Assembly (NCBI GenBank): GCA_963714055.1
Contig: OY970227.1
Coordinates: 499,079 to 563,078, forward strand
From: an uncultured Acidimicrobiia bacterium
GTDB lineage: Bacteria > Actinomycetota > Acidimicrobiia > Spongiisociales > UBA5794
DNA length: 64,000 bases
Reading direction: 5' to 3'
Shown here: in pieces, positions 1 through 64,000 of the stretch
Layout: each line of letters opens with the position of its first letter
Numbering within the stretch: position 1 is the first letter of the stretch
Notes under the pieces: generated by a model
Seen by the model: the letters and a program-made list of their open reading frames with translations, nothing else
Database searches by the model: none
What the model was told of the DNA's origin: nothing
Translations under genes and position numbers: made by a program

Positions 1-1264
1 TCCTCGAGGTTGCGGGCCCGGCCGTCGTGGAGGAACGTGGTGTGGCCGTTGACGGTCTCCACCAACCCGATCCCCCACAGCGGCGGTGTTCGCCACTCCG
101 AGCCGGTGGCGAGGAAGTCGGGTCGTCCGTCCGCCAGCCCCGGGCCCATGTCGTGCAGGAGCAGGTCGGTGTACGGGTGGATCTCCTGGCCGGAGAGCTG
201 GGTGACCGGGTGATCCCCGGTGAGCAGGGTCGGTGTGTGGCAGGCCGTGCACCCGATGGCGGCGAACAGCTCGGCACCCCGCTCGACCTCGGGCTCGTCC
301 ATCCCTCGGCGGGCCGGGACCGCCAGCGTCTGCGAGTAGAACTCCATGTCGTCCATGCGGTCGGCGGGGATCTCGGGCGACCCCCCGGTCGGGGCGGCGA
401 GGCACGCACCCGCCGGGGTCGGGCAGTTCTCCTCCGGGTGCTCGTCGCTGGTGATGCCGATGTCGCCGGCAAAGGCCCCGGCCACCTGGTCACGCACCGT
501 GGCGACGTTGGCCTTCCACCCGAACCGCCCGAGGGTCACCGGCTCGTCGGGCCCGGTGGCGACGTAGTTGGGACGGCCGGACACCCCGTCGCCGTCGGCA
601 TCATCGGGATCGGCGAGGTCGAGGACGGCGGCCTCGGGCACCGCCTCGAGCAACCCCATGCCGATCACCTGCGGCGCCACCCGCGGCGAGGTCAGCGTGG
701 CGGCGTCGAGGGCGCCGTAGGCGAGGTCGGTGAAGTCGTACGCGCGGTCCGCTCAGGGTGTAGGTGGTGCCGTCGGCGTACGTCCCCTCGATCTCCTCAT
801 GGGTGATCCGCACGATGCCCTCGGCGGCGACCCCGGAGATGGCGCGGTCCTGCAGTTGGTCGCCGTAGAGCGGGTCGGGCAGCGGGGCGCCCCAGGCGCG
901 TCTCGCCCGGGTACCGACAGCCGCACCAGCAGCCCCCGCTCGGGATCCTCTGGCGACTCCGGCGGGCGGCCCCGCCCGTCGCCGACGTGGCACGACGAGC
1001 ACAGGCCTGGGCATTGAGGAGAGGCCCCAGCCCGTCCCGGGCATCGGTCGACGAGGGCGCGGTCACCCAGTTCTGGGTGAAGAAGCTGTCGCCCACCTCG
1101 AACACCCTCCGCTCACGGGCGGTGAGGCCGGGGATCGGCTGCCCGAAGGCGTTCCGGGTGGCGAACGCCACCGTGGCGTCGCCCCCCGAGGCCGGGTCGA
1201 GCAACTCGGGATCGGCTCCGCCACAGGCGGCGACGCCGCCGAGGGCGGCCAGGCCCAGAGCCAC
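1..1264 (-). pseudogene. DUF1111 di-haem cytochrome c peroxidase-like thiol oxidoreductase, partial at window edge, disrupted by >=3 frameshifts (~745, ~940, ~1010)
   Basis: Minus-strand translation gives an N-terminal lipoprotein signal (MALGLAALGGVAACGG) and the motif GLGPLLNAQAC in one frame. Other frames then give SCHVGDGRG, PLYGDQLQDRAISGVAAEGIVRITHEEIEGTYADGTTYTL, and a long run RFGWKANVATV...CTACHTP...EWRTPPLWG...FLHDGRARNL. All are DUF1111 hallmarks, and the gene is adjacent to an imelysin gene. Confidence 0.7.
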
Positions 1265-1291
1265 TGCCGCCAGCCGGCGTCCGGGCCTGCC

Positions 1292-2455
1292 TCACCCCGC
1301 CCCGAGCTGGATCCCGAGAGCGGTGGCGGCGGCGGCGATGAGCTCCGCCTGGGCTTGGAGGGAGTCGATCGTGGCGAGGATCGACTGGCGGCCCGGGTCG
1401 TCGTCGGGCACGTCGATGCCGAGGTGCTGGTCGAACGGCGCCGGTATCGCCTCGGCGAGCGCCGTGCTCTCCTCCACCGCCGCCACCAGCTCCTCCGAGA
1501 GGGCCTCGTCGGTGCCGGCGAGCAGGTCGGCCAGCCCGGGCCCGGACACGTCGCCATAGTCGCCGTTGACCACGGCGCCGATCCCGGAGGCGTTGGCCAC
1601 GATGTCGGACGTGGTGTTGTCCGAGAAGCAGGAGTGCTCGTCCTCCTGGCTCCGCTCCTCATAGGCCACCGACATCCGCTCCCCGGCCAGCTCACCGCTG
1701 CTCAGCTCCCCCACCCCGGTGAAGATCATCGCCAGCGCCTCGGCCGGGTCGAGGGCCACGAACTCGCTGCGGTAATTGCCGCCGTCCTCAACGGGAGCCC
1801 AGGCGGCCACCAGGCCGTCCAGGTGCTCGAGGAGCAGGTCGGAGGTGGTGGCGAGGTAGGCGGCGCGACGGTCGGCGTTCGGGCTGGTGGTGTAGTCCTC
1901 GACCGGCCGCGCCCCCGGCCCGTCCGCGCTCAGGTCCTGGCCCCACAGGAGGAACTCGATGGCGTGCCACCCGGTGGACACGTTGGCCTCGCCACCCTGC
2001 TCGTTGGCGGCCACCAGGGTGTCGGCGTCGATGGTCGGGTGCTCGTCCGTGTTGTTGACGATGCCGGCTTCGGAGTCGCCATCGACGTAGTCGATGTAGG
2101 CCTCGTCGAGCGGCCAGGCGTTGACCAGACCCTCGACGCCGGTCTCCTCGTTGTCGATCGGCCCGCCGTAGAACCGGAACGCTTCGGTGGGGCCGTAGTC
2201 GTCCCGGGCGGTCAGCCAGGCTTGCTTGGCGGCGTCCAAGGTCTCGGTGGTCGGGTCGGCGACGAACGCGTCGATCGCCTCGTCCATCGCCTGTGCCGAC
2301 TCCAGGCTGGCGGAGTACATGGCGTGCACGCCCTCGGCGTAGGTATCCACCACGTCCTGCTCGGACACCTCGTCTTCACCACCGCCGCAGGCGCCGAGCA
2401 CCAGCCCCACCACCAGTGCCGCCGCCGAGGTCCGCTTCCCAGCACTCGCACCCAT
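1292..2455 (-). CDS. imelysin (peptidase M75 / IrpA-like) lipoprotein
   Basis: 408-aa ORF. An internal Met begins the lipobox signal MGASAGKRTSAAALVVGLVLGACGG. The rest matches the imelysin fold and length. It is the classic operon partner of DUF1111. Confidence 0.75.
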   Translation of the reverse strand: MGASAGKRTSAAALVVGLVLGACGGGEDEVSEQDVVDTYAEGVHAMYSASLESAQAMDEAIDAFVADPTTETLDAAKQAWLTARDDYGPTEAFRFYGGPIDNEETGVEGLVNAWPLDEAYIDYVDGDSEAGIVNNTDEHPTIDADTLVAANEQGGEANVSTGWHAIEFLLWGQDLSADGPGARPVEDYTTSPNADRRAAYLATTSDLLLEHLDGLVAAWAPVEDGGNYRSEFVALDPAEALAMIFTGVGELSSGELAGERMSVAYEERSQEDEHSCFSDNTTSDIVANASGIGAVVNGDYGDVSGPGLADLLAGTDEALSEELVAAVEESTALAEAIPAPFDQHLGIDVPDDDPGRQSILATIDSLQAQAELIAAAATALGIQLGAG

Positions 2456-2523
2456 TCGTCGACTCTCCCTAACTCTTTGTGTTAGGGAGACCTTATTTCC
2501 ACTACGTCGGTGGTGCAAACTGC

Positions 2524-2573
2524 GAACCTGAGGTCCTCACATGTCGCTCCGATAGGTGATCGCCTGATCTTCG
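2524..2573. repeat. copy 1 of a dispersed ~50-bp palindromic element (GAACCTGAGGTCCTCA...CGCTCCGATAGGTGATCGCCTGA)
   Basis: Near-identical copies at 27575-27630, 56746-56795 and 56848-56915. This copy lies directly upstream of the imelysin start. Confidence 0.7.
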
Positions 2574-2605
2574 GCTGGACCAGGCCAACCATCGCCGGCG
2601 AGCAG

Positions 2606-3096
2606 TCACCCGCCGCCATCGGCGAACAGGCGAAAGCCGACGTTGGGGGTGGGCCGGGCGGGGTCGGCGGGGAGCGTGCGCTCGGTGCGCACCCCCCAAG
2701 CCGAGTCGAGCCAGCTGCCGCCATGGAGCAGGCGCCAATCACCGTCGATCACGTCGGCGCACCACTCCCACACGTTCCCTGCCTGGTCGAGCGTCCCGAA
2801 CGGGCCGGCTCCGTCCGGCCAGGCGTCCACCGGGGTGGTCGTCCCGAACCCCGCCTCGAGTGAGTTGCACCGGCCGGGAGCGAACTCGTCTCCCCATGGC
2901 CACCGCAGCCGCTGGGGACCGGCGGCGGCGAATCGCCATCGCTCCGACGTGGGCAGGCCGAGGTCGATCCCTGTCCTCTCCCCCAGCCAGCGGCAGTAGG
3001 CGACGGCTTCGTGCCAGGTGACGTCGACCACCGGGTGCCGGGCGAACACCTCCGGTACCCGCGCCCCGTGAACCTGGCGTACTCCGTTCGCGTCAC
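2606..3096 (-). pseudogene. FGE-sulfatase (formylglycine-generating enzyme) domain remnant, N-terminally truncated and frameshifted (~3045)
   Basis: One frame gives VTRTEYARFTGRGY. The next gives PEVFARHPVVDVTWHEAVAYCRWLG...GNVWEWCAD...HGGSW...GFR, all FGE motifs. Only ~58 bp remain upstream before the next gene, so the N-terminal half is missing. Confidence 0.55.
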
Positions 3097-3154
3097 CGGG
3101 GCCCGGCCGATCCGGCAGGGCGGCTCGGTGCCGACGACGACGAGGTCGGGCGGG

Positions 3155-4177
3155 TCAGGCGGTGACGAGCCCCAGCTCCTGCTTCTTCGCCTCGACGTCG
3201 ATACCGTGCAGGCGAGCGAGGTTCTCGCCGAGGATCTTCCGCTTCGCCTGCAGCGTCAACGGCGGGTAGCCGTAGTCGTCGGCGAGGTCCTGGGGCAGCT
3301 CGAAGTCCATGAACGCCTGCAGCGCCCACTGCGGGTGCCAGATCGGTGACTCCCCGCCGTAGAGGATCTTGTCCTCGCCGCACCACCACAACATCTTGGC
3401 CAGCGTCTCGGCGAACACCCTCGGCTGACGTGAGATGAAGTTGACCGTGGCGGCGATCGAGGCGAACAGGTTGGGGAAGCGGACGATCTGCCACAGCACC
3501 TCGTCCAACCACGGCAACCCGACGTGGAAGATCACGAAGTTGATGTCGGGGAAGTTGGCGGCGGCGCCGTCCATGTCGAAGGTGCGGGTGTGCTCGATCG
3601 GCTGCGGGCCCAACGGCACCCCCTTGTGCACCCCGATCAGGTTGACGCCCAGCTCCTGGGCCTTCTCAAAGACCGGGAAGGCGACCCGTGGGTCGTCCAT
3701 CCGCCACGGGAACGGCTGCCCGTTGTCGTAGCGGACGTTGTAGAACTTGAACGCCTTGGCGCCGAACTCCTTGACCTGGACCTCCATCAGCTCGAGCGCC
3801 TTCTTGCCCTCCAGCGGGTTCACCGATCCCCAGAACACGGCGCGGTCGGGATGGCGGGCGGCCATGTCGGCGCACTTCTGCCAGTCGGACAGCCCGTCGT
3901 GGAACAGGTCCGTCAACGGGAGCGGCTGGGCCACGATCATGTCGGTGTCCGAGCCCTCGATCACCATGTCGTAGATCTCGTCGACCGACCACTCCCGCAG
4001 GAAGTCGTCGGCGCCGAGCACCGTCTCGCCCTCCTTGGTGAGGAGCTGGTGGAAGGCGTACAGGTGGTAGATGAACAGTTCCCCGGGGGGGCCGAAGGCG
4101 TTCTTCAGGTCGAAGTTGAAAATGTGGCAGACGCAGTCGAAGACGAACGCCTCGTTGCCGTCCTTGTCCTTGATCAT
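3155..4177 (-). CDS. amidohydrolase-2 family metal-dependent hydrolase
   Basis: Start MIKDKDGNEAF... at an internal ATG with a GGAG RBS; 340 aa. The DxHxH-like motif FDCVCHIF and the TIM-barrel amidohydrolase C-terminus are present. Confidence 0.7.
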   Translation of the reverse strand: MIKDKDGNEAFVFDCVCHIFNFDLKNAFGPPGELFIYHLYAFHQLLTKEGETVLGADDFLREWSVDEIYDMVIEGSDTDMIVAQPLPLTDLFHDGLSDWQKCADMAARHPDRAVFWGSVNPLEGKKALELMEVQVKEFGAKAFKFYNVRYDNGQPFPWRMDDPRVAFPVFEKAQELGVNLIGVHKGVPLGPQPIEHTRTFDMDGAAANFPDINFVIFHVGLPWLDEVLWQIVRFPNLFASIAATVNFISRQPRVFAETLAKMLWWCGEDKILYGGESPIWHPQWALQAFMDFELPQDLADDYGYPPLTLQAKRKILGENLARLHGIDVEAKKQELGLVTA

Positions 4178-4190
4178 CTCGGGTCTCCGA

Positions 4191-4553
4191 TCATCGGCGC
4201 ACCTCCATGCGCAGCCGCTCTTCCCGGTACGGGAGGAGGGGGGTGAGATCCATCTCCAGCTTGGCGCGGGCATCGTCGCTGAGCCGGTCCATCGTCCACA
4301 CCGGGTCGAACACGACCGACACCGCCACGTCTTCGACACCGTCGATGGTCGATACCTCGTCGGTGAGCATCCGGTCGAAGCCCGCTACCGACGGGCACCA
4401 CCCGGTGGTGAGCACCATGTCGATCTCGACCCGACGACCGGCGATGCGGACGTCGTCGATGAGACCCATGTCGACCACCGAGATCTCCCGCTGGCGACAA
4501 CACGGGTCGTAGCAGCGGCCGAGCGCATCGAGGACCGCCTGTCGACTGACCAA
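4191..4553 (-). CDS. DUF59 / MIP18-SufT-like Fe-S cluster assembly protein
   Basis: 120 aa with VVDMGLIDDVRI...VEIDMVLTTGWCP, typical of PF01883. Confidence 0.65.
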   Translation of the reverse strand: MVSRQAVLDALGRCYDPCCRQREISVVDMGLIDDVRIAGRRVEIDMVLTTGWCPSVAGFDRMLTDEVSTIDGVEDVAVSVVFDPVWTMDRLSDDARAKLEMDLTPLLPYREERLRMEVRR

Positions 4554-4675
4554 GGCACCTCCCTCCTCGCCGGCCCCAACCTACCGTCCGGATCCACCGG
4601 CGTGCAGGGAGACCGAGCCCACTTCGCAGCTGCCGGCCCGGTACCCTCTGGCCCGGTCGCCGACCCGGAGGATGC

Positions 4676-5206
4676 ATGTCGAAGTTCACCGATGCGCTCA
4701 ACGAACAGCTCGCCAACGAGTTCGCCGCCAGCCAGCAGTACATCGCCATCGCCGTCTACTACGACGGCGAGACGCTTCCCCAGCTCGCCTCCCACTTCTA
4801 CCGGCAGGCGGTGGAGGAGCGCAACCACGCCATGATCATCACCCAGTACCTCCTCGACGCCCAGAAGCCGGTGACCATCCCTTCGGTGGCCGCACCCCGG
4901 ACCGAGTTCGCCGATCTCCTCGAGCCGGTGAGGATGGCGCTCGAGCAGGAGCAGGACGTCACCCGGCAGATCGAGGAGCTGGCCCAGCTCGCCCGGGCCG
5001 AGGGCGACCTGGTCGGTGAGCAGTTCCTCGCCTGGTTCCTCAAGGAGCAGCTCGAGGAGATGGCGTCGATGGCCGACCTGCTCACCACGGTCGAGCGCGC
5101 CCTCGACTCCAGCATCCTGCTCGCCGAGGACTACCTGGCACGCGAGGGAATGGGCGACGGGGGCCGCAGCAAGGGCAGCCCGCCGGCCGCCGGCGGCCTG
5201 CTGTAG
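4676..5206 (+). CDS. ferritin (non-haem bacterial ferritin)
   Basis: 176 aa. The ferroxidase-site pattern LNEQLANEFAASQQY...EERNHA...EQEQ matches FtnA-type ferritins. Confidence 0.85.
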   Translation: MSKFTDALNEQLANEFAASQQYIAIAVYYDGETLPQLASHFYRQAVEERNHAMIITQYLLDAQKPVTIPSVAAPRTEFADLLEPVRMALEQEQDVTRQIEELAQLARAEGDLVGEQFLAWFLKEQLEEMASMADLLTTVERALDSSILLAEDYLAREGMGDGGRSKGSPPAAGGLL

Positions 5207-5298
5207 GAGCCCGATCTCCCGGAACCTCCGGGGCTCAAAGCTATGCTCCCGCTCTCCATGCCAGGTGAGCCTTGGCGCTCGGTCGGTGAGGGGCTCTG

Positions 5299-5892
5299 GT
5301 GACTCGAGGCAAGATCGTCGGGACGGTCATCGCCGCCACCCTTGCGGTGGTGGCCACGTCGGCGGTCGTCGCCTGGGCCGTGACGACGTATTGGGCTCCC
5401 GACTCGGAAGCGGACGAGTCGAGCTCGTCGACCGGCCCACCCACCGCCGCCGACGCGTTGTCACGGGGCACCGGCGAGCCCACCATCCTCTCGGCGGCAG
5501 CCATCGTCTCGGTGGCCGCGGAGAATGGGCCGCTGTACTGGGCGGGACCGATGGAGGACGTCCGGTACGAGGTGACGGTGACTGCCGACGGGAGCGCCTT
5601 CATCCGCTACATCCCCCTGGATGCGGACGCCGGGGCGGAGGACCAGTACCTGACCGTCGCCACCTACCGCTTCGTCGACGGGTATGGGGAGCTCCAGGTG
5701 GTCGGTGCCGAACCCGGTTCCACCATGACCGAGACGCAGAACGGTGCGATCATCGTGACCAACACCGCGTCGCCGAACAGCGCGTTCTTCTCGTTCCCCG
5801 GTGCCGCTTTCCAGGTCGAGGTCTTCTCCCCCGTCGCCGGTGAGGCCCTCGAACTGACCGAGACCGGGGCCATACGGCTGGTGGGGAGCTGA
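5299..5892 (+). CDS. hypothetical membrane-anchored/secreted protein
   Basis: GTG start and an N-terminal TM/signal segment ([23 protein letters not shown]). No recognised domain. Immediately upstream of the collagen-like gene. Confidence 0.45.
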
Positions 5893-5900
5893 CGTCGCCG

Positions 5901-7247
5901 ATGGGACCATCCCACCCGCCACACGCCGCACGGATACCGCATCTGTTGGGCGCGCTCGTGTTGACGGTGGCCATGCTCGGTGCCGCCCCGGCAGTGGCTG
6001 CCGACGGGCCGGGGGCACCCTGGGAGGAGTGGGCCCCTACAGGTGTGTCGGGACCGTTGGTCGGGCCGGGCGGGCGTATCGTCGGCCAGCGCGGACCGGA
6101 CGGGGCACCTGGCGAGGCAGGCCTGGCCGGCGAGGCGGGCGAGCCCGGGCCTGCCGGTCCGCCGGGCGCCACCGGCGCCGCCGGTGCGACCGGGCCCGAG
6201 GGCGAGCAGGGCCAGACCGGTGCGCAAGGCGACCCGGGCGAGATCGGGCCGCAGGGCCCGGTCGGACCCGTCGGCCCCATGGGACTTCAAGGTGAACAGG
6301 GCATCCAGGGCGACCCGGGTCCTATCGGTCCCATCGGGCCCCAAGGCCCGCAGGGTGAGCAGGGAATCCAGGGAGAGCAGGGCATCCAAGGCGACCCGGG
6401 TCCTATCGGTCCCATCGGGCCCCAAGGCCCGCAGGGTGAGCAGGGAATCCAGGGAGAGCAGGGCCCACAAGGCGAACAAGGCGAACAGGGACCCCAGGGC
6501 GAAGTCGGTCCAATCGGGCCCCAAGGCCCACAGGGTGACCAGGGAATCCAGGGACCCCAGGGAGAGCAAGGCCCACAGGGAGAGCAAGGCCCACAGGGCG
6601 AACAGGGAGTCCAGGGCGAAATCGGACCCATCGGGCCGCAAGGCCCTCAAGGCCAACAGGGAATCCAAGGCGATGTCGGGCCCATCGGGCCCATCGGGCC
6701 ACAAGGCGACCAAGGACCCGTCGGGCCCATCGGGCCAACCGGACCCCAAGGCGACCAAGGAGCCCAAGGCATTGCTGGACTGCCGGGGCCCATCGGGCCA
6801 CAGGGACCGCAGGGCGATACCGGCGCTGAAGGACCGCAAGGCCCACCGGGGCCGGCCGGTACCACCGGCGCCGAGGGGCCGCCGGGACCTCAGGGGCCGG
6901 CAGGTCCCGCGGGACCGGCCGGCCCGGCAGGACCTGCTGGACCGGCTGGCCCGATCGGCCCCGCAGGCCCGGCGGGACCACCCGGGACGTTCTCGGTGGT
7001 GGTCACGACCAACAGCCTGTCGGCCACTCCGGGCGCCGGCTTCCAGCTGACGGTCACCGCCACATGCACGACCGGTGTGGTGATCGCGGGTGGTGCCGCC
7101 ATCGGCGGGTCCCCGACCCAGGGACAGCAGGTGGCCCTCAACCAGTCGTTCCCGCAAGGAAACACCTGGGTAGCTCGGGCGCGGCAGGGCGGTAGCGGCA
7201 ACACAGCCTGGAACTTGACCTCCTACGCCGTCTGCCGGGTGCCCTGA
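5901..7247 (+). CDS. collagen-like triple-helix repeat protein with signal peptide and non-collagenous C-terminal domain
   Basis: The signal peptide is followed by ~290 aa of uninterrupted Gly-X-Y repeats ([21 protein letters not shown]...), then a ~90-aa Thr/Gly-rich globular tail. This is the BclA/Scl-like architecture. Confidence 0.85.
6300..6461. repeat. 2 x 81-bp perfect tandem duplication inside the collagen-like gene
   Basis: ggcatccagggcgacccgggtcctatcggtcccatcgggccccaaggcccgcagggtgagcagggaatccagggagagcag occurs twice in tandem (1 mismatch). It encodes a repeated 27-aa GXY block. Confidence 0.8.
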
Positions 7248-7279
7248 GCCATGCCGCCGTGTTGCCCCCTTCGGACACG

Positions 7280-7882
7280 ATGACCGATACGCCGCCGGAC
7301 CCGAAAGCGATCCTGCACCGGTACCTGCGGGTCCAGCGCGACCAGCTGGTCGCCAAGCTCGACGGCCTCGGGGAACGCGACATCCGCCGGCCGATGACGC
7401 CGACCGGCACCAACCTGCTGGGACTGGTCAAGCACGTCGCCAGCGTCCAGATCGGGTACTTCGGCGAGGTGTTCGATCGACCGCATGGGCTCGCGCTGCC
7501 CTGGTTCGACGACGACGCCGAGGTCAACGCCGACATGTGGGCGACCGCCGACGAGACCCGCGAGGAGATCCTCGAGCTCCACCGGATCTCCGCTCGGCAC
7601 AGCGACGCCACCATCGAGGCGCTCGACCTCGACTCCCCCGGGCTGGTGCCCTGGTGGGGGCCCGACCGTGAGCACGTGACCCTGCACCAGATCCTCGTGC
7701 ACGTCAGCGTCGAGACCGCCCGCCACGCCGGCCACGCCGACATCATCCGGGAGATGATCGACGGCTTTGCGGGGAACAAGGACGGCAACCTCCCCGAGAT
7801 GACCGCCGCCGAGTGGGCCACGTACCGGGAGCGACTGGCGCGGGCCGCCGAGGAGGCTGCGGCCCGGGACTCCGATCTCTGA
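7280..7882 (+). CDS. DUF664 (DinB/mycothiol maleylpyruvate isomerase N-terminal-like) protein
   Basis: GTNLLGLVKHVASVQ...WILVHVSVETARHAGHADIIRE matches the DUF664 four-helix-bundle signature. Confidence 0.65.
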   Translation: MTDTPPDPKAILHRYLRVQRDQLVAKLDGLGERDIRRPMTPTGTNLLGLVKHVASVQIGYFGEVFDRPHGLALPWFDDDAEVNADMWATADETREEILELHRISARHSDATIEALDLDSPGLVPWWGPDREHVTLHQILVHVSVETARHAGHADIIREMIDGFAGNKDGNLPEMTAAEWATYRERLARAAEEAAARDSDL

Positions 7883-7911
7883 GCAGTATCCCTGACCTTC
7901 GCCCGACTCGG

Positions 7912-8871
7912 TCAGCCGTCGACGTCGGGCACGTCGACCTCGCCGCTGCCGACCCCACGGGCGGCGATCCGGGAAGGTCCGAGAAGGGCGTCCTCGCGGC
8001 CATAGTGGCCGACCACGTCGAACCAGCGCTTGGCGCGCAGTCCGAGGCGAAGGTCGCAGTCGGCGACGACGATCCCCTCGGCGTCGTAGAGCGGACCGGC
8101 GATGACCTCGCCGTCGGTGGGCTCGATGATCGCTGCACCCCCGCGGCCGAACTCGACTTGGCCTTCAGGGAGCGCCACAGGGAAATCGGTGGGGAACGCC
8201 GACGCCGGTATGTACTGGGCCACGGAGACGACGAAGGCACCGGACTCGATGGCGATGTGCCGCATCGAGGCGAGCCATCCATCACTGTCGTCGGCGGTGG
8301 GTGCCAGCCAGATCTGCGGGCCGCCGCGGTACAGGGCGTACCGGGCGAGCGGCATCCGGTTCTCCCAACAGATGAGGCCGCCGAGCCGGCCCACGGCGGT
8401 GTCGACGACCTCGAGGTCGTCACCACCGCCAACCCCGTGGAACAGCCGCTCCTGCATGGTGGGCATCAGCTTGCGATGCTTGTGGAGCAGTCCGCCCGGG
8501 CCGATGACGAGCATCGTGTTGTAGAGCGATCCGGGTCTTTCCACCTCGCGCTCGTTGACCCCGATGGCGCAGTGGATGTCGAGCTCGCGGCATCGGGCCG
8601 TCAGCTTCTCGGTGAGCGGGCCAGGCACGTCCACCGAGTTGGCCCAGAGACGTGCCCACAGCTCGTCCCAACCGTTGAAGGAGCCGGCGTCGTGGGCCCA
8701 CGCACCGCTCGGGTAGAGCGGGACGAAGGTCTCCGGCAGCACCGCCAGCTGCGCGCCCTGGGAGGCGGCGTCGCCCAGCAGGCTGCATGCCTTGTCGATC
8801 GTCGCCTCGGCGTCGAGGATCACCGGGGTGGCCTGGATCGCCGCCACCCTCACCGTTTCGAAGTGCACCAT
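7912..8871 (-). CDS. nitrilase / carbon-nitrogen hydrolase family protein
   Basis: Start MVHFETVRVAAIQA at an internal ATG; 320 aa. Glu-Lys-Cys triad context is present (VLPETF, RKLMPT, ICWENRMP). Confidence 0.8.
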   Translation of the reverse strand: MVHFETVRVAAIQATPVILDAEATIDKACSLLGDAASQGAQLAVLPETFVPLYPSGAWAHDAGSFNGWDELWARLWANSVDVPGPLTEKLTARCRELDIHCAIGVNEREVERPGSLYNTMLVIGPGGLLHKHRKLMPTMQERLFHGVGGGDDLEVVDTAVGRLGGLICWENRMPLARYALYRGGPQIWLAPTADDSDGWLASMRHIAIESGAFVVSVAQYIPASAFPTDFPVALPEGQVEFGRGGAAIIEPTDGEVIAGPLYDAEGIVVADCDLRLGLRAKRWFDVVGHYGREDALLGPSRIAARGVGSGEVDVPDVDG

Positions 8872-9031
8872 GGCGCCGAGGATACGCCGGTGCCGGCCAT
8901 CGCGGATCGCTCGATTCGGCGCCGGTACCGGCGCACCCCGGTGATATCCCGAAAGGCACGCTCGCCAGCATCGAACGTCAAGGGGAACCGTGCCTCGATC
9001 GCAAGTGGCTGACCGGCCGAAGGAGGTGACG

Positions 9032-9295
9032 ATGGAAACGTATAGGGCCCTCGACCGCCACGACGGGCGTGCCTGGGTCGTCGAGTTCGACCGGCTGGAG
9101 CTGTCGACCTGGGCGCGTTCTCTGACGAAGGCCCAGCAGTACGCCCGCGAGGCGCTGGCGGTCACCCTCGACTACGACTCGGTCGAGGAACTCGAGAAGG
9201 CAGTGACGATCGAGGATCACGTCCGCGTCTCACAGATCGTCTCGGGCAAGAGGAAGCCTCGCACCCAGATCGCCGCAAAGAAGAAGGCCCAGTAG
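9032..9295 (+). CDS. small HicB-like (UPF0150) antitoxin-fold protein, orphan
   Basis: METYRALDRHDGRAWVVEFDRLELSTWARSL...AREALAVTLD preceded by a strong AAGGAGGTG RBS. No hicA partner is visible. Confidence 0.4.
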   Translation: METYRALDRHDGRAWVVEFDRLELSTWARSLTKAQQYAREALAVTLDYDSVEELEKAVTIEDHVRVSQIVSGKRKPRTQIAAKKKAQ

Positions 9296-9486
9296 CCGGC
9301 AGCGCCGAGAGACGATACGGACCCACCCCGCCGCCTTGCGGGGCAACCTCAGACGCCCCCGGGGCGGGTCCTGCGAGCACGTTACGCCTCTCAGGTCTCC
9401 AGATCCGGGACCACCGCCAGCGCGCAGCGAGTGAGCTGCTGGCGGCCTCTCGCATGGGCTTTGGTGAGAGCGTCGGGGGCGCTGCG

Positions 9487-9650
9487 AAGCCGAGCGCCAG
9501 CTCGGCGGGCATGTCACGGCCCAACGATGGGCTGGGGCCCCATCTGCGGGAGGAGCCGAGCGCCAGCTCGGCGGGCATGTCACGGCCCGCGATGGGGTTG
9601 GGGCCCCATCTGCGGGAGGAGCCGAGCCCTGCTCGGCGGGCATGTCACAG
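9487..9650. repeat. MIRU-like tandem repeat array (2.4 x ~63 bp) abutting the 3' end of tRNA-Val
   Basis: The unit gagcgccagctcggcgggcatgtcacggccc..ggggccccatctgcgggaggagcc is repeated. It contains the palindromes ccgagc-gcca-gctcgg and tggggcccca. The same family recurs at 30961-31116 in the opposite orientation. Confidence 0.75.
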
Positions 9651-9651
9651 T

Positions 9652-9723
9652 GGGCGTTGACGGGCTCGAACCGCCGACCTCTTCCTTGTAAGGGAAGCGC
9701 TCTTCCAGCTGAGCTAAACGCCC
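9652..9723 (-). tRNA. tRNA-Val (anticodon TAC)
   Basis: Reverse complement GGGCGTTTAGCTCAGCTGGAAGAGCGCTTCCCTTACAAGGAAGAGGTCGGCGGTTCGAGCCCGTCAACGCCC folds as a cloverleaf. It has a 7-bp acceptor stem, GCTC/GAGC D-stem, anticodon loop CTTACAA and T-loop TTCGAGC. CCA is not encoded. Confidence 0.85.
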
Positions 9724-9801
9724 CGAGGACGGACGGAACTCTAGGAGAGGCCGGGCGCACGCCTGCGTGGGTATCCCGTCCGGCGGGCCATACTGCCGGC
9801 G

Positions 9802-11265
9802 ATGGCCCCCCTGACCGCCCGCCTCCTCGTGTTCTTCACCGCGGCGGCGGTGCTGGTGATGGAGATCCTGGCGGGCCGTCTCCTCGCACCGTACGTAGGG
9901 GTCACGTTGGAGACATTCACCGGGATCATCGGGACCGTCCTCGCCGGGATCTCGCTGGGGGCGTGGGCCGGGGGACGGCTGGCCGACCGCCACCCGCCGG
10001 TGCGCCTGTTGGGCCCGGCGCTCGTCGTCGGCGGGCTGTTCGTGCTCCTCGCCCCCACCATCGTCGCCGCCGTGGGCCCGGCGCTCACCGGCGGCGGGCC
10101 GGTGGAGATCGTCGTCCTGGCCGCCCTGGGCTTCTTCGTCCCTGCAGTGGTGCTGAGCACGGTGACGCCGATCGTGGCCAAGATCACCCTCGACGACCTC
10201 GCCGAGACCGGATCCGTGGTCGGCGGGCTGTCCGCCACAGGTACCGCCGGCGCCATCTTCGGCACCTTCCTCACCGGGTTCGTGCTGCTCGCCGCGCTAC
10301 CCAGCCGGCCGATCGTGCTGGCGGTCGGCGTCGCCCTGGTGATCGCGGGGACGATCCTCGCCGCTCGCTCCACCAAGCTCGGGCCTCCCGGGGTGGCAGC
10401 CGTAGTGGCGGCGACGCTGGTCGGGGCGGCCCTGCTCGGGATCGTGTCGGGGCCCTGCCAGTTCGAGACCGGCTACTTCTGCGCCCGCGTCACCACCGAC
10501 GAGCTCCGGGAGAGCGGCCGGGTGCTGTGGTTGGACACCCTGCGCCACTCGTACGTCGACCTGCTCGACCCCAGCTACCTCGATTTCCGCTATGCCCGGC
10601 TGGTGGCGGACACCGTGCTCACCACCGCACCCGACGGTCCCCTCGACGCCCTCTACATCGGGGGAGGCGGATTCACCCTCCCCCGCTGGCTGTCCGCCGA
10701 GCGGCCCGGGAGCACCAACACCGTGCTCGAGCTCGATCCCAGCCTGGTCGACATCGCCGAGGACGAGCTCGGGCTGGTCACCGCCGAGATCGACGAGATC
10801 GCCATCGGCGATGCCCGCCTCGGCATCGACGACACCCCGGAAGGGGCGTTCGAGGTCGTGGTGGGAGATGCCTTCGGCGGGCTGTCGGTGCCATGGCATC
10901 TCACCACCCGCGAGTTCCTCGAGGACATCGACTCCCGGCTGGCACCGGGAGGCCTCTATGTGATGAACCTGATCGACTACCCACCGTTCCGCTTCGCCAG
11001 GGCGGAAGCGGCCACGCTCGCCGAGGTGTTTCCCGAGGTGCTGGTGCTGGCCCCGCCGGACTACCTGCACGGGAGGGCCGGGGGCAACGTCGTGCTCGCC
11101 GCCGGGGCGGCACCCTTCGACGTCGCCTCGATCGAAGCCGCCATCGCCGACCGGGCCGGCTCCGAGGTGGCCCTCACCGGGGCCGAAGCCGCCGAGTGGA
11201 TCGACGGCTCCCCGATCCTCACCGACGACTTCGCCCCGGTCGACCAGTGGATCAGCCGGGGCTGA
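9802..11265 (+). CDS. fused membrane-domain / spermidine synthase-like polyamine aminopropyltransferase
   Basis: N-terminal ~200 aa with multiple TM helices, then the Spermine_synth signature LYIGGGGFTLPRW...VVVGDAFGG...PWHLTTREF...PGGLYVMNLID. Confidence 0.7.
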   Translation: MAPLTARLLVFFTAAAVLVMEILAGRLLAPYVGVTLETFTGIIGTVLAGISLGAWAGGRLADRHPPVRLLGPALVVGGLFVLLAPTIVAAVGPALTGGGPVEIVVLAALGFFVPAVVLSTVTPIVAKITLDDLAETGSVVGGLSATGTAGAIFGTFLTGFVLLAALPSRPIVLAVGVALVIAGTILAARSTKLGPPGVAAVVAATLVGAALLGIVSGPCQFETGYFCARVTTDELRESGRVLWLDTLRHSYVDLLDPSYLDFRYARLVADTVLTTAPDGPLDALYIGGGGFTLPRWLSAERPGSTNTVLELDPSLVDIAEDELGLVTAEIDEIAIGDARLGIDDTPEGAFEVVVGDAFGGLSVPWHLTTREFLEDIDSRLAPGGLYVMNLIDYPPFRFARAEAATLAEVFPEVLVLAPPDYLHGRAGGNVVLAAGAAPFDVASIEAAIADRAGSEVALTGAEAAEWIDGSPILTDDFAPVDQWISRG

Positions 11266-11291
11266 GCCGGTCCAGCCAGTCCATCAGGACG

Positions 11292-11987
11292 TCACGGAAC
11301 GCCTCGTACCGGTTGCGGTGGATCGAGTGCTCCCCGCCCGGGATCATCACGTAGTCGACTCCGGGCAACCTGGCGGCCGCCTCGCCGTCCGCCGCGCTCG
11401 ACCAGGGCCCCGACCGCAGGGTCGGCGCCGATGAGCAGCGTCGGGATCCCCAGCTCGGCGAGCCATGGGCGGGTATCGATCGAGCCGATCGCCTCCAGCG
11501 TCCTGCCGACCACCTCGGGCCCCGCTTGGCGCAGCGCCTCCACCTTGGCGGCAACGTCCCTGGGCGCCCACCCGGGATGGCGGGCGGCGATGGTCGCCAC
11601 GTCGATCGTGCCGGCGAAGTCCTCGAGCAGCCATCCCCGCACCTGCTCGGAATCGGCCAGCACCAGCGCCGGGTCCTCGAGCACCAGCGCCGTGGTCCAG
11701 TCGGGGTCGGCCGCTTGGCAGGCGACCGCAACCAGCCCGCCCAGCGAGTGTCCGAGCACCACGTCCCAACCGGAGCCGAGGGCGAGGATGTCGTCGCGAT
11801 AGGCATCGAGCCGGTGGTCGTCCACCGGCGGCGAGTCGCCGTGAGCCCGCAGGTCGGGCGCCGTCACCGAGTACCCGGCGGCGGTGAGGTCGGGGCCGAG
11901 CCGCCACCACCCGTTGGCGTTCGACAGGATGCCGTGGATGAGCAGCATCCGGCGCTCGCCGTTGCCGAAGCCACGTTCCGGGCTCAT
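11292..11987 (-). CDS. alpha/beta-hydrolase fold protein with apparent C-terminal frameshift (~11400)
   Basis: LLIHGILSNANGWWRL...GHSLGG motif. The authentic C-terminus (LPGVDYVMIPGGEHSIHRNRYEAFRDVLMDWL) sits in the -1 frame. The shift occurs in a gcgcggcgg run. Confidence 0.6.
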   Translation of the reverse strand: MSPERGFGNGERRMLLIHGILSNANGWWRLGPDLTAAGYSVTAPDLRAHGDSPPVDDHRLDAYRDDILALGSGWDVVLGHSLGGLVAVACQAADPDWTTALVLEDPALVLADSEQVRGWLLEDFAGTIDVATIAARHPGWAPRDVAAKVEALRQAGPEVVGRTLEAIGSIDTRPWLAELGIPTLLIGADPAVGALVERGGRRGGRQVARSRLRDDPGRGALDPPQPVRGVP

Positions 11988-12427
11988 GCCGTCCCGCGGG
12001 TCCTCACCATGATGCAGGCGTTGACCACCGCGGTCAGGTCGTTGGCGGCGATGAAACGCTCGACCTCCGGGTCCTCGGCGCCGGGTTGGACCCAGACGTT
12101 GTCGAGATCGAGAGCGACCACCTGCTCCAACACCTTCATCGTCTGGTCGGGTGGCACCACGATGTCGATGACCGTGGGGTGGACCGGCAGCGAAGCCAGG
12201 TCGGGGTAGGCAGGGTCACCGTCGACGGTGGACCGGCGGAGGTTCACCGGGTAGACGGTGTATCCCTTCGCCTTCAGGTCTCGATAGATGACCGAGCCGT
12301 ACTTGGCCGGGTTGTCGGTGGCGCCGACCACGGCGACCGAGGCGCCCGGTTCGGAGAGCAGTGCGACGAGATCGGCCACGGTGCAACGGTAGCGCCACCC
12401 GGATGGAATCCCGGGTGGCGCTGCCAC
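11984..12427 (-). CDS. CoA-binding domain protein (PF13380)
   Basis: VAVVGATDNPAKYGSVIYRDLKAKGYTVYPVN is the CoA_binding_2 signature. The stop overlaps the downstream hydrolase start (ATGA coupling). Confidence 0.65.
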   Translation of the reverse strand: MAAPPGIPSGWRYRCTVADLVALLSEPGASVAVVGATDNPAKYGSVIYRDLKAKGYTVYPVNLRRSTVDGDPAYPDLASLPVHPTVIDIVVPPDQTMKVLEQVVALDLDNVWVQPGAEDPEVERFIAANDLTAVVNACIMVRTRGTA

Positions 12428-12448
12428 CGACCGCAGCGGATCGGTCGG

Positions 12449-12913
12449 TCACGGACCGGCGTGGTTCGCCTCGTCCGGGGTCTCGGGCTCGCCGCCAACC
12501 TGCTGACCGCCGTCCACCGCCTCGTCCAGGGCGGTCACGGCTCCGTCGCTCTCGACAGCGAGCGGGCCGGCATCGTCGGCCGCTGCTTGGGCGGTGAGCA
12601 CGTCGTCAGCAGCCGCGTCCGACGGGACGGTCGTGTCCACGTAGTCGTCGACCTCGCGCCGAGCCTGGCTGAGCAGCGGGTCGGTGGCCACGGCGGCCGT
12701 CTGCGCCGGGTCGGCCACCGCCACCGCTCTGCGGTCGGTGCCGGGGCGCACGGCGGCGATGAGCAGGGCCAGTCCGCCGACGATGAGCATGATCGCCCAC
12801 ACCCCGCCGCGGCCGAAGGGCCAGGGATCGTCCACGAAGACCGCCGAGAGGGCTCCGGCGATGAACAGCAGCCCGAAGAAGAAGGAGATTGCGTCGAATG
12901 GATGTCGGTACAT
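12449..12913 (-). CDS. hypothetical small membrane protein
   Basis: Two predicted TM helices (FFFGLLFIAGALSAVF, VWAIMLIVGGLALLIAAV) then an acidic tail. It follows a PspC-domain gene on the same strand. Confidence 0.45.
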   Translation of the reverse strand: MYRHPFDAISFFFGLLFIAGALSAVFVDDPWPFGRGGVWAIMLIVGGLALLIAAVRPGTDRRAVAVADPAQTAAVATDPLLSQARREVDDYVDTTVPSDAAADDVLTAQAAADDAGPLAVESDGAVTALDEAVDGGQQVGGEPETPDEANHAGP

Positions 12914-12924
12914 GAAGAGGCCTC

Positions 12925-14235
12925 TCAGTTCTCGGTGATTTCGATGTGACCGGCGCCCATGTCGAGATCGAGGTGGAGGGTCGGTTCCCCGGCGACGGTG
13001 CTCTCGAAGGTGCGGGTGTGATCGAAGCCGCCTTCCTCGTCCCCGAAGAGGGTGATGGCACCGGCGCCGACGTTGGCTTCGATGCTCACCGATGCATCGT
13101 CGGGGAGGACGACCCGCAGCTGGCCGATGCCCTGCTCGACGGCGACGGTGGTGTCCTCCCGCAGCTCGACCTGGGTCAGGTCGAGGGTGAACTCGCCGAT
13201 CCCGTGCTCGTACTCGGGCTGGAGCGTCTCACTCCGGTCGGGAGCGACGGTCTCCTGTCCCCACTCCCCCCCAATCGGGATGTTGACGGCGGCGGTGGCG
13301 AACAGCAGCGGGGAGGCGAGCAGCCCGACCAGGATCAGTCCGTGGGCTCGCCCGAAGAAGGTGCCGACAAGCAGGCCGGCGCCGATCACGATGAAGCCGG
13401 CGGCGAAGTAGTCGCCCAGATCCAAGTCGACGTTCCCCACCGTGTGGAGCAGCCCCATCGTCCCCAGGGTGATCAGCAACACCGCAAAGGTCAGCCGGCC
13501 AAGGTAGGAGCGGGGCCGGGACGGCACGTGGGGGCTCGGCGGCGGCGGCACCGAGTCGAAGGCAACGGGAGGCGGCGGTGGTGGGGTGGCGCCGGGCGGC
13601 GTTGCCGGGGGGAACGTGACGGTATCGGCGCCGTCCGCCGGGTCGCGGTACGTCTCGACCACCGGCGAGACCCACGCCGCCGCCACCGGCGGTGTGGGCT
13701 CGATATCGGGGCCGTCTGCGGCGGGGTCAGCCGGGATGGCGGGCGCCGGACGGGCCGGCAGGGGCCCCGGCGGCGGCGTCTCGCCATCGGGCGGTGACGA
13801 CCCACCGGGGGTGGTGGCATCCCTGCCCGTCTGCCCCCGGTAGAGCAGGAAGCCGGCCAGGAACAGGGCGGCGGCGAAGACGAGCTGGAAGCTGAAGAGG
13901 TCGGCGGCGCCGATGAGCACGGCACCCGCCACCACGATCAACCCGATCCCCAGCCAGGCCGAGGAGCCGGTGCGGCCGGACAGGAAGTCCTCCGCCACCG
14001 ACTTGTCCGCCCCTTCCTCGGGGATCGCCAGCCATCCCACCAGGTAGAGCAGGGCCCCGAGCCCGCCGAAGAAGGCGGTGACGATGAAGCCGAGCCTGAT
14101 CCACGACGGGGAGACGTCCAGCCGGCGAGCCAGCCCGCCGGCGACTCCCCCGAGGATGGCGCCGTCCCGGATCCGGGTGAGGCCTCCGGGGGCGGGACGT
14201 TGCTCGGGTCGTTGTGTGGTCATGTGGTTGGTCAT
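12925..14235 (-). CDS. PspC-domain membrane protein with Pro-rich linker and C-terminal beta-rich domain
   Basis: ILGGVAGGLARRLDVSPSWIRLGFIVTAF is the PspC domain. Start chosen at an internal ATG so as not to overlap the divergent kinase. Confidence 0.7.
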   Translation of the reverse strand: MTNHMTTQRPEQRPAPGGLTRIRDGAILGGVAGGLARRLDVSPSWIRLGFIVTAFFGGLGALLYLVGWLAIPEEGADKSVAEDFLSGRTGSSAWLGIGLIVVAGAVLIGAADLFSFQLVFAAALFLAGFLLYRGQTGRDATTPGGSSPPDGETPPPGPLPARPAPAIPADPAADGPDIEPTPPVAAAWVSPVVETYRDPADGADTVTFPPATPPGATPPPPPPVAFDSVPPPPSPHVPSRPRSYLGRLTFAVLLITLGTMGLLHTVGNVDLDLGDYFAAGFIVIGAGLLVGTFFGRAHGLILVGLLASPLLFATAAVNIPIGGEWGQETVAPDRSETLQPEYEHGIGEFTLDLTQVELREDTTVAVEQGIGQLRVVLPDDASVSIEANVGAGAITLFGDEEGGFDHTRTFESTVAGEPTLHLDLDMGAGHIEITEN

Positions 14236-14366
14236 GCCCTCAATGTGCGTCACCGGCGATGTTCGCGCCATCGGGGATGACCCTGGACAGTCCCTGAGAT
14301 CACGGCGGGGCGGCCAGGGTGATCCCCTGTTGTGGCCCACCGGCCGCTGTGACACCATCGCGGCCG

Positions 14367-15563
14367 ATGACGACCTCGCCGCCGGCCTCTCCTCATTGGG
14401 CCGAGAACTGGAGCGGGCTCCGCGAGTACTTGACCCGGAGCACCGACGACCGCGTCGTCACCGGGGTCGCCGGCGGGTTGGCGGCCCGTCTCGGGATGGG
14501 CTCGGGCTACGTGCGCGCCGGCTTCGTCGGGTTGGCACTCACCGGCCTGGGACTGGTGCTGTACCCGGTGCTGTACGTCCTCTCCGCCGGCACGGCGCCG
14601 AGCGCCACCCTGGCGCGCAGCCCGATCGATGGCCGGCAGAAGGTCGGGCTGGCCTTGATGTTCGCCGGGGTGACGGTCGCCGCCGCCGTGCTCACCGACC
14701 CCTGGTTCAACGGCCCGGCACTGGCCGCCCTCATCCTGATCGCCTTCGGCGTCGCCGCGGTGTGGGACCGAAGCGTCAGCGGTTCCACCGGTGGCGACAC
14801 CAATCAGAGCCGGCTCCGAATCATCATGGGGGCGGCGGTGATCCTCGCCGGCATGGCCCTGCTCATCGGTGCCAGCTACCGGGTGTCCGACCTGGCCCCG
14901 ATCGCCCTCGCCGTCGGCATCACCGGCGCCGGCGTGCTCCTGGTGTTCGGCCCGTGGGCGATGCGGCTGGCCACCGATCTGGCCGAGGAGCGACGTGACC
15001 GCATCCGCTCCGAGGAGCGCGCCGAGATGGCCGCCCACCTTCACGACTCGGTGCTGCAGACGTTCGCCATGATCCAGAGGACAGACGACCCCCGCAAGAT
15101 GGCCACCCTGGCACGCTCCCAGGAACGGGAGTTGCGGGCATGGCTGTACGGCAGCCGCAATTCCGAGCACGGTCGGATGCTGTCCGACGCCCTCGAAGAG
15201 ATGGCGGACCGGGTGGAGCAGGCGACCGACGTCCCGGTGGAGGTGGTGGTGGTCAGCGACCTGGCGATGGGGCCGAAGCTCGAAGCGGTGGTGGCCGCTT
15301 CCGGCGAGGCCATGACCAACGCCGCCCGGCACTCCGGTGCCGGCAAGGTGTCGGTGTACGCCGAGGTGGACGGCGCGGTGCTCGAGGTCTTCGTGACCGA
15401 CCAGGGGGTGGGGTTCGACTCAACGGCGCTGCCCGCCGACCGGCACGGGCTCCGTGAGTCGGTCATCGGCCGGATGCAGCGCCACGGCGGTGCCGCCACC
15501 GTCGTCAGCGAGCCCGGCGAGGGCACCGAGGTCCATCTCACCATGCCCCTGGAGGCGTCATGA
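14367..15563 (+). CDS. sensor histidine kinase with N-terminal PspC domain (HisKA_3 / HATPase_c)
   Basis: VVTGVAGGLAARLGM (PspC domain), TM helices, a phospho-acceptor His in the HLHD context (AAHLHDSVLQTF) and a GxGxG ATPase lid. Confidence 0.8.
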   Translation: MTTSPPASPHWAENWSGLREYLTRSTDDRVVTGVAGGLAARLGMGSGYVRAGFVGLALTGLGLVLYPVLYVLSAGTAPSATLARSPIDGRQKVGLALMFAGVTVAAAVLTDPWFNGPALAALILIAFGVAAVWDRSVSGSTGGDTNQSRLRIIMGAAVILAGMALLIGASYRVSDLAPIALAVGITGAGVLLVFGPWAMRLATDLAEERRDRIRSEERAEMAAHLHDSVLQTFAMIQRTDDPRKMATLARSQERELRAWLYGSRNSEHGRMLSDALEEMADRVEQATDVPVEVVVVSDLAMGPKLEAVVAASGEAMTNAARHSGAGKVSVYAEVDGAVLEVFVTDQGVGFDSTALPADRHGLRESVIGRMQRHGGAATVVSEPGEGTEVHLTMPLEAS

Positions 15564-16204
15564 CTCCCATTCGGGTGTTCCTGGTCGACGACCACGAGCT
15601 GTTCCTCTCCGGGGTGCGCGCCGAGCTGTCCGACCGGGACGGGTTCGACGTGGTCGGTTGGGCGAGCGACGTCGACGACGCGGTGGCTTCGATCCGCCGG
15701 CTGGTGCCCGACATCGTGCTCATCGACGTGCACATGCCGGGGGGTGGCGGCCTCGCCGTCATCCGCGGGGTGGCGGAGGCCAACCCGGAGGTCCGTTTCC
15801 TCGCCCTGTCCGTGTCCGACGCCCCCGACGACGTGATCGCCATGATCCGCGCCGGCGCCCGCGGCTACGTGACCAAGACCATCGCCGGCGACGAGCTGGC
15901 CGAGGCCCTGAAGCGCACCGCCGACGGCGACGCCGTGTTCTCGCCGCGCCTCGCCGGTTTCGTCCTCGACGCCTTCGCCGGGGCTCTGCCTCGTCCCGAG
16001 GATCCCGAGCTCGACCAGCTCACCCCCCGCGAGCGCGAGGTCCTGCGCCAGATCGCCCGGGGTCACACCTACAAGCAGGTGGCGCGCCGGCTGTCGATCT
16101 CGGTGAAGACCGTGGAGACCCATGTGTCGGCGGTGCTTCGCAAGCTGCAGCTCTCCAGCCGCCACGAGCTCGCCCGCTGGGCCACCGACCGCCGGATCGT
16201 GTGA
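15560..16204 (+). CDS. LuxR/NarL-family response regulator
   Basis: REC domain (VFLVDDHELF...D...VLIDVHMP) plus C-terminal LuxR HTH (LTPREREVLRQIARGHTYKQVARRLSISVKTVETH). The ATGA overlaps the kinase stop. Confidence 0.9.
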   Translation: MTPIRVFLVDDHELFLSGVRAELSDRDGFDVVGWASDVDDAVASIRRLVPDIVLIDVHMPGGGGLAVIRGVAEANPEVRFLALSVSDAPDDVIAMIRAGARGYVTKTIAGDELAEALKRTADGDAVFSPRLAGFVLDAFAGALPRPEDPELDQLTPREREVLRQIARGHTYKQVARRLSISVKTVETHVSAVLRKLQLSSRHELARWATDRRIV

Positions 16205-16208
16205 CTCG

Positions 16209-18833
16209 CTACGGCGAGCAACAGGCGAGGGCGTAGGCCACGGCCTCGTCGTACCCCATTGCCTTGCCCTGGCGATACCACTCGGCGTGCTCGCCGGTGA
16301 GCGCCTCCATCGTCTCGTACTCAAGGCCGCGCGGCAGGTTGATGGTGTACGTGACCAGGTCGGTCCCGGTGGTGATCCGCATGCTGTGGAAGGCGCCGGC
16401 GAGCCGCAGCTTCTCCTCGTCGTCGCCCTGCTCCTGGGCGAGTCCGGCCAGCCCGGCGACGAACATCACCGCCGCCGACTCGTCGTGGTGGGCGGCGAAC
16501 AGCGAGAGGCCTTCGTGGAAGTACCTGCCGGCGGCGTCGAGGTCGCCGCGGCGGATCGCGACGAAACCCAGCTCGTAGAGCCCCCACCCCCTCCCGAACT
16601 CGTTGCCCGCCTGCCGGTAGTAGTCGACACTGGCCTCGAACGGGTCGACGGCCTTGGCGAAGTCCCGGTCGATGAGGTAGGCGTTGCCTCTTCCCCAGGC
16701 GACGTCGCCCAGGCCTCCGACGTCGCCCAGTCGACGGTAGATCTCCTCCGCCTCGTCCAGCATGGCGACGGACTCGGCCACGCCGGTGCCGCCCTGCGGG
16801 CTGGCGAAGTCGACCGCCAGGGCCAGGTTGTAGAGGGCGTTGGCGATCTCGCTTGGATCGCCCACCTGCCGCTGCAACTCCAAGGCACGACGGTACGCGG
16901 CGAGGCACTCTTGGACGCCGCCCTGCCACCACAACACCCCGCCGAGCGCCTCCGTCGCCTTGGCCCTGCTCGCCAGCGTCCCTCCCGGCATGGCGAGCGC
17001 CGCGTCCAAGCGACGCCGGGCCTCGAGGAGGTGGCCCCGGGCCTGCCAGAAGCGCCACATCGCCGCGGTCAGCCGCAGCGCCCGCTCCGAGTCGCCTGCC
17101 TCCACCGCCCAATCGTTCGCCGTTCGGACGTTGTCGTGGTCGGCGGCGATCCGGTCGAGATAGAGCTTGCGGTCGTGGCCGAGGACATTGGCGGCCATCT
17201 CCTCGGCCAGCGCCGTGTAGACCTCGACATGCCGGCCCTTGATGGACTCGACTTCTCCCGACTCGGCCAGGCGCTCGGCGGCGTACTGCCGGATCACCTG
17301 CAGCATCCGGATGCGAGATCGGCCCTCGCGCTCGACCGGGAAGATCAAGCTCTGGTCGAGGAGGACGCCGAGCCCCTCGAGCACGTCCGACGACCCGTCG
17401 CCGCCGCACACCTGCTCGACCTCCTCGATGCCCCCGCCGCCGGAGAACACGGAGAGACGCCAGAAGAGCGTCCGATGCGGCTCGTCGAGCAGGTCATGGC
17501 TCCAGTCGATGGCGGCGGTGATGGTGCGCTGGCGTTCGGGAAGATCGACCGCACCGGAGGACAGGATCCGGTTGCCGAGCCGCTCCACGATGGTGCCGAC
17601 CGGGAGCAAACGCACCTGTGGGGCGACCAGCTCGATGGCGAGCGGCAGCCCGTCCAGCCGCCGAACCAGCTCGGCGACCGCCGCCGCATTCGCCTGGGTC
17701 AGCTCGAAGTCGGGCCGGACCGCCATCGCCCGCTCCACGAACAGCCGCGCCGCATCGACGTCGAGGAGCGACTCCACGCTGCCGTCGGGCACCTCGAGCG
17801 GGCGCACCGGCATCTCCTGCTCGCCGCTGATGTGGAGCGGGCCGCGCGAGGTGACCACGAACTTGGATCGGGACGAGACCCGGGCCAGTTCCGCCACCAG
17901 CGGGGCGGCGCCGATGATCTGCTCGAAGTTGTCGAGGATGAGGAGCACCTCCTTGTCACCGAGGTGCTCGAGCAGGGCATCGGTGGGTGACCGGGTGCCG
18001 ATCGGGGCCTGCAGCCCGAGGGAGTTCAGCACCTGGGTGGGAACGACGTCGACGTCGCTCACCGGTGCCAGGTCCACGAAGAACACCCCGTTGCGGAAGG
18101 TGGCCCCGAGCTCGGCGCCGACCTGCAGGGCGAGTCGGGTCTTCCCGGTGCCCCCCGGCCCGGTGAGCGTGAGGACCCGGGTGGCCTCGAGCAGCCGCAA
18201 TGCCTCGGCCAGCTCGTCTTCCCTCCCCACGAAGCTGGTGGCGATTGCGGGGAGGTTGTTCGGTATGGCATCGAGGGTGTTGAGGACGGGGAACTCCTCC
18301 TGCAGCCCGGGGACGACCAGCTGGAAGATCGCCTCCGGTTGCGCCAGGTCCTTGAGCCGGTGCTTGCCCAGGTCGCGCAGCGCCAGGTCGTCCGGGATTT
18401 CCCGCTCCGCCAGCACCGCGGTCGCCTCGGAGAGCACCGTCTGCCCGCCGTGGGCGGCAGCGGCGATTCGAGCGGCCCGATGGACGTCGATTCCCACGTA
18501 GTCGTCGCCACCGAGAACCCCGGCGCCGGTGTGCACCCCGATGCGCGACCGCACGGCCAACTCGTCCGGCCACGGATGGGCGGCGAGAGCACGCTGTGCG
18601 TCGGCGGCGGCGACCAAGGCGTCGGCGGCGGCAGGGAACACCGCGAAGAAGGAGTCCCCCTCGGTCTTGACCACGGTGCCGCCCCGGTCCTCGATCGCCC
18701 GCCGCACCAGCCGGTTGTGGTCGTCGAGAGCGCCCACCCATGCCTCCCCAAGCGTCTGGACGAGCCGGGTCGAGCCTTCGATGTCCGTGAAGACGAAGGT
18801 CACGGTGCCGGTCGGCAGTGGGACGCGGATCAT
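16209..18833 (-). CDS. class III adenylate/guanylate cyclase fused to AAA/STAND ATPase and TPR domains
   Basis: N-terminal CHD motifs (FVFTDIEGSTRL, EGDSFFAVF, HTGAGV), then a Walker A motif (GPGGTGKTRLA), then TPR-like repeats. Confidence 0.8.
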   Translation of the reverse strand: MIRVPLPTGTVTFVFTDIEGSTRLVQTLGEAWVGALDDHNRLVRRAIEDRGGTVVKTEGDSFFAVFPAAADALVAAADAQRALAAHPWPDELAVRSRIGVHTGAGVLGGDDYVGIDVHRAARIAAAAHGGQTVLSEATAVLAEREIPDDLALRDLGKHRLKDLAQPEAIFQLVVPGLQEEFPVLNTLDAIPNNLPAIATSFVGREDELAEALRLLEATRVLTLTGPGGTGKTRLALQVGAELGATFRNGVFFVDLAPVSDVDVVPTQVLNSLGLQAPIGTRSPTDALLEHLGDKEVLLILDNFEQIIGAAPLVAELARVSSRSKFVVTSRGPLHISGEQEMPVRPLEVPDGSVESLLDVDAARLFVERAMAVRPDFELTQANAAAVAELVRRLDGLPLAIELVAPQVRLLPVGTIVERLGNRILSSGAVDLPERQRTITAAIDWSHDLLDEPHRTLFWRLSVFSGGGGIEEVEQVCGGDGSSDVLEGLGVLLDQSLIFPVEREGRSRIRMLQVIRQYAAERLAESGEVESIKGRHVEVYTALAEEMAANVLGHDRKLYLDRIAADHDNVRTANDWAVEAGDSERALRLTAAMWRFWQARGHLLEARRRLDAALAMPGGTLASRAKATEALGGVLWWQGGVQECLAAYRRALELQRQVGDPSEIANALYNLALAVDFASPQGGTGVAESVAMLDEAEEIYRRLGDVGGLGDVAWGRGNAYLIDRDFAKAVDPFEASVDYYRQAGNEFGRGWGLYELGFVAIRRGDLDAAGRYFHEGLSLFAAHHDESAAVMFVAGLAGLAQEQGDDEEKLRLAGAFHSMRITTGTDLVTYTINLPRGLEYETMEALTGEHAEWYRQGKAMGYDEAVAYALACCSP

Positions 18834-18902
18834 GGGTTCCTCGACGGTTCCTCCAAAGGACGATTCAACCATCACGCGGCCCACGCTGTGCCGGGAACCG
18901 GC

Positions 18903-20078
18903 TCAGCCACCCCCCGGCACCGGGGTGGTGGGGGCGATGGACACGGGGGCGGTGCGCAGCCTCAAGTCGACCAACACCATCGCCGTCCCCGTGGCCACCA
19001 GCACCGGGGCGACGACGGGCACACCGAACGGGCCTACCAGGAGGCCGATCAGCCCGGGCACGAGGCTGGCGCCGAGCGAGGCGGCGGCCATCTGGTACCC
19101 GACCATGTTGGCGGTACCCCCGGTGCCGGTCCGCCCCGGGGTCAGCAGCATCTGCAGCGGGAAGATCGGTCCCATCGAGAAGCCGCACACCACCAACGCC
19201 GCCGGGCCGACCCAGGGGGCCGGCGACCACCAAACGACCGCCATGGCGACGACGGCGACGACAGCCGAGCCGGTCGACAGCTGGGGCGCGGGGAGCCGGT
19301 CGCCGAGCCCGGTGAGCAGGAGCCGAGCAGCGGTCAGGGCGCCGTAGAAGCCGGTCACCGCCAGCCCGGCGACGGCCGCGGTCAGCCCGCGGCCCTCGGT
19401 GAACAGGGTGAACGCCCACTGACCGGCGCCGACCTCGAAACCGGTGTAGAGGACGAACAGGCCGAGCGCCCACCAAGCCGACCCGGGCAGACGGCGCGAG
19501 CGGCGGTCCCCCTCAGGAGGCGGCGGAGATGACGCCCATCCCGAGGTCGCACCCGACATGAGCACCACGACGGCGACCTGCACGATGGCCAATCCGGCGA
19601 ACCCCCACCGCCACGAGACGCCGGCGGAGATCAGAGTGGTGAAGAACAGCGGGCCGAGGGCGGCCCCGATCCCATAACCGGCGTGGAGCATCCCCATCCC
19701 CCGCGCCCCATGGCGCAAGGTGACATGGGTGTTGGTGCCGGCCTCCAGGTACCCGGCGGCGAACCCGAGAACGAGCACGGACCCGAGCAGCACCGCCCGG
19801 TTGGGCGCCAGTGCCTGGCCGGCGATGCCGACCGCGGCGAGCGCCGCCGCCCATCGCAACATCGGGCCGGGGCCGATGCGCGCCGCCACCGACCCGCTCG
19901 ACAGGGTCGAGACCAGGAAGCCGCCGACCGACACGGCGATGAGCAGCCCGAGCTGGCCCACCGGCATCGCCAGGTCGCCCGCCATGGAGGGCCAGGCGAC
20001 CCCGCTGGAGGTGAGCGGCATCGCCAGCACCAGGGTGAGGACGGTGGCGAGCCCGAGGAGGCGGCGGGCGGCTTGCAC
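18903..20078 (-). CDS. MFS transporter
   Basis: 12 hydrophobic segments and 391 aa; typical MFS topology. Confidence 0.75.
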   Translation of the reverse strand: MQAARRLLGLATVLTLVLAMPLTSSGVAWPSMAGDLAMPVGQLGLLIAVSVGGFLVSTLSSGSVAARIGPGPMLRWAAALAAVGIAGQALAPNRAVLLGSVLVLGFAAGYLEAGTNTHVTLRHGARGMGMLHAGYGIGAALGPLFFTTLISAGVSWRWGFAGLAIVQVAVVVLMSGATSGWASSPPPPEGDRRSRRLPGSAWWALGLFVLYTGFEVGAGQWAFTLFTEGRGLTAAVAGLAVTGFYGALTAARLLLTGLGDRLPAPQLSTGSAVVAVVAMAVVWWSPAPWVGPAALVVCGFSMGPIFPLQMLLTPGRTGTGGTANMVGYQMAAASLGASLVPGLIGLLVGPFGVPVVAPVLVATGTAMVLVDLRLRTAPVSIAPTTPVPGGG

Positions 20079-20175
20079 GGCGGGACGTTACCCGGAGGGA
20101 CATTCGACCCTGGCGGGTGCCGGCGCAGCCGTCACATGCTCGACAAGTGAGATCCCGGAACCCGAGGAGACAGCC

Positions 20176-20694
20176 ATGAAGGCGCTGATCGTGTACGAGT
20201 CGATGTTCGGCAACACCCGGCAGGTCGCCGAGGCCGTCGGCGAAGGACTCGGTGGCACCGTCGACACCGAGCTGGTCGAGGTGGGCGAAGCGCCCGCGGT
20301 GCTCGCCGGCGTCGACCTCCTCGTGGTCGGCGGCCCCACGCACGCCCTCGGGATGAGCCGGCCGCAGACGCGCGAGTCGGCCACCGAGCACACCGACGAG
20401 CCGCTGGTGAGCCTCGGGCCCGGGATCAGGGAGTGGCTCGGTGGTCTGGCGAAGAACAAGGGAGCGGCGGCGGCGTTCGACACCAAGGTCGACAAGCCGT
20501 GGATGCCCGGGAGCGCGTCGGGCGCTGCCGCCCGCAGGTTGCGCAAGCTCGGCTTCGACCTCGCCGTGCCGCCGACGTCGTTCCTCGTCGATGGGATCAC
20601 CGGCCCGCTCGGCGAGGGTGAGGTGGCGCGGGCGCGGCGCTGGGGCGAGAAGTTGGCGAAAAAGCTCCTGGAGCATCACGGAGCCGGCGTGTAG
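20176..20694 (+). CDS. flavodoxin-like fold protein
   Basis: MKALIVYESMFGNTRQVAEAV...LLVVGGPTH is a flavodoxin-like N-terminus. A GAGGAGA RBS lies 4 nt upstream. Confidence 0.65.
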   Translation: MKALIVYESMFGNTRQVAEAVGEGLGGTVDTELVEVGEAPAVLAGVDLLVVGGPTHALGMSRPQTRESATEHTDEPLVSLGPGIREWLGGLAKNKGAAAAFDTKVDKPWMPGSASGAAARRLRKLGFDLAVPPTSFLVDGITGPLGEGEVARARRWGEKLAKKLLEHHGAGV

Positions 20695-20772
20695 CCGGCT
20701 GCGGTATCCGTCTGCGATCGCCGACTGGCCTCCGGCGGCGGGTGCTTTGCCCATAGACTCGGCGCCGGAGGT

Positions 20773-21966
20773 GTGATGACGCGACGTTTCCTCGACCACC
20801 TGACCGGCCAGACCGAGCAGCTCCACGAGGACGGGCTCTACAAGGCGGAGCGGACGATCTCCAGCCGCCAGGATGCCGTGATCACCCTGGAAGACGGCTC
20901 CGAGGTCGTCAACCTGTGCGCCAACAACTACCTGGGGCTGGCCGGCCATCCTGCGATGATCGAGGAGGCCGGGGCGGCGGTTGCCGAGTACGGCTACGGC
21001 ATGGCGTCGGTGCGGTTCATCTGCGGCACCCACGCCGTCCACCGCCGGCTGGAAGCGGCGTTGAGCGATTTCCTCGGCACCGAGGACACCATCCTCTACG
21101 GGTCGTGCTTCGACGCCAACGGCGGGCTCTTCGAGACCCTGCTCGGCGAGGAGGACGCCGTCATCTCGGACGCCCTCAACCACGCCTCGATCATCGACGG
21201 GGTGCGGCTGTCCAAGGCGCAGCGGTTCCGGTACGCCAACAACGACATGGCCGACCTGGAGCGGCAGCTCGAGGCGGCGGCCGGCGCCCGGTTCCGACTG
21301 ATCGCCACCGACGGGGTCTTCTCCATGGACGGGATCGTCGCCGACCTGCCGGCGATCTGCGAGCTGGCCGACCGGCACGACGCCATGGTCATGGTGGACG
21401 ACTCCCACGCCGTCGGGTTCATGGGCCCGCACGGCGGCGGCACCCCAGACTTGCACGGGCTGGCCGACCGGGTCGACATCGTCACCGGCACCCTGGGGAA
21501 GGCGCTGGGCGGGGCGTCGGGCGGGTACACGTCGGGACGGGCGGAGATCGTCGAGTGGCTGCGGCAGCGCTCCCGGCCCTACCTCTTCTCGAACACGCTG
21601 GCTCCGATGATCGCCGGCGCCACGCTGAAGGCGCTGGAGATGGTGTCCGGATCCAGCGAGCTGCGCGACCGGCTCGCCGCCAACGCCGCCCACTTCCGCC
21701 GGGGCATGGAAGCGGCCGGCTTCACCCTCGCCGGCGCTGGGCACCCGATCATCCCGGTCATGCTGGGTGACGCCACCCTCGCCGGAGAGATGGCCGACCG
21801 TCTCCTCCAACGGGGGATCTACGTCATAGGGTTCTCGTTCCCGGTAGTGCCCCGTGGGGAGGCGCGGATCCGCACCCAGATGTCGGCGGCGCACACCGTC
21901 GAGCATCTCGACCGCGCCGTCGCTGCCTTCACCGACGTCGGCCGTGACCTGGAGGTGGTGGCCTGA
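20773..21966 (+). CDS. kbl: glycine C-acetyltransferase (2-amino-3-ketobutyrate CoA ligase)
   Basis: PLP-lysine motif [13 protein letters not shown] and AONS-family length, directly upstream of tdh. Confidence 0.9.
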
Positions 21967-22988
21967 TGCGGGCGCTGGTCAAGGCCAAGCCCGAGCCGGG
22001 GATCTGGATGGAGGAGGTCCCCGAACCGGAGATCGGGCCGAACGACGTGCTGATCGCGGTGCGCAAGGCCTCGATCTGCGGCACCGACACCCACATCGTC
22101 GCCTGGGACGAGTGGGCGCAGCGCACCATCCCGACGCCGATGGTCATCGGCCACGAGTTCATGGGGGCGGTGGCGGCGGTCGGGTCCGAGGTCACCGGCC
22201 TCGACATCGGGCAGCGGGTGTCCGCCGAAGGCCACATCGTGTGCGGGCGCTGCCGCAACTGCCAGGCGGGGCGACGCCACCTCTGCCACGGCACCGTCGG
22301 CATCGGGGTCAACCGGGAGGGCGCCTTCGCCGAGTACGTCGCCGTTCCCGGCGACAACGTGCAACCGGTCCCGGACGATGTCACCGACGACGTCGCCGCC
22401 ATCCTCGACCCGCTCGGCAACGCCACCCACACCGCGCTCAGCGCCGACCTGGTGGGCGAGGACGTGCTGATCACCGGCGCCGGGCCCATCGGGGTGATGG
22501 CGGCGGCGATCGCCCGCCATGTGGGTGCCCGCTACGTGGTGGTCACCGACATCAACCGCTACCGGCTGGCGATCGCCTCGACCGTCGGGGTGGACCGGGC
22601 CGTCGACGTGACTTCGACGAGCCTGGTCGAGGTGATGGCCGACCTGGGGATGCTGGAGGGCTTCGATGTTGGCATGGAGATGTCGGGCGTGTCCTCGGCG
22701 CTCCACGACATGATCTCGACGATGAACAACGGCGGCCAGGTCGCCCTGCTCGGGATCCCATCCGCCAATGCCCCGATCGACTGGAACGAGATCATCTTCA
22801 AGGGATTGACGTTGCGCGGGATCTACGGGCGACGCATGTTCGAGACCTGGTACAAGACCCTGGCGATGCTCCAGACCGGGCTCGACGTGACCGCGGTGAT
22901 AACCCACCACTACCCCTTCGAGGACTACGCGGCGGCGTTCGACATGGTGCGGAGCGGTGAGTGCGGCAAGGTGATCCTCGAGTGGTGA
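21966..22988 (+). CDS. tdh: L-threonine 3-dehydrogenase (Zn-dependent MDR)
   Basis: CGTDTH, GHEFMG, GAGPIGV and overall Tdh similarity; 1-nt overlap with the kbl stop. Confidence 0.9.
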
Positions 22989-23440
22989 CCGGGCCCGCTC
23001 CCGACCAATACCTCGATGCCGCCGTGGCCGAGGCGGAGGCCGGGCGAGCCGAAGGCGGCATTCCGATCGGGTCGGTGCTGGTGGTCGACGGCCGCATCGC
23101 CGGCCGGGGCCACAACCGCCGGGTGCAACAGGGAAGTGTCGTGCTCCACGCCGAGATGGACTGCCTCGAGGATGCCGGCCGGCTCCCGGCGTCGGCTTAC
23201 CGGCGGGCGACCCTCTACTCGACGCTGTCGCCGTGTTCGATGTGCACCGGCGCCGCCCTCCTCTACGGCATCGGGCAGGTGGTCGTCGGCGAGGACCGGA
23301 CGTTCCAGGGACCGCAGCACCTCCTCGAGGAGGCCGGTGTCGAGGTCACCGTGGTCGATGACTCACGGTGCGTGGCGATGATGGAGACGTTCATCGCCGC
23401 CAACCCCGAGCTCTGGAACGAGGACATCGGCCAGGAGTGA
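22982..23440 (+). CDS. Fcy1-like cytosine deaminase (CDA fold)
   Basis: HAEMDCLE...PCSMCTGA zinc-binding motifs, with a tail very close to yeast Fcy1 ([28 protein letters not shown]). A GTG start with an AAGGTG RBS overlaps the tdh end. Confidence 0.75.
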
Positions 23441-23511
23441 CGATCTCTCCCCTCCCCTGAGGGGACGGAACACCGGCGCCGGGGACGCCCGGCCGGACGA
23501 GAGGGGTTCTG

Positions 23512-24780
23512 GTGCGCGCCGTCCGACTGGTGCCGGCCCTCGTCCTCGTTCTGGTTACGGCCGGCCTCGCCCCATCGGGGTCGCCGATCCATCACCGACC
23601 CCCTTCTGCCCAGGTGACCTCGGCGACGGGCGCCTGCGACGGGCGCATCGCCACCATCGACGGCACCGACGGCCGCGATGTCATCACCGGCACCCCGGGC
23701 GCCGACGTGATCACCGCCGGGTCGGGCCCGGACACGGTCGACGGGCGGGGTGGCAACGATGTCATCTGCGGCGGCCGTGGAGGTGACACGCTGGTCGGGG
23801 GCAAGGGCGCCGACACCATCTACGGCGGTGATGGGAGCGATCAGCTACGCGGCGGTCCGCGAAGGGATTCCCTGTATGCCGGTGCTGGTGCCGACACGCT
23901 CATCGGCGGCGAAGGTCCCGACGTCCTCCAGGGCGGAGCCGGCAACGACGCCCTGAAAGGCGGTGTCCGCAGCGACGACCTCGCCGGCGGCCCCGGCGAC
24001 GACACCCTGTGGGCGGCGGGAGGTGACGACACCCTCAGTGGCGGGCCAGGGGCGGACCTCCTCAGCGGTGTCGGCGGTGCCGACGATCTGGGTGGCGGGA
24101 ACGCCAGGGACACGGTGAACGGTGGTGCCGGGGCCGACGACGTGTCTGGGGGTGCCGGCGACGACACCCTGAACGGCGGAACGGGCTCTGACACCTGCCA
24201 CGGCGCTCCGGGAGCCGACCTGGCGAGGACCTGCGAGGTCCTCACCGACCCGGTGACGGTGACGCTGCTGCCGCGCCAGGCGTGGGGTGCCCTGCCTCCG
24301 GAGCCCGGGATGACCGACCACGACATCAGCCGGATCACCATCCATCATGCCGGGACCGCCACCGGCACCGTCGGCCCAGCCCAGTTCCGTGGCTGGCAAG
24401 CCCATCACCTCAGCCTGGGCTGGCCCGACCTCGCCTACCACTACATCGTCGGACGGGACGGCACGCTCTGGGAGGGCCGATCGTGGACCAAGGCGGGAGA
24501 CACCGACACCGACTACGACCCCTTTGGGCACCTCCTGGTCGTGGTCGAGGGCTTCTTCGAGGTGGACGTCCCCACCGCCGGCCAGCTGGAGACCCTGGCC
24601 CGCATCGTCGCCTACGGTGCCGGGAGGTTCGACGTGCCGGTCACCGAGATCACCGGCCACCGCGACCACGCCGCCACCACCTGTCCCGGCGAGAACCTCT
24701 ACGTCCACATCGCCAGTGGGTCGATCTCGGGCCGGGCCGCCGACATCCTGCAAGGCGGGATCACCCTGGTCGAGGAGTGA
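23512..24780 (+). CDS. secreted RTX-type calcium-binding repeat protein fused to a PGRP / N-acetylmuramoyl-L-alanine amidase (Amidase_2) domain
   Basis: Signal peptide, then ~14 GGxGxDxL nonapeptide repeats. The C-terminal domain carries the ITIHHAGT...GHRDHAATTCPG zinc-amidase motifs. Confidence 0.75.
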   Translation: MRAVRLVPALVLVLVTAGLAPSGSPIHHRPPSAQVTSATGACDGRIATIDGTDGRDVITGTPGADVITAGSGPDTVDGRGGNDVICGGRGGDTLVGGKGADTIYGGDGSDQLRGGPRRDSLYAGAGADTLIGGEGPDVLQGGAGNDALKGGVRSDDLAGGPGDDTLWAAGGDDTLSGGPGADLLSGVGGADDLGGGNARDTVNGGAGADDVSGGAGDDTLNGGTGSDTCHGAPGADLARTCEVLTDPVTVTLLPRQAWGALPPEPGMTDHDISRITIHHAGTATGTVGPAQFRGWQAHHLSLGWPDLAYHYIVGRDGTLWEGRSWTKAGDTDTDYDPFGHLLVVVEGFFEVDVPTAGQLETLARIVAYGAGRFDVPVTEITGHRDHAATTCPGENLYVHIASGSISGRAADILQGGITLVEE

Positions 24781-24802
24781 CCAGCGTGGCTGGGGTGCAC
24801 CG

Positions 24803-26716
24803 CTAGGGCTTGAGCCGCTCGGTGAAGAAGTCGGCGATGGCGGCGTAGCACCGCACCCGGTTGGCGAGCTTGAGGACGTCGTGGCCCTCGTCGGGGAAGG
24901 CGAGGTAATCCACCTCCTTGCCGTCGGCACGCAGCCGGGCCACCAGGTCGGCGGACTCCGCCTCGACCACCCGGGGATCGTTGGCCCCTTGGATCACCAG
25001 CAGCGGGCAGGCGAGCCCGTCGAGATGGGTGGCCGGTGAACGGTCGACCAGCAGGTCGCGGTCACGCTCCGGGTCGCCCACGGAGAGGCTGAAGTACGGC
25101 TTCCACGTCTCGGGAATCCGATCCAGGAACGTGAGGAGGTCGTACGGGCCGAACATGTCGCACGCCGCCGCCCACAGCTCGGGATGGCGGCCGGCCAGCA
25201 TCAGCGCCATGTAGCCGCCGTACGACCGGCCCACCACCGCCGCCCGGTCGGTGTCGAGCCGCCCGTCGGCGGGCAGGACCTCGGTCATCGCCCACACGTG
25301 GTCGAGTCGGTCGAGCCCGCCCCAGTCGCCGTCGACCCGCTTGGCGTATCCGAGCCCGTACCCGGTCGATCCCCGGGCGTTGGGGACGAACACGGCGAAG
25401 CCGCGCAGCGTGAGGTACTGGATCAACGGCATCGAGAACCAGGCGAAGTTGGGTCGTTCCTGGCTCTGCGGGCCGCCGTGGATGTACAGGACGACGGGGC
25501 GGGGCCCGGTGTGGCCCAGTCGCCCGCTGGGCAGGTACAGCCGAGCGGAGACCCGCAGCCCGTCGTACGACACGAACGAGGCGTCGACGCCGGGCGAGAG
25601 CAGGTCGGGGTCGAGGCCGAGGGGTCGCTCGTTGGTGACCCGGCGCGGGGCGATGGCCGGATCCGCATCGATCAGGTACAGCTGGGTCGGGTCGGTCGCC
25701 GTGCAGTACGACGCCACGAACCCGCCCGAGGCTGCGTCGTGGTGGATCCCATGGAGCTCCCCGTCGGCCAGGGCACCCTCGCCGCACAGGACGCGGTCGA
25801 GGGTGATCCGGCGCCGTCCCTCGTCGAACGTACCGTGGTACACCCACGAGCAGCCGTCGATGTTGTAACCGACGAGGTAGCTATCACCGTCGCCGAGCCG
25901 TTCCAACAGGTCCAGCTCGCCGTGACCGGTGTGAACCACCCCCTCGACCTCCACCTCCTCGACGTCGCCGGGCGCATCGAGCGGGAGGTAGCCCACCGAG
26001 TAGGCGTCGTCGAACAGCGCGGTGACGATCAGCAGCGCCGAACCGCTCGGGCTCATCACCGCGTCCGAGAACCCGGACAGCGGATGATCCTCGTCGGGGC
26101 GCCGATCGTCGAGGCGGGTACCCCACAACGGCCGAGGGCCGTCGCCGCCGAGCTCGACGAGCACAGTGTCGCCCAAGCTGTAGGGCTCCAGGGCGAAGAG
26201 GCGGCCGTCGTCGGATGTCCAGGCGACCGGCTCGGGCACCCAGGCGCTCTCGCCGACCGCCTCGGCGCTCCCGGTGGCGACATCGACCCGGTGCACCGTC
26301 CCCAGGGACTCGTCGAGCGACTCCGCCACCAGGTAGGCGACCCCGGTTGCCTGGTTGACCCCGGCGATGTGGACGCTACGAACGCCGCCGAGCGTGTCCG
26401 GGGCGAGCGGCTTCGGGAAGCCTCCCGACATCGGGATCAGGTACGGCCGGTAGCGCTCGTCCCCGTCACGGTCGAGGACCACCAAGATCCGGTCGAGCCC
26501 GGGGATGACCACGAAGGACTCGCCGTCGACCAGGTCGGGGTTCTGCATGGCGATGGTGGGTGGGAGCAGCTGCTCGGGCACGGAACCGGCAGCATCCATG
26601 GCGTACAGCGACAGATGCCCTCCGAGGTTGGAGAGGAAGTAGACGCGGCCGCCGACCAGTTGCGGCTCCAGGAACAGGCGGGCCGACAGCAACGCCTCCA
26701 GGTGCGGATCGGGCAT
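24803..26716 (-). CDS. S9 family serine peptidase (prolyl oligopeptidase / acylaminoacyl-peptidase-like) with N-terminal beta-propeller
   Basis: C-terminal catalytic domain with GRSYGGYMA (GxSxGG), with Asp and His downstream; 637 aa. Confidence 0.8.
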   Translation of the reverse strand: MPDPHLEALLSARLFLEPQLVGGRVYFLSNLGGHLSLYAMDAAGSVPEQLLPPTIAMQNPDLVDGESFVVIPGLDRILVVLDRDGDERYRPYLIPMSGGFPKPLAPDTLGGVRSVHIAGVNQATGVAYLVAESLDESLGTVHRVDVATGSAEAVGESAWVPEPVAWTSDDGRLFALEPYSLGDTVLVELGGDGPRPLWGTRLDDRRPDEDHPLSGFSDAVMSPSGSALLIVTALFDDAYSVGYLPLDAPGDVEEVEVEGVVHTGHGELDLLERLGDGDSYLVGYNIDGCSWVYHGTFDEGRRRITLDRVLCGEGALADGELHGIHHDAASGGFVASYCTATDPTQLYLIDADPAIAPRRVTNERPLGLDPDLLSPGVDASFVSYDGLRVSARLYLPSGRLGHTGPRPVVLYIHGGPQSQERPNFAWFSMPLIQYLTLRGFAVFVPNARGSTGYGLGYAKRVDGDWGGLDRLDHVWAMTEVLPADGRLDTDRAAVVGRSYGGYMALMLAGRHPELWAAACDMFGPYDLLTFLDRIPETWKPYFSLSVGDPERDRDLLVDRSPATHLDGLACPLLVIQGANDPRVVEAESADLVARLRADGKEVDYLAFPDEGHDVLKLANRVRCYAAIADFFTERLKP

Positions 26717-26722
26717 GGCCGC

Positions 26723-27526
26723 CTACTCCTCGGTGTCCAGTGTCGGCCGGGCGATGCGATGGACCGCCTCGGCGTAGGTGAGCAATCGCTCAACGCCGTC
26801 GTCACGGCCCGCCACCTCGGCGTAGGGGAGGATGGTCCCCTGCCAGTCGCCTTGGTGCCACGACGCGCCTGCCGGCAGCGGCTCGCCGGTCAAGGCGGCG
26901 TCGAATGGCCATGGGTTCGAGTACAGGTAGCCACCGTCGTAGGGGGAGAACCCCAGGTTGAGTTGGGCCGGCGCCGCCCTCCCGTCGTCGCCCGACACCT
27001 GCCTGGTCCCGAACCACTCGAAGGCGAGGTCGAAGCCGTGGGGCCACACCACCACGGGCCCGGCGGCGGCACCCAGGACCGATCGCCGGCGCTCCAACGC
27101 CTCGGCCAGGTCGACCAGCACACCCATGTAGGCGGCGGCCACATCCCAATCCGGGTCGACGGCGCCCTCCGGGACACGGGAGCGGTCGAGCTCGGGCCCC
27201 AGGCCGCACCGTGCGTCGAACCGTGCCAGCTCGGCGGCGAGGTCGGCCGGGGTAGCGCCGCGCAGGTCCACCGACAAACCTTCGCCCCGACTGGATCGCG
27301 CCTCGACCTCGGCGGCGACCGGGTCGAGCCGGACCGCCATGGCGCCCCCGCCCGGCAACGGCACCGCGACGGTGGCGAGACCGTCGGGCCGGACCATCAG
27401 GCCGAGGTGCCACCAGTGCGGCCGCGCCGGGGCGTGCTCCCGGACGACGGCGCCGAGCGCCTTGGCGAAGCCGTGCAGGGCATCGAGGGTCGGCACCAGC
27501 GGTTCGGGAAGCGGGGCGAGAATCAT
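26723..27526 (-). CDS. conserved hypothetical protein (DUF5996-like)
   Basis: The HWWHLGLMVRPDGL pattern is reminiscent of the Ava_C0101/DUF5996 family. No catalytic motif recognised. Confidence 0.45.
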   Translation of the reverse strand: MILAPLPEPLVPTLDALHGFAKALGAVVREHAPARPHWWHLGLMVRPDGLATVAVPLPGGGAMAVRLDPVAAEVEARSSRGEGLSVDLRGATPADLAAELARFDARCGLGPELDRSRVPEGAVDPDWDVAAAYMGVLVDLAEALERRRSVLGAAAGPVVVWPHGFDLAFEWFGTRQVSGDDGRAAPAQLNLGFSPYDGGYLYSNPWPFDAALTGEPLPAGASWHQGDWQGTILPYAEVAGRDDGVERLLTYAEAVHRIARPTLDTEE

Positions 27527-27574
27527 CGCGCCACCGTAATCACGGGGTGACCGCGGCGCTGGCCGAGCCGACGT

Positions 27575-27630
27575 CCGAAATCAGGCAATCACCTATCGCT
27601 CCGATAGGTGAGAACCTCAGGTTCGGTCAT
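27575..27630. repeat. copy 2 of the ~50-bp palindromic dispersed element (inverted relative to copy 1)
   Basis: tcaggcaatCACCTATCGctcCGATAGGTGagAACCTcAGGTTcgg carries a perfect 10-3-10 palindrome and a 6-1-6 palindrome. It lies upstream of the DUF5996 gene. Confidence 0.7.
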
Positions 27631-27666
27631 GTCGCGCCCTGACGGCGGACCTGACCGAGAGGCGTG

Positions 27667-28719
27667 TCACAGCCAGTCGCGGCGTTTGAAGACCACGTAC
27701 AGCCCGACGCAGGTCACCGCCATGAGGAACAAGGCGAACAGGTACCCGTAGGCCCAGCCGAACTCGGGCATGTGCTCGAAGTTCATGCCGTAGATCGTGG
27801 CGATCAGCGTGGGGGCGAAGAGGATGGCCGCCCACGCGGAGATCTTCTTGACCTCCTCGTTCTGCGCATTGCTGGCCGTGGCCAGGTTCTTCATCTCCTC
27901 GTTCTGCTGCTGGGCGACGAGGGTGGCGTTGACGGTGAGCATGTCGCGGAGCAGCTGACGGAACTCCTCGACCCGCTCACAGACCTGGGTGATGTGATCC
28001 TCGACGTCACGCAGGTACCTCTGGAGCTCCTCGTCGATGGCGTACTTGGCGAAGCCCGCTCCCAACGCCCTCATCACCTCGATCAGGGGCCCGGTGGCGC
28101 GCTGGAACTCGGTGACCTCTCTGAGGAGCTCGTAGATCCGCCGGGACACCTTGGGGTCACCGCTGAACACCTCGGTCTCGATCTCGTCGATGTCGTTGCC
28201 GACACCTGCGACCACCGGGTAGTACCCGTCGACCACTCGGTCGAGGATGGCGTACAGAACCGCCTCGGGGCCACGTCGCAGGAGTTCGGGTTGGCTCTCC
28301 AGCCGCCGCCGAACCGCACCGAGGTCGGGGGCCTCGCTGTGGCGAACGGTGAGCACGAAGTCGGGGCCGACGAAGACGTGGACCTCGCCGAACTCGACCT
28401 CCTCGATGTCGTCGAGGTACCGGGCCGGGCGAAGCACCACCAGCAGGATGTCGCCATAGCGTTCCAGCTTGGGACGTTGGTGGGCGACGATGGCGTCCTC
28501 GACGGCGAGCTCGTGGATCTTGAACTCGGATGCCAGGGAGGCCACCTCGTGCTGCTCCGGCCGATACAGCCCGATCCAGGCCATGCCGTCCGGCTGTTCG
28601 GCGAGGGCGGCGTAGGTCTCGGCGAGTGACCCGGGTGAGGCGACCCGGATGCCGTCGACGTACACGGCGCTGTCGACGATGCGCGATGCACGTTCCCCGC
28701 GCTCCTTGTCGTCGGCCAT
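27667..28719 (-). CDS. corA: CorA family Mg2+/Co2+ transporter (paralog 1)
   Basis: Two C-terminal TM helices with the YGMNF signature; 350 aa. Confidence 0.85.
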   Translation of the reverse strand: MADDKERGERASRIVDSAVYVDGIRVASPGSLAETYAALAEQPDGMAWIGLYRPEQHEVASLASEFKIHELAVEDAIVAHQRPKLERYGDILLVVLRPARYLDDIEEVEFGEVHVFVGPDFVLTVRHSEAPDLGAVRRRLESQPELLRRGPEAVLYAILDRVVDGYYPVVAGVGNDIDEIETEVFSGDPKVSRRIYELLREVTEFQRATGPLIEVMRALGAGFAKYAIDEELQRYLRDVEDHITQVCERVEEFRQLLRDMLTVNATLVAQQQNEEMKNLATASNAQNEEVKKISAWAAILFAPTLIATIYGMNFEHMPEFGWAYGYLFALFLMAVTCVGLYVVFKRRDWL

Positions 28720-28821
28720 CGCCTCCGAGCCATCGGTGGTGTCGGCGCGGCCCGCGCGCCCGGCGGCTTCGAACCAGGGAGCGCATGGTGGGTCGGCGAC
28801 GTTCGGTCATCGGCTCCCCGG

Positions 28822-29800
28822 TCAGAGCCAGTCGCGGCGGCGGAAGACCCGGTAGAGGACGAAGCTCGCCGCCGCTATCAGGACCGTCGAGGCGACGACC
28901 CCCCAGGTGCTTCCCGCTCCCGGATAGGGGACGTTCATCCCGTAGTAGCCGGTGACGAGGGCGGGCACGGCAATGATGGCGGCCCAACTCGAGACCTTCT
29001 TGACTATGAGGTTCTGTCGAAAGTCACGCAGGCTGAGGTTGGTCTCGACGATGGTGCCCACCAGGTCGCGGAGGGAGTCCGAGGACTCGGAGACCCGCAG
29101 GATGTGGTCGTAGACATCCTGGAAGTAGGGGTACAACTCTTCCGTCACGGCGGGATGTTCCCGTCGCATGAGACTGCTGACCGCCTCGCGCATCGGCACG
29201 ACGAGACGATGGAAGCGGACCATCGCCCGGCGCATCTCGAACCATTGACGCTGCTGGGAGGGCTCGAGGGGCTTCTCCGCAAACATGGCGCCACTCACGT
29301 CCTCGTAGTACTCGTCGAACGCCTCGATGGCATCGAAGTACCCGTCGATGACGACGTCGAGCAGCCCGTAGAGCAGGAAGCCGACCCCGTGAGCGACGAG
29401 GTCCGGGGAGCGGTCGCAACGCGCCAGGACCGGCTCGATGGGGAAACGGTCGTCATCGCGGACGGTGATCAGCCAGCGGTGGCTGACGAAGGCGTCGACC
29501 TCGATCTCGTCGAGTCGGCCCGGCGGCGGTGGCGAGACGAACCGCCTGGGTGGACACGAACAGGTGGCTGGCGTACCGGTCCAGCTTCGGCCGTTGATGA
29601 GCACCGATTGCGTCCTCGACCGCCAGCTCGTGCAGCCCCAATTCGCCGGCGAGCTCGTGGAGTTGCTCTTTCGATGGCCCGCAAAGGTCGACCCAGACCA
29701 GCGTGTCGTCCTCGGCGAGGAGGTCGGAGACGTCGGCTACCGGGAAGCCGGTGTCGTCGAGGACGCCCTTGCGGTAGACGCGGGTCAGAGCCTCGGCCAT
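28822..29800 (-). CDS. corA: CorA family transporter (paralog 2) with apparent frameshift (~29525)
   Basis: N-terminus MAEALTRVYRKGVLDD...LHELAVEDAIGAHQRPKLDRY lies in one frame. The remainder (DEIEVDAFVSHRWLITVRDDD...YYGMNVPYPG) lies in another. The shift occurs in a cggcggcggtgg run. Confidence 0.65.
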
Positions 29801-29966
29801 GACGGTCCTTTCACGCGGATCACGCCTTGGACACCGGCGTGGGGTTGGCGCCACGCACCCCGTTCGAGCGCGCCGCATCGTACCATCGCCCCCCTGCCGC
29901 CCCCGGCGGATCCCGCTCGGCCCCGTCGTCTCGAATGCCGCCTGGCGAAGGTGGCATCATGACCGG

Positions 29967-30935
29967 GTGATCATCGACTGTGCGGTGTACCAGAAGGGCA
30001 AGCGGATCACCGAGACGCTGTCGATCGACGGCGCTCTCGACCGCGTCGAAGACGACGCATTCGTCTGGCTCGGCCTCTACGAACCGACCCGCGAGGAGTT
30101 CGACGAGGTCCGGATCGAGTTCGGGTTGCACGAATTGGCCGCCGAGGACGCGGTGGCCGCGCATCAGCGTCCCAAGCTCGAGGTGTACGAAGGCTCGCTG
30201 CTCGTCGTTCTCAAGACGGCCCGCTACCTCGATGACACCGAGGAGATCGAGTTCGGCGAGATCATCATGCTGGTCGGCCGTAACTACGTCGTCATCGTCC
30301 GCCACGGCAAGGCGAGCGAGCTGGGCTCGGTGCGCCGCGAGCTGGAGGAGGCTCCGGACAGGCTCGAGTACGGTCCCACCGCCGTGCTCCACGCGGTGAT
30401 GGACCGCGTCGTCGACGACTACGCCCCGGTGGTGGCGGGATTGGACAACGACATCGGGGAGGTCGAGCAGGATGTCTTCTCGGCCGATTCGACCAACCCC
30501 ACCGAGCGGATCTACTTCCTCAAGCGCGAGGTCTTGGAGTTCAAGATCGCGGTCGGCTCCCTGCTCGACCCGCTGTTGCGCCTCTCGAGGGGGGAGATCC
30601 GGCAGGTGCACCCCGGATCGGCGGCCTACTTCCGAGACGTGTACGACCACGCGGTGCGGGTCCTCTCGGCGGCCGACCAGGACCGGGACCTGCTCACCTC
30701 GATCCTCGATGCCAACCTCACCCAGATCGGCGTCCGACAGAACGAGGACATGCGCAAGATCTCGGCGTGGCTGGCGATCGGCGTGGTCCCGACCCTGGTC
30801 ACCGGTGTCTTCGGGATGAACTTCGTCCACATCCCCGGGCTGGACCAGTGGTGGGGCTTCTTCGCCGTCATGGTGTTGATGGTGGGGGTGGCGCTCCTCC
30901 TGCACCGCAGCTTCCGCCGCAGCGGCTGGCTGTGA
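29967..30935 (+). CDS. corA: CorA family transporter (paralog 3)
   Basis: GTG start (VIIDCAVYQKGKRI, aligning to paralog 1) and the FGMNF motif with two C-terminal TM helices. The track ORF starts further upstream in a non-conserved leader. Confidence 0.8.
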   Translation: MIIDCAVYQKGKRITETLSIDGALDRVEDDAFVWLGLYEPTREEFDEVRIEFGLHELAAEDAVAAHQRPKLEVYEGSLLVVLKTARYLDDTEEIEFGEIIMLVGRNYVVIVRHGKASELGSVRRELEEAPDRLEYGPTAVLHAVMDRVVDDYAPVVAGLDNDIGEVEQDVFSADSTNPTERIYFLKREVLEFKIAVGSLLDPLLRLSRGEIRQVHPGSAAYFRDVYDHAVRVLSAADQDRDLLTSILDANLTQIGVRQNEDMRKISAWLAIGVVPTLVTGVFGMNFVHIPGLDQWWGFFAVMVLMVGVALLLHRSFRRSGWL

Positions 30936-30960
30936 CATACCCGGCGAGCTGACGCTCGCC

Positions 30961-31116
30961 TCCTCCCGCAGATGGGGCCCCTACCCGTCGCGGGCTGGAC
31001 ATTCCCGCCGAGCCTCCCGCAGATGGGCCCTACCCATCGCGGCTGGACATTCCCGCCGAGCTCCTCCCGCAGATGGGGCCCCTACCCCATCGCGGGCCGT
31101 GACCCGACATCCCCGG
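30961..31116. repeat. MIRU-like tandem repeat array (3 x ~51 bp), same family as 9487-9650 but in the opposite orientation
   Basis: The unit cctcccgcagatggggcccctacccgtcgcgggctggacattcccgccgag is repeated three times (the third copy is degenerate). It matches the reverse complement of the tRNA-adjacent units. Confidence 0.75.
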
Positions 31117-31147
31117 CACAACCGGGCGGCGTCGGTACCCTGGCTCC

Positions 31148-32500
31148 ATGGGCCGGCTCCCTGCCATCCTCGCCCCCGTCGCCCTCGGCCTCTCTCTCAC
31201 CGGCTGCACCGTGGTCGGCGGCGAGACCGCCGCTCCTGCCGCGTCCACCGGGGTACCGACCACCGCCACCCCGACGAGCACCACCACCACCACCACCACC
31301 GACCCTCCGCCGTTGACGACGCTGCCGCCGATCACCACCACGTCGACCTCGACCACCACGACAACGACGATCCCTCTGCGCGACGTCACCGGCACGGTCA
31401 CCGCCGCCGACGGGACGCCCCTCCGGGCGGCGGTGGTGACCGCCACCGGTGACGCCACCGCGGTCACCAATGGGAAGGGCTCGTTCAGCCTCGAGCAGGT
31501 GCCGGTCGGGCCGCTGACGGTGGCCCGCCCCGGCTGGATGCCCCGCGAGGTGAGCTGGCGCGGCAGGCGCTCGCACCTCGACATCGAGCTCGAGCCCCGG
31601 GTGGTTCGCGGGGTGCGGGCGATCCCCGAGGTGGCCGGGGACCGCGAGCAGTTCGAGGCGCTGCTCGACGTGATCCGTGGGACAACGGTCAACGCCCTCG
31701 TCTTCGACACCAAGGACGAGACCGGACGGGTTCGCTACGCCACCGAGGTGCCACGGGCTACGGCACTCGGCGCCGTCGACGAGACGTACGACCCGGTTCG
31801 GGCGGTCCGCTGGGCGCACGACGCCGGGCTCTACGCCATCACCCGGGTGGTCACCTTCGAGGACCAGGTGTGGGCCGACGATCCCGGCGCCCACCTGGCC
31901 GGGTTCTGGGTCAACCCGCGGGACCGGGACAACTGGACGTACCCGATCCGCCTGGCGGTCGAGGCGTGCCGCCTCGGGTTCGACGAGGTCCAGTTCGACT
32001 ACGTCCGCTTCCCGGCGGGGGAGACGGCGACCGCCGCCGAGGAGGCACAGCCGCTCACCGCCGACCTGAGGGTCGAGGCGATCCGCGGCTTCCTCGACCA
32101 GGCCAGGAGCCGCCTGCACCCGATCGGCTGCGCCGTGTCGGCGGCGGTGTTCGGAATAGTGATGTCGTCCGCCGGCGACGAGGGCATCGGGCAGCGGCCC
32201 GAGGAGCTCTCCACCGCCGTCGACGCCCTCAGCCCGATGGTGTACCCCAGCCACTACTCCCCCGGATGGCTCGGGTTCGAGGACCCCAACGAGCATCCCG
32301 CCGAGGTGACCGCCGACGCGCTCGACGACGCCGCGGCCAGGGTCGCCCCGGGCACCCTGATCCGACCCTGGCTGCAGGGCTTCTACTGGAGCCCGCGGGA
32401 GATCGCCGCCGCCATCGCCGAGGCCGAGGCCCGCGGCTTCGGGTGGATCGTGTGGAACGCCGCCGGCAACTACCCGCGGTCGGCCCTGCCCAAGACCTGA
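31148..32500 (+). CDS. lipoprotein with Thr-rich linker and putative glycoside-hydrolase (DUF4015/GHL-like TIM barrel) domain
   Basis: Lipobox LSLTGC, a poly-Thr linker, and conserved FDEVQFDYVRFP and WNAAGNY motifs typical of DUF4015 hydrolases. Confidence 0.6.
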   Translation: MGRLPAILAPVALGLSLTGCTVVGGETAAPAASTGVPTTATPTSTTTTTTTDPPPLTTLPPITTTSTSTTTTTTIPLRDVTGTVTAADGTPLRAAVVTATGDATAVTNGKGSFSLEQVPVGPLTVARPGWMPREVSWRGRRSHLDIELEPRVVRGVRAIPEVAGDREQFEALLDVIRGTTVNALVFDTKDETGRVRYATEVPRATALGAVDETYDPVRAVRWAHDAGLYAITRVVTFEDQVWADDPGAHLAGFWVNPRDRDNWTYPIRLAVEACRLGFDEVQFDYVRFPAGETATAAEEAQPLTADLRVEAIRGFLDQARSRLHPIGCAVSAAVFGIVMSSAGDEGIGQRPEELSTAVDALSPMVYPSHYSPGWLGFEDPNEHPAEVTADALDDAAARVAPGTLIRPWLQGFYWSPREIAAAIAEAEARGFGWIVWNAAGNYPRSALPKT

Positions 32501-32506
32501 GACGAC

Positions 32507-33184
32507 GTGGACGCCACCATCCTGCTGGTCGAGGACGACCCGTCGATCCGGGAGACCACCACGATCGGCCTGGAGCAGGCGGGCTTCCGGGTCGACACCG
32601 CCGCCGACGGGCGGGCCGGGCTGACCGCCTTCCGAAGGCGGCGACCCGACCTGGTGGTTCTCGACATCATGCTTCCGTATGTCGACGGGCTCGAGGTGAT
32701 CCGGGCGATCCGGGCCGAGTCGTCGGTGCCGGTGGTGATGCTCACCGCACGGGCCGAGACGGTCGACGTGGTGGTCGGGTTGGAATCGGGTGCCGACGAC
32801 TACGTCACCAAGCCGTTCGAGATGCCGGTCCTGGTGGCCCGCATCCGGGCGGCGCTGCGCCGCGCCCATCAGTTGGAGCCTGCGGAGACCGTGACGCTGG
32901 GGGACGTCCACGTCGATGTCCTCGGCCACCGCGTGACCCGGGGGGGCGACGAAGTGGCGTTGACCCCGACGGAGTTCCGCCTGCTGGTCGAGCTGGCTCG
33001 GCGGCCCGGCCAGGTGTTCACCCGCGAGATGCTGCTCGAACGGGTGTGGGACATCGGGTACCTGGGCGACTCACGCCTGGTCGACGTCGCCGTGCAGCGG
33101 CTCCGTGCCAAGCTCGAGGTGGCGCCGGGGGCGCCGGCGGTGATCGAGACGGTGCGCGGCGTGGGCTACCGGGCCGCCCGCTGA
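32507..33184 (+). CDS. OmpR-family response regulator (MtrA-like)
   Basis: REC domain plus winged-helix (LTPTEFRLLVELARRPGQVFTREMLLERVW...VDVAVQRLRAKLE). Confidence 0.85.
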   Translation: MDATILLVEDDPSIRETTTIGLEQAGFRVDTAADGRAGLTAFRRRRPDLVVLDIMLPYVDGLEVIRAIRAESSVPVVMLTARAETVDVVVGLESGADDYVTKPFEMPVLVARIRAALRRAHQLEPAETVTLGDVHVDVLGHRVTRGGDEVALTPTEFRLLVELARRPGQVFTREMLLERVWDIGYLGDSRLVDVAVQRLRAKLEVAPGAPAVIETVRGVGYRAAR

Positions 33185-34651
33185 TGCTGGGCAGCTTCCG
33201 GTCCCGGCTGGTGGTCACGGTCATCGCCCTGGTCGCCGTCACCGCGGTGGCGGTGGGAGGTCTCGGGTACCTGCTGGTGGAGCGCTCGTTGCGCACCCAG
33301 CTGGTCGACGACTCGCTGGATCGCACCAGGTTCAACGTCACCGAGCTGGCCACCACCGACGTCCTGCCCGCCGGCGCCGACCGCGAGGACTTCGCCGCCA
33401 GCGGCCTGCTCGACCGCTTCGTGCTGCGGGGCACCGACGGGGTGCTCGTCGACTTCGGCGACGGGGACCCGTTCGCCTCGTCGCTCGCCATGGTCGACAC
33501 CGCGACCCGTCTCTCCCCCGAGTTGGTCGCCCTGGTCGCCGACGGCGAGGTCGGGTACCAGTTCGTGGAGCTCGGCGGCGGTCCGGCACTGCTGGTCGGT
33601 GCCCGTCGCCCCGAGGTCGGTCCCGACTTCTACTTCGAGTACTCCGCCGCCGCCGTCGACGGGGCTCTCGCCGACCTGCGGCGCACGCTGGTGTTGGCCG
33701 GCCTGGTGGTCGCCCTCCTCGGAGCGCTGGTGGCTGGTCTGATCGCCCGCACCGTGCTCCGCCCGGTCGGGGCCGCCTCGCGTGGGGCGCACCTCATGGC
33801 CGGGGGCGACCTCGATGTGCGCCTGGCCGAGGAGGGCGGTGACGAGATGGCCGCCCTGGCGGTGGCGTTCAACGAGATGGCCGCCTCGCTGCAGGAGAAG
33901 ATCGCCGAGCTGGAGGACTCGCGGGCCAGGGAACGCCGCTTCGTCGGCGACGTCTCCCACGAGCTGCGCACCCCGCTGACCGCCCTGGTCAACGAGGTGG
34001 CGCTGGTGGAGCCACACCTCGGGTCGCTCCCCCCGCCCGCCCGCCGCGCCGCCGAGATGCTCGGCGGGGACGTCGCCCGGTTGCGCCGGCTGGTCGACGA
34101 CCTGCTCGAGGTCTCCCGACTCGACAGCGACCACTTCCCCGCGGAGGTGTCGACGATCGACGTCACCGCCTTCCTCGGCGCGGTTGTGGCCGAACGGCTC
34201 CCCGAAGCGGTGCTCTCGGTTTCCAGCCGTCCTCAGGTCACCGCCGACCGGCTCGGGCTGGAACGGGTGGTGGCCAACCTGCTCGACAACGCCAGCGGCT
34301 CACGCCCCTGGGGCGGCGGTCACCGTCGGCGCCTCGATCGACGACGACGTCCTCGTCGTCGAGGTTGCCGACACCGGACCGGGAGTTCCCGACGAGGCGC
34401 TCCCCCACCTCTTCGACCGGTTCTTCATGGTGGACCCCTCCCGGCGGGGTGGCACCGGGCTGGGGCTGTCGATCGCCGCCCGCCACGCCGCCCGCATGGG
34501 CGGAGACCTCACCGCGCACCATGGCCCGGGGGGCCGCGGCATGGTGTTCCGACTCCGCGTCCCTGTTACCACATCGTTACCGGGTGGTGATGGCGGGGCG
34601 ATGCCGGCGGCGGAGAGTGAGGGTGCACGACCCTTCACCGGAGGCACCTGA
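33184..34651 (+). CDS. sensor histidine kinase (MtrB-like: 2 TM, HAMP, HisKA, HATPase_c) with apparent frameshift (~34292)
   Basis: HAMP (FNEMAASLQEKIAELE) and H-box (RRFVGDVSHELRTPLTAL) in one frame. The G1/G2 ATP-lid (VEVADTGPGVPDEALPHLFDRFF...GGTGLGLSI) sits in the +1 frame. Confidence 0.7.
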
Positions 34652-36135
34652 TGCGCCGCACAACGCTCTACCGCACACTCACTGCCACGATCGCCCTCGC
34701 CACGGCCCTCGTCGCCTGCGGCGGCAGCGACGTGGGCAGCGGCGGCACGGTGGGCTCACCAGGAGTCGACGCCACGACGACCTCGCCACCGTCCGTCGGC
34801 GACACGACGACCACGACGTCCGGTGGCGGCGAGTCGAGCACCACCACGACCGCGCTCGGGGTGCCGACGACCGAGCCGCCCGCCGAGGCGACCGAGGTGT
34901 TCGTCGACGTCTACTTCGTCGCCGACGGCACCTACGCCGCCACGGTCACCCGCGCGGTGGAGACTCCTTCGATCGCCGCCAACGCCATCCGCTCGCTCAT
35001 CGCCGGTCCTACTGCCGCCGAGGAGGGGTCGGGGCTGTCCAGCGCAGTCCCCACCGACACGCTGCTGCTCGGGCTGGACATCGACGACGGGCTCGCCACC
35101 ATCGACCTGTCCCGCGAGTTCGAGGCGGGCGGCGGCAGCTTCTCGATGACCAGCCGGCTGGCCCAGGTGGTCTACACCCTGACTCAGTTCGAGTCGATCG
35201 ACCGCGTCGACTTCCGGCTCGACGGCGAGCAGGTCTTGGTGTTCTCCAGCGAAGGCATCTTCCTCGACCATCCCCCCGTCGAGAACGGCGACTTCTTCTC
35301 GGTGCTGCCCATCGGACCGGCTGGTGGCGCCCCTGACGGGGCCGAGATCTGGACCCAGGACGAGCTCCCCCCGACCAGCGGTATCGCCAGCGCCCAGCTC
35401 GGCCGAGTGGTGTTGGTCGCCGACGACGACACGCTGAACGTTCGCACCGGCGCCGGGGTGGACAATCCTGTGATCGGCGAGATCATCCCCGGCGCCGTGG
35501 TCCACCGGCTGGGCGAGACCGAAGTGGTCGGGTCGTCGGTGTGGGCCGAGATCGCCACGCCTACCGGCACCGGGTGGGTCAACGCCACCTACCTGGGCGC
35601 CATCGTCGGGGCCGCCGCCTTCGCTGCCGACGACCGGGTGGCCGTCCTGCTCGACGACTTCGCCGCCGCCATCGCCGCCGACGGCGACATCCGCCCGATG
35701 GTGTCGGCGAGAGGTCTGTACGTGGCGCACCACGCCGACCCGATCCACTTCACCCGGTCCGAGCTGGACGGCATCCTGACCGACCCCACCACCTACAAGT
35801 GGCCGTCGGCGGCCCTCGACGAGTCCGACCCGGCCCAACTGGCGGAGATCCCGAGCCGCACCTTCGCCGAGGCGATCACCGACCGCTGGCTGGACGTCTA
35901 CGACGACCCCGACCGGGTGCTCATGTTCAACCAGCCGGTGTCCGGCGGCAACGGGCGGCTCCCCGAGTTCGCCATCCCCTACGAGCTCGGCGGGTTCAAC
36001 TATGCCGGCCTGTACGACCCGGGCGACGACCCCCAGTACGGCGGGCTCGACTGGAACACCTGGTACGTGTCGGTCGACTACGAAGACGGCAAGCCGAGGA
36101 TCGTCGCCCTCACCGTCGACGAATGGTCACCTTGA
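34651..36135 (+). CDS. LpqB-like lipoprotein (GerMN domain + bacterial SH3 domain + C-terminal domain)
   Basis: Lipobox LVACGG, then a GerMN motif run (VDVYFVADG...IDLSREF...RLAQVVYTLTQF) and an SH3b-like segment (VVLVADDDTLNVRTGAG...GTGWV). It sits in the mtrA-mtrB-lpqB synteny position. Confidence 0.65.
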   Translation: MRRTTLYRTLTATIALATALVACGGSDVGSGGTVGSPGVDATTTSPPSVGDTTTTTSGGGESSTTTTALGVPTTEPPAEATEVFVDVYFVADGTYAATVTRAVETPSIAANAIRSLIAGPTAAEEGSGLSSAVPTDTLLLGLDIDDGLATIDLSREFEAGGGSFSMTSRLAQVVYTLTQFESIDRVDFRLDGEQVLVFSSEGIFLDHPPVENGDFFSVLPIGPAGGAPDGAEIWTQDELPPTSGIASAQLGRVVLVADDDTLNVRTGAGVDNPVIGEIIPGAVVHRLGETEVVGSSVWAEIATPTGTGWVNATYLGAIVGAAAFAADDRVAVLLDDFAAAIAADGDIRPMVSARGLYVAHHADPIHFTRSELDGILTDPTTYKWPSAALDESDPAQLAEIPSRTFAEAITDRWLDVYDDPDRVLMFNQPVSGGNGRLPEFAIPYELGGFNYAGLYDPGDDPQYGGLDWNTWYVSVDYEDGKPRIVALTVDEWSP

Positions 36136-36171
36136 CTTCTCGCTCGAGCGCCTTGGGCGGCCGCGCCCTGC

Positions 36172-36218
36172 AACTTTGAGCGAGTGACGCCATGTGGTGT
36201 GTTCACTCGCTCAAAGTT
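36172..36218. terminator. AT-rich perfect 16-bp inverted repeat (bidirectional terminator-like hairpin) between convergent genes
   Basis: AACTTTGAGCGAGTGA-N14-TCACTCGCTCAAAGTT. It is unusually AT-rich for this genome and lies between the LpqB-like stop and a minus-strand small ORF stop. Confidence 0.4.
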
Positions 36219-36257
36219 CGCGGCTTGAGCTCAGGTTCCGCCCCGGAAGCGTACCGG

Positions 36258-36470
36258 TCAATCCCAGCGGCGCTCCTCGGCGTCGGCCTGCTCGTTGCGA
36301 CGGCGGACGGTGTCGAGGGCGCGTTCCGCCGCCGCCAGGTCCGAGTAGGGCCCGAGCAGGTTCCGCAGCGGGCATCGCTCGTCACCGGACTCGACCCGGT
36401 CGTGCTCGACGCACCAGTAGAACCTCTGGTCGGCATCGGGGAGGTCGCCGCCGGAGTCGTTCACGGCCTC
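36258..36470 (-). CDS. small hypothetical Cys-containing protein
   Basis: Only the C-terminal ~70 aa look protein-like (RFYWCVEHDRVESGDERCPLRNLLGPYSDL...). The start is uncertain (GTG). Confidence 0.3.
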   Translation of the reverse strand, partial: EAVNDSGGDLPDADQRFYWCVEHDRVESGDERCPLRNLLGPYSDLAAAERALDTVRRRNEQADAEERRWD

Positions 36471-38882
36471 ACCGCGACACCCAGCTCGTCGAGCTTGGCC
36501 CTCACGTCGGGATCGGACAGATGGCCCATGTGCCCCTTGGGCTCGGGGCAGCCGGTACGGGCCGGCCGGGGATCGGGGAGGCAGACGTCGGTGGGAGGGA
36601 GGCCGATCCGCTCGTCCGGCCCGGTGAACAGGGGCCCGCCGATCGGGTCCGTCAGCCGGAACACGTTCCACCAGCGTTCCCCACCCCCGCCGTCATCCCA
36701 GGACGAGGCCACCCCGGCGGCGAGCCCGCCGCCGAACACCCCGGGCCAGAAGCGGCGGTAGTACCGGCCGACCGGAGACCCGTGGGTGAGAGCCGCCAAG
36801 CGGTGCGGGTCGACGCCGTTCAGCTGTAGGGCGCACGCCAGCGACAGCACCGCCCCCTGGCTGTGGCCGACGATCACCACTCCCTTTCCCTCTGATTCCA
36901 CCAGGGTGGTGATGTGACCGACCAGCTCCGGGATGGCACGCTCGGCGTAGGCCGGTGGCGCCAGGGGGTGGAAGCGGCGTGGCCAGAACGTGCCGACGTC
37001 CCACACCACGCGCGACGATGCGCCGGATGGCGGGGAAGCGGAACGCTGCCACCAGGATGGCGAAGGCGACGACGGGGAGCGCCACGCCCAGGACCGCGCC
37101 GGCGGTCGCCAGCCAGCTCCACGACCGGGGCCACGGGTTCTCGGCGAGGGCGAAGTGCACACGGTCGAGCGACCACAGGTCCATCGCCGGTCGGCCGGCA
37201 CGGATCACGCCGACGAGGAGGGCCGATGCGGCCACCCACACCACCACGGTGATGAGGACGTCGACGCTCCCGGCCAGGTCGGACACCGCCCGCCGTCTTC
37301 CCGCCTTGGTCGCCATCACGGTGCGGCACGGCTCCGCCTGACCCCAGTACTCCTTGGTGACCCGGGAGACCGGCCACGCTTCCCAGCGGCGGAACAGGAG
37401 GTACACCACCGCCCCAAGCGCAGCGGCGATGACGGCGCCGGTGAACACCGCGGTCACCCAGGCATACCCGGTCGGCAGCATGTCATCCCCCCGCCACCGG
37501 TCGACGACCCAGCTCAGCCCGCTGCCGGTGACCGAAAGCAACAGCAGCGACAGGGCACTGACCGTGGTCACCGGGAGCCAGCGGTAGCGGTCTCGCCGCC
37601 CGGTCTCGGCGATGGCGGTGACCAGGAAGGCGGCGGTGGCTGCCGCCACCCCGAGCCACCAGACGTCGTTGGCGGCGGCGGCGAGCAGCCCGGTGGCTGC
37701 CGCGGCGAGCGCGCAGAGAACCCCGGCGGTGGTGCGTCGGCTGGCCAGCACGACCACCCCGGCAGGCAGGAGGACGACGAGCACCCCGACGACGTAGGCC
37801 CAGGCCCCGGGCGGGGTGAGGGTGCCATCCGCCAGCCACACGACGAGGACCACGGCGACCAGCCCGGCGAGGACGGCGAGGAGACGGAAGCGACCGGCAG
37901 TCAGTCCGTTGGACCACACCACGACTCCCCCACCCCGCCGGCGCCAGGCGAGGCACTCGACCACGGCGAGGGTCGCCACCACCAACCCCGACACCAGCAG
38001 GGCCCAGAGCGGTGCCGTGCCCCACAGGTCGTCGAACGAGGTCGTCGGCTGCGGCAGGTCCGCCGACCAGGCGACGGCGATCGAAGCGGCGACGACGAGC
38101 GCACCGGCCACTGCCAGCGAGGTGGCGACACGCCCCCATCGGCGGGCCAAGCCGACCACCATCGCCGTCGAGCCCACCAGACCGGCGGCGACAGCCACCC
38201 CGAGAGGGAGCGCCTCGTCGGTGGCCCGCCACACCGAGTACGCCGGCAGGAAGGCGACGGCGGCGGCGGCGAGGCCGAGCTCACCTCGGCGCAGCGCCTT
38301 GAGCACGGGGGCGGTCTGCCAGAACTCGGGGTCGGCGAGCCCCAGGTCGTCGTCGGCGACGGCATCGACCTCATCAGCACCGTCGGGGGCACCGAACTCC
38401 TCGTACCGGCGGCTGCGGATGGTGGCGACGGCGACGACGGCCAGTGCCAATGTGGCGACGCCTGCGGCGAGGGCCAGCCGGCGGCTCAACGGCTCGTCGG
38501 CCAGCGCGGCGAAGGCCAGGGAGGCGATCCAGACCATGAGCAGCACGGTCTGGAGGTAGGCGACGACGCGGACCAGACCTCGCTGCGCCGCCGTCGCCCG
38601 CGGGCCGGCGGCGGGATCGACCATCCAGCCGGCCACGTTGACCACGGTGAACGGGAGGAGGAACACCCAGAGTGCCCTGGTGGCGTTACGCGCCGAGAAC
38701 CCGCCCCACGAGTAGACCTGCCGGGAGCGCGGCGGGTCGCCAACAGGCTCGGGGTCTTCCCAGAACCCGGCGATGTCGTCTGCGGCATCGCCGATCGCCA
38801 CCACGTCCTCACCGAGTTGGTCTCGGGCGCTGCCCCCGCCGACCCCGTGGATGCGGAGCTCGACGACTTCGGGCCGGGCCAC
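36461..38882 (-). CDS. large polytopic membrane protein (~14 TM) with C-terminal alpha/beta-hydrolase (esterase/lipase, GHSQG) domain; apparent frameshift (~37020)
   Basis: A GTG start overlaps the upstream dienelactone-hydrolase stop as TAGTG. A long Ala/Val/Leu-rich TM region follows. The C-terminus (VVWDVGTFWPRRFHPLAPPAYAER...VVIVGHSQGAVLSLACA) is in the adjacent frame. Confidence 0.55.
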
Positions 38883-39680
38883 TAGGTGGTCCCCAGGTGC
38901 TCGAGCAGGAACGCCCGCACCACCGTCGCGGGCCCCCGGGGCTCGGTCGGCGTGATCGGTCAACACGGCGTGCGAGTCGGGAGGGCCGGGGATGTCCTTC
39001 GCCGGGGGCTGGGGCGAATACCGGGTGAAGCGGCCACCGCCGGCGGCGTACACGTCTTCGATGCGGTCGAGGCGGGCGCCCGTGCACATGGTGTCATCGG
39101 AGAACCGGAGCCCGAGCACCGGGGTGCCGGTGGCCACCGCCTGCTCCACCCGGCTCTGGCGGTCGCCCAGCTCGGCGGCGCTCACCTGCTTTGCCCTGGG
39201 GCGCAGCGGGACGCTGGGCTGGCTGGCAACGGCGGCGCCGACGCTTGGGTCGAGCACCAACGAGAAGACCAAGCCGCCGGTGAGGCACATTCCGATGACG
39301 CCGACGGTGCCCGGCGTCCCCTCGGCGACGTGGCGGCACAGGGCCCGCAGCCAACCGCTTATCGGGCTCGACCGGCCGGCGCTGAGCATGGCGAACTCTC
39401 GGCGTATGCAGATGAATCGGGCCTTGCGCAGCGGGTCCTTCGTCCCGGTGACCGTGCCGTCGAGGACCTGCCCGGGATACCCGTGGAGGACCGGGATGTG
39501 GACCTGGAAGTCGCCGGCGAGGGCGTCGGCGAAGTCGAGGCAGGCCCGACTGACGCCACCTACCTCGTGGAGCAGGACGACGCGGGGCCCGGGGCCGTCG
39601 ATCAGCAGCACATCGCGGGTCAGCCCGTCATAGGTGAACGGATATTCGCGAGGTGCTGGCAATGTTTCCGCTCCGGTTCC
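38883..39680 (-). CDS. dienelactone hydrolase family protein with apparent C-terminal frameshift (~38945)
   Basis: EYPFTYDGLTRDVLLIDGPGPRVVLLHEVGGVSRACLDFADALAGDFQVHIPVL is the DLH core. The genuine C-terminal helix (ATVVRAFLLEHLGTT, then stop) is in the +1 frame. The start within the track ORF is uncertain. Confidence 0.5.
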
Positions 39681-39789
39681 GGCTGACGACGGCGGGCCGG
39701 GCGATGCTACCGAGCGGCCTTGGCCACTCCCCGTCTTTCGAGCGGAGTCACCTCGCTGCCGGCGACACCGGGGGCTGCCGGCGACCTGC

Positions 39790-40710
39790 CTAGGAGGCCG
39801 GGGCGTAGACGAGCACCCCATCGGCGGGCTTGGGGCCGATGTCATACCGCTCGACAACCGCTTCGGACATGTCGGCGAAGTCGGAGGCCCTCTTGAAGTC
39901 ACGCAGCGACGTGCCCGTCGAGGCGTTGTCGATGTTGTGCGCCCCGACTCCGTCGATCACGTCGTCGAGGTTCACGGTGCGGAAGTCGATGCTGTACCGG
40001 GTGTATCCAGAGGTGTTGGGCACGGTGGAGTGGAGTTGCGCACCGGAGAACAGCACGATGCCGCCGGGCGGGACCACGAAGCGCACCTGCGGGTTTGGGT
40101 CGAAGTCCTCACGTGGGATGGGCTGCTCGCGGGTGTCGCTGGTGATCTGCGATGCAGCCTGGGCTCGGCCGACGGCGTTCCACTCGTAGTAGTTGAAGTC
40201 GGCGGAGCCGTTCATCACCGGCTGGTCCCACCCGCGGGGATGGAAGGCCATCGAGCACTCGGTCTCGAACTCGTAGACGGGCAGCCACCAGTTGAGCTGG
40301 GCGTGGGGCGCCGACCACCACACGTCTCGGTGCAGGGGGTGGGCGTAGCCCACCCCTGCGGTCAGGTAGGAGTCGCTGGTGACCATGCGCAGCCTCGGCA
40401 CGTCCTGGTAGGTGCGGTCGAGGTCGCAGCCGAGCTCGGTGAGCACGGCCCGGATGAGCCGCTTGGTCTTGGCGTTGTGGATGAACGCCGGCTTCAGCGG
40501 GGCGACGACGTCGACGTACTCCTCCACCGTCATGTCGAACTGGGCATATCGGGGATCCTTCCCCGGGAACGCCGCCTCGATCATGTGCCGGGCATGGGCG
40601 ATCAGCGCTCGGGTGCTCCGGCGGGGCGTGAACACGAAGATCTGCCCGTCGTAGACGCGGTGCCGCCTGGCGGCGTCGTCCATTTCGGAGTCGATGTAGA
40701 CCGTGTGCAT
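39790..40710 (-). CDS. phytanoyl-CoA dioxygenase (PhyH) family Fe(II)/2OG oxygenase
   Basis: Start MHTVYIDSEMDD with a GGGGGAAG RBS. HRD (HxD) motif, a distal His and RYSIDFR (2OG Arg). Confidence 0.7.
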   Translation of the reverse strand: MHTVYIDSEMDDAARRHRVYDGQIFVFTPRRSTRALIAHARHMIEAAFPGKDPRYAQFDMTVEEYVDVVAPLKPAFIHNAKTKRLIRAVLTELGCDLDRTYQDVPRLRMVTSDSYLTAGVGYAHPLHRDVWWSAPHAQLNWWLPVYEFETECSMAFHPRGWDQPVMNGSADFNYYEWNAVGRAQAASQITSDTREQPIPREDFDPNPQVRFVVPPGGIVLFSGAQLHSTVPNTSGYTRYSIDFRTVNLDDVIDGVGAHNIDNASTGTSLRDFKRASDFADMSEAVVERYDIGPKPADGVLVYAPAS

Positions 40711-40829
40711 CGCAGACTTCCCCCGATGAACCTGGCTCTGTTCCCCTGAGCTACATGGCAATCGTAACGGAGCGACCGGATACGCTGGATGGGTCGATCG
40801 ACCCTTTGGGAAGCGGGACGGCGACCCTG

Positions 40830-41743
40830 TCACGGCGTGATCACCAGCTTGCCGACGACACGGCGGCCGGCAAGCCGGGCGAGCACCTCCGGCTCCGTCG
40901 TCGAGCCCGAACCGACCGGTGATCGTCGGGGCGACCCTCCCCTGCTCCCACCACTCGGTGAGCGTGGCGAAGTGGGCCCGATTGGCCTCGGGCTCCAGCT
41001 GGGCGAAGCGACCCCAGAACACGCCCACGAGAGAGGCGCCCTTCAGCAGCGGCAGGTTCGCCGGGATGGCCGGGATGGCCCCGGCGGCGAAGCCGACCAC
41101 CAGCAGCCTTCCGCCCCAGGACAGGCTGCGGAAGGCGATCTCGGTGGCATCGCCACCCACCGGATCGAACACCACATCGACCCCGTCCGGGGCGGCGGCC
41201 CGGAGCGCGTCGCGCAGGTCGTCGCGGTCATGGCGCACCACGGCGTCCGCCCCGGCAGCGGTGGCCGCCCGCTGCTTGTCGTCGGACCCCACGACGGCGA
41301 CCACACGCGCGCCGAGGGCTCTTCCCACCTGCACCGCCGCCAGCCCGACGCCGCCGGCGCCGCCCAGCACCACCAGGGTCTCGCCGGGGGTCAAGCCGCC
41401 CCGGTCGACGAGGGCGTGGATGGCGGTGCCGTAGACGACAGGGAGCACCGCCCCGACCTCGAACGGCATCCCCGGCGGCATCGGGAAGACGTTGGCGGCA
41501 TCCGCCACCACCCGTTCCGCCCACCCGCCGTGGGGGACGAACGCCATCACCCGCTGCCCCGGCCGAGAACCCGTCGCCCGAGGCGACGGTCCCCGCCACC
41601 TCGAGGCCGGGAGCGAACGGGGGCTCGGGCCGGAACTGGTACTGCCCGCGGACCATGAGCACGTCCGGGAAGTTGGCCCCGGAGGCGGCGACGACGATCT
41701 CCACCTGACCGGGCGCCGCCACCGGCTCGGGCAGCTCGCCCAC
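40830..41743 (-). CDS. NADPH:quinone oxidoreductase (MDR/Qor) with two apparent frameshifts (~41575, ~40900)
   Basis: N-terminus MGELPEPVAAPGQVEIVVAASGANFPDVLMVRGQYQ. Middle GGAGGVGLAAVQVGRALGARVV (Rossmann fold). C-terminus EVLARLAGRRVVGKLVITP, then stop. Each segment lies in a different frame. Confidence 0.7.
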
Positions 41744-41854
41744 GCCGCACCAACGGCGGGTCGCCGACCTGGTCGCACACCACCGCTCTCATCGGCGGGC
41801 AGCGTAACCTCCGGCCGGCACGTCCCGCTTTCATCGAACACTCGACGCGGGACT

Positions 41855-41895
41855 TGACACATCCGGTACATGTGGTACATTCGATCTGTATCGAA
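41855..41895 (+). promoter_or_regulatory. candidate promoter/operator of the ArsR-type regulator: TTGACA-like hexamer plus TTCGAT-CTGT-ATCGAA palindrome
   Basis: An unusually AT-rich segment immediately upstream of the 41916 start. It has a TTGACAC -35-like box at 41855, a TACATT -10-like box, and a 6-4-6 inverted repeat overlapping the -10/TSS. Confidence 0.3.
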
Positions 41896-41915
41896 CGATC
41901 GAACCGGAGCAACCG

Positions 41916-43008
41916 ATGACCACCGACCCCAGGGTTCGTGACTTCACCGACCACAGCAGGCGTCTACCGGTAACGGTGGTCGCCTCGCCGGTGTTCGAGT
42001 TCCTCCTCGGGCTGTTCCTGTACCAGTCCCGATCGGGCAAGGAGGCGATCGCCGACGACATCGATCCGAGCTTCTTCGAACACTTCGACACCCACGCATC
42101 CGACGAAGTCCGTGAGATCCTGGCCCGGATCACCGACTGCGGCGAGGTGTGGCTGGCCCTCCTCGGGGTGGCCCACGCCGCCCCGCCGCCGGCCACCATC
42201 GACGGCTTCCTCGACCACGTCGCCGCCTTCGACCCGGTCGAGCTGCGCAAGCGGGTGCTCTCCAACGCCGGGATCAACGCCTGGCATGGCTACGACCCGG
42301 CAGCTGGTCGACGCCGCCGCCGGCGGCGATCCCGACGCCATCGAGCGGGTGATGGTGGGCAAGGCCGCTCCCCTCACCAGGGTCATCAAGCTCGGACCGG
42401 CGGAGAGCAGGGACGATCTGGTTTCGCTGATGCGGCGCATCTACGACGAGGTTCCCTTCGACGAGGAGGCGGTGATGCCGGCGCTGCGCCGCGACGCCGC
42501 CGCCAACCGCCGGTTGATCGAGGGCATGGCGGCCAGCGAGGCGGTGGAGACGGTGACCGGCGGCGTCACCTTCGCCATGCAGCCGGGCATCACCGGGGTG
42601 GTGCTGATCCCCTCGCTGGTGGTCCGGCCGTGGGTCATGATCTCCGAGCACGACGGGCTGCGCTTCTTCGCCTACCCGGTGGCCGAGGAGCACCTCAACG
42701 CCGACCCGGCGGCACCCTCGCACCGGCTGCTGGACATGGCCAAGGCCATCGGCGACGAGCGCCGGCTGCGGATCCTCTACCTGCTCAACGAAGGGCCGCT
42801 GACGCTGAAGGAGCTCGCCGACAAGCTGGCGCTGGCCAAGTCGACGACCCACCACCACCTCCGGACCCTGCGCACCGCCGGGCTGGTGAGGGTGGTGGTC
42901 GACGGCGACGAGATGCTCCACGAGGTGCGGGGCAACGCCGTCGCCGAGCTCGGCACCGCCTTGGAGAACTACGTGACCGGCACCGAGGGCGGCGCCGATG
43001 ACCTCTGA
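41916..43008 (+). CDS. ArsR-family HTH transcriptional regulator with N-terminal domain of unknown function; apparent frameshift (~42295)
   Basis: C-terminal RLRILYLLNEGPLTLKELADKLALAKSTTHHHLRTLRTAGLV is the ArsR wHTH. The N-terminal 125 aa are in the adjacent frame. Confidence 0.6.
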
Positions 43009-43214
43009 GACCACCCGAATGAACACGACCGAACCGAACAGACCACGAACAGCCTCCTCCGGAGGCACCAAGGAAAGGACAGGCTGATGCAGACAATGCA
43101 CGCCTACACATCGATGGTGATGGCTGCCGACGCGCACGCCGCCGAGCTGCACGAGCTGGGTCGCTCCCACACCGGGTTGCGCCACGCCCTGCGCCCGGCC
43201 CGCACCCACAAGCG

Positions 43215-44481
43215 CTACGCGGTGACCGATTCCGATCGATCCAGCCCCACCGAGACCTGACGGTCCGGCGGCAGATCAGACCGGGTAGCGGGTTGCGGCC
43301 CGCTATCCGGTCGACCATACCGAGGGCGCCGATTCGACCCCGCCCAGGCGATCGGCGCCCTCCCCGCGCCCGGACCTCGGCGGAGCAACGCGAAAGAGGC
43401 CGCCACGTGGGGGAATGTCGCAGTGGGCGACGGCGTGTTGGCCCAAGCACTAGCCGGAGCCGAAGGCGTCACCGAACCGGTCGTCGCTCTCGGGTTGACT
43501 GTGGATCCCGTCGGTGTGCTGGGACCACAAGTCGTCGCCGGTGATGGTGAGCCCCGAGCCTGACCCGTAGATGACGTTGACGGAACCGGCGTTGGTGTGG
43601 CCGACCACGTCCCCTGGGCGCAGTCGGATAGGTGCAGCGTGGCGACGTTGTTGGAGATGTGGTTGTCAGGTTGTGCTTGGGAGGCACAGCGGAAGCACAA
43701 GTCACCCGCAGACGACTAACGAACAACGGAAGGCGTTGTGCCGCAAGGGTCTTACGCCCGATCGATCTGGGCGTCGATGGTCGGGTCGGCGAGCGGAGCG
43801 AACACGTTGTAGTAGGTCATCGCGTAGATCGGCACATCCGGCGCAGCAGCGTGCAGCTCAGCCAAGATCACCGCCAAATGAGCGGCCATCGCTGCTGTTC
43901 GGCGTCGCATCCCGAAGGCTCGAACACGCAGAACACTGGTTGCCCTTCGGCGTCGATGTGCTGCAGGTCGTTGGCCCCGATGTCGATGGTCACCAGGGCG
44001 ATCTTGCCGGGGTGTTTTTCGAGGAACTTGACCGCTGGGCGTCGATCCCATTGTCGCCGTCCAACGGTGCCCGATCGCCAGGTCGGGGTACCCGTCGCCA
44101 TCGAAGTCGGCGGCGGCCCGGCTCGACCGAACTCGCTGAATCCGGGCTCAGGCGTACCCCGGACCCCGTCGCTTGCCTGGGACCACAAGTCGTCACCAGT
44201 GGCGGTGAGACCGGTTGCAGACCCATAGATGACGTTCACTGCGCCGACGTCCTGGTAGCCGCCGACGTCCTCGCCCGGTGCGCCGACCGCCAGGTCGGTG
44301 AACCCGTCACCGTTGAAGTCGGCGAAGGCTTCGACACTCGACCCGGGATCGCCTGGGCGTACGCCCCCGGCGCCACACCAGCGACGGACGCCGCCACGAT
44401 CAACACGACTGTTGCCAACCGGACGAACCTTGTACGAGCCAACGCACTCTGGCGGGATCGAGGCTGGAGCACATTCTCCAT
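43215..44481 (-). pseudogene. mosaic of gene remnants: FG-GAP repeat fragments (two), SGNH/GDSL hydrolase fragment, LuxR-HTH C-terminal fragment, secreted-protein signal peptide; >=5 frame changes
   Basis: Signal peptide MENVLQPRS...VAGVAPGAYAQA at 44481. FG-GAP units appear in shifting frames (FADFNGDGFTDLAVGAPGED...VNVIYGSATGLTATGDDLWSQ, DFDGDGYPDLAIG, NVIYGSGSGLTITGDDLWSQ). An SGNH block III (GKIALVTIDIGANDL) and a C-terminus (VPIYAMTYYNVFAPLADP) are present. A LuxR HTH fragment (NHISNNVATLHLSD) lies at ~43640. Confidence 0.55.
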
Positions 44482-44587
44482 GCAGGTCACGGGTTGTCGA
44501 CCTCCACCAGGGTGTACCCCAGCGGGCCGTCGGCGTCGGAGTGCCTGACGACTCCGATGTTCAACCCCTGTTCCGCGCCGGCCCAGC

Positions 44588-47300
44588 TCAGCTCGACGGT
44601 GCCGGTTTCGCCGGTCTGCGCCGAGTCGGGTGCGCTGTCGATGGTGAGGTTGCCTCCCGACGTCGCCGGGACGATCCAGGTGGACAGGTCGTAGGCGGCT
44701 TCGCCGTCGATGCGTGTCCCACCCGTGGACGTACACGGTCCACACTCCAGGCACCGGATCGAAGATGGTCACTTCCTCGTCGGTGCCGGCGTTGAAGCTG
44801 GCGCCCCGGAAGACTCCGGCGGGGTCGACGCACGTACACGTCGAGGTCGGTCCCGGGATCGGCGGCTTCGGGTGGGATGGCGAGGTGGAACAACGCCGTC
44901 TCGGCCGCAAGGTCGAACTCATGGATGGTGCTGTACCCGTCGTCGGGGTCGAAGCCTTGGTCAGGGTCCTGCACGACGGTGTCGGAGATGACCGTTGCCG
45001 TCCCCAGGCCGTACGCGGCGGCGGTGTATTCGCCGGTGTACCCGAAACGCACCTCGAAGGATGCGCTGCCGTCGGTGCCCGAGCCGGCGACCTCGGTCGG
45101 GGCGTCGAACAGGAGGGTGTTGACGGCGATCGGGCTGTACACCTCGTAGCGGCCGGCGATCCAGGTCAACGACCCGGTGCTCCACTCGCCGGGGTTGCCG
45201 GTCCCGTCGTTGGTGACGGTCACCTCGTAGGTGACCGAGTCACCCGGGTCGACCGTGAACGAGCTCGGTGCCACATCGACGTCGAATCCGGCCGGGGCGT
45301 CGATCGAGACCCGGTAGGTGGCCCGCCGCCCGAGGTTGGTGACGGTACGCGCCACGGTCTCGGTGTCGACGAGCTCGGCGATGCCGATCGACGGATAGTT
45401 GAGGTTGCTCGGATCGGTGGGGTAACCCAGCGTCTCGAGCTCGGCGCAGGTGGCCGCCGGGTCGGCGAACACTTCGGGGCCTTCGGTGCACAGGAACCCG
45501 AGGTAGTCGTTGAACCCGGCGTCGTACACCAGCCCGGGCTGGAACATCGAACCCGGGATCGAAGGCATACCGGGGTCGACGTGCCCCGACCCGGTGGCGA
45601 ACGGTCCGGCCGGGGTGACCCGGTCGTTGTCGACCACGTCGTGGCGCGCCGTGGTCATCACCGCGGAACGGGCCGCCGCCGGGCTCCAGTCGGGGTGCCG
45701 TTGCTTGAGCAGGGCGTACACCCCGGCGATGTGCGGCGTCGACATCGAAGTGCCCGGCGATCGCCTGGAACATCTCGCCGGCCCCGGCATAGGGAGAGTG
45801 AGCCGCCAGGATCTGGATGCCCGGTGCGGTGATGTCCGGCTTGATGATGTCGGGTGCTTCGAGATTCGGGCCGCGAGACGAGAACCTGGTGATCGACGGT
45901 GCCGAAGGCCACGACGTGGTGGTGTTCTGCACCACCAGTCGCGCCGTCGGGTCCGCGGCAGTCGCGATGTACTCCTTGATGGCGAGTCCCGGCGTGTGGT
46001 CGACGTGCACCCCAGGCACCGAGTGGCTGTCGGTGAACAGGTTGCCGTCGTCGGTCGTGTCATAGATGATGATCCCGACCCCCCCGGCCTCGAGCACCGC
46101 CTGGCTCCACTCGCATCGACAGCCGATCCCGCGGCGGCACAGCACGATCGCCCCCCCGACCACGTCCGGATCGAGCGGACCCGCTGTGCAGTCTTCGCTG
46201 CCGGCGTCAGCCGAGTCGACGAGTGGGGAGGTTGCCAACCCCCTGGGTGAGCGAGGCGCCCAGGTAGGTCTCCCCGTTGCCGAGGACGATCCGACCAGGG
46301 AAGAACCGGCGCTGGGTGCTCGCCGCCACCGTGGTGAGCCACGGCATCGTTCCGCCGACGGTGCCAGGCCAGTCTGCCTTCGTTGCCTGGCGAAGCGGCA
46401 ATGAACACGCCGGCGTCGGCGGCGAACAGGAAGGCGATGCTCTCGACGCCGGTCAGGTTGCCGGAACCGATCGAGTAGTTGATGACGTCGACACCGTCGC
46501 CAACCGCGGTGTCGATGGCCACCGCCAGGTCGGAACTGAAGGACATACCGAAGTCCCCGCCGGCCGTCTTGTAGGCGATGATGTGCGCTCGGGGGGCGAT
46601 GCCGCTGACCGTGCCCAGGTCACGGCCCAAGACCTCCGCGGGGACGCTTCGGTTGCCGGCCGCCGTGCTCGCCGTGTGCGAGCCGTGGCCGTCGTGATCG
46701 CGAGCCGAATCGAACTCGACATCCTCGATCCCGATGACGGCCTCATAGGTCGCCATGACCTGACGAGCGCCCAGCAGCTTGTCGTTGCACTCGAACGCGA
46801 CGTCGGCCGGGTTGTGAGCCGTGTTGCCGAACTCGCACGGGATGTCCGGGTTGACCCCGGCGGGGTAGGTGTAGGAGCCGTCGTCGGCGAAGCTCGGATG
46901 CTCGGGCCAGATCCCTGAGTCGATGACGCCCACCACGACACCGCGACCGTCGATGCCGCGACCCCACGCCTCGCCTCGACCGTCGAGGCCGAGAAGTCGG
47001 GGCTGGAGTCGGTCGTCAGGTAGCGCTCGACATCGGGCACCACCCGCGCCACTCCGGGCTGGGCAGCCAGGGCCACCGCCTCGTCGTGCGACGCCACGAC
47101 GGCGAACCCGTTGACCACATTGGTCAGATCCGAGACCCTGGCGCCCTCCGCCACTCCCGGCGTCGTCATCACCTGGCGATGGCTGGCGCGGATCCGTCCC
47201 GGTCGGCACGGGCCCATTGCCGTCCGCAGGCCTTCTTGCGCGGACGCTGGAGGTTCATCGGTCCCTCCACGATCAGGAGACGGTGAATTCGTGGCGCATG
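44588..47300 (-). pseudogene. subtilisin-like serine protease (S8) with I9 propeptide, PA domain and C-terminal beta domain; >=4 frameshifts
   Basis: Asp region GVVVGVIDSGIWPEHPSF, His region HGSHTAST, PA insert and Ser region GTSMSTPHIAGVYALLKQRHPDW. These segments and the I9 propeptide fall in at least four different frames. Confidence 0.65.
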
Positions 47301-48110
47301 CCGAGCACCATGTGTGGGGTGCCGTCGGCGTTGGGCATGAAGCAGACCAGTGCGTAGTTGCCGGGTTCGACGTCGAAGGTGACCGCTTCCTCGTCACCCC
47401 CGGGAGCGGCGAGGTTGGTCGCCCACTCCCTGTCGACGGTGCCCTCTTCGCCGTCGGCCTGTATCGCCTCGTCGAGCGTCACGCCCGCGGCGAGCTTGAC
47501 GACGACCATCTCGTGGGTCTCGTCGCCGTCGTTGGTGAGCACGAACGAGGTGCGGCCGGTGGCGACGTCACCGATGTGGAAGGCGTAGTCGGTGGCGCTC
47601 ACGTCGACGCGGACGGCGTCCTGCTCGATCTCGCGGGTCGAGCCCTCGGGCAGCGCGGCCTCCTCGGAGTGGGGGATCCCGCAGGTCTCCTCTTCGAAGG
47701 CGTCGATTTCGGCGATGGCGGCTTCGATGTCGTCGTCGGCGAGGACCTTGAAGGACTCGACGAGATCGCCTCCGCTGGTGATCAGCGGCTTCGGTGACCT
47801 CGTTCACCGCGTCGGCGATCGGCTCGGGGGCGAGCTGTTGGTAGCGCTCCAGTTGCTCGACGCTCGGGAACCCCTCCAGCTCGAACAGCTCGGTCACCAG
47901 CGCACACAGCTCGCCGCTCGCTTCCGCTGCACCACCCGTCGTCGACGCGGGCGTGGCGACCGTTGTCCCGGCGGCAGTCTCGGCTGTCGCGCCATCGGGG
48001 GCCGTGGTCACCGGTGCCCCCGCGGCCGCCGACTCGGTGTCGTCGCCCCCGCAGCCGGCGAGCGCCACCACGAGCGCCGCAGCGACCGCAATCGATAGTC
48101 TCCTGTGCAT
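47273..48110 (-). CDS. lipoprotein with C-terminal cupredoxin (type-1 copper) domain; apparent frameshift (~47800)
   Basis: Lipobox LVVALAGCGG. The C-terminal domain carries a Cys-His-Met copper site (YALVCFMPNADGTPHMVLGM). The linker lies in the adjacent frame. Confidence 0.55.
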
Positions 48111-48124
48111 CTCCGTGTCCTTTC

Positions 48125-48230
48125 GGCCGTGGTAACTCGACCTGTCCGGAGCTTGCCCCACGCCTCTTCCCGCTGTCACGGGGTGGGGCTCTCGTCTGCG
48201 TCGGGAAGCGACCCGGGATTCAGCCCGGCC
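48125..48230 (-). promoter_or_regulatory. conserved ~80-nt nested-palindrome 5' leader element, copy A (upstream of the cupredoxin lipoprotein gene)
   Basis: ~88% identical over ~75 nt to 52100-52200. The RNA sense reads CUUCCCGA.GCAGACG...GCCCCACCCCGUGACAGCGGGAAGAGGCGUGGGGCAAGCUCCGGACAGGUCGAG. It contains a 7-bp stem CUUCCCG/CGGGAAG and GCCCCAC/GUGGGGC, which could pair as a pseudoknot. It ends ~15-25 nt before the RBS. Confidence 0.45.
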
Positions 48231-48908
48231 TCAGGGTTGGCCGGGGCGTTGACCCAATCCGGCCTGGCGGGCGGCGACGATGGCGTGGGCTCGGTCGGAC
48301 AGGTGCAGCTTGGCGAAGATGTTGGAGATGTGGTTGCTCACCGTCTTGCCCGAGATGTAGAGACGGGAGGCGATGGCGGCGTTGTCGTGCCCGGTGGCGA
48401 TGAGGTCGAGGACCTCGCGTTCGCGGTCGGTGAGCTCGGGGAAAGGGCTCACCGACATCCCCTTGCCGTCGGCGTGCTGGAAGAAGACGGTGAGCCGGCG
48501 GGCGATGGCCGGCCCGAACAGCGCCTCTCCGGCGGCCACGGCCCGGATGGTGCGCAACACCTCGGCGGTGTCGGCGCCCTTGAGGATGTAGCCGTGGGCG
48601 CCGGCGCACATGGCGGCGAACAGGGAGTCGTCGTCCTCGAGCATGGTGAGCATCACGACCTCGACGTCAGGGTGGTCGGCGCGGACCCGGCGGGTGGCCT
48701 CGATGCCGTTCATGTCCGTCATCTGGATGTCCATCAGGACCACGTCGGGCGCCGTCTCCGCGATCCGGGCCAGTGCCTCGGCCCCGGTCCCGGCCTCGCC
48801 CACCACCTCGGTGTCATCGGCGGCGGTCAGCAACGCGGTCAGTCCTTCGCGAAACAGCGTGTGATCGTCGACCACCAGCACGCGCAGCGGACGGGTCCGC
48901 TCAGCCAT
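48231..48908 (-). CDS. LuxR/NarL-family response regulator
   Basis: Start MAERTRPLRVLVVDDH. REC plus LuxR HTH (LTDREREVLDLIATGHDNAAIASRLYISGKTVSNHISNIFAKL). Confidence 0.85.
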   Translation of the reverse strand: MAERTRPLRVLVVDDHTLFREGLTALLTAADDTEVVGEAGTGAEALARIAETAPDVVLMDIQMTDMNGIEATRRVRADHPDVEVVMLTMLEDDDSLFAAMCAGAHGYILKGADTAEVLRTIRAVAAGEALFGPAIARRLTVFFQHADGKGMSVSPFPELTDREREVLDLIATGHDNAAIASRLYISGKTVSNHISNIFAKLHLSDRAHAIVAARQAGLGQRPGQP

Positions 48909-51106
48909 GCGGCACCTCGACCGCACTCGGGACCGGGCGGTCCGGTGGCGCCGGCTCCAGGCCCGTAGCACTCTCGACCGCTGCCCGACCGGGAAGGGTC
49001 GCCATGGGGAGGGTGGCGGAGACTTCGGTGCCGGCGCCGTCCAGGCGGGATACCCGGAGGGTTCCACCAAGCTCCTCGGCTCGTTCCCGCATCGATGTCA
49101 TGCCGACACCCGGCTGGGTGACGGCGCGGACACCGACACCGTCGTCGACGATCCGAATGAGCAATGCGCCATCGGCCAACTCCAGCGAGATCCTGCAGAT
49201 CGACGCACCGGCGTGGCGCGCCACGTTGGTGACGGCCTCGCGGGCGATGCGGTAGGCGGCTACCTCCACGGCGGCGGGGAGATCGCCCAGCGGGTCCGGA
49301 TGAGTGGTCACCTCCACTCGCAGGTCGTTCGAGCGGTCGAGCTGCCCGCCGTGCGCCGCCAGGGCTCCCACCAGGCCGAGCTCGTCCAGGGCGGGTGGTC
49401 GCAGCTCGTACACCAACCGGCGGATGTCTGCCACCAGCTCCTGGTTCTGCCGCTTGAGCGACGTCACCAGCTGGGCGACGTCAGGTCGATTGTCGGCGAG
49501 CAGGGCGAGCACGGCGTCGAGCCGGAAGGTCTGGCTGGCCAGTGACGGGCCGAGACCGTCGTGCAGGTCGCGGCGTAGTCGCCGCCGTTCCTCCTCGCGG
49601 GCCAGCACGAGCTGTTCGCGGGATCGCTGCAGCGCCTGGGTGAGCCGCATCGCATGGGCCAGGCCGCCGGCCTGGTGGGCCACGTCGTCGAGGAGGCGGC
49701 GATCGTCGGCGTGGAGGCCCTCGTGGGCGGATCGTGGGGCCACCACCAATCGGCCGACCAGTTCCCCTTGGTGACGTAGCTCGATCGTCTCCACGTTGTC
49801 ACCGAGATGGCCTACGAAGGCCCGGGTCTCCCAGGTCCCGTCTTGCTCCAGCTCGAACGCCACCCCGGGCAGCTTGAGCGCCTCGGCGACGGTCTGGACC
49901 AGGCTGTGGAGCGTGGCGTCCGGTTCGCCGGACTGCGCCAGCAGGCGACCCAGCTCCGACAGCACCGCATAGGGGTCGTCGCGCCGACCGAACATCACCC
50001 GGTTCACCACCCTCTGCACCCGGTTGCGCACCGGGTTGAACGCCACCGCCACGATGGCGGCGGCCAGCAGCGACAGGCCCAGGTTCCCGCCGGTGGGCAC
50101 CAGGGCGCCGACACCCACCACCACCGCGACGTAGGCCGCCGCCACCAGGGCGGTCATGGTCCCGTAGACGACGGTGCGGTTGATCACCAGGTCGACGTCG
50201 TAGAGCCGGTAGCGCAGCACGCCGAGGCCCAGAGCGATCACCAGGAAGAGACCGGAGGCAGACGTGAGGGCATCGAGGGGGGCGGTCAACCCGAGGTCGA
50301 CGCCCTCCCCCTCCACCAGGACGGTGTCGACCAGTACCAGGGCCTCGAGAAAGGCCACCAGGCCGAAGGCGTAGAGCACCCACTTGAGACGCTGGCGAAG
50401 ATCGGTGCCGGAGGTGCGCCACCGCGTGATCAAGCTACCGACCCCGACCACCACCGACGCCATCATCACCAGCAACCAGACGGTGTTGACGACTTCCTCA
50501 GGCACCGGCAGGATCCCGGTCGGGTTGGACGGTGGCGAAGCCACCTCCAGGAACCGGTTGGTCAAGGGCCGCTCGGCTCAGCATGAAGGCGGTGATGAGG
50601 ACCACCCACGCCCAAGCCACCACCGGTACCGCCCGGCGCCACCGGCCCACAGAATGCCCGTCGGGGAACAGAGCCGGGAGCAACAACAGGGCGAATACGA
50701 AGGTGATCATCCACAGGTCCTGCACCCACTCGGCCACACGACCGAACGGAAGACCCGGAGCCACGTACCAGGCGTACTCGGCGTACATGCCGGCCAGCTC
50801 GATGACGCTGATCAGCACGCCGGCCGCCAGCATCAACCACCCGTAACGCTGCGGACGGCCTCGCAGCACCACGACGCCACCCAGCATGGTCAAGAAGAGG
50901 AGGGTGAGCGAGGGGACGCGGTCGCTGGGGAAGAACGCGGGACCGACACCGGGCACGGCGGCGGCGCGAAGTCCCGACATCAAGGCCCATGCGCCGATCG
51001 CGCACCCCGCCGCCACCGCTGACGCCGCGGCCACGATGAGCCAGTGCCAACGTCGCAAGGCCGGTGATGGCCCCGATAGTGGGGACGCGGCCGCCATCAC
51101 CGTCAC
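48901..51106 (-). CDS. multi-TM sensor histidine kinase (HisKA_3/HATPase_c, GAF-like region) with apparent frameshift (~50530)
   Basis: H-box LRRDLHDGLGPSLAS and the ATPase motifs IVDDGVGV...GVGMTSMRERA are present. An additional N-terminal multi-TM module (50498-51106) lies in the adjacent frame. Confidence 0.7.
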
Positions 51107-51130
51107 CTCCTCCGCGACGCTCCACGAACC

Positions 51131-52087
51131 CTACGCAGCGCCGGCTGCGGGCGGCGGTAGCAATCGGTCATGCCACCGGCTCGACGTGACCAGCTGCCAT
51201 GAGGGGGGACCCGGCTGGAGTTTCGCGCCGGGACCGACCGACGGTGGCCACGGCGAAGGCCGCGCCCCAGAGGATCGCCGCCGCCGCCCAGAAGGTCGAC
51301 GCCGCCGACGCCACGTCGGGGTACACCAGGGAGTGCAGTCCGTACTCGATGGATCCCGAGCGCGGCGATCCAGGCGGGCAGACGCCACCCGGGATGGTCG
51401 CTCGACCCGAGCAGCCCGCACCAAAGGACGACCACTGCCAGCAGGGCTGCGGTGGCCCAGTGCTCCATCCCGGCGTGGGGGTCGCCGGCGGCGTTGCGCC
51501 ATTGCAGCAACGCGTGGTCGACGGCGAACACCAGCCAGGGAACCGCCGCTAAGCCCACCAGAGCACCCATCGTGACGATCCGTCCTGGGGCACCGGACGA
51601 GGTCCTGCGCCCGGGGGTGGAGCAGCGCCAGGAGCAGCACCGGCACCAGCAGCGTGACCTCCTCCACCAGCCACTCACCCAGGGTCCCGCTCAATCCATA
51701 GACGACGGCACCCGCCACGACGATGCCGACCGCCTGCAGCATCGGCGCCACCCGTCGCTCCGGCTTGCGCAGCTGCACCACGACGCCCAGGACAAGTGCC
51801 CAGGCGATGATGCCGGCGATGTTCATGTGGCCGCGGTGGATCTCGTCGGCGGCGGGCAGGTCGTCGATGAGCGACATCAACGTTTCCCAGGGCAGCCACA
51901 TGAACACCACTTCCGTGACGGCGAAGATCATGAAGATCGACACCAGCAGGGAGGTCAGCACCGCCAGCACGCGGAAGGCGATCCGCCGCGCCCGAGAGCC
52001 ACCCTCTTCCGGGACCTCCCCCGCCTCGATGGGGGTGCGGCTCGCCGAAGCTCCCCCGAGCGCCTCTACGTCCCTGGTGTTGGTCAT
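51131..52087 (-). CDS. hypothetical polytopic membrane protein (first gene of the LuxR two-component operon), frame-disrupted near its 3' half
   Basis: Start MTNTRDVEAL with a GGAGGAA RBS, preceded directly by leader copy B. TM segments appear in two frames (FRVLAVLTSLLVSIFMIFAV..., ...LVGLAAVPWLVFAV...). Confidence 0.45.
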   Translation of the reverse strand: MTNTRDVEALGGASASRTPIEAGEVPEEGGSRARRIAFRVLAVLTSLLVSIFMIFAVTEVVFMWLPWETLMSLIDDLPAADEIHRGHMNIAGIIAWALVLGVVVQLRKPERRVAPMLQAVGIVVAGAVVYGLSGTLGEWLVEEVTLLVPVLLLALLHPRAQDLVRCPRTDRHDGCSGGLSGGSLAGVRRRPRVAAMAQRRRRPPRRDGALGHRSPAGSGRPLVRAARVERPSRVASARLDRRARDPSSTDCTPWCTPTWRRRRRPSGRRRRSSGARPSPWPPSVGPGAKLQPGPPSWQLVTSSRWHDRLLPPPAAGAA

Positions 52088-52099
52088 AGCCGTTCCTCC

Positions 52100-52200
52100 G
52101 GATCTCGACCTGGCCGGAGCTTGCCCCACCCCTCTTCCCGTTGTCACGGGGCAGGGCCCCCGTCTGCCTCGGGAAGAGACCAGGAAGAGCCGGACTCCGG
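52100..52200 (-). promoter_or_regulatory. conserved nested-palindrome 5' leader element, copy B
   Basis: See copy A. The same CUUCCCG...CGGGAAG / GCCC..CCCCGUGACA / GUGGGGCAAGCUCCGG..CAGGUCGAG architecture ends ~12 nt before the RBS of the 52087 gene. Confidence 0.45.
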
Positions 52201-52248
52201 TGACGCTTCGGCGAATCCAGGCTGTGAATCCAGGGAGAGGTCGTCGCG

Positions 52249-53964
52249 CTACCCGGCGATGGCGGAGGACATGATGCCGGGGATGTGGCGGGGCGAGCCG
52301 TCGGTGGCGTACCGGACCAGCCGGCGGGCGGTGGTCAGCCCGGTCCGGTTGGTCGGGAACCACGGTGGCCGGACCGCCAGGTTGAGCCCGCCCCCCTTCC
52401 AGGAGCGCTGGGCCAGGAAGAACGGTCCGGTGACCACCGCCTTCTCCGGGTTGTCGAACATGAGGGCGTTGTGCACCACGCCTGCACCGCTCCCAATGGC
52501 GTCACGCCGGTTGCCCGGGTAGGCGCCCCATGGGAGCCGCGGCTGGCCGAACCCGAACCCGGTCCAGGTGTTGACGGCGACGCAGCCGTAGCGGAGGTCG
52601 GTCACCGCCGAGGTGAACCGCTCCCCCAGCTTCGATGCCGTCTCCGGATGGATGAGGAGGTTCGCCCCCAGGGTGCCGTGTAGCCGCTGGTTGGCGAAGT
52701 GGACGGCGGCGGCGAGGAAGTCGGCCGGGTCGCGGTGTGGGAGCCGGGTGGAGGCGAGCACGGAGGCGAACACCTCCTCGGTGAACACCGGGTGCGGGTC
52801 TCCGGCGGGAACGTTGCGCAGGTGGGCCCGGGGAGGCTCCCCGCCGAGCAACGCCACGTCGCCGTGGCTGTCGATGGCCGCGTCGCAGCGGTCCTCGGCG
52901 CCCGGGTAGTAGGCGGAGCGGGCGGGGAGGGCTGCGATGGTCTGCTCGATCCGGTCGACGAAGGCGTCGGTGCGGTCCCACCCGTCGGGGAGGATCATCA
53001 CCTGGGCGGCGATGCAGTTGAAGCCGGCGTTCTGCAACTTGGCGGTGGCGACCAGCTCGGCCTGGAAGCTGAGGTCGGCGTCAGTCCACGGCCCGGGGAC
53101 GACGATGAGCGGGCTCACCCCGCCGAGCTCGCTGCTGATCGGCTTGGCGAGCAGCGGCTGGTCGGCTGCGCGCCGGCGACGGCCCTCCTCGCCCGGGCCG
53201 AACACGATCGTGTTGAACGTCTCTTCGCTGCCGGTGATGTGCACGGTGTCCACACCGGGGTGCGCCACAAGGCCGGCGCCGACGTCACCCCCGCCGTACA
53301 CGATGCGCAGGAAGCCGGGCTCGATCAGCGGCTCGAACATCCTCTCGAAGATGGCGGCCAGGTAGTCGAGCACCGGGCTCATCTTGACCACCACCACCTG
53401 GCCTTCGACGAACAGCTTGTAGAGCGCGTCGAGCGCCGGGATGGCGGAGATGTTGCCGGCGCCGAGCACCACACAGACCTTGCCCTCCGGCTCCGGCTCC
53501 CGGTAGAAGGCGCCGGTCTGGCTGCCCAGCGGGGTGGCCCGGTGCTCGGGGCCGATCCACACCTCGCCCGTGTACCCCGAGAAGAGCAGCCGCTCGGTGA
53601 GCCCGACCGGGACCGAGTTCACCAGGATGCGCCCACCGGGCCCGGGCGACACCCAGTCAGGGTCGAACGTCGTCTCGCCGCGCCACAGCCGGGCTATCGA
53701 CTGGTGCAGGGCGGCAACAGTGAGGAGCGTGGTGTACGGGCCTCCCAGCCACTCCTCACCTGCGGTCGGGCTGTCCACCGGGATCCCCTTGGCGACCGCC
53801 CCGGCGGCACCCCAGGCGTCGGCGACCGCCCCGATCCGCCGGCGGAGGTCGCTCAGGATGCTCAGCCTGCGGGGGTGGGCGAGGCGGGCCCACTCGTCCT
53901 TGTGCGCCGTCAGCACGTCGACCGCTTCGTCGAGCTGGGTCGGGGTGCTGGCACGGGGAGTCAC
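52249..53964 (-). CDS. aldehyde dehydrogenase family protein
   Basis: 571 aa with an ALDH-like Rossmann/catalytic domain layout (VVLGAGNISAIPALD, catalytic-Cys context FNCIAAQ). Confidence 0.7.
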   Translation of the reverse strand: MTPRASTPTQLDEAVDVLTAHKDEWARLAHPRRLSILSDLRRRIGAVADAWGAAGAVAKGIPVDSPTAGEEWLGGPYTTLLTVAALHQSIARLWRGETTFDPDWVSPGPGGRILVNSVPVGLTERLLFSGYTGEVWIGPEHRATPLGSQTGAFYREPEPEGKVCVVLGAGNISAIPALDALYKLFVEGQVVVVKMSPVLDYLAAIFERMFEPLIEPGFLRIVYGGGDVGAGLVAHPGVDTVHITGSEETFNTIVFGPGEEGRRRRAADQPLLAKPISSELGGVSPLIVVPGPWTDADLSFQAELVATAKLQNAGFNCIAAQVMILPDGWDRTDAFVDRIEQTIAALPARSAYYPGAEDRCDAAIDSHGDVALLGGEPPRAHLRNVPAGDPHPVFTEEVFASVLASTRLPHRDPADFLAAAVHFANQRLHGTLGANLLIHPETASKLGERFTSAVTDLRYGCVAVNTWTGFGFGQPRLPWGAYPGNRRDAIGSGAGVVHNALMFDNPEKAVVTGPFFLAQRSWKGGGLNLAVRPPWFPTNRTGLTTARRLVRYATDGSPRHIPGIMSSAIAG

Positions 53965-54006
53965 CGGCAGAACGATAGGGCCGGTCGCCGCCGCCGGGTG
54001 ACCGTC

Positions 54007-54408
54007 CTACCCGGCGACGTAGCGGGCGAGGGCGACGTCCATGCCCTCCGGCAGGCGGACCGGCCGCCCGTCCCGGTTGGTGGCGACCACCACGATCTCC
54101 TGTTCGGCGATCACCTCGCCGCCACGACGCATCGTCTGCCGCCACCGGCTCGACGCCCGCCTGATCTGAGCCACCTCGGTTTCGACCTCGAGCTCGTCGC
54201 CGGAGCCGGCCGAGGCGAGGTACCGGACGTGCAACTCGCCGACCACCAGCTGGTAGCCCCGCTCCAGCAGCGGCCCGATCCCCATGCCGACCTCTTCGAG
54301 CAACTCGATGCGGGCCACCTCGAAGTACTGGATGTAGGCGGCGTGGTTGACGTGGTCGTACGGGTCTAGCTCGTAGAAGCGGACCTTGATCCGGGTGCGG
54401 TGGCTCAT
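54007..54408 (-). CDS. acyl-CoA thioesterase (4HBT/YbgC hotdog fold)
   Basis: RIKVRFYELDPYDHVNHAAYIQYFEVARIELL is the hotdog thioesterase signature. Confidence 0.75.
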   Translation of the reverse strand: MSHRTRIKVRFYELDPYDHVNHAAYIQYFEVARIELLEEVGMGIGPLLERGYQLVVGELHVRYLASAGSGDELEVETEVAQIRRASSRWRQTMRRGGEVIAEQEIVVVATNRDGRPVRLPEGMDVALARYVAG

Positions 54409-54418
54409 CGGCACGAAA

Positions 54419-54889
54419 TTAACGGGTCCCATTGGTGGCGCCGGGGAAGCCCAGCCTCCGCCAACCGTCGTAGACGACGACGGCGACGGCGTTGGCGAGG
54501 TTGAGGCTCCTGCCGGCGGGAGTGACCGGGATGCGCACCGTGGCGGTCACCGCGGGATGGGCGAGCAGCTCTTCGGGTAGGCCGCCGGACTCGGCGCCGA
54601 AGAGCAAGGCGTCGCCGACGGCGTGGTCGACGGTGTCGTAGCGCACCGCCCCCTTCCCGGTGTAGGCGTAGAGCCGAGCAGGAGCAAGGGCCTCGACCAT
54701 CGCCTCGAAGTCGGCGTGCTCGGTGACGGTGGCCCGCTCCCGGTAGTCGAGCCCGGCGCGGCGCACCCGGCGCTCGTCGAGCTCGAACCCGAGCGGGTGA
54801 ACCAGGTGGAGCCGGCAACCGGTGTTGACCGACAGCCTCATGAGGTTCCCGGTGTTGGGGGCGATCTCGGGCCGGTGGAGGACGACGTC
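54419..54889 (-). CDS. trmL: tRNA (cytidine/uridine-2'-O)-methyltransferase TrmL (SpoU family)
   Basis: FDVVLHRPEIAPNTGNLMRLSVNTGCRLHLVHPLGF closely matches the TrmL N-terminus and the SPOUT knot motifs. A canonical start codon is not evident (the first in-frame codon is CTG). Confidence 0.7.
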   Translation of the reverse strand, partial: DVVLHRPEIAPNTGNLMRLSVNTGCRLHLVHPLGFELDERRVRRAGLDYRERATVTEHADFEAMVEALAPARLYAYTGKGAVRYDTVDHAVGDALLFGAESGGLPEELLAHPAVTATVRIPVTPAGRSLNLANAVAVVVYDGWRRLGFPGATNGTR

Positions 54890-54903
54890 GAACAGGTGAC
54901 CGC

Positions 54904-56553
54904 TCAGCCGGGGACCGCCTTGGCGGAGATGGCGGCGGTGTCGACACCGGTGGGCAGCGTCCCGTAGAGGTGCCCACCGCCACCGGCGACCCGGGTGGCG
55001 ATGAAGGCCTCGGCCACCACCGGATCGGCGTGGCGGACCAGCAGCGATGCCGCCAGCACGGCCGCCATCGAGCCGGCCAGCCGGCGGGCGTCCCCCTCGA
55101 CCCCGGCGCCGCCTCGCATCACCCTGGCGAGGTCGTCGATGGCGCCATCGAGCGCGGAATCCGCCCCCCTGGTGACCTCGACCTCGGACATCAGCGCCGC
55201 GACGGTCTCCGGCCAAGTCTGCTGCGCCCTCAGCACGTCGAGGGCGATGACGTTCCCCGAGCCCTCCCAGATGGCATTGAGCGGCGACTCGCGCAAGAGG
55301 CGGGGCATGATCGACTCCTCGACGTAGCCGTTGCCGCCGAGGCACTCCATCGCCTCGTGCACCACTTCGGTGCACCGCTTGGTCACCCAGTACTTGGCCA
55401 CCGGGGTGACGATCCGCCGCAGCGCCGCCTCGTGCTCGTCCTGTCCGGCGCGGTCGAAGGTGGCCGCCGTCCTGGCCATCAACGCCTCGGCGGCCTCGAC
55501 CTCCACCTCGAGGTCGGCGACCACATTGGCCATCAGCGGCTTGTCGATGAGCACCGAGCCGAAGGCGCGCCGGTGGGCCACGTGGTGGGCGGCCTGGGCG
55601 ACCGCCTGCCGCATCAACGCCGCCGAGCCGGTGACGCAGTCGAGCCTGGTTACGTTGACCATCTCGAGGATGGTGGCAACGCCCCTCCCCTCCTCCCCCA
55701 CCATGCGGGCCCATGCCCCGTCGAGCTCGATCTCGGCCGAGGCGTTCGACCGGTTGCCCAGCTTGTCCTTCAGCCGCAAGATGTGCAGGGTGTTGCGCTC
55801 CCCGTCGGGGGTCCACCGGGGAACCAGGAAACACGACAGCCCCGCCGGTGCCCTGGCCAGCATGAGGAAGGCGTCGTTCATCGGCGCCGAGGTGAACCAC
55901 TTGTGCCCGGTGAGGAGGTACCCGGCGCCGGGGCCACCGCCGTCGACCGGAACCGCCGCAGTGGTGTTGGACCGGACGTCGGAGCCGCCCTGCTTCTCGG
56001 TCATCCCCATCCCGACCAGCACCCCGGCCTTCTTCTCCGCAGGCAGGGAAGCAGGGTCGTAGGTGCGGGAGAGGAGACGAGGCTCCCACTCGGCGGCGAC
56101 GTCGGGTTGGAGGCGGAGCGTCGGCACCGCAGCGGTGGTCATCGAGATCGGGCACCAGTGGCCGGCTTCCACCTGTGAGGCCACGTAGGTGAGCGCCGCC
56201 CGTTCCACGAATCCATGTGGGCTCGGTCCCGACCGTGCTTCCCAGGGCATCGAGTGGAGCCCTCCCGAAACGGCGAGGTCGAGCAGCCGGTGCCACGCCG
56301 GGTGGAACTCCACCTCGTCGATCCGGTGCCCGTACCGGTCGTGGGTGTGGAGCAGCGGCGGATTGCGGTTCGCCAGGAACCCCAGCTCGATCACATCGGC
56401 GGAGCCCATGAGGCGACCGTGCTCGACCAGGCGGGCGTGGTCGGCCCCGGGTGCGAACTGCTCGACCAGCGCAGGCAGCAGCGGGTCGGTGGCGTAGAGG
56501 TTGTAGTCGACCAGCGGCGGCGGCTGGTTCTCGACGGTGTGGGTCGCCGGCAT
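54904..56553 (-). CDS. acyl-CoA dehydrogenase family protein (AidB-like)
   Basis: 549 aa with the ACAD middle beta-domain and a C-terminal helical domain (GGNGYVEESIMPRLLRESPLNAIWEGSGN). Confidence 0.8.
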   Translation of the reverse strand: MPATHTVENQPPPLVDYNLYATDPLLPALVEQFAPGADHARLVEHGRLMGSADVIELGFLANRNPPLLHTHDRYGHRIDEVEFHPAWHRLLDLAVSGGLHSMPWEARSGPSPHGFVERAALTYVASQVEAGHWCPISMTTAAVPTLRLQPDVAAEWEPRLLSRTYDPASLPAEKKAGVLVGMGMTEKQGGSDVRSNTTAAVPVDGGGPGAGYLLTGHKWFTSAPMNDAFLMLARAPAGLSCFLVPRWTPDGERNTLHILRLKDKLGNRSNASAEIELDGAWARMVGEEGRGVATILEMVNVTRLDCVTGSAALMRQAVAQAAHHVAHRRAFGSVLIDKPLMANVVADLEVEVEAAEALMARTAATFDRAGQDEHEAALRRIVTPVAKYWVTKRCTEVVHEAMECLGGNGYVEESIMPRLLRESPLNAIWEGSGNVIALDVLRAQQTWPETVAALMSEVEVTRGADSALDGAIDDLARVMRGGAGVEGDARRLAGSMAAVLAASLLVRHADPVVAEAFIATRVAGGGGHLYGTLPTGVDTAAISAKAVPG

Positions 56554-56745
56554 GTCCCGAGCCTACGACGCCGTGCCGGACGCCGGACCGGTTGCGGAGC
56601 CGTGCAAGGCACGCCAGCTACGCCGCCCGACGCACCGCTCTACCCGGGTCGGCGCAGCGTCGAGAGGTGCCTGGGGTCACCACGGGCCGCTGACTGTCGT
56701 AACCACGGTCACCACCGTCGGGACGGCGATCGACTGAATTCCCCG

Positions 56746-56915
56746 AACCTGAGGCCCTGGCATATCGCACCGATAGGTAATTGCATCACGTACGGGGACG
56801 ACCGCGGTCGGCCGCGCACTCGAGACAATCGCGCACCGCTCCGGTGTCTGAGGTCCTCAGGTTCAACATCAGGCGATCACCTATCGCTCCGAAGGGTCAG
56901 GACCTCAGGTTCGCC
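56746..56915. repeat. copies 3 and 4 of the ~50-bp palindromic dispersed element; copy 4 is flanked by terminal inverted repeats
   Basis: Copy 3 (56746-56795) is gaacctgaggccctggcatatcgcaccgataggtaattgca. Copy 4 (56848-56915) is ctgaggtcctcaggttc...tcaggcgatcacctatcgctccga...tcaggacctcaggttc. Both lie in the divergent promoter region. Confidence 0.7.
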
Positions 56916-56978
56916 GCGGTTTCGGCTCGAACGACGTCCCGTCAAACAGTGCTCGGACGCCGGGTGCATCATGGGGAG

Positions 56979-57800
56979 ATGCCCATCGCACCGACACGGC
57001 CCATCCGGGTCGCCGCCCAGCTCCACCCACAGCATGGCGCCTACCACGACATCAGGCGGGCCGCCGCCGAGGCGGAGCAGCTCGGCTACGACATCGTCTA
57101 CAACTGGGACCACTTCTACCCGCTGTACGGCGACCCCGACGGGGCGCACCTCGAGTGCTGGACCGTGCTCGCCGCTCTCGCCGAAGCGACCGAGCGCATC
57201 GAGATCGGCCCCCTGGTCGCCTGCAACTCCTACCGCAACCCCCACCTCGTCGCCGACATGGCCCGCACCATCGACCATGTCTCGACGGGACGGTTCATCC
57301 TCGGCCTCGGGTCGGGCTGGGCGCGGCGGGACTACGACGAGTACGGGTACCCGTTCGGGACCCGGGCGTCGAGGCTGCGCCACCTGGAGCGCAACCTGCC
57401 CGAGATCGAGCGCCGGCTGGGAGCGCTCAATCCGCCCCCGGTGCGGAAGATGCCGATACTCATCGCCGGGACCGGCGAGCAGATCACCCTCAAGCTGGTG
57501 GCGCGCCACGCCGACTCCTGGCACGCCTCCTTCCCGGAGCACCCCGACGAGCTCGCCCCCAAGGTGGAGGTGCTGCTGCGGTGGTGCCAAGCGGAAGGAC
57601 GGGATCCCGCAGCTATCGAACGGGGCCTCGGCGTCGAGCCCGACGACCTCGGCCGCTTCCTCGGGTCGGATGCCGACAGCTACGTCGCCATGGGCTTCAC
57701 CCAGTTCACGCTCGGCTTCAACGGCCCCGACTGGAAGGTGGACGCAGGGGCCGACTGGCTCGCCTGGCGGGACGACAGGAACCGCGGCGTCACCGGCTGA
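56979..57800 (+). CDS. LLM-class (luciferase-like) F420-dependent oxidoreductase
   Basis: 273 aa TIM-barrel LLM motif run (VAAQLHPQHG...YDIVYNWDHF...FILGLGSGW). Confidence 0.75.
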   Translation: MPIAPTRPIRVAAQLHPQHGAYHDIRRAAAEAEQLGYDIVYNWDHFYPLYGDPDGAHLECWTVLAALAEATERIEIGPLVACNSYRNPHLVADMARTIDHVSTGRFILGLGSGWARRDYDEYGYPFGTRASRLRHLERNLPEIERRLGALNPPPVRKMPILIAGTGEQITLKLVARHADSWHASFPEHPDELAPKVEVLLRWCQAEGRDPAAIERGLGVEPDDLGRFLGSDADSYVAMGFTQFTLGFNGPDWKVDAGADWLAWRDDRNRGVTG

Positions 57801-58296
57801 CGAGCGAGAGCGCAGGCGCCAGCCACGGGGTGTAGCGCTCGGGGCGGACGGTCACGTCGGCGGCGAGGGCGTCGATCGATACCCATTGCCAACCGTCCAC
57901 CTCGGCCGGATTCGGCGAAGGGTCGCCGTGGTGACGCCCGACCAGGACGTGGTCCAGCTCGTGCTCGACGAGGCCGCTGACCGGGTCCTCGGCCCGGTAC
58001 AAGAAGGTCCCGACGTCGTCGAGGGGCACCCTCAGCCCCATCTCCTCGACCAGCCGGCGGCTGCCGGCGGTCAGCACGTCCTCGTCCGGACGGGGGTGGC
58101 TGCAGCAGCTGTTCGACCACAGCCCGCCGAAGTGGTGTTTGCGTGACGACCGGCGCTGGAGGAGCGTGTTCCCCTCACCGTCGACCACGAACACCGAGAA
58201 CGCCAGGTGCAGCCGGCCACCGTGGCGGTGGGCGGCCAGCTTCTCTTCGCTGCCCAGAACCCGACCGGCCTCGTCGACCAGGACGACTCGCTCCAT
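57790..58296 (-). CDS. idi: isopentenyl-diphosphate delta-isomerase type 1 (Nudix)
   Basis: LHLAFSVFVVDGEGNTLLQRRSSRKHHFGGLWSNSCCSHP...EE matches the IDI-1 Nudix/metal motifs. Confidence 0.85.
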   Translation of the reverse strand: MERVVLVDEAGRVLGSEEKLAAHRHGGRLHLAFSVFVVDGEGNTLLQRRSSRKHHFGGLWSNSCCSHPRPDEDVLTAGSRRLVEEMGLRVPLDDVGTFLYRAEDPVSGLVEHELDHVLVGRHHGDPSPNPAEVDGWQWVSIDALAADVTVRPERYTPWLAPALSLVSR

Positions 58297-58339
58297 CGCC
58301 GGGCAATCTAGGGAAGGTGCTCTGCCGCCCGCTCGCCTT

Positions 58340-58513
58340 CCTACCGCGGGTGACGGGACTTGGACCGCGGGCTGCGACCGGCGTCGCCGACCGCCCTGGA
58401 CAGGAGGAACTCGATCTGGGCGTTGACGCTACGCAGGTCGTCGGCGGCCCACTTCTCCAGGGCGGCGTGGAGTTTCGGGTCGATCCTGAGCAGGAAGCTC
58501 TTCCGCTCGGCCA
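58340..58513 (-). CDS. Arc-like ribbon-helix-helix small DNA-binding protein (57 aa, absent from ORF track)
   Basis: [42 protein letters not shown]. Its ATG lies 3 nt after the SPFH stop. Confidence 0.5.
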
Positions 58514-58517
58514 TCGG

Positions 58518-59396
58518 CTACTGGTAGAGCGTGCCGGCGTTGAGGACCGGTTGGGCGGCGTGCTCGCTGCAGAGGACGACCAGCAGGTTGGAGACCATGG
58601 CGGCCTTGCGCTCCTCGTCGAGCTCGACGATCCCCTGGCTGCTCAACATCTCCAAGGCGTGCTCGACCATTCCGACGGCGCCCTCGACGATCCGTCGCCT
58701 CGCCGCCACCACCGCCTCCGCCTGCTGGCGACGCAGCATGTCTGCCGCGATCTCCGGGGCGTAGGCGAGCCGGCGCAACTGGCTGCGGATCACCTCCAGG
58801 CCGGCCATGGTCAGCTGCTCCTGGAGCTCCGTGTGCAGCGAGGCCGTCACCTCGTCGGCGTCGGCCCGCAGCGAGTGCTGACCCTCCTCGTACGCATCGT
58901 ACGGATAGAGCGAAGCCATGTGGCGGACGGCGGTCTCGGTCTGGATCCTCACGTAGTCCTCGTAGTCCTCGACGGAGAAGGCCGCCCGTGCCGTGTCGGC
59001 GACCCGCCACACGATCACCGCGGCGACCTCGATCGGGTTGCCGTTGGCATCGTTCACCTTCAGCGTCTCGCTGTCGAAGTTCTGCACCCGCACGCTGATG
59101 GCGCGGCGATTGGTCAACGGCCAGGTCCACCACACCCCGTTCCGGCTGATCGTGCCCAGGTAACGGCCGAAGAAGAGCACGACCTTCGAGATGTTGGGGT
59201 CGTTGACCAGGAAGCCGGTCGCTACCAGGACGCCGACGACGATCAGCAGGACGCCGAGAACGACGTGCCACACCTGGAGATCGGCGGCATTCGCCACCAG
59301 CAGCCAGATGCCGCCGCCCAGCAACGCCAGGTCCACCAGGATCATCAGCAACCCGTTGACGGCGACGGCCTCGCGCTCCTGCATCACAACCTCCAT
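58518..59396 (-). CDS. SPFH / band-7 (stomatin-prohibitin-like) membrane protein
   Basis: N-terminal TM helices, then the SPFH domain (VQNFDSETLKVNDANGNPIEVAAVIVWRVAD). Confidence 0.8.
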   Translation of the reverse strand: MEVVMQEREAVAVNGLLMILVDLALLGGGIWLLVANAADLQVWHVVLGVLLIVVGVLVATGFLVNDPNISKVVLFFGRYLGTISRNGVWWTWPLTNRRAISVRVQNFDSETLKVNDANGNPIEVAAVIVWRVADTARAAFSVEDYEDYVRIQTETAVRHMASLYPYDAYEEGQHSLRADADEVTASLHTELQEQLTMAGLEVIRSQLRRLAYAPEIAADMLRRQQAEAVVAARRRIVEGAVGMVEHALEMLSSQGIVELDEERKAAMVSNLLVVLCSEHAAQPVLNAGTLYQ

Positions 59397-59542
59397 TGTC
59401 GAGCGACCGATATCACAATGATATCACCCACGACCGGGAGAGCCGGCCGTGACCGACGCGTGAAAGGGGGCGGCACTCGGGCCGCCCCCTTCACTCAGCC
59501 GATCTGACGACGGGCTTTGGCGCTCCCGTCGCCGAGTAGGCC

Positions 59543-61100
59543 TCAGCTGACGGTGCCTTCCGGTCCCGCCGGCGGCGGGATCACGAAGTTGCCCGGCACA
59601 GGACGGCCGGGGACACCGTTGATCGTCTCCGTCGAGTAGGCGTAGGTCAACACGGCGAAGGCGATGGCATCGGCGTTGGTCCGCAGCGCATGGGCGTTGA
59701 AGTTGTCCCTGGTGTCGCAGGCCAGGTGGTAGCAGGGGTCGTACTGGGCCCCCTCCACCCCGCCCCAGATCGCCACCTGCTCGGCGGTCTTCGGCACCTC
59801 GGCGCCGGTGAACAGGCCGCCGGCCGGGATGTCGGCGAGGATGAACGCCTCGTAATCGCTCCGCCCGCTGAACTCGGCGTCGTCGTAGGGCTGGCCGGTC
59901 AGCGTGAAGAACGACTCGAACGTGTCCTCGATCTCGATCGAGCCATCCGGTACCGGCACCGGAGCCACGAACCCGGACTCGTCGCCGTCGTACACCATGA
60001 AGATGTAGTTCGGCGATCCGACCATGTCGAAGTTCAGGTAGAGGGCGATCCGAGCCAGCTCGGTCTCGTCGAGGCTCTCCACGTAGGCGGCCGACCCCAG
60101 CAGGCCGTCCTCCTCGGCGCCCCACCAGGCGAACCGCAACGTGTTCTGCGGTGTGTGGTTGCCCAGCTGCTCGGCCACCTCCAACAGAGCCGCCGAACCG
60201 GAGCCGTTGTCGTTGATCCCCGGACCGGCCTGCACCGAGTCCAGGTGGCCGCCTGCCATCACCACGTTGTCGTCGTTGACGCCGGGCAGCTCGGCGATGA
60301 TGTTCACCTGTGGCCTCTCCTCCGGCGGGTCGACGTCGATGAACGCCGTCGAACCGGCCGGCCGACAGCGCCTCACCGTCGGCGAACGAGGCACCGACCA
60401 CCGGGATGGTGACTGCGGCGCCGTCCGGGAGCAGCGTGCCCACGATCAGCCCTTCGCGGGTCGGGTCGTTGCCCTGGTTGAAGATGATCACCGCCTCGGC
60501 TCCGGCGTTCTGGGCGTTGATCGCCTTGACCCCGAAGGTGCACGTGCCCCGCTGGATCAGGGCGATGTCCGAGTCGCCGGAGAAGTCGGCGGTGAAGTCG
60601 GTGGCCTCGCACCCGCTGGTGACGGGATCCCGGGGAAGCACCAGGTTGATGTCGACCGGGATCACGTTTCCGGTGATCTCTCCCGAGCCCGATCCGGTGA
60701 ACGGACCGGTCTCGTAGACGGCGTCGACCGGGGTCAACTGCTGCAGGGTCGCCGGCGGGATGAACGTGAACGGGAACTCGTGCAGCTCCACGCTCCATCC
60801 TGCCGACTCCAACCGGTCGACCACGTAGTCGACGCTGGCGTCGTACCCCGGCGTACCGGCGGCACGGGTGCCGCCGTTGGCGTCGGCGATCCTCTGGAGT
60901 GCGTTCTGGTGGGCGCGGACCTGGTCGAGCCGCACGCACTGGAGAAGCTTCTGGTACGTGTTGTTGTCGCGATTGTCGCAGGCGGCCTGCGACGGCGCCG
61001 CCGAAGCGGCGGTGGCCGGCAGCAGCACCATCACCAGCGCGGCCACCGCGCTCAGTGCTGCGAAGCGACGTCGCCGATTCCCTCGATCCCCGGATGGCAT
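59543..61100 (-). CDS. secreted M28-family aminopeptidase with PA domain; apparent frameshift (~60385)
   Basis: Signal peptide with a strong GGGAGGAGG RBS. PA domain (IALIQRGTCTFGVKAINAQNAGAEAVIIFNQGND). The catalytic domain (NIIAELPGVNDDNVVMAGGHLDSVQAGPGINDNGSGSAALLE) is in the adjacent frame. The shift occurs in a gccggccgg run. Confidence 0.7.
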
Positions 61101-61109
61101 CGCTGCCTC

Positions 61110-62231
61110 CTCCCTCGGATCGGCCGCGGGGCCGGATCCGTCGACATGTCTCCCGATACACCTTACGGACTCGAGCCCGGCGATGCAGAACCGTGCCCCG
61201 GTCCCCGGCCGCCGCTTCAGCAGTTGATCAGGAGCCTCGCCCCGGCAGGTGTCGACGCCGGCCCCGCCGTTGACGACGTCGATGCCCAGGCCGCCGATCA
61301 ATGTGTCGGCCCCGGCCTGGCCCCGGAGCCCGTCGCCGCCGGCACCGCCGACGATGCGGTCGCCGCCGGCCTGCCCGTCGAGATCGTCGCCACCGGGACC
61401 GCCGTAGATGTCATCGGCGCCGGCGTTTCCGTCGATGTCGTCCGGACCGGCACCCCCACAGATGAGGTCATTGCCGCCCCGGCCGTCGATGTCGTCGGCG
61501 CCGCCCAGCCCATGGATGACATCGCGACCCGAAGTCCCCTCGAGGACGTTGGCGCCGGAGCTGCCCACCATCGTCACCGCCGCCCCGTTGCACTCCACGA
61601 GCCAGCCGTCGTCGTCGAACCAGTCCACCAGCTGGTCCGCCACCAGCGTGACGCCGGACGAGTTGAGATGGCAGAGGTCGAGGCTGAGCAGGCCGGTGGG
61701 GAGCGGGCCGGTGACCGGGCCCGGGTCGATCCCCAGGTTGGCGACACCCCAGGAGACCGTGGCCAGTCCCGTGGCGAAGGCATCAGGCCCGACGCGGGAG
61801 CAGACATGACCGCCTCCGTACTCGTTGATCGGCGACACGTACACCGGGATGTCCGGGTCTCGCGAGCGGATCTGGTCCACCACCTCGGTGAGCAGCACGT
61901 TCGGGTCGTGGTCGTCGTTCGCCCTCAGGCACAACATGACCCAAGCCGCCTGGTAGCCGTCGCTCGGTCGCGAGGCGTCGTACCGACCCCAGGCGGCGGG
62001 ATGGCTGGAGACGTCGGGGTCACCCCACACATCGAAGGACAGCCCACCCATCGGGTAGTACGGCATCTGGTCGATCTCCGAGGCGGTCAGGTATCCCCGG
62101 ACGTGCTGGGCGGTGTTCGAGCACCCGACGACACCGAGCGTGCCCGCCGGGAAGGGCGGTGTCGCCGGTCCGGCATCGGAACCAGCGGCGCCCATCGGGA
62201 CGAGGAAGACGACCAGCAGCAACGACCCCAT
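61110..62231 (-). CDS. secreted protein: N-terminal ~230-aa domain of unknown function plus RTX-type calcium-binding repeats (paralogous repeat/C-terminal region to the 23512 gene)
   Basis: Signal MGSLLLVVFLVPMGAAG, then GGxGxDxL repeats ending GVDTCRGEAP (compare GSDTCHGAPG in the 23512 gene). No stop precedes the M28 start in this frame, so the true 3' end is unclear. Confidence 0.5.
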
Positions 62232-62430
62232 CACCGAGCGGGCGACGGATCGGACGCTGATGACCCCGAGATGGGCGCGCCTCGACACGCCGTCGACCCT
62301 ATGGGATCCCCGTCACCGGCGCATCACCGGGCGGGTGACACCGCCAGACCAACGTCTCCCGGTCGCGCGGGACGTCGCCGCATCGGCCTGCAGCAGCATC
62401 GGGCAGCGTCCGATCATGACACACGCACAC

Positions 62431-64000
62431 TCAAGTCTTCGGGACGAGACGGTCGAAGGCGAGGCCGCTGGAGGCTTCGCCGCGGCCGGTCTGCCTCTGG
62501 ACCCCGAGCCAGGTGTAGACCCGGCCGTCCCGCCACCTCGTCCGCTGCCAGGAGCGGGTGACGATCTCGCCGGCCCGGCTGATCTCCTCCTCGTACACGA
62601 GGTACGGCGGAGGCACCACGGCGTCGGCGCCGGGCCGGAGGAGCTGGGTGCGTGGCCTGATCTTGGCCGGCGTGACACCGGTCGTCCCCTCGAGGAGTCG
62701 GGGCATGGCCGCCCGCTGGAGTTGGATCTCACGGTTGTCGCCGGTGATCTTCACCGCGATGAACGGGATCCAGTTCTCGGCGACCCGGTTGGTCAGCTGG
62801 TAGCGCACCGTGGCGTCGTTGGCGGGCGGACCGGTGGTCGGCGCCCCGCCAGAGGCTTGGTCGGCCACCGACTGGTGGCGGCGGTGCGTCTCGACGGCGA
62901 CCTCGTGGCCGCGGCGAGACGAGCCGTCGGGCAGGTGGACGACCGTCTCGATGCCCCACACCAGGTTCGACACCTCGTCCCGCACCAGGTGGACAGCCTC
63001 CACGGGAGCGCCTTGGAGGATGGTGGGGGTGGTGGTGAGCATGGGCAGGCCGGGAGCGCTCGTCCCGTCGCGTCCGGTGATGGTGAACATGGCCCACGAC
63101 CGCCACGCCTCGCCGACGGCCGTCGACGACGGCTCGATCCAGGTGCGCTCGCCGAAGACGTTGGTCACCGCCAGGCCGTCCACCTGGGTGACCGTGCCGA
63201 GCGCCAGCTGGATCGGGGCCAGGAACCAGTCGTTGGCGTACACCAGCCCGAACTCGATGAGGAGGAGCTTGTTGAGGTCGGTGGTGTCCGGCTGGATGTC
63301 GCCGAAGCTGGTCGCCGCCTCCTCGAAGGTCCACCACCTGGTGTGCGGCATGCCGTCGAACTGGGCGTTCGTCGGGAAGAAGCTCCGGGTCACCCTCCGC
63401 GCCGGGTCGGGGGGTCCCGGCGGCGGGAACGGCGGTCCGGTGTCGGTGGCGCCGGCGACATCGAAGCTGTACCAGTCGAGGTGCCCGCCGTGGTATTCGT
63501 CGGCGATCAGCGTGCGCGGCCCGGTCGGTGTCGGCGCCGAGAGGGCGACGCCGTACTCGAGGTGATGGGGCAGCCACGAGTCGCCGGCCGGGTCGCCGGG
63601 CCGGTCGAGGAGGCGGTTGAACCAGTCGACGAACAGGCCGCCCAGGGTGTCCACCGTGTCCTTGTCGGTGCCGGTGAGCCCCAGGCCGTCGGAGGCGAGA
63701 TGCCCGGGATCGGCGACCAGGTGCTGGAACAAGGCCATGCCGTCGATGGCCCTCCCGGCGACGGCGACGTGGGTCTGCCACACCGCCGGGTGCGCCGTCA
63801 CCGGGTGATCGGCCTCGTCTTCCGGGTCGGGAGCGGTGATCGGGTATTCGCCGAGGAAGAGGGTCTCGAGGCCACCGAGGCCGGCGGCACGGAGCCGCTT
63901 CGCCCAGTGGCGGCCCATCAGCAGCCTGAGGTCGAGCGAGACCGGTCGGGTGCCGAGGGCGGTGGGGATCGGCTGTCGCTCGGTGATCGCCTCGAGCGGG
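62431..64000 (-). CDS. large conserved hypothetical protein, partial (continues beyond the window end)
   Basis: The open frame continues upstream of the first Met (…PLEAITERQPIPTALGTRPVSLDLRLLMGRHW…). More than 520 aa are visible and no domain is recognised. The protein has an internal Pro-rich segment (GPPFPPPGPPDP) and a hydrophobic core motif (LLLIEFGLVYANDWFLAPIQLALGT). Confidence 0.45.
   Translation of the reverse strand, partial: PLEAITERQPIPTALGTRPVSLDLRLLMGRHWAKRLRAAGLGGLETLFLGEYPITAPDPEDEADHPVTAHPAVWQTHVAVAGRAIDGMALFQHLVADPGHLASDGLGLTGTDKDTVDTLGGLFVDWFNRLLDRPGDPAGDSWLPHHLEYGVALSAPTPTGPRTLIADEYHGGHLDWYSFDVAGATDTGPPFPPPGPPDPARRVTRSFFPTNAQFDGMPHTRWWTFEEAATSFGDIQPDTTDLNKLLLIEFGLVYANDWFLAPIQLALGTVTQVDGLAVTNVFGERTWIEPSSTAVGEAWRSWAMFTITGRDGTSAPGLPMLTTTPTILQGAPVEAVHLVRDEVSNLVWGIETVVHLPDGSSRRGHEVAVETHRRHQSVADQASGGAPTTGPPANDATVRYQLTNRVAENWIPFIAVKITGDNREIQLQRAAMPRLLEGTTGVTPAKIRPRTQLLRPGADAVVPPPYLVYEEEISRAGEIVTRSWQRTRWRDGRVYTWLGVQRQTGRGEASSGLAFDRLVPKT

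Follow-up and report, generated by a model that had tools for sequence, protein, structure and literature searches.

Frame breaks in conserved genes of an uncultured Acidimicrobiia bacterium most likely reflect long-read assembly error rather than gene decay

The frame breaks that interrupt conserved genes in a 64,000-nt stretch of DNA (one strand; the window, below) from an uncultured Acidimicrobiia bacterium (GCA_963714055.1 OY970227.1:499079-563078) are very probably uncorrected consensus indels of a long-read assembly, with the affected genes intact in the organism. Frame tracking based on codon usage revealed, within the window, 44 switches of frame on the same strand, which coincide with or lie close to the junctions listed in an earlier note on this DNA, and alignment to independent assemblies identified 26 frame-breaking events of 1-2 nt, 24 insertions and 2 deletions, in 14 otherwise conserved genes, in good agreement with that note's claim of at least 25 frameshifts in about 15 genes. 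Two truncated gene remnants are present beside the 14 broken genes. The claim that conserved segments continue in an adjacent frame also stands, as single Pfam matches run across the junctions of frame-joined translations, and the genes previously called intact (kbl, tdh and the genes encoding the S9 peptidase, cyclase-ATPase and acyl-CoA dehydrogenase) are indeed unbroken in the window. Assembly error, rather than gene decay, is the most likely cause because almost all of the indels are confined to one long-read assembly and are absent from relatives.

At 70% GC, strands could not be assigned reliably from a plain GC3 phase plot or from ORFs filtered by GC3, as both were too noisy, and reading frames were therefore tracked through the whole window with a codon-usage Viterbi procedure. 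Event positions were then fixed by nucleotide alignment against independent assemblies of close relatives with 92-98% nucleotide identity, the sites being compared with L004, L005/L001/L006, L002, L031 and L030. Many sites are covered by one sister only, and there the polarity of an event follows from reading-frame logic, not from a majority vote. A comparison of the longest open frames in the original and the corrected sequence was misleading, as it included spurious long open frames, and Viterbi tracking of the corrected sequence was used instead.

The comparison with orthologous loci, proposed in the earlier note, established that 25 of the 26 events (23 extra and 2 missing bases) are private to the window, being absent from every relative that covers the site. 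The remaining event, an extra base in the second CorA paralogue at ~29518, is the only one common to another assembly (L001). Bases that are extra in the window lie no more than 20 nt from a frame switch in the window and far from any switch in a sister, and bases missing from the window but present in a sister fall on frame switches of the sister. When 25 sites were edited, as a virtual polishing, each of the 13 genes covered became one continuous frame.

The genes in the first 43 kb illustrate the pattern. The DHOR/DUF1111 di-haem oxidoreductase gene (1..1293, minus strand), cut by the start of the window, has five private extra-base events, at 741 (+1), 898 (+1), 906 (+1), 996-997 (+2) and 1276 (+1), all absent from both sisters in a three-way alignment. 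It was recognized earlier as frameshifted, but with three events rather than five. One match to Pfam PF06537 extends across three junctions of the joined frames (profile positions 6-464 of 499), the gene is called intact, at 464 aa, in L004 and L005, and editing leaves one frame of 431 codons. This cluster of events adjoins an island at 2520-4610 but lies outside any variable segment. The alpha/beta hydrolase gene (11254..12003, minus strand) has one private extra G at 11400, absent from both sisters; positions 2-216 of the 217 in Abhydrolase_6 span the junction, and L004 and L005 both encode an intact protein of 244 aa. In CorA paralogue 2 (28825..29805, minus strand), the Pfam CorA match, positions 2-292 of 292, crosses the junction at the extra base shared with L001, and L002 is in frame. 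Three CorA paralogues are present here.

Between 33 and 43 kb, every event is an extra base that is absent from L006. The MtrB-like sensor kinase gene (33181..34548, plus strand) has an extra C at 34296, with HATPase_c crossing the junction, a window switch 4 nt away and the nearest sister switch 1114 nt away. An extra G at 37010, 1 nt from the window switch, breaks the gene of a large membrane protein with an esterase-like C-terminal part (36469..38883, minus strand; one frame of 805 codons after editing), and another, at 38925, shifts the last ~20 codons of the adjacent dienelactone hydrolase gene (38884..39642, minus strand; Pfam DLH), which becomes one frame of 253 codons when edited. The quinone oxidoreductase gene (ADH_N plus ADH_zinc_N; 40830..41745, minus strand) has extra bases at 40889 and 41556, in accord with the two breaks originally reported; ADH_N crosses the junction at 41559 and the edits yield one frame of 302 codons. 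The gene of an ArsR-type HTH protein (41974..43005, plus strand) has an extra C at 42301, 6 nt from the window switch, and is restored as one frame of 343 codons.

The most heavily affected gene encodes a PA-domain subtilase (44491..47277, minus strand), for which four or more breaks had been noted and seven were found. There are extra bases at 44712, 44831, 45753, 46230 and 46374 and missing bases at 46993 and 47196, and the gene aligns as seven collinear frame blocks with an intact homologue of 978 aa (P0001). The Peptidase_S8 match (profile 1-274 of 288) extends across three junctions of the joined frames. After the seven edits, the subtilase aligns as one block with residues 72-978 of this homologue, with 89% identity, and as one block with residues 74-979 of the intact 980-aa subtilase of L031, with 88.5% identity. 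In L006, the subtilase gene bears two shifts that differ from those in the window. A base at 45698 was also considered as a window event, but its additional removal broke the subtilase frame, and that difference belongs to the sister.

Downstream, the gene of a cupredoxin-like lipoprotein (47278..48105, minus strand) has an extra C at 47789, absent from L006, with the window switch 2 nt away, and that of a multi-TM HisKA_3 sensor kinase (48904..50937, minus strand) has an extra G at 50575 that neither L006 nor L031 shares in a three-way alignment, the main body of the kinase being one frame of 588 codons after editing. The gene of a membrane protein overlooked in the earlier note (51238..51981, minus strand) has extra bases at 51358, absent from L006 and L031, and at 51575, absent from L031, the sole sister that covers this site. 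In the PA-M28 aminopeptidase gene (59578..61060, minus strand), PA and then Peptidase_M28 are matched on either side of a switch at 60342, and the extra G at 60360 is not present in the JGI contig L030; an intact 504-aa homologue (P0121) matches 97% of the length of the joined protein with 95% identity. The gene of an RTX (HemolysinCabind) repeat protein (61100..62268, minus strand) has an extra A at 61233, also not present in L030, in which the orthologue is intact at 337 aa, and editing of the window gene yields a single frame of 349 codons. Adjacent genes in the same frame that are split by one stop codon were considered as possible cases of stop-codon reassignment, but separate Pfam domains and the gene calls in sisters identify these as ordinary gene boundaries.

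The sister assemblies have indels of their own at other positions. Over 19.4 kb, there are ~30 private 1-nt indels in L001 and 58 in L002 (~1.5 and ~3 per kb), and over 3.4 kb, 8 in L006 and 15 in L031 (~2.3 and ~4.4 per kb). L001 and L002 differ in which gene calls are broken, and the breaks in sisters include housekeeping genes such as kbl. Pooled, the private indels comprise 82 insertions and 44 deletions, the ~2 to 1 ratio in the sisters being less biased than in the window. One sister record is designated uncultured Acidimicrobiia bacterium MFD05567.bin.2.61, contig_29920, and those sister contigs that have been named are from Microflora Danica Nanopore-only MAGs, assembled with Flye and one round of Medaka. 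L030, from JGI, and L003, which has a k141 name, are presumably short-read assemblies, as judged from contig names and sources. Relative to these two, no indels of a length other than a multiple of three were found in coding sequence except the extra bases in the window at 60360 and 61233, and L030 has no same-strand frame switches.

These comparisons bear directly on genuine recent pseudogenisation, in which the lineage would be in reductive decay and the frameshifts would be real mutations. Pseudogene-rich genomes in reductive evolution are known, for example, from Mycobacterium leprae and recent host-restricted symbionts, and, as in such genomes, many frameshift-interrupted genes in the window stand beside a few truncated remnants, an SGNH fragment and a truncated FGE domain, that look real. 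The events also cluster in secreted and accessory genes, the shift in CorA2 is common to a second assembly and, with three CorA paralogues, the loss of one would be tolerable. However, inheritance by related strains is seen only for CorA2, in one sister, whereas a similar density of private shifts occurs in every sister long-read assembly here, three further Nanopore assemblies from close relatives having as many or more at other positions, and the presumed short-read contigs have no such indels. The 14 broken genes contain no in-frame stops or large deletions, are collinear and become full-length after single-base edits; seven independent shifts within a single gene of 2.8 kb that is otherwise undamaged are unlike a pseudogene. 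Substitutions have also retained a coding pattern. Divergence from the sisters at codon positions 1, 2 and 3 is 3.4, 1.9 and 9.3% in the broken genes and 2.0, 1.5 and 7.6% in the intact genes, with position 3 to position 2 ratios of 4.9 and 5.1, respectively, and so there has been no loss of third-position bias. Decay, one of the two explanations offered in the earlier note, is therefore very unlikely for these 14 genes. The other, sequencing error, is strongly favoured by the privacy of the events, the separate indels in sisters, the clean contigs of presumed short-read origin and the restoration of frames by single-base edits.

The sequence contexts of the events vary, no slippery motif being common to them, and an Rfam search identified one tRNA only and no recoding element. 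Programmed +1/-1 frameshifting is known in prfB, dnaX and IS3-family transposases, where, as at the junctions here, two overlapping frames jointly encode one protein, and such frameshifting, or transcriptional slippage, might restore the frames in vivo. The sole point in favour is that the downstream frames are still open. The window, unlike these systems, has no conserved site, the sisters and homologues being in frame at these positions, and some genes are shifted several times, up to seven in one gene and in both directions, and restoration of this type is so improbable that it can effectively be set aside.

Almost all of the inserted bases are G or C, which is close to what a composition of 70% GC would give. 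Many of the breaks had been ascribed to short G/C runs; about a third (~8 of the 26) do extend runs of 1-2 identical bases, but the events are only weakly associated with G/C runs or homopolymers. Two-thirds (55 of 82) of the pooled private insertions do not adjoin the same base, and neither the pooled insertions nor the window events are concentrated in homopolymers, the classic signature of R9 Nanopore or 454 errors. The resemblance to classic homopolymer error is weakened by this, but not that to consensus error in general. The location of most events outside homopolymers, the strong bias to insertions in the window (24 to 2) and the CorA2 event common to L001 all count against error as the explanation.

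Three proteins encoded in the window (tdh, ferritin, IDI and the response regulator being among those compared) were placed, as exact matches, on one contig of 3,254,181 bp, and the window is within a 3.25 Mb single-contig MAG that, like the named sister MAG, is most likely Nanopore-only and assembled with Flye and Medaka. A weak consensus, resulting from low coverage or strain mixing, would introduce scattered single-base indels, mostly spurious extra bases, and each would shift the frame of a functional gene so that gene callers and readers see split genes. For the MFD-LR MAGs, Nanopore reads alone were assembled with Flye (meta/nano-hq mode) and polished by a single round of Medaka, and low-coverage MAGs were examined by the authors for errors associated with Nanopore data (PMC12313526). 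Polishing with Illumina reads is needed for bins below 40x (PMC9262707), and the IDEEL full-length-protein test has been used to measure frameshift-inducing consensus indels in long-read-only assemblies (Sereika et al. 2022, PMC9262707). The window events resemble the indels of such Nanopore-only MAGs (PMC9262707; mmlong2 MFD-LR catalogue, PMC12313526) in that they are single-base, split conserved genes, are private to one assembly, are absent from the presumed short-read contigs and vary in rate between bins, and the named sister MAG is from exactly that pipeline. They differ in being mostly non-homopolymer insertions at 70% GC, whereas published work emphasizes indels in homopolymers and genomes of low GC content that are rich in homopolymers.

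The events are not evenly distributed, being dense at 0.7-1.3 kb and 34-51 kb and sparse at 12-31 kb, a further point against error that we tentatively attribute to local coverage or strain mixing. Accurate reads from co-existing strains could have been merged by Flye/Medaka into a chimeric consensus with spurious bases. Related populations with 92-98% identity do occur in the same project, two of them (L004 and L031) in one sample, ERZ25039469, the events are densest beside strain-variable structural differences, at 34-51 kb, and they are not tied to homopolymers. The DUF1111 cluster, however, is not within any variable segment, and we regard strain mixture as a possible but rather unlikely source of the events. 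Such a mixture would be one form of assembly error rather than a rival biological explanation, and separable from low-coverage error by reads only.

Two segments are probably not explained by simple base errors. A 1.1 kb segment at 43380..44481 (minus strand), found in the window and absent from L006, contains a signal peptide and FG-GAP repeats, an internal SGNH/GDSL piece (43761-44041) and then more FG-GAP-like sequence. Its homologues are split between FG-GAP proteins and one SGNH protein (P0393), with no single family that covers both, and so the segment consists of fragments of two different types of gene, rather than of one mosaic gene with five or more frameshifts as had been proposed. 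The SGNH piece matches residues 122-213 of a 281-aa protein of L031, is followed by a ~230-nt deletion and is on the opposite side of the subtilase gene compared with L031. Whether a structural remnant or a chimera created in assembly, this segment would not be repaired by base-level polishing. A gene graveyard at 43-47 kb had been predicted to survive polishing; this holds for these fragments, but the subtilase gene, at 44.5-47.3 kb, is repaired by seven single-base edits. The second segment is an island at ~2520-4610, skipped by both sisters, with an FGE-sulfatase domain (2606..3156, minus strand) for which a frameshift at ~3045 had been suggested. No such shift was confirmed; Pfam PF03781 is matched in one frame at profile positions 87-253 of 255 only, and the domain is therefore 5′-truncated. 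The CorA2 shift common to L001 is also possibly not a simple base error. A tentative and somewhat doubtful extension is that a minority of the damage is real, with an ancestral CorA2 frameshift present in two lineages and the segments at 43.4-44.5 and 2.5-4.6 kb, with their SGNH, FG-GAP and FGE fragments, being true strain-specific rearrangement scars around a variable subtilase locus, or, separately, that the insertion-biased, non-homopolymer G/C errors are a reproducible failure of Flye/Medaka on high-GC, low-coverage bins.

With consensus error as the preferred explanation, the significance of these observations is in quality control only, with no new biology. Annotation of the MAG as it stands would undercount intact genes, create false pseudogenes and misjudge metabolism, as exemplified by the DHOR, CorA, MtrB, subtilase and M28 genes. 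Nanopore-only MAGs of high GC content can carry ~0.4-4 frame-breaking indels per kb outside homopolymers and, because of this location, homopolymer-aware corrections alone are insufficient. If the scars and the CorA2 shift are real, they would represent ordinary turnover of the accessory genome in a soil Acidimicrobiia population.

Pervasive frame disruption, as claimed in the earlier note, is confirmed for the window and, with 26 events located at which one or two extra or missing bases break a reading frame, its count of at least 25 was about right. A seven-state codon-usage Viterbi model (six frames plus non-coding) identified 44 same-strand frame switches, many at sites already recognized in that reading. 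When translations along the Viterbi path, with the frames joined, were used for Pfam searches, single matches extended across three junctions for DHOR/DUF1111 (positions 6-464 of 499) and Peptidase_S8 (1-274 of 288), and across one junction for Abhydrolase_6 (2-216 of 217), CorA (2-292 of 292), HATPase_c in the MtrB-like kinase and ADH_N in the quinone oxidoreductase. PA and then Peptidase_M28 are matched on the two sides of a switch at 60342, and joining the frames there gives a protein with 95% identity to an intact one of 504 aa. For the subtilase, the joined translation aligns along its entire length with intact proteins of ~975-985 aa, best with P0001 (978 aa); relative to P0001 the window copy is divided into seven frame blocks, all collinear, and the alignment has no large deletion.

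Event positions were taken from nucleotide alignments to independent assemblies. Virtual polishing, in which 25 sites were edited by removing 23 extra bases and restoring two, resulted in one continuous coding frame in each of the 13 genes covered. The events are located in the genes for DHOR/DUF1111 (741, 898, 906, 996 (+2) and 1276; edited frame 431 codons, the gene being cut by the window edge), the alpha/beta hydrolase (11400; 250 codons), CorA2 (29518; 327), the MtrB-like kinase (34296; 456), the membrane esterase (37010; 805), the dienelactone hydrolase (38925; 253), the quinone oxidoreductase (40889 and 41556; 302), an ArsR-like protein (42301; 343), the cupredoxin (47789), the TM kinase (50575; 588), the M28 aminopeptidase (60360; 492) and an RTX protein (61233; 349). 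The subtilase gene has extra bases at 44712, 44831, 45753, 46230 and 46374 and lacks bases at 46993 and 47196; its edited frame of 928 codons aligns as a single block with residues 72-978 of P0001 (89%) and 74-979 of an intact 980-aa subtilase encoded on the related contig L031 (88.5%). For the 51-kb membrane protein (events 51358 and 51575), a further edit at 51575 is needed beyond the 25 sites. The same-strand switches left after editing are ordinary gene boundaries plus two remnants, a segment at 43380-44481 and an FGE domain.

Three-way alignments at the sites in DHOR and the hydrolase and at 50575 and 51358 have both sister contigs concordant against the window, and the sisters' gene calls have DHOR and the hydrolase intact at 464 and 244 aa, respectively. 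At sites covered by a single sister, polarity was assigned by applying the same Viterbi model to the sister sequences. Each base that is extra in the window has a window frame switch ≤20 nt away, and the nearest sister switch is hundreds of nt distant; bases without a counterpart in the window coincide with sister frame switches. The events thus form a separate private set in each assembly. In L030, a JGI contig 92.5% identical to the window, the M28 and RTX genes are intact, the Viterbi model found no same-strand frame switches and, besides the two extra bases in the window, coding regions differ only by indels of 3n. Among contigs named in the MEGAHIT style, the closest is L003 (98% identical), which has a 66-nt indel as its sole coding difference.

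Private 1-nt indels were counted over 19.4 kb shared with L001 and L002, where the window has 8 (mostly intergenic), L001 30 and L002 58, and over 3.4 kb, where the window has 2, L006 8 and L031 15. The kbl, S9 peptidase, cyclase-ATPase and IDI genes are whole in the window and split in one or other sister, the set of split genes not being the same in the two. Pooled over the assemblies, 82 private insertions are present versus 44 deletions. The description of breaks as sitting in G/C runs was only partly right: G and C account for ~79% of inserted bases, but this is near the base composition, and two-thirds of the pooled insertions have no adjoining identical base. The signature is one of scattered consensus indels, not the classic homopolymer type. 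Within the window, the 26 events comprise 24 insertions and 2 deletions, nearly all of G or C, and the inserted base often creates a CpG with its neighbour, as in CTC[G]ACC, CAC[G]CGC and CAG[C]GGC; in raw counts, 35 of the 82 insertions pooled from all assemblies do so.

The window (64 kb, ~70% GC) has an actinobacterial-type gene content, including MtrA/MtrB with a downstream 494-aa gene, three CorA paralogues and kbl-tdh. Its exact proteins are found, in NCBI and ENA, on one 3,254,181-bp contig. Exact-protein look-ups with tdh and ferritin also returned several distinct ENA metagenome contigs, 92-98% identical to the window, one of which, CAWEUW010000009.1, is described as 'uncultured Acidimicrobiia bacterium isolate MFD05567.bin.2.61, contig_29920'. 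The MFD-LR MAGs are Nanopore-only, assembled with Flye in meta/nano-hq mode with one Medaka round and without short-read polishing, and the authors examined the catalogue for errors associated with Nanopore data in MAGs of low coverage (PMC12313526). The same group had earlier documented gene-calling frameshift errors caused by consensus indels, with Illumina polishing still required for metagenome bins below ~40x (PMC9262707).

Two features are probably not simple base errors, the segment 43380-44481 and the FGE domain (2606-3156), and CorA2 is possibly a third. In CorA2 the window and L001 have one base too many at an identical position, and L002 is in frame throughout. The two assemblies may have a real frameshift in common, the sequence context may induce this error repeatedly, or the match may be coincidental; a rough estimate from the L001 error density is a one-in-three chance of at least one such coincidence somewhere in the window. 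The three CorA paralogues are adjacent (27670-30935; two on the minus strand, one on the plus), and the middle one carries this sole frameshift common to another assembly.

The segment 43380-44481 is window-only, missing from L006, and consists of pieces of two unrelated gene types, with no protein family found that spans both. Its SGNH piece matches residues 122-213 of a 281-aa SGNH hydrolase that is intact in L031, where its gene is placed between those of the response regulator and the subtilase; the window has the piece on the opposite side of the subtilase, with a ~230-nt deletion after it. A true rearrangement scar and an assembly chimera are the two explanations for the segment. The response regulator-subtilase interval is strain-variable (window 47278-48350, L031 3998-5229), with a cupredoxin-like lipoprotein gene in the window and L006 and the intact SGNH hydrolase gene in L031; window 48143-48350 resembles the L031 region upstream of the subtilase (83% identity). 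A 51-nt stretch within the fragment mosaic (43615-43665) is 88% identical to the 3′-end of the NarL-type response-regulator gene (48286-48336), is present also in L006 and L031, and may be a recombination footprint. The FGE domain lacks profile positions 1-86 and lies inside a window-only island (2520-4610) between imelysin and ferritin. The island also encodes an Amidohydro_2 protein and has a small ORF that is DUF59/PaaD-like; imelysin and ferritin are direct neighbours in both sisters.

Several repeat loci were also observed. A collagen-like Gly-X-Y triplet-repeat ORF (5901-7247, plus strand, 448 aa), with nested tandem repeats of period 18-99 nt and a strong AT skew, was put on the wrong strand by the codon-usage Viterbi model. 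REP-like intergenic repeats of ~48-66 nt, with the core CCTCCCGCAGATGGGGCCCC...CCCGCCGAGC, form short tandem arrays in opposite orientations at 9488-9648, adjoining tRNA-Val(TAC) (9650-9723), and at 30962-31097, with copy numbers that are not the same in the window, L001 and L002. Upstream of kbl, at ~20773, L001 and L002 have several additional tandem copies of a ~24-nt unit (CACCGGAGGTGCC...), 44-96 nt in total, missing from the window in this variable intergenic array. The (ACC)n/(GGT)n-rich sequence at 31240-31374 differs in length by 3-4 nt indels among the window, L001, L002 and L006.

The earlier note had left open whether the breaks result from indel errors or from genuine reductive decay. 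Divergence from relatives, determined per codon position on the frame-tracked reading, is 3.4, 1.9 and 9.3% at positions 1, 2 and 3 of the broken genes and 2.0, 1.5 and 7.6% in intact genes, and each shifted segment has therefore been evolving as a coding sequence, read in its local frame. This is the pattern expected of functional genes with technical frameshifts, not of decaying pseudogenes, and decay is not supported as the cause of the breaks, nor is programmed frameshifting. With events private to each assembly and edits that restore the frames, the indel-error alternative stands: the frame breaks are very probably consensus indels left uncorrected when a metagenome was assembled from long reads only, and the value of the finding is limited to quality control.

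Follow-up and report, generated by a model that had tools for sequence, protein, structure and literature searches.

The REP and REPIN repeats are best understood in Proteobacteria, where they are maintained by a domesticated Y1 transposase. The REPs of E. coli often lie close behind stop codons and carry a 5' GTAG-type tetranucleotide. The ERIC/IRU elements of Enterobacteria and the Correia/NEMIS elements of Neisseria are intergenic imperfect palindromes of ~100-150 bp, present in tens to hundreds of copies. They are co-transcribed with their neighbours, and their long RNA hairpins affect mRNA stability or processing; Correia elements have 26-bp terminal inverted repeats (TIRs) and TA target duplications. 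Integron attC sites and the Vibrio cholerae repeats (57-141 bp) follow ORFs directly and are imperfect palindromes with conserved ends and a variable centre. The R''/R' boxes of attC (RYYYAAC...GTTRRRY) occur in cassette arrays beside intI, and strand polarity is set by the unpaired bases of the folded single strand. Hairpin-only or sequence-conserved terminators of Actinobacteria include the U-tract-less terminators of Streptomyces and the 'TRIT' motif of M. tuberculosis. The REPs and REPINs of Pseudomonas and Enterobacteria are mobilised by RAYT Y1 transposases (PMC3337134, PMC3116915, PMC5581495). In the REPINs of P. fluorescens, the asymmetric centre is truly inverted between the two REPs, AA versus TT (PMC3337134).

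The window analysed here, a 64-kb stretch of DNA from an uncultured Acidimicrobiia bacterium, contains members of a dispersed, sharply bounded palindromic repeat family. An earlier note had described a MITE/REP-like palindromic element, and this description was borne out. The four copies that it listed are all present, essentially as given, where chance would yield about 0.1-0.5 matches. The sequence GAACCTGAGGTCCTCA, with up to 3 mismatches, was matched 7 times in the window against 0.49 expected, and 0 of 100 shuffles reached 7; CGATAGGTGATCGCCTGA was matched 3 times against 0.09 expected. An nhmmer profile built from the four copies recovered all of them (E 1e-14 to 1e-15) and added a degenerate fifth. 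The count of four holds for full units of ~50 nt, the degenerate one being additional. Beyond c1-c5, the profile identified no further unit in the 64 kb. The units and the neighbours of the composite are as follows.

2523-2574, + strand: unit c1, solo, written from outer arm to inner arm (profile match, E 2e-15)
27575-27626, - strand: unit c2, solo, the most perfect palindrome (E 1.3e-15)
54904-56553, - strand: AidB-type acyl-CoA dehydrogenase gene, left neighbour of the composite
56745-56912: composite c3-c5-c4, 168 bp, three units, separating the divergent genes for the AidB-type acyl-CoA dehydrogenase and the luciferase-like monooxygenase
56745-56794, + strand: unit c3, left part of the composite (E 3.8e-14)
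56820-56864, - strand: unit c5, degenerate, internal, abutting c4 head-to-tail (E 0.005)
about 56865-56914, - strand: unit c4, right part of the composite (E 1.5e-15)
56949-57800, + strand: luciferase-like monooxygenase (LLM oxidoreductase) gene, right neighbour of the composite

Each unit of ~50 nt comprises an outer arm, (c)GAACCTGAGGTYC, a core hairpin, and an inner arm that ends in GCCTGAAGTTCG or CTCTCGAGTTCG and pairs partly with the outer arm. The core hairpin has a 10-bp stem and a 3-nt centre, for example TCACCTATCG-GAG-CGATAGGTGA. The two palindromes noted earlier in copy 2 were read at 27589-27611 (10-3-10, TCACCTATCG-ctc-CGATAGGTGA) and at 27612-27624, where the 13-bp terminal palindrome GAACCTCAGGTTC lies (6-1-6, GAACCTcAGGTTC). 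The predicted RNA fold of c2 has -25 to -27 kcal/mol (z about -4.5), with both strands alike. The centre triplet is CTC on the + strand in c1, the variant CAC in c3, and GAG on the - strand in c4. The core of c5 is altered to CACCG-GAG-CGGTG, with its self-complementarity kept. Of the inverted arms ascribed to copy 4, the left one (56846-56864) is the outer end of c5, which stands head-to-tail with c4. Its apparent inversion is due to the palindromic sequence of the arm, TGAGGtCCTCA. Units c3, c5 and c4 are one composite and not independent sites.

Many more copies exist than the four in the window, contrary to the refuting case named in the earlier note, in which there would be no others. Matches in a genome scan were confined to two Acidimicrobiia MAGs, with at least 9 and at least 8 sites (18 and 16 units). 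These counts, like the overall copy number in the tens, are lower bounds, as the census was biased by a search pattern built from the window's own copies and missed units with a GGTACC-type core. The family is so far known solely from Acidimicrobiia MAGs, in a group of uncultured soil actinobacteria. Its standard form is a doublet of ~121 bp, composed of a unit, a variable spacer of ~23 nt and an inverted unit, with sharp ends (GAACCTGAGG...CCTCAGGTTC). Fifteen sharp-ended doublets measured 119-128 bp and three longer ones 168-170 bp; loci L001 and L021 have the three-unit layout of c3-c5-c4 (167-168 bp). The predicted minimum-free-energy fold of the doublet is a single long hairpin (-50 to -61 kcal/mol, z -3.0 to -5.7), and the centre is unpaired in either fold. 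While the arms are inverted, the cores are direct: the centre triplet is identical on one strand in 18/18 doublets. An alignment of 41 units showed no excess of covariation over shuffled controls, and the excess of G:T over A:C was weak (69 versus 43).

A sister family (family 2) was identified in other Acidimicrobiia. It carries the same 13-bp terminal palindrome as the first family (family 1), GAACCT(G/C)AGGTTC, with a different core. Its length (~120 bp), inner arm and context bias match those of family 1, with 15 convergent, 19 tandem and 5 divergent sites, and its cores are direct in 21 cases versus inverted in 3. Hosts of the two families share only 40-58% protein identity. Direct cores within inverted arms are an unusual feature, common to both families.

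The position of the units in the window had suggested that the element is restricted to promoter regions, all copies being upstream of gene starts. This placement is true in the window (36-191 nt), but c1 and c2 also lie 34 and 42 nt behind stop codons. Unit c1 follows the stop of an FGE-sulfatase-like gene (-) and precedes the imelysin ATG (2455, -) by 68 nt. Unit c2 is between the corA stop (27667) and the DUF5996 ATG (27526), the latter 50 nt away, and the orientation toward the downstream gene differs between c1 and c2. The right end of the composite (the outer end of c4) is 36 nt before the LLM oxidoreductase start, and 191 nt separate its left side from the acyl-CoA dehydrogenase start. 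A restriction to promoters is not supported: most of the copies in metagenome contigs and in two related MAGs come immediately after stop codons.

All 41 aligned units were in spacers or overlapped at most the last 8 nt of an ORF, and none was seen inside any intact gene. One apparent exception was an element-spanning ORF in L002, the ortholog of which in L003 stops before the element. The gap from the stop codon to the element was -8 to 17 nt at about 16 independent sites, and clpB, malQ and a DUF2007 gene all end at the TGA within GAACCTGAGG. Of 16 sites, 5-8 were between convergent genes, an enrichment over the share of such spacers, which is 14% by number or 7% by bp (P 0.06 to 0.0007). 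Only the composite, among about 16 sites, was divergent; in the arrangement of the relative L025, c1 also stands in a divergent spacer. The neighbours are unrelated genes of housekeeping type, including clpB, malQ, smc, fpg, nucS, corA, PNPOx, cupredoxin and others. The hairpins are followed by no U-tract (T-run), and a terminator scan found nothing in any unit, although a hairpin behind a stop codon would fit.

The elements are inherited vertically. They were found at orthologous sites in genomes 88-96% identical (L002/L003; L006/L014/L041/L132; L008/L015; L011/L018), and the window sites have orthologs as well (c2/L019; c3-c5-c4/L021/L020; c1/L025). The element is better conserved than the adjacent spacer, with 90-95% identity versus 60-83% for the non-coding 40-nt flanks. 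The c2 ortholog in L019 is identical at 45/48 positions. At the orthologous site of the composite, L021 has a composite of 167 bp and L020 just one variant unit. Compensatory changes were observed in place at orthologous sites, and both half-sites change together. Unit c1 is present in L025 and absent, by an imprecise indel, from the close relatives L023 and L024, where the downstream imelysin leader is conserved. Decayed remnants were seen in L146.

No clean insertion or excision polymorphism was found among the compared loci, and mobility is therefore judged from dispersal alone. The check for target-site duplications proposed earlier gave no direct repeats around 15 elements of family 1 and 40 of family 2; the flanking bases, C(C)...G(G), are rich in C to the left and in G to the right, an inverted rather than direct arrangement. 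No Y1_Tnp, RAYT or other transposase was identified among ~40 flanking proteins scanned from genes inside the 8-kb loci. Viral and plasmid collections gave no matches to the elements, and no autonomous partner with the same ends was present in the fetched loci, viral contigs or plasmids. Compared with L025, the window has an inserted block of ~2 kb (about 2574-4607) that begins precisely where c1 has its inner edge; the window profile search found no unit at the far end of this block. In L112, the edge of an element coincides with a rearrangement junction.

These observations bear on several explanations of the family. The earlier note had offered two, a regulon operator and a mobile element that targets promoters, and neither is supported, because of the position of the copies, their neighbours, the opposed orientation of c1 and c2, and the absence of c1 from L023 and L024. 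An operator of a dimeric or tetrameric transcription factor, defining an iron-type or other regulon, would explain why the window sites all have a start codon 36-191 nt away, why the 10-3-10 core and 6-1-6 terminus resemble dimer sites, and why c1 abuts the conserved imelysin upstream region. However, many members of the family are found between convergent genes or extend over stop codons, and the neighbours share no functional theme and form no coherent 5'-regulated gene set, by which the operator is largely refuted. The unit is dispensable at the imelysin site, its upstream region being kept in L023 and L024. The asymmetric conservation over ~50 nt far exceeds what an operator needs, both half-sites change together at orthologous loci, and no regulator gene is linked to the copies. 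The element thus appears not to be a transcription-factor operator, and we consider this explanation very improbable. Slightly less so, but still improbable, is a classical MITE, an internally deleted DDE transposon with ~48-bp terminal inverted repeats and possibly a preference for promoters. The sharp ends with inverted outer arms, the uniform length in both families and the dispersal to many loci would suit it, as would a 13-bp terminus conserved across families, which is expected of a transposase binding site. Against it, the duplications are lacking, the termini are palindromic in their own right, which the ends of DDE transposons seldom are, neither the window nor the loci contain a partner IS or transposase, and copies persist at orthologous sites in genomes that are 88% identical. 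The elements prefer 3' ends, and between convergent genes (5-8 of ~16 sites) no promoter exists to be targeted.

A host site acting at the DNA level is unlikely, though somewhat less so than a MITE. It would be bound, as a double strand or a cruciform, by an architectural or topological protein (compare gyrase or IHF at BIMEs), or serve as a folded single-strand recombination site, a hot spot for gene-block insertion comparable to integron attC or CTX attP. The perfect 13-bp palindrome, identical in two families whose hosts are so distant, is in keeping with this, and a directional reader is suggested by the cores, whose polarity is fixed in the two families. The unpaired centre, the block inserted at c1 and the junction in L112 also point this way, and spacers between convergent genes accumulate positive supercoils. 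However, the copies are scattered among housekeeping genes and have no recombinase, integrase or cassette array linked to them; their ends depart from the attC R''/R' consensus; the far end of the 2-kb block has no unit; and the two junctions may be coincidence or ordinary repeat-mediated rearrangement. The least probable explanation of all is that these are non-homologous intrinsic terminators that came to look alike independently. Strong hairpins just behind stops and between convergent genes would be expected of terminators, but the units share ~50 nt of sequence, including unpaired positions and fixed asymmetries. This homology contradicts independent origins, some copies are in divergent spacers (c3-c5-c4, and c1 as arranged in L025), and the U-tract is missing.

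The copies are therefore probably best regarded as lineage-specific REP/REPIN-like extragenic palindromes of Acidimicrobiia, neither operators nor promoter-targeting elements. Like REPs and REPINs, they are imperfect palindromes of short length that recur in extragenic space, and their functional form is a doublet around a poorly conserved spacer that folds into one long hairpin. Singlets resemble decayed doublets, higher-order clusters occur, and the elements are inherited vertically and persist at orthologous sites without target-site duplication. The position close behind stop codons recalls the E. coli REPs, although no GTAG-type tetranucleotide is present. Other differences are the length of the units (~50 nt versus ~20-35 nt), the self-palindromic 13-bp terminus conserved across families, the lack of a RAYT among genes inside the 8-kb loci, the host phylum (Actinomycetota), and the tens of copies seen, a pattern-limited lower bound, versus hundreds. 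The two cores are direct here and inverted in the P. fluorescens REPINs (PMC3337134). The literature searched held no paper connecting REPINs or RAYTs with Actinobacteria or Acidimicrobiia. ERIC and Correia elements are intergenic imperfect palindromes of comparable size and long-hairpin form, but share no sequence similarity with the present elements, and Correia elements differ in their duplications. To our knowledge, a two-core architecture with direct cores has not been described for them. The attC sites are alike in their position behind ORFs, conserved ends and variable centre; the present ends (sCGAACC...GGTTCGs) mismatch RYYYAAC/GTTRRRY, and the elements occur without arrays or intI, singly among core housekeeping genes in conserved synteny. 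As in the terminators of Actinobacteria, a GC-rich hairpin lies behind stops, often between convergent genes, and would be usable in both directions; here, however, it belongs to a long, sharply bounded homologous repeat that is also found in divergent spacers.

If the copies are REP/REPIN-like palindromes, the doublet may have spread as a unit, non-autonomously, with a putative trans-acting enzyme that probably recognises a hairpin. Doublets decay to singlets (c1, c2), gain units (c3-c5-c4) or are lost imprecisely. The element would be transcribed within 3' UTRs, where a hairpin of roughly -60 kcal/mol may protect or define mRNA 3' ends and insulate convergent genes, as with REP, ERIC and BIME. 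It is also possible, though we put it forward tentatively, that the two families represent a hairpin-doublet replicator, or a host element, that spans the class Acidimicrobiia and is separate from the RAYT-REPIN systems. The constant 13-bp terminus, the lineage-specific core co-evolving in concert across loci and the direct cores together suggest a dedicated strand-specific trans-acting protein. Such a putative protein would read both cores of the doublet on one folded strand.

The findings add a sharply defined repeat family and its sister in Acidimicrobiia, an abundant and almost uncultured class of soil and water, for which no description of such repeats was found in the literature searched. 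In annotation, these sites should not be taken for operators or an iron regulon. When closely related strains are compared, the elements also mark junctions of indels and rearrangements. They permit testing whether, in high-GC actinobacteria, such hairpins serve as 3'-end or terminator structures that lack a U-tract. The constant termini, lineage-specific cores, direct cores in inverted arms and stop-codon position are handles for finding the trans-acting factor. If a class-wide replicator or host element is indeed present, Actinomycetota would have its first described REPIN-like system, and the enzyme involved may be of a new kind.

Four copies of the palindromic unit, c1 to c4, were present in the window where the earlier note had placed them. 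Seven matches to the left-arm motif were found with up to three mismatches (0.49 expected), and three matches to the right-arm motif (0.09 expected); no shuffled sequence reached either count. An nhmmer profile regained all four copies in the window (E ~1e-14 to 1e-15) and identified a fifth, degenerate unit, c5, which runs from 56864 to 56820 on the minus strand, head-to-tail with copy 4. Beyond c1 to c5, the profile gave no further unit in the window. Units c3, c5 and c4 form a single 168-bp composite (56745-56912). The arm sequence that the earlier note described beside copy 4 exists and is the outer end of c5. Its inversion did not hold up: c5 is head-to-tail with c4, and the arm looks inverted because TGAGGtCCTCA is palindromic in itself. 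At the Rfam gathering threshold, no match was found at the units in the window or in eight loci, and the matches elsewhere were confined to a tRNA and a group II intron. The window's only match was a single tRNA gene (9651-9723, minus strand).

As the G+C content of the window is 70%, its genes were called from codon bias and then named with Pfam. The neighbours of the units were as follows:

c1 (2523-2574, plus strand): upstream, the stop of an FGE-sulfatase-like gene at about 2606, minus strand; downstream, the imelysin ATG at 2455, minus strand
c2 (27575-27626, minus strand): upstream, the corA stop at 27667; downstream, the DUF5996 ATG at 27526
c3-c5-c4 (56745-56912): left, the start of an AidB-type acyl-CoA dehydrogenase gene at 56553, minus strand; right, the start of a luciferase-like monooxygenase gene at 56949, plus strand

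All three window sites lie upstream of a gene start in these calls, as had been noted. Units c1 and c2 also follow a stop codon, at 34 nt and 42 nt, respectively, and are in opposite orientations relative to their respective downstream genes. The spacer between the composite and the AidB-type gene start (56554-56744) is ~190 nt long, of which ~125-170 nt are missing from the orthologous spacers of L020 and L021, two loci from relatives.

The window's repeat family (family 1) was sought in 185,579 species genomes with one pattern spanning both arms, a census that is biased by the pattern. Matches were confined to two uncultured Acidimicrobiia MAGs (Microflora Danica), with two chance matches. 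One locus, L019, is 95% identical to window positions 21080-29073, which makes the source of the window a close relative of MAG MFD05567.bin.2.61. A profile search of the loci showed that the units usually occur in pairs, with a plus unit followed by a minus unit and outer ends ~121 bp apart. The ends of these doublets are sharp, 5'-(c)GAACCTGAGG ... CCTCAGGTTC(g)-3', and the ~23 nt between the two units are unconserved. Doublets are flanked by C(C) on the left side and by G(G) on the right; these flanks are inverted with respect to each other and do not form a direct duplication.

Each family 1 unit is a long imperfect palindrome in which a 10-3-10 core lies between an outer and an inner arm. 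RNA folding predicted the doublet to form one hairpin of -50 to -61 kcal/mol (z -3.0 to -5.7). The predicted fold of the solo unit c2 was -25 to -27 kcal/mol (z ~-4.5), and that of solo c1 was not better than shuffled sequence. Covariation within family 1 was not above that of shuffles, and the strand asymmetry of G:T versus A:C was weak. In L013 (MAG MFD05567.bin.2.61), two truly inverted solo units (7166-7213 and 7931-7979) bracket nucS, a mismatch endonuclease gene. The doublet hairpin would hold G:G and A:A mismatches; the bracketing pair may be coincidence, with ~0.1 such adjacent solo-unit pairs expected per genome.

The elements of family 1 are extragenic and biased towards the 3' ends of genes. 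In most of the ~16 independent sites, the gap from stop codon to element is -8 to 17 nt. The clpB stop codon in L008 and L015 is the TGA inside GAACCTGAGG, and in L007 a DUF2007 gene and malQ take their stop codons from the two ends of the element. Five of the ~16 sites are clearly convergent, three more are probably so and ~7 are tandem; the c3-c5-c4 site is the sole divergent one. In the same DNA, 14% of all spacers, or 7% when counted in spacer bp, are convergent, and the P value for convergent enrichment ranged from 0.06 to 0.0007, depending on the way of counting. The polarity relative to the upstream gene (5 versus 2) was not significant, and the core polarity showed no relation to the GC skew of the 8-kb loci in an underpowered test for a polarity tied to replication (Ter-like or lagging-strand insertion). 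The neighbours include clpB, malQ, two PNPOx genes, a cupredoxin gene, an FGGY kinase gene, a Zn-peptidase gene, fpg, smc, nucS, a sigma factor gene, a PGA_cap gene, a Zn-ADH gene, an ABC permease gene, corA, and the DUF5996, imelysin, FGE, AidB and LLM genes. The flanking genes of the loci and the window shared no function, and neither a regulator nor a transposase was among them.

The history of the element was analysed at orthologous sites. The two family 1 MAGs are 88-96% identical and have the element in common at four sites. Between orthologous copies, the identity of the element is 90-95%, versus 60-83% for the adjacent non-coding 40-nt flanks. An internal unit was gained in L011 relative to L018. 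The c3-c5-c4 site carries a 167-bp composite in L021 (AidB 87% identical) and a single unit in the closer L020 (AidB 94%). The core of the latter, GGTACCG-GAG-CGGTACC, differs by three compensatory pairs from CCTATCG-GAG-CGATAGG. At the site shared by L014, L132, L006 and L041, the right-hand unit core has changed from ACCTATCG-GAG-CGATAGG to GCGTACCG-AAG-CGGTACGC, and the left-hand core is also altered; both changes are compensatory. The c1 unit lies between divergent ferritin and imelysin genes in L025. In L023 and L024, which are without the unit, ~64 nt are replaced by ~5 nt, and this is not a clean excision. Relative to L025, the window carries an insertion of ~2 kb (about 2574-4607) exactly at the c1 inner edge; this block holds two FGE-sulfatase-like genes. 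No recent transposition or clean mobility event was seen at the orthologous sites compared. From the shared sites, the conservation, the compensatory changes, and the losses and insertion at c1, it follows that the family 1 element is old and passed on vertically, that it is either under constraint or homogenised, and that it has now and then been lost or rearranged.

The block at c1 is one of three strain-specific blocks of the window that are missing from close relatives (L023-L025; L020/L021). The others are a ~2.1-kb block of two genes, located between the ferritin gene and the DinB-like gene (5203-7280), and a ~8.9-kb block (about 43380-52235) with a subtilase/fn3 gene, a cupredoxin gene and a LuxR-type two-component system. 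The ~8.9-kb block yielded no transposase or integrase.

Between c1 and the imelysin ATG there is a perfect 9-bp inverted repeat, CTCCCTAAC-N7-GTTAGGGAG (2465-2489), which is fully kept in L023-L025, including the unit-less L023 and L024. For the iron operon of the imelysin/DUF1111 type, it is a better candidate operator or leader structure than c1. In the scan for promoters and terminators, it scored solely as a terminator-like hairpin on the plus strand. Just upstream of it, weak -10/-35-like hexamers (TTGCAC-N17-TAAGGT; 2490-2518, minus strand) were noted by eye and were below the scan's promoter criterion.

When both units of a family 1 doublet are read inward from their outer ends, the centre is always GAG in one and CTC in the other; therefore, both centres are identical on one strand. 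This held in 18/18 doublets when the minor variants CAC, AAG and TGAG were allowed (P ~4e-6 if the centres were free). The cores of family 2, a sister family, are asymmetric and 16 nt long; among the matches listed, they are direct in at least 21 doublets, inverted in at least three and undecidable in at least five. Thus, the arms of the doublets are inverted and their cores run in the same direction. The direct centres are predicted to leave a symmetric 3x3 internal loop in the long-hairpin fold, and to give loops that are identical on a given strand in the two-hairpin fold. In P. fluorescens REPINs, by contrast, the two REPs have truly inverted centre motifs (PMC3337134), which is a real difference. 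The direct cores suggest a strand-specific reader or, simply, that all doublets of a family go back to a single asymmetric ancestor.

A metagenome scan that required only the two termini, 95-125 nt apart, gave at least 120 loci. Among the matches listed, L041 and L132 belong to family 1. Family 2 accounts for at least ~40 loci, on contigs of 64-68% G+C. Its consensus among the matches listed is GAACCTGAGGTTCCCCGTAACGCATATGCAACGAACTCTCTCGAGTTCG, a spacer and the mirror image; the 13-bp terminal palindrome and the ~120-nt length are identical to those of family 1, the core is different, and the inner arm is one also found in some family 1 units. The hosts are Acidimicrobiia, with a flanking P-type ATPase 79-93% identical to Acidimicrobiia-named proteins, and their protein identity to the window's organism is only 40-58%. 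The gene context resembles that of family 1: at least 15 family 2 loci are convergent, at least 19 tandem and at least five divergent (not de-duplicated), with gaps to stops of ~10-30 nt among the matches listed. Other self-complementary cores were present in L059, L036 and L065 among the matches listed, and decayed remnants in L146. In L112 (6794-7062), L121 and L146, a family 2 element lies where an SLT-domain gene meets what is left (52 aa) of the C-terminus of an ABC permease; in L146 just ~35 nt of the element remain at this place. The L112 junction is a rearrangement breakpoint at the element's edge. Repeats were also observed within this group of loci:

L089 1557-1640, L102 4965-5119 and L112 10696-10779: the family 2 right half-unit (inner arm, core, terminal 13-mer), tandemly repeated two to three times with a 71-nt period
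L108 7043-7184: five or six 21-23-nt repeats, each with CAACCTCAGGTTC

At least ~40 human-gut metagenome loci (a subset of L026-L145, e.g., L038 3185-3366 and L050 3937-4064; 56-63% G+C) were set apart as family 3. These 121-132-nt elements end in GAACCTGAGGTTC...GAACCTCAGGTTC, as in families 1 and 2. Their sub-terminal blocks, CCTGCACCTCCC on the left and GGGAAATCCAAG on the right, are conserved and mutually unlike. Inside the element there are two hairpins with 3-nt loops, and in the flanks there are two others; all of them show compensatory changes between loci, and there was no Rfam match for family 3. The neighbours are Firmicutes-like (e.g., pth). Family 3 may be a distinct repeat family, and the shared 13-mer could be due to chance. 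It was left out of the evidence for the element family because of its Firmicutes-like hosts and a possibly fortuitous match.

Several readings were weighed. The earlier note had proposed a spreading regulon operator or a promoter-targeting mobile element. The gene context, with no common function or regulator among the neighbours, argues against the operator, and an iron or other regulon was rejected on the same ground. An ECF-sigma or sigma-70 promoter within the unit was rejected on its inconsistent orientation and on the promoter and terminator scan, in which none of the units contained a sigma-70-like promoter or a T-run hairpin. A LexA-type box, which has the consensus GAAC-N4-GTTC, was also rejected; the spacing here is N5, and no SOS genes are nearby. 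A MITE was rejected as there were no target-site duplications at family 1 or family 2 elements. The hairpins are without a U-tract and do not qualify as canonical terminators. Nor does the element qualify as an integron attC. A phage or plasmid origin was discarded because no member of families 1 or 2 occurred in viral contigs or plasmids, the one viral match being a coding repeat.

The elements fit a REP/REPIN-like extragenic palindrome. That part of the earlier note stood; promoter targeting did not, given the 3'-end-biased placement. REPINs are the closest parallel to the way they work, along with BIME and ERIC elements. The element was not assigned to the RAYT-REPIN system, whose inverted-centre feature it lacks. 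The literature was searched by motif and keywords; the motif appeared in no paper found, and none linked REPIN/RAYT with Actinobacteria or Acidimicrobiia. The doublet may have spread non-autonomously via a putative hairpin-recognising protein. Judging by REP, ERIC and BIME elements and by actinobacterial terminators that have no U-tract, the very stable hairpin may act at the RNA level in 3' UTRs, in 3'-end protection, termination or insulation.

Follow-up and report, generated by a model that had tools for sequence, protein, structure and literature searches.

The window, a 64,000-nucleotide stretch of a contig from an uncultured Acidimicrobiia bacterium, appears to carry a small operon of an Acidimicrobiia-like actinobacterium, in which a dienelactone hydrolase (DLH) gene, a membrane hydrolase gene and an ORF for a 68-aa protein follow each other with successive stop/start overlaps. 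The membrane protein is read here as a serine hydrolase of the α/β superfamily with a split architecture, which would be catalytically competent: its N- and C-terminal ends would together form the catalytic domain and the transmembrane (TM) helices would lie between them. The function favoured, with slightly more confidence than doubt, is that both halves of this split hydrolase are cytoplasmic and act on an acyl ester of a membrane lipid, the DLH performing a second step. The membrane protein belongs to a family that is not rare, with about 2,000 clusters at 50% identity (E<1e-30) in at least 594 species.

Operon layout and reading frames

The DLH and membrane protein genes are joined by a 1-nt overlap of stop and start codon, found at the junction (Table 1) much as a previous sequence-only reading had described it, with a membrane protein of ~800 aa. 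A GGGGA motif stands 7 nt 5' of the GTG start of the membrane protein, and GGAGCGG precedes the TTG start of the DLH gene. Independent contigs (L001, L003, L007 and L088/L089), encoding membrane proteins that share 41-97% identity with that of the window, show the stop/start overlap too; in the gene calls it is identical in L001, L003 and L007, and 4 nt long in L088. Because the overlap recurs in this way, the TAGTG junction is neither a chance juxtaposition nor an assembly chimera, an artefact that the earlier reading had allowed for. The 68-aa ORF is kept downstream of the membrane hydrolase gene in L001, L002 and L003, gene calling in related contigs also yields a gene of 68 aa, and a Pfam search with its product gave no match.

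Table 1. Features of the operon, in window coordinates (aa, residue numbers of the membrane protein)
Feature	Position	Strand	Remarks
DLH-family hydrolase gene	38882..39662	minus	259 aa once extra base 38925 removed; TTG start 39662, TAG stop 38884-38882
LHEVGGV motif of DLH	39552-39572	minus	
GMCLTGG, Cys nucleophile elbow of DLH	39273..39293	minus	aligns with GYCLGG of Pseudomonas dienelactone hydrolase 1din
FSDD motif of DLH	39093-39104	minus	
DSHAVL motif of DLH	38961-38978	minus	
Extra base C in DLH gene	38925	minus	GCGA[C]GGTGG; missing from L007, L001, L002; removal restores ORF
TAGTG junction	38880..38884	minus	DLH stop / membrane-protein GTG start, 1-nt overlap
Membrane hydrolase gene	36461..38882	minus	806 aa once extra base 37010 removed; GTG start 38882-38880
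N-terminal catalytic segment, aa 1-66	38685..38882	minus	β-strand VVELRI, HG motif and β-hairpin
HGVGG motif, putative oxyanion hole	38835-38849	minus	within aa 1-66
YSWGG, end of β-hairpin	38700-38714	minus	within aa 1-66
Membrane domain, aa 67-615	37038..38684	minus	H0 and 14 predicted TM helices; from AF2 helices, hydropathy, loop charges
H0 LLPFTVVNVAGW, aa 67-86	38625..38660	minus	conserved short hydrophobic helix
C-terminal catalytic segment, aa 616-806	36461..37037	minus	
Extra base C in membrane-protein gene	37010	minus	GTCGCG[C]GTGGTG, just before WDVGTFWPR; missing from L007, L001
WDVGTFWPR	36977-37003	minus	C-terminal catalytic segment
GHSQG, nucleophile elbow, Ser674	36854-36868	minus	C-terminal catalytic segment
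THGSP	36773-36787	minus	C-terminal catalytic segment
TDPIGG, Asp745	36635-36652	minus	C-terminal catalytic segment
LPDP, Asp770	36569-36580	minus	C-terminal catalytic segment
KGHMGH, His784	36521-36538	minus	C-terminal catalytic segment
68-aa ORF	36258..36464	minus	GTG overlaps membrane-protein stop (GTGA); YWCxxH...C motif

The ORF list of the window shows a single 1069-aa ORF (36693..39902) and a 246-aa ORF (36461..37201) that holds VVWDVGTFWPRRFHPL...VVIVGHSQGAVLSLA. A single apparent frameshift had been proposed for each gene, and alignment to the metagenome contig L007 (96% identical), and also to L001 and L002, locates one extra base in each, with intact relatives. Against L002 the second of them is positioned at 37012 instead of 37010, and both insertions are supported. 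Once the first base is removed, the DLH is 259 aa long, ends in ...GAREVVRAFLLEHLGTT* and agrees in translation with L007; the C-terminal peptide reported earlier, '...ATVVRAFLLEHLGTT', has two residues from the wrong frame, and the true sequence is ...ARE/DVVRAFLLEHLGTT. Removal of the second gives an 806-aa membrane protein reading ...AIRRIVAVVWDVGTFWP... and restores ...IRRIVAVVWDVG... as found in the homologue P0001, one of three intact homologues (P0001, 97%; P0002, 90%; P0003, 84%) that span 100% of the protein.

The alignments indicate that the two frameshifts are most likely assembly errors rather than the mark of pseudogenes. This is favoured because neighbouring, unrelated genes of the window (zinc-ADH, histidine kinase) carry similar single-base indels, and the related long contig L002 has its own, different set of 1-nt indels, the kind of pattern that consensus errors typically leave in a long-read assembly. 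A decaying operon, in which both frameshifts are genuine, is quite improbable: both are present in the window sequence as given and neither sits in a long homopolymer, but the coding sequence, 96% identical in nucleotides to intact L007, has no stop codons or other lesions beyond the extra bases. Programmed frameshifting was rejected, since the same proteins are encoded without a change of frame in close relatives, and the additional bases occur in the window alone.

Catalytic segments and membrane domain

The hydrolase domain had been placed in the C-terminal ~200 aa. The GHSQG serine-hydrolase module does lie there, but residues 1-66, with their strand, HG motif and hairpin, appear to belong to it as well. 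In the proposed arrangement these residues would supply a core β-strand, the oxyanion-hole motif and the hairpin, and the last ~190 residues would supply the nucleophile elbow (Ser674), the acid (Asp745, possibly Asp770) and His784. In a full-length alignment of 22 sequences (A1), conservation reaches at least 90% at residues E8, H12, G13, V14, G16, Y57 and W59; in a spliced alignment (A2) each of them is either invariant or conserved to at least 90%. Among the residues of the C-terminal segment, S674 is conserved to at least 90% and D745, D770 and H784 are invariant in A1; in A2, H12, G13, S117 (=S674), D188 (=D745) and H227 (=H784) are invariant, and D213 (=D770) reaches at least 90%. The HG motif occurs in 141 of 152 members, and the counts of the other motifs over the 152 representatives are consistent with the triad. 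Its predicted order is nucleophile-acid-histidine, with Asp745, possibly Asp770, as the acid. A central β-sheet, together with a nucleophile located in a sharp GxSxG elbow after a β-strand, places the protein in the α/β-hydrolase superfamily.

The AF2 model of P0001, which is 97% identical (pLDDT 75.7, pTM 0.80), begins with N-terminal strands (6-11, 39-47 and 52-58; block pLDDT 73-90) that are followed by helices and then by four C-terminal strands only; confidence is low at residues ~320-435 and 563-585. The alignment covers 146-155 residues for minimal hydrolases of 172-186 aa and 209 residues for Tle3. The latter figure exceeds the 191 residues beyond the last TM helix, so that a complete fold would require the N-terminal piece. 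The model suggests that the membrane domain is an insertion inside the hydrolase fold, with the N- and C-terminal halves inferred to pack together. Searches of the PDB and Pfam with the spliced profile gave sub-threshold matches centred on the elbow, leaving the N-terminal HG strand unaligned. A natural soluble, uninterrupted relative was not found in plasmids by tblastn with the spliced domain, which returned TM-containing members only.

AF2 helices and hydropathy agree on 14 predicted TM helices, the number given by the sequence-only reading, and these are preceded by H0. The family-averaged hydrophobic stretch of H0 is only ~10 residues long, the loop that follows is K/R-rich, and P77 and N82 are at least 90% conserved (A1); H0 is probably interfacial or re-entrant. 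A membrane-spanning helix at residues 67-86 would put the N-terminal segment on the outer side of the membrane, and the split-domain model would then not hold. The number of TM helices is 14 in the clade of the window and 10 in most members of the family, whose averaged profile displays a short H0 and 10 TM helices with strictly alternating charge; H0 plus 14 and H0 plus 10 have the same parity.

Over 141 members, the mean K+R per loop is 3.2-5.9 on the side of the C-terminal domain vs 1.5-2.7 on the opposite side. Some members also carry N-terminal fusions of ~300 aa without a signal peptide (GDPD in P0017; helical domains in P0032, P0033 and P0035), and their N-terminus must therefore be inside. 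From these positive-inside statistics and fusions the catalytic domain is predicted to be cytoplasmic, not on the periplasmic or exterior side, for which the earlier reading had wanted the esterase checked. Both catalytic halves would then be assembled as one domain on top of the membrane bundle. The bundle itself shows no internal repeat (hhalign of TM1-5 vs TM6-10, probability 2.4%), and it matched neither MFS, MOP/MATE, Acyl_transf_3, MBOAT nor any other family in Pfam, nor any solved fold; the known transporter or glycosyltransferase family that might have accounted for it was thus not found by either route.

The family and its likeness to known hydrolases

No Pfam, NCBIfam or PADLOC family was matched by the membrane protein, and the family was not found described in the literature searched on actinobacterial membrane lipases and related hydrolase families, in agreement with the initial impression that it was not a recognised one. 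Every named host belongs to the Actinomycetota and includes Streptomyces, Micromonospora, Nocardiopsis and other genera, in which the DLH partner is almost always absent. The family search gave ~4,800 hits, and the members found are labelled "hypothetical protein", save for one UniRef entry named "Lipase (Class 3)".

Against Pfam, the full-length protein gives only sub-threshold matches to Esterase, Abhydrolase_1 and FSH1. The spliced domains of 21 members match weakly to Lipase_3 (8/21; best E-value 1.7e-4), Cutinase (6/21; 3.9e-3), PGAP1 (two members), Abhydrolase_8 and Tle3 (0.02); a minority of members match, and none of those tested reaches the gathering threshold for Lipase_3 (PF01764), Cutinase (PF01083) or Tle3 (PF24322). 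Profile matches in the PDB land on the elbows of cutinase and PAD4, and Foldseek finds a local match to the R. miehei lipase (probability 0.98). Class 3 lipases (PF01764; Rhizomucor miehei lipase, PAD4/EDS1) and cutinases (PF01083) share with the family a GHSxG/GYSQG elbow followed by a T(F/Y)GSP strand motif. These enzymes are, however, soluble or secreted single domains, whereas the fold considered here is interrupted by 10-14 TM helices. The PLA1 effector Tle3 has the xHSQG elbow in the form SHSQG (PMC9860674), which the family shares as GHSQG. Tle3 (PF24322; PDB 8boz) is a toxin secreted in soluble form, which carries large soluble decorations, has an immunity partner and lacks a TM insertion; by contrast, the family here is encoded by a chromosomal, mostly stand-alone actinobacterial gene, and all its similarity to Tle3 lies below family thresholds.

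Several known proteins combine an α/β-hydrolase with membrane helices and have presumed lipid substrates, namely Abhydrolase_9 with Abhydrolase_9_N, DUF687, PGAP1/Bst1 and PlaF (PMC11878206). Their TM helices are N- or C-terminal appendages, whereas the bundle of this family would interrupt the fold, after the β-hairpin and before the helix that leads into the nucleophile strand. Among the insertions described in the consulted part of a 2024 survey of α/β-hydrolase insertions, a TM bundle does not appear. Neither the full-length nor the spliced sequence matches PF10081 or PF15420. OatA/Acyl_transf_3-SGNH proteins are alike in joining a polytopic domain to an esterase, but both domains differ in fold (SGNH vs α/β). 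The OatA esterase is extracytoplasmic; that of the family, by contrast, is predicted to be cytoplasmic, and no OatA-type domain was matched in Pfam.

The genomic context across the family is variable and carries no pathway signal. Clustering of ORFs around 80 loci, which included many spurious high-GC ORFs, yielded no family-wide partner gene and only a Streptomyces-specific synteny (PALP, DeoR, MOSC and Rv1733c-like), common to ~45-48 of the 80 loci. As judged by tblastn against all loci, the DLH, the 68-aa protein, patatin, GDPD and the helical extension are each confined to one lineage or locus. In other actinobacteria the family is widespread, and the DLH pairing, whose synteny the sequence-only reading had wished to see surveyed, is found in one Acidimicrobiia-like lineage only. 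It may be, although this is put forward tentatively, that the family represents an undescribed architecture, in which a lipase-type fold is split by a bundle of 10-14 helices of no known fold that gates lateral access of lipid to a cytoplasm-facing site, and that it forms a large, unannotated housekeeping family for lipid remodelling in the Actinomycetota, Streptomyces included.

Substrate, DLH partner and competing functions

The DLH passes the family threshold of PF01738 (25.4 bits, cut-off 21, residues 24-203) and has no signal peptide, which bears out the soluble hydrolase that had been recognised upstream. Its 747 homologues are mostly labelled dienelactone hydrolase, hundreds of them being ~260 aa long, and PF01738 is present in most of the 120 listed. 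The motifs LHE..G, GxCxGG, D and H occur in the expected order, the latter two taking the forms (F/A)(S/D/G)D and (S/R)H(A/S)(V/T)L in L007, L001 and L003. They point to a Cys-Asp-His triad with a GxCxGG elbow, with Asp and His assigned by position. ClcD (1din, PF01738) aligns with it across the nucleophile, yet at 13 bits only, and no clc/tfd-type chloroaromatic catabolic genes were present among the ORFs and neighbouring genes examined around the DLH. Comparison of the spliced membrane-hydrolase profile with the DLH profile gave no meaningful alignment (hhalign probability 0.2%). Since the DLH is missing from most family members (tblastn against all loci), its coupling being limited to the one lineage, it is not integral to the mechanism of the membrane hydrolase. 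It could carry out, in the cytoplasm, a second hydrolytic step on the released product or a related ester or thioester, and translational coupling would ensure that it is made in a fixed ratio with the membrane hydrolase.

The membrane protein may be a membrane-integrated phospholipase A or a remodelling enzyme of the lysophospholipase type, whose TM bundle would present a membrane-embedded lipid laterally to the active site, where the acyl ester would be cleaved or transferred. Deacylation of membrane lipids is weakly suggested by the xHSQG motif as in Tle3, by the motifs resembling class 3 lipases and cutinases, and by the GDPD fusion near patatin. The link to phospholipids in particular is likewise a weak one, consisting of one fusion and its neighbourhood (L090, where translational coupling links the GDPD::family fusion and a patatin+DUF3376 gene) and of the sub-threshold motif likenesses. 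With the catalytic domain in the cytoplasm, an exported polymer would be a less likely target than membrane lipids reached from the inner face. Among the candidate roles offered by the earlier reading, lipid remodelling would thus be the favoured one, and polymer export is disfavoured by the predicted location.

An exporter function, with the TM domain acting as a transporter and the esterase working outside on an exported polymer or small molecule in the manner of OatA/Acyl_transf_3-SGNH proteins, is hardly probable. It would suit the large polytopic domain of 10-14 TM helices, the Cys pair that Streptomyces-type members conserve in the first of their loops predicted to be external, and the polysaccharide deacetylase and glycosyltransferase genes found within a few kb in some genomes. 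The positive-inside statistics and the N-terminal fusions nevertheless place the catalytic domain in the cytoplasm, no signal peptide is present, and the bundle lacks both a detectable internal repeat and any Pfam match. An acyltransferase or transacylase is an unlikely reading. An α/β-hydrolase fold with a Ser-Asp-His triad is equally able to perform acyl transfer or hydrolysis. Here the acyl chain of a Ser-acyl intermediate would be passed from one membrane lipid to another, or to an acceptor in the TM bundle, either an envelope lipid or a glycolipid, and the DLH would supply or recycle the donor. However, no acceptor-pathway genes are conserved nearby, the nearest motif likenesses are to lipases, cutinases and Tle3, and catabolism, rather than synthesis, is the better match for the GDPD fusion and the patatin neighbour.

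The likeness to the T6SS effector Tle3 also raises the question of a regulated self-destructive or antagonistic phospholipase, which as a toxin or anti-phage effector would disrupt the membrane once triggered. One member carries a fused GmrSD_C nuclease domain, the ~300-aa helical N-terminal extensions of some members might be sensor domains, and a Tle1-like gene neighbours one locus and patatin another. Such a role is very improbable in view of the conserved Streptomyces synteny, which is not that of variable islands, the spread of a mostly stand-alone gene over so many species, and the lack of a conserved immunity-like partner. PADLOC, moreover, returned no matches for P0001, P0013, P0020 or the DLH, and one weak match in an extra C-terminal region of P0174.

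If the split architecture and the lipid substrate both hold, the family would be a large, uncurated group of integral-membrane serine hydrolases, present among others in the industrially important genera Streptomyces and Micromonospora. It would also represent a new way to build an α/β hydrolase, with a whole membrane domain inside the fold. The pairing with the DLH, as a lineage-restricted add-on, is of more modest interest. The family merits a Pfam or NCBIfam model, which would give a name to thousands of "hypothetical proteins". To our knowledge, enzymes for phospholipid turnover and remodelling at the cytoplasmic face are poorly known in actinobacteria, and this family would be a candidate for that role.

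Gene layout and the two interruptions

The dienelactone-hydrolase-family (DLH) gene and the membrane-protein gene lie on the minus strand in a region of ~72% GC, where the ORF listing contains a 1069-aa ORF (36693..39902), the one in which the sequence-only reading had seen both genes merged, and a 246-aa ORF (36461..37201). In three-frame translation, the DLH-like protein occupies one frame and its C-terminus (...VVRAFLLEHLGTT*) lies one frame on, the long Ala/Val/Leu-rich membrane protein begins VARPEVVELRIHGVGG, and its last ~190 residues (VVWDVGTFWPRR...GHSQG...) are shifted again to the next frame. Window bases 38925 and 37010 (placed at 37012 against L002) are missing from all three metagenome contigs compared, L007, L002 and L001 (96, 94 and 84% DNA identity, respectively). 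Removal of both restores reading frames of 259 and 806 codons, and the corrected products agree with the intact proteins of relatives at both junctions; the single frameshift suspected in each gene is thus one extra base.

Neighboring genes are also affected. The zinc-ADH/quinone-oxidoreductase gene has single bases added or lost relative to close relatives, and extra bases at 41903, 41744, 41566, and 40890 fuse it and the next gene into a 696-aa ORF (39790-41880, minus); the histidine kinase (31870-34651, plus) is broken across ORFs 31870..34590 and 34184..34651. The 350-kb contig L002, a relative, has 1-nt indels too, in a set that differs from the window's. Because of these neighboring and independent indels, the two frameshifts are read as probable consensus errors, and the assembly behind the window seems to be error-prone (long-read). 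True pseudogenisation, which would take both interruptions at face value, is improbable. Programmed frameshifting was excluded, since relatives encode both proteins in frame.

Features of the operon and of the convergent block (window coordinates)
Feature	Position	Strand	Remark
DLH start	TTG 39662	minus	GGAGCGG precedes
DLH stop	TAG 38884-38882	minus	overlaps membrane-protein GTG
Membrane-protein start	GTG 38882-38880	minus	junction reads TAGTG
Membrane-protein stop	TGA 36463-36461	minus	overlaps GTG of 68-aa ORF
68-aa ORF (VNDSGGDLPDADQRFYWCVEHDRVESGDERCPL...EERRWD)	36464->36258	minus	GTG overlaps membrane-protein stop (GTGA)
GerMN+SH3 lipoprotein gene	34651-36135	plus	then two-component system (HK/RR), DUF4015, CorA

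The DLH protein passes the Pfam DLH model (25.4 bits, cut-off 21) and lacks a signal peptide. Its GMCLTGG aligns to GYCLGG of the Pseudomonas enzyme 1din across the Cys nucleophile, and 747 homologues were detected, mostly of ~260 aa, from many phyla and named dienelactone hydrolase. Within this broad family, few of whose physiological substrates are known, it is an ordinary member. The 68-aa ORF, kept downstream in the closest relatives (L001, L002, and L003), matched no Pfam family and may encode a small Cys/His metal-binding protein. Upstream of DLH, at a distance of 128 nt and in the same orientation, is a 306-aa gene (39790-40707, minus) with a weak, sub-threshold match to PhyH (phytanoyl-CoA dioxygenase). 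The two genes are neighbors in the contigs of the homologues P0001 and P0002, not in L003, and in L007 they are separated by an additional ~850 nt that include a 162-aa ORF; the operon may thus have a fourth gene.

An unnamed family with a proposed split hydrolase fold

The membrane protein matched no family in Pfam, NCBIfam or PADLOC. A word-indexed search returned intact full-length homologues at 97, 90, 84, and 41-65% identity, and relatives at 25-45% in Streptomyces, Micromonospora, and Prauserella, all named “hypothetical protein” with the exception of one UniRef “Lipase (Class 3).” Run exhaustively against 1.84 billion cluster representatives, a profile search retrieved 4,781 clusters at E<=1e-3, of which 1,965 reached E<=1e-30, with end-to-end alignment for the best 150, and scanning one genome per species turned up at least 594 loci. 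Among the best 80 of these, every named host belongs to the Actinomycetota (Streptomyces, Micromonospora, Nocardiopsis, Planomonospora, Dactylosporangium, Glycomyces, Frankiaceae, Acidimicrobiia). The finding is rated as the unnamed family rather than this locus, and the sequences are already public.

Conservation is clustered at the two ends of the protein. The N-terminal end contains E8, H12, G13, V14, and G16 (ELRIHGVGG) and Y57 and W59 (YSWGG), followed by W72, P77, and N82 (LLLPF..N.A.W), and the C-terminal end WDVGTFWPR..HP.APP.YAER, GHSQG (S674), T(Y/H)GSP, TDPIG (D745), DP (D770-P771), and GH (H784). The AlphaFold2 model of P0001 (97% identical; family alignment, pLDDT 75.7, pTM 0.80) has N-terminal strands at 6-11, 39-47, and 52-58, ~15 long helices across residues 67-615 and only four C-terminal strands (667-673, 695-700, 737-742, 765-768). 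The alignment to Tle3, a family of T6SS phospholipase A1 effectors, spans 209 residues, whereas 191 lie beyond the final TM helix; for minimal hydrolases of 172-186 residues the aligned length is 146-155, and the C-terminal segment offers only the β5-β8 half. The strand and HG motif at the N-terminus occur in 141 of 152 members. From these lengths and this near-universal motif, the best reading is that residues 1-66 would supply a hairpin and β3, which would bear the oxyanion-hole HG, and that the membrane domain would be inserted ahead of the helix leading to the nucleophile strand. The hydrolase domain of ~200 aa first assigned to the C-terminus would therefore also include the N-terminal strand, HG and hairpin.

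Catalytic residues are conserved in ~96% of members, which argues for an enzyme, not a decayed domain. The nucleophile is lost in a few (GHGQG in 4/152; GYHVG in Prauserella P0023), which suggests occasional non-catalytic derivatives. The module is taken to work like minimal lipase, cutinase and Tle3-type serine hydrolases, and scored below every family threshold tested. In known membrane-associated α/β hydrolases, among them Abhydrolase_9 with Abhydrolase_9_N, DUF687, PGAP1, and PlaF, by contrast, the helices are terminal appendages and not a TM bundle within the fold; such an insertion is not described in the consulted part of a 2024 survey of α/β-hydrolase superfamily insertions (PMC11878206).

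Topology of the membrane domain

Counted backwards from the C-terminal domain in 141 members, loops on its side average 3.2-5.9 Lys+Arg vs. 1.5-2.7 on the opposite side, alternating strictly. The averaged profile of 87 typical members shows H0 (LLLLPFMVAN), a ~10-residue hydrophobic segment, then ten TM segments, with K/R-rich loops after H0, TM2, TM4, TM6, TM8, and TM10. The window's clade has H0 and 14 helices, as first counted, with the same charge pattern, so parity is conserved, and the catalytic C-terminal segment is predicted to be cytoplasmic. The N-terminus, which has no signal peptide, must be cytoplasmic too, since some members carry signal-less extensions of ~300 aa there (GDPD, glycerophosphodiester phosphodiesterase, in P0017; helical in P0032, P0033, and P0035). 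For both ends to lie inside, H0 has to be interfacial or re-entrant, not membrane-spanning. The helical extensions are repeat-like, match no Pfam family and may be regulatory or sensor domains.

The membrane domain has no Pfam match at E<=1, no internal repeat, and a best Foldseek E of 0.04 (TM-scores <=0.26; residues ~320-435 modeled at low confidence); neither search returned a transporter or glycosyltransferase already described as having an esterase at its C-terminus. Streptomyces-type members conserve a Cys pair (QCxxxxxC; P0013 ~141-147) in the TM1-TM2 loop, the first predicted extracytoplasmic one, which may form a disulfide and is absent from the window's clade. In P0174, a GmrSD_C (DUF1524-type nuclease) domain follows an extra TM segment at the C-terminus (941-1058), a candidate fusion or gene-call artefact.

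Genomic context and candidate function

The overlapping DLH/membrane-protein pair recurs in L001, L003/L008, L007, and L088/L089 (membrane-protein identity 41-97%), which upholds the proposed translational coupling. In L014, a further Acidimicrobiia MAG, a DLH homologue lies ~2 kb off on the opposite strand, and in Streptomyces, Micromonospora, and other genera the family gene stands alone in variable surroundings, without DLH; synteny among Streptomyces loci is an ordinary orthologous neighborhood. The convergent GerMN/SH3 lipoprotein, HK/RR, DUF4015, and CorA block is kept in the lineage beside the operon (L001, L002, and L003). It is not part of the operon, because it lies on the other strand, and may form a functional neighborhood with it (envelope sensing?). 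Among the family's otherwise variable settings, only contig L090 (259-6629) is informative: the stop of a 1,113-aa patatin+DUF3376 gene overlaps the start of P0017 (1,010 aa), in which the GDPD is fused to the family membrane hydrolase, so that the two are translationally coupled; this pair, seen once, is a possible phospholipid catabolic module. In L091, a Tle1-like (PF09994/DUF2235) α/β-hydrolase gene (8961-10004) lies convergent and directly downstream of the distant member P0028.

Four lines, none strong, suggest that the protein hydrolyses acyl esters of a membrane lipid. Its xHSQG elbow is found also in cutinases (GYSQG) and Tle3 (SHSQG), an experimentally shown phospholipase A1 (PMC9860674); spliced N- and C-terminal domains weakly match Lipase_3, Abhydrolase_8, Cutinase, PGAP1, and Tle3, and a PDB profile search matched PAD4 and cutinases; patatin and GDPD, associated in L090, would make up a full route from phospholipid to glycerol-3-phosphate; and the active site is, by the predicted topology, joined to the membrane bundle on the cytoplasmic face. 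The main rival is an acyltransferase role. The topology disfavors modification of an exterior polymer, and the gene's conserved place in the chromosome, together with the lack of any PADLOC match, speaks against a toxin or defence role. The cytoplasmic, co-translated DLH partner plausibly, though speculatively, handles a soluble product. Pairing with DLH is confined to this lineage; it is the size and architecture of the family that would be notable to specialists.

Follow-up and report, generated by a model that had tools for sequence, protein, structure and literature searches.

Cucumisin-like (plant-type or pyrolysin-like) S8A subtilases with a PA insert and an Fn3-like domain, of which tomato SBT3 (3i6s), cucumisin (3vta) and the bacterial protease 7eox are named examples, and secreted bacterial FG-GAP beta-propeller proteins (PF01839 / PF13517) are the described systems closest to the two genes considered here. 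Their damaged state invites comparison with two further classes, namely recent pseudogenes and remnants of genes in the accessory regions of free-living bacterial genomes, and the residual indel errors of Nanopore-only metagenome-assembled genomes (MAGs). The locus lies in a stretch of 64,000 nucleotides from an uncultured Acidimicrobiia bacterium (GCA_963714055.1 OY970227.1:499079-563078), the whole of which we call the window. Its subtilase has the domain order and catalytic motifs of the cucumisin-like class but begins within the I9 propeptide, whose first half is missing together with the signal peptide and start codon, and it carries seven 1-nt indels. Its FG-GAP gene has, like the beta-propeller proteins, a signal peptide and repeats, and its C-terminus agrees with that of the homologue P0122 at about 90% of amino acids, but about two of a presumed seven blades are left, with unrelated sequence inside. 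As in recent pseudogenes there are private large deletions, a gene interior has been swapped for fragments and the locus is also partly lost in sister strains, although relaxed constraint is not seen in the subtilase and the operon, if dead at all, must have died very recently. As in Nanopore-only MAGs the small breaks are 1 nt long, occur in many unrelated genes, are private to the assembly and lie in genes under purifying selection; in contrast to the errors to which we liken them, they fall mostly outside long homopolymers and are strongly clustered, and the comparison presumes the technology behind the window.

We propose that the two genes formed a unit for secreted proteins, of which the locus is now a remnant; it lies at a structurally unstable position in a high-GC Acidimicrobiia-like genome and bears two superimposed kinds of damage. 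We consider this probable, at moderate confidence. The first gene is the following.

44490..47213, minus strand: cucumisin-like S8 subtilase, truncated at its 5' end (frameshift-aware alignment to P0001, Pfam)

The intact relative P0001, a protein of 978 aa, aligns over its residues 72-978 with window positions 47213-44490 when frameshifts are allowed for, with 809 of 913 positions identical (89% amino acid identity) and no in-frame stop once the frame is corrected; the stop codon lies just below 44490. The frame-corrected protein has the Pfam order I9-S8-PA-fn3_6, with Peptidase_S8 scoring 143.9 bits (cut-off 21.8), and the catalytic Asp, His and Ser motifs (VIDSGI, HGSHTAS and GTSMSTPH) are intact in the alignment to P0001. 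I9 is represented by its C-terminal half (profile positions 48-81), and the combination of an uninterrupted frame, a start codon, a signal peptide and a complete I9 was not found in the window copy. The nearest solved structures are 7eox, 3vta and 3i6s, and full-length bacterial homologues of about 980 aa number in the thousands, the best of them 89% identical; L001, L039, L041 and L043 hold orthologues at ~75% identity. The sequence-only reading had described the regions of this gene as spread over at least four frames, and it is indeed broken up, into eight in-frame segments, but a single strand offers no more than three frames.

The missing start of the gene corresponds to a junction that is seen in comparison with the sister assembly L020.

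47215..47251, minus strand: deletion scar (alignment of window and L020, translations)

The window has 36 nt at this position and L020 has 284 nt, a loss of about 225-249 nt by which the subtilase ATG, the signal peptide and residues 1-71 are gone; the N-terminus is kept in both L020 and P0001. Upstream, an ATG at about 47258 with GGAGG before it is in frame with codon 72 after correction of the frameshift at 47197. The junction is orderly, with flanks that can be aligned on both sides, and we regard the loss of about 225 nt at the subtilase start as probably real.

The region downstream of the subtilase is a mosaic, for which the parts are as follows.

43380..44481, minus strand: complete FG-GAP cassette, starting at the ATG and running about 70 nt beyond the stop (missing in L020 by blastn and junction alignment)
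44070..44481, minus strand: FG-GAP N-terminal part (three-frame translation, Pfam, alignment to P0122, P0125 and P0121)
43761..44050, minus strand: SGNH/GDSL hydrolase internal fragment, 290 nt (phmmer, frameshift-aware alignments, Pfam)
43666..43760, minus strand: unassigned filler, about 95 nt, separating the SGNH and LuxR pieces
43615..43665, minus strand: piece coding for a LuxR/GerE HTH recognition helix, 51 nt (blastn to 48286-48336)
43450..43612, minus strand: FG-GAP C-terminal half-repeat and stop (orthologous to the final 162 nt of the L064 gene)
48231..48908, minus strand: intact NarL/LuxR-type response regulator, Response_reg and GerE (ORF list, Pfam, blastn)

All of the fragments that the sequence-only reading had listed were recovered on the minus strand, near the positions it gave and each well beyond chance. 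The FG-GAP N-terminal part begins with a signal-peptide-like sequence at the ATG at 44481, five nucleotides past the subtilase stop, and contains about 1.5 repeats (two matched stretches, PF01839, E=3.8e-17) with two frame changes, at about 44340 and 44118. These repeats resemble those of a second close relative, L064, at the level of paralogues only (70-73%), whereas the C-terminal half-repeat is cleanly orthologous to L064 positions 6825-6986, with 92.6% nucleotide identity and no gaps up to the junction. The ancestral beta-propeller would have had about seven blades, and such a set is not present here, the filler being preceded by about 1.5 repeats and followed by half of one; five are found in the L064 remnant by itself. 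FG-GAP units are the only notable repeats at the locus.

The SGNH fragment matches P0241, a protein carrying PF13472 and PF00657, with E=1.2e-33 and 70% amino acid identity by phmmer, and is 79% identical in nucleotides to L065. Its match to Lipase_GDSL_2 (PF13472) covers positions 52-120 of 178 with E=2.7e-6 and 28.5 bits, which is below the cut-off of 32.9. It corresponds to residues ~13-107 of homologues that are ~175-190 residues long and run about 70 residues further, including a VHPN motif, and its frame shifts by 1 nt twice, at about 44033 and 43902. Block III, noted earlier, is there as the motif GANDL, and block I (GDS, with the nucleophile Ser) and block V (DxxH) are missing; the C-terminus that had also been assigned to this fragment does not hold up, as the fragment is internal and its terminal stop is an artefact of frame. 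No donor for the SGNH sequence was found within the window, and the ~95 nt of filler match nothing else in the window and nothing in the loci retrieved. The LuxR piece is identical at 45 of 51 nt (88%) to 48286-48336 in the same orientation, the HTH region of the response regulator at 48231..48908, which is its closest relative in the window. The piece is thus more similar than the ~80% first estimated, and with E about 1e-12 by blastn a chance match is ruled out. It amounts to 17 codons of an otherwise absent GerE domain, with homology stopping abruptly on both sides, and adjoins the point at which orthology to the L064 FG-GAP gene resumes. Microhomology at this LuxR/FG-GAP junction is at most an imperfect 5 nt (GCCCA vs GCCAA) and is unconvincing, and no IS ends, terminal inverted repeats, target-site duplications or transposase remnant were seen at the fragment boundaries or junctions.

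Two other accounts of the mosaic were considered and rejected. Its middle does not consist of FG-GAP repeats read in other frames, since it cannot be aligned to FG-GAP homologues in any frame. The P0001 contig has a different gene, of 204 aa, after the subtilase, and this is not an intact form of the FG-GAP ancestor: it has no Pfam hit and no close FG-GAP homologue of 204 aa, and L064 shows that the ancestor was much longer. The replacement of four to five FG-GAP blades by filler is probably a real lesion.

Comparison with the relatives shows that this is a variable spot, two close relatives having large lesions at the same place that differ from those of the window. L020 is 94.5% identical to the window over 33.4-56.6 kb and keeps the subtilase N-terminus, with the FG-GAP cassette cleanly missing, such that its subtilase stop is followed directly by sequence homologous to window position 43379 and below (blastn blocks and junction alignment). 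L064, which is 95.5% and 93.3% identical to the window in two aligned blocks, keeps five FG-GAP repeats and has a deletion of ~8.4 kb from about codon 40 of a membrane-protein gene into the FG-GAP interior; it was considered as the ancestral arrangement and rejected, as it is itself a deletion that fuses the start of the membrane-protein gene to the interior of the FG-GAP gene. These observations support the view of the locus as an accessory secretome site with genuine-looking structural scars, and to this extent the pseudogenisation and recombination proposed from the sequence alone stand, the large scars being private and the spot variable.

It could be argued that the frameshifts, the mosaic and the 5' deletion all stem from a poor or chimeric consensus of collapsed strains. 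Structural polymorphism among close relatives is the setting in which metagenome mis-joins occur, and the density of small-scale errors peaks exactly at this locus. However, patches of 290 nt and 51 nt from unrelated genes are not readily made by kilobase-long reads, and with 79% nucleotide identity of the SGNH piece to its nearest known homologue and 88% of the LuxR piece to the local gene, neither is a fresh copy of window sequence. The clean orthology of the FG-GAP C-terminus to L064 up to its junction, and the orderly 5' deletion, also speak against it, and we consider a wholly artefactual origin unlikely.

The small breaks within the subtilase are of a different character from these large lesions.

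44709..47197, minus strand: seven 1-nt frameshifts private to the window (L020 and P0001 in frame at each site)

Five are insertions (at about 44709-44712, 44827-44831, 45752-45753, 46227-46230 and 46372-46374) and two are deletions (at about 46991-46993 and 47196-47197). All are 1 nt, none being longer, and three of the five insertions do not copy a neighbouring base. At least four further single-base breaks lie in the mosaic, and private 1-nt indels are also present in QOR (about four), the ArsR-like gene, the cupredoxin gene, the histidine kinase, a large membrane protein and Aldedh/4HBT. Indels in the neighbourhood of the subtilase lie at 38925, 40814, 40889, 41556, 41744, 42301, 47789 and 50575. 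Single Pfam domains cross frame junctions in DHOR, QOR and an alpha/beta hydrolase, with DHOR and the hydrolase being tens of kilobases away. Over 22 kb the window and L020 differ by 58 single-nucleotide indels, in all genes and mostly outside homopolymers, and the out-of-frame assembly usually has the extra base, by about 5:1, whether this is the window or L020; among 11 insertions in the window, six are non-duplicative. No common sequence motif was seen by eye at the insertion sites. Against a short-read contig the window shows one single-base indel in 2.3 kb, and this is intergenic.

The sequence-only reading had named beforehand what would count against it, namely that relatives carry intact genes, that the differences are only homopolymer indels and that the LuxR match is due to chance. 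The subtilase of the relatives is indeed without these breaks, but homopolymer indels do not account for the differences, and chance does not account for the LuxR match.

The substitutions in the subtilase tell us more about its history. Relative to L020, 78% fall at third codon positions, codon differences comprise 102 synonymous and 42 nonsynonymous, and divergence at positions 1+2 is 1.4% (26 substitutions in total), as low as in the neighbouring genes. This pattern points to strong purifying selection, with no relaxed constraint to be seen in it. A short period of relaxed constraint may have occurred in the window copy, because its private amino acid changes (23) are about twice those of L020 (11). 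Thus, of the signs of a genuine pseudogene, one is present, in that none of the lesions (the filler, the 5' deletion and all seven frameshifts) recurs in L020, L064 or P0001, but relaxed constraint and premature stops are not seen, given the 78% third-position substitutions, the lack of stops and the 102:42 ratio.

The breaks are also unevenly distributed. Private 1-nt indels occur in the window at 0.42 per kb over 12-31 kb and at 1.39 per kb over 37.6-43.3 kb, and seven in 2.7 kb of subtilase (2.6 per kb) is therefore a real local excess over the 12-31 kb region (Poisson P=1.8e-4), although not a significant one over the immediate left flank (P=0.09). By three-way polarisation, the three sister long-read MAG contigs (L064, L020/L072 and L073) have private 1-nt indels of their own at 0.7-3.0 per kb, which affect all genes. 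A uniform error rate across the window is ruled out by the difference between 0.42 per kb (12-31 kb) and 1.4-2.6 per kb (37.6-47.2 kb). We also note that the excess of breaks coincides with the large lesions, as a truly dead operon would also show.

An alternative is that everything is real, and that the operon, or perhaps all of 40.8-52 kb, is a decaying island in which the frameshifts followed loss of the start codon and signal peptide. The clustering of the breaks relative to 12-31 kb (2.6 vs 0.42 per kb), their co-location with private large lesions, the 23 private amino acid changes against 11 in L020 and the dispensability of the locus, judging by the relatives, are all consistent with decay. 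However, the subtilase has no in-frame stops and no indel longer than 1 nt, with five of the seven breaks being insertions and three of those non-duplicative, a spectrum different from that expected of replication slippage and the bacterial deletion bias. The usual ratio of indels to substitutions is roughly 1:10, at which seven neutral indels would imply at least ~50 extra changes at positions 1+2; the total there relative to L020 is 26, and 78% of substitutions are at third positions. Furthermore, the same kind of break is found in neighbours under purifying selection (third-position shares of 70% in QOR and 67% in the ArsR-like gene), and the structurally complete subtilase of L020 has five private frameshifts of its own. 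We therefore doubt that all of the damage is real, and give this account little weight.

Small insertions, patchwork filler and large deletions do co-locate within about 15 kb and IS ends are absent, and both would fit a natural burst in which +1 insertions and filler capture arose together when double-strand breaks at a recombination hot spot underwent error-prone repair. But the insertion spectrum is the same across the genomes of the noisy sister assemblies, so no special biology is needed, and we know of no repair pathway that yields non-duplicative +1 insertions across 15 kb; such a burst seems to us extremely improbable. A narrower version, in which the FG-GAP patchwork is a natural filler-DNA junction with the SGNH and LuxR pieces caught in end-joining double-strand-break repair, and part of the +1 cluster is real collateral mutagenesis, would be highly unlikely as well.

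We favor instead consensus error as the origin of most of the single-base breaks, concentrated around a strain-variable spot. This is probable because such breaks occur elsewhere in the window and in sister MAGs, their spectrum is error-like, selection on the affected genes is intact and the relatives derive from Nanopore sequencing. The MFD relatives are Nanopore-only MAGs, for which Flye was the assembler and a single Medaka round the polishing step, and the authors of this pipeline themselves looked for such errors (PMC12313526). The window too was most probably assembled from long metagenome reads. The earlier argument that the density of breaks itself speaks against indel error is thus not supported, given the like breaks in other genes and sister MAGs, the error-like spectrum, the purifying selection and the Nanopore-only relatives. 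That most 1-nt breaks are consensus errors and a few large lesions are real is a joint reading to which we give somewhat better than even weight.

The events at the locus might then be reconstructed as follows. A cucumisin-like S8 subtilase would have been the first gene, with an FG-GAP beta-propeller gene tightly coupled downstream. A deletion of ~225 nt would have taken the subtilase start codon, signal peptide and first 71 residues, including I9 propeptide sequence, and four to five FG-GAP blades would have been swapped for a patchwork of ~460 nt composed of the internal SGNH fragment, the 95 nt of filler and the 51-nt LuxR-HTH piece. We suggest that these large lesions arose by illegitimate, end-joining-type recombination, sister strains having lost parts of the same region by other routes. 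The single-base breaks would be assembly consensus errors within a wider error zone, at about 37.6-52 kb, that could result from low or mixed read support at a strain-variable locus. As the protease could not be secreted and the propeller would be down to a two-blade stub, the unit is probably dead or dying in this strain.

The outcome is an ordinary one, and its meaning is mainly cautionary, in that a run of frame breaks in a well-conserved gene of a long-read MAG is not evidence for pseudogenisation. Comparison of two or three sister assemblies, together with the codon position of substitutions, tells private consensus errors from real structural change. For the organisms themselves, the secreted subtilase and FG-GAP unit is a dispensable and unstable spot, damaged in three different ways in related soil Acidimicrobiia populations.

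In this window of ~70% GC, the minus-strand coding signal from 47.2 down to 43.45 kb jumps between frames in the ORF listing, the GC3 frame plot and the three-frame translations. When the in-frame subtilase pieces are joined, a protein database search finds S8 proteases of full length (~980 aa) in the thousands, with P0001, a 978-aa protein with I9, S8, PA and fn3_6 domains, as the best match (89% identity); the nearest known relatives are the cucumisin-like S8A subtilases (7eox, 3vta, 3i6s). A frameshift-aware alignment to P0001 delimits the gene:

47213-44490, minus strand: S8 subtilase, from P0001 residue 72 to the last residue

In this alignment 809 of 913 positions are identical, and all three catalytic motifs (Asp, His, Ser) are preserved. 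Seven frameshifts interrupt it, all of a single base (two missing bases and five extra), and it contains neither in-frame stops nor indels larger than 1 nt. Residues 1-71 of P0001 have no counterpart.

Scanning public genomes with P0001 yielded the contig L020, from the Microflora Danica MAG MFD05567.bin.2.61, which has ~94.5% DNA identity to window 33.4-56.6 kb. Relative to L020, 78% of the subtilase substitutions fall at third codon positions, divergence at codon positions one and two (1.4%) matches the low level of the neighbouring genes, and codon differences are synonymous in 102 cases and nonsynonymous in 42. Seven neutral indels normally bring dozens of extra changes at codon positions one and two. 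The substitution pattern argues that the window subtilase is still under purifying selection, although it may have passed through a short phase of relaxed constraint, given its 23 private amino-acid changes versus 11 in L020, with P0001 as outgroup.

The single-base breaks extend well beyond the subtilase. Across 22 kb, 58 single-nucleotide indels separate the window from L020; no gene is free of them, and most do not lie in homopolymers. A GC3-phase test shows the two to be broken at different sites, the broken one usually carrying an extra base (~5:1 in each). A third sequence, the second relative L064, reached through the FG-GAP homologue P0122 (95.5% identity to window 37.6-43.3 kb and 93.3% to 52.2-56.6 kb), assigns several insertions to the window, and the phase test adds others:

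38925: window-private insertion in a large membrane protein (three-way with L064)
40814, 40889, 41556 and 41744: window-private insertions in the quinone oxidoreductase (Zn-ADH) gene, QOR, and its 3' flank (three-way with L064)
42301: window-private insertion in the ArsR-like gene (three-way with L064)
47789, 50575, 51358, 51575 and 54424: further window-side breaks (phase test)

The four 1-nt insertions in QOR and its flank lie within less than 1 kb, a density equal to that of the subtilase, and 70% of QOR substitutions are at third codon positions. Single Pfam matches also cross frame junctions in QOR, the di-haem oxidoreductase (DHOR), an alpha/beta hydrolase (~11391) and CorA (~29541). The DHOR gene (window 1-1290) adjoins an imelysin gene, and its junctions at ~884 and ~751 lie inside a single Pfam match. 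The two pieces of CorA (window 28825-29804) recur in the sister contigs L072 (15699-17103) and L073 (15643-17276); from this recurrence, the CorA split could be a common, real frameshift rather than an error.

MAGs such as that of L020 are Nanopore-only, Flye-assembled and polished once with Medaka (PMC12313526). Private 1-nt indels number 1.6 per kb in L020/L072, 3.0 in L073 and 0.7 in L064, and the structurally complete L020 subtilase has five private frameshifts. All of the breaks are of 1 nt and most are insertions, about half of which do not copy a neighbouring base (6/11 in the window; 42/65 in L072, L073 and L020 pooled). Natural small indels are mostly of the slippage type, and bacteria show a deletion bias. 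We take the breaks to be mostly not real because they also occur outside the locus, the sister assemblies are equal or worse, the spectrum is wrong for mutation, the subtilase remains under purifying selection, and it lacks premature stops; that everything at the locus is real seems improbable. The nearest known counterparts of the frame breaks are the residual indel errors of Nanopore MAGs.

Private 1-nt indels are unevenly distributed along the window. At 12.1-31.3 kb there are only 0.42 per kb, most of them intergenic, and against the short-read contig L068 (98% identical) the window shows one single-base indel, also intergenic, in 2.3 kb. Higher rates are seen at 37.6-43.3 kb (1.39 per kb), in the subtilase (2.57) and in the FG-GAP/SGNH/LuxR mosaic (~4); the subtilase excess is significant relative to distant background (P=1.8e-4) and not significant relative to the adjacent flank (P=0.09). 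The window therefore has a hot zone at ~37.6-52 kb, broader than the 43215-47300 locus first singled out, with its centre at the structurally variable spot. Our best guess is that it would reflect thin or mixed read coverage at a place of structural difference between co-existing strains; local repair-associated mutagenesis, a rival account of such clustering, we consider very unlikely.

Other irregularities were seen. Window 51000-52200 has ~10 indels versus L020 in 0.85 kb, with only 34% of substitutions at third positions, and may be either fast-evolving, non-coding or poorly resolved in both assemblies. AT skew is unusually strong (0.26-0.43) in the 1-kb bins of 6001-7000, 19001-20000, 37001-38000 and 50001-52000 and balanced elsewhere. 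A 66-nt presence/absence difference from L068 lies at 22989, between tdh and a cytidine-deaminase gene.

The fragment mosaic claimed for the minus strand is borne out by translations, Pfam and homologue alignments. An ATG at 44481, five nucleotides past the subtilase stop, begins a signal-peptide-like sequence and is followed by:

Downstream of the 44481 ATG, minus strand: ~1.5 FG-GAP repeats (Pfam E=3.8e-17)
~44050 to 43761, minus strand: SGNH hydrolase fragment from the protein interior, sharing 70% identity with P0241 (E=1.2e-33)
Between the SGNH and LuxR-HTH pieces, minus strand: 95 nt of unassigned filler
51 nt, minus strand: LuxR-HTH piece, with 88% identity to the stretch of the response-regulator gene that encodes its HTH (48286-48336)
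43612 to 43450, minus strand: last FG-GAP half-repeat and stop

Just one point needs real correction: the SGNH piece, previously read as including a C-terminus, is internal, keeping block III and missing blocks I and V. For the FG-GAP remnants, the nearest known counterparts are FG-GAP propellers. Orthology to L064 is limited to the final 162 nt (92.6%); the N-terminal repeats match it at the level of a paralogue, and unrelated filler occupies the place of the expected 4-5 repeats.

L020 and L064 together give the ancestral order as Aldedh, membrane protein, histidine kinase, LuxR-type regulator, cupredoxin-like lipoprotein, subtilase, FG-GAP protein, 57-aa ORF and ArsR-like gene, and the damage differs in each sequence. 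L020 keeps the entire subtilase including its N-terminus and cleanly lacks the FG-GAP cassette (window 43380-44481), from the FG-GAP ATG to ~70 nt past its stop, with no repeat visible at the junction (L020:12873-12878). In L064, a deletion of ~8.4 kb joins codon ~40 of the membrane protein to the FG-GAP interior (L064:5680-6100; window ~51980), removing the histidine kinase, LuxR regulator, cupredoxin gene and subtilase and leaving a five-repeat FG-GAP remnant (P0122, 328 aa). In the window, 36 nt at 47215-47251 replace 284 nt of L020, with loss of the subtilase ATG, signal peptide and residues 1-71. This deletion fuses an upstream minus-strand ATG at 47258, which has a GGAGG motif, to codon 72, in frame once the 47197 frameshift is corrected, and a leaderless, propeptide-truncated subtilase could in principle be produced from it. 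The 57-aa ORF (window 43087-43260, plus strand), downstream of the ArsR-like gene, has no Pfam match; 57-aa genes are also called in L064 and the P0001 contig at an apparently equivalent position, matched by length and place.

IS scars, raised by the sequence-only reading, were looked for at the fragment boundaries, and the junctions proved free of flanking inverted repeats, target duplications and transposase remnants. The large lesions are probably real, and it is unlikely that everything, scars included, is artefact. On balance we favour real large lesions combined with artefactual small indels. Of the earlier case for pseudogenisation and recombination, the real-looking recombination scars and the accessory secretome locus stand, and the step from break density to real pseudogenisation fails. 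The locus is no new kind of system: the nearest known counterparts of its large scars are ordinary gene remnants, and the lesions look like ordinary illegitimate-recombination scars in a dispensable, variable spot.
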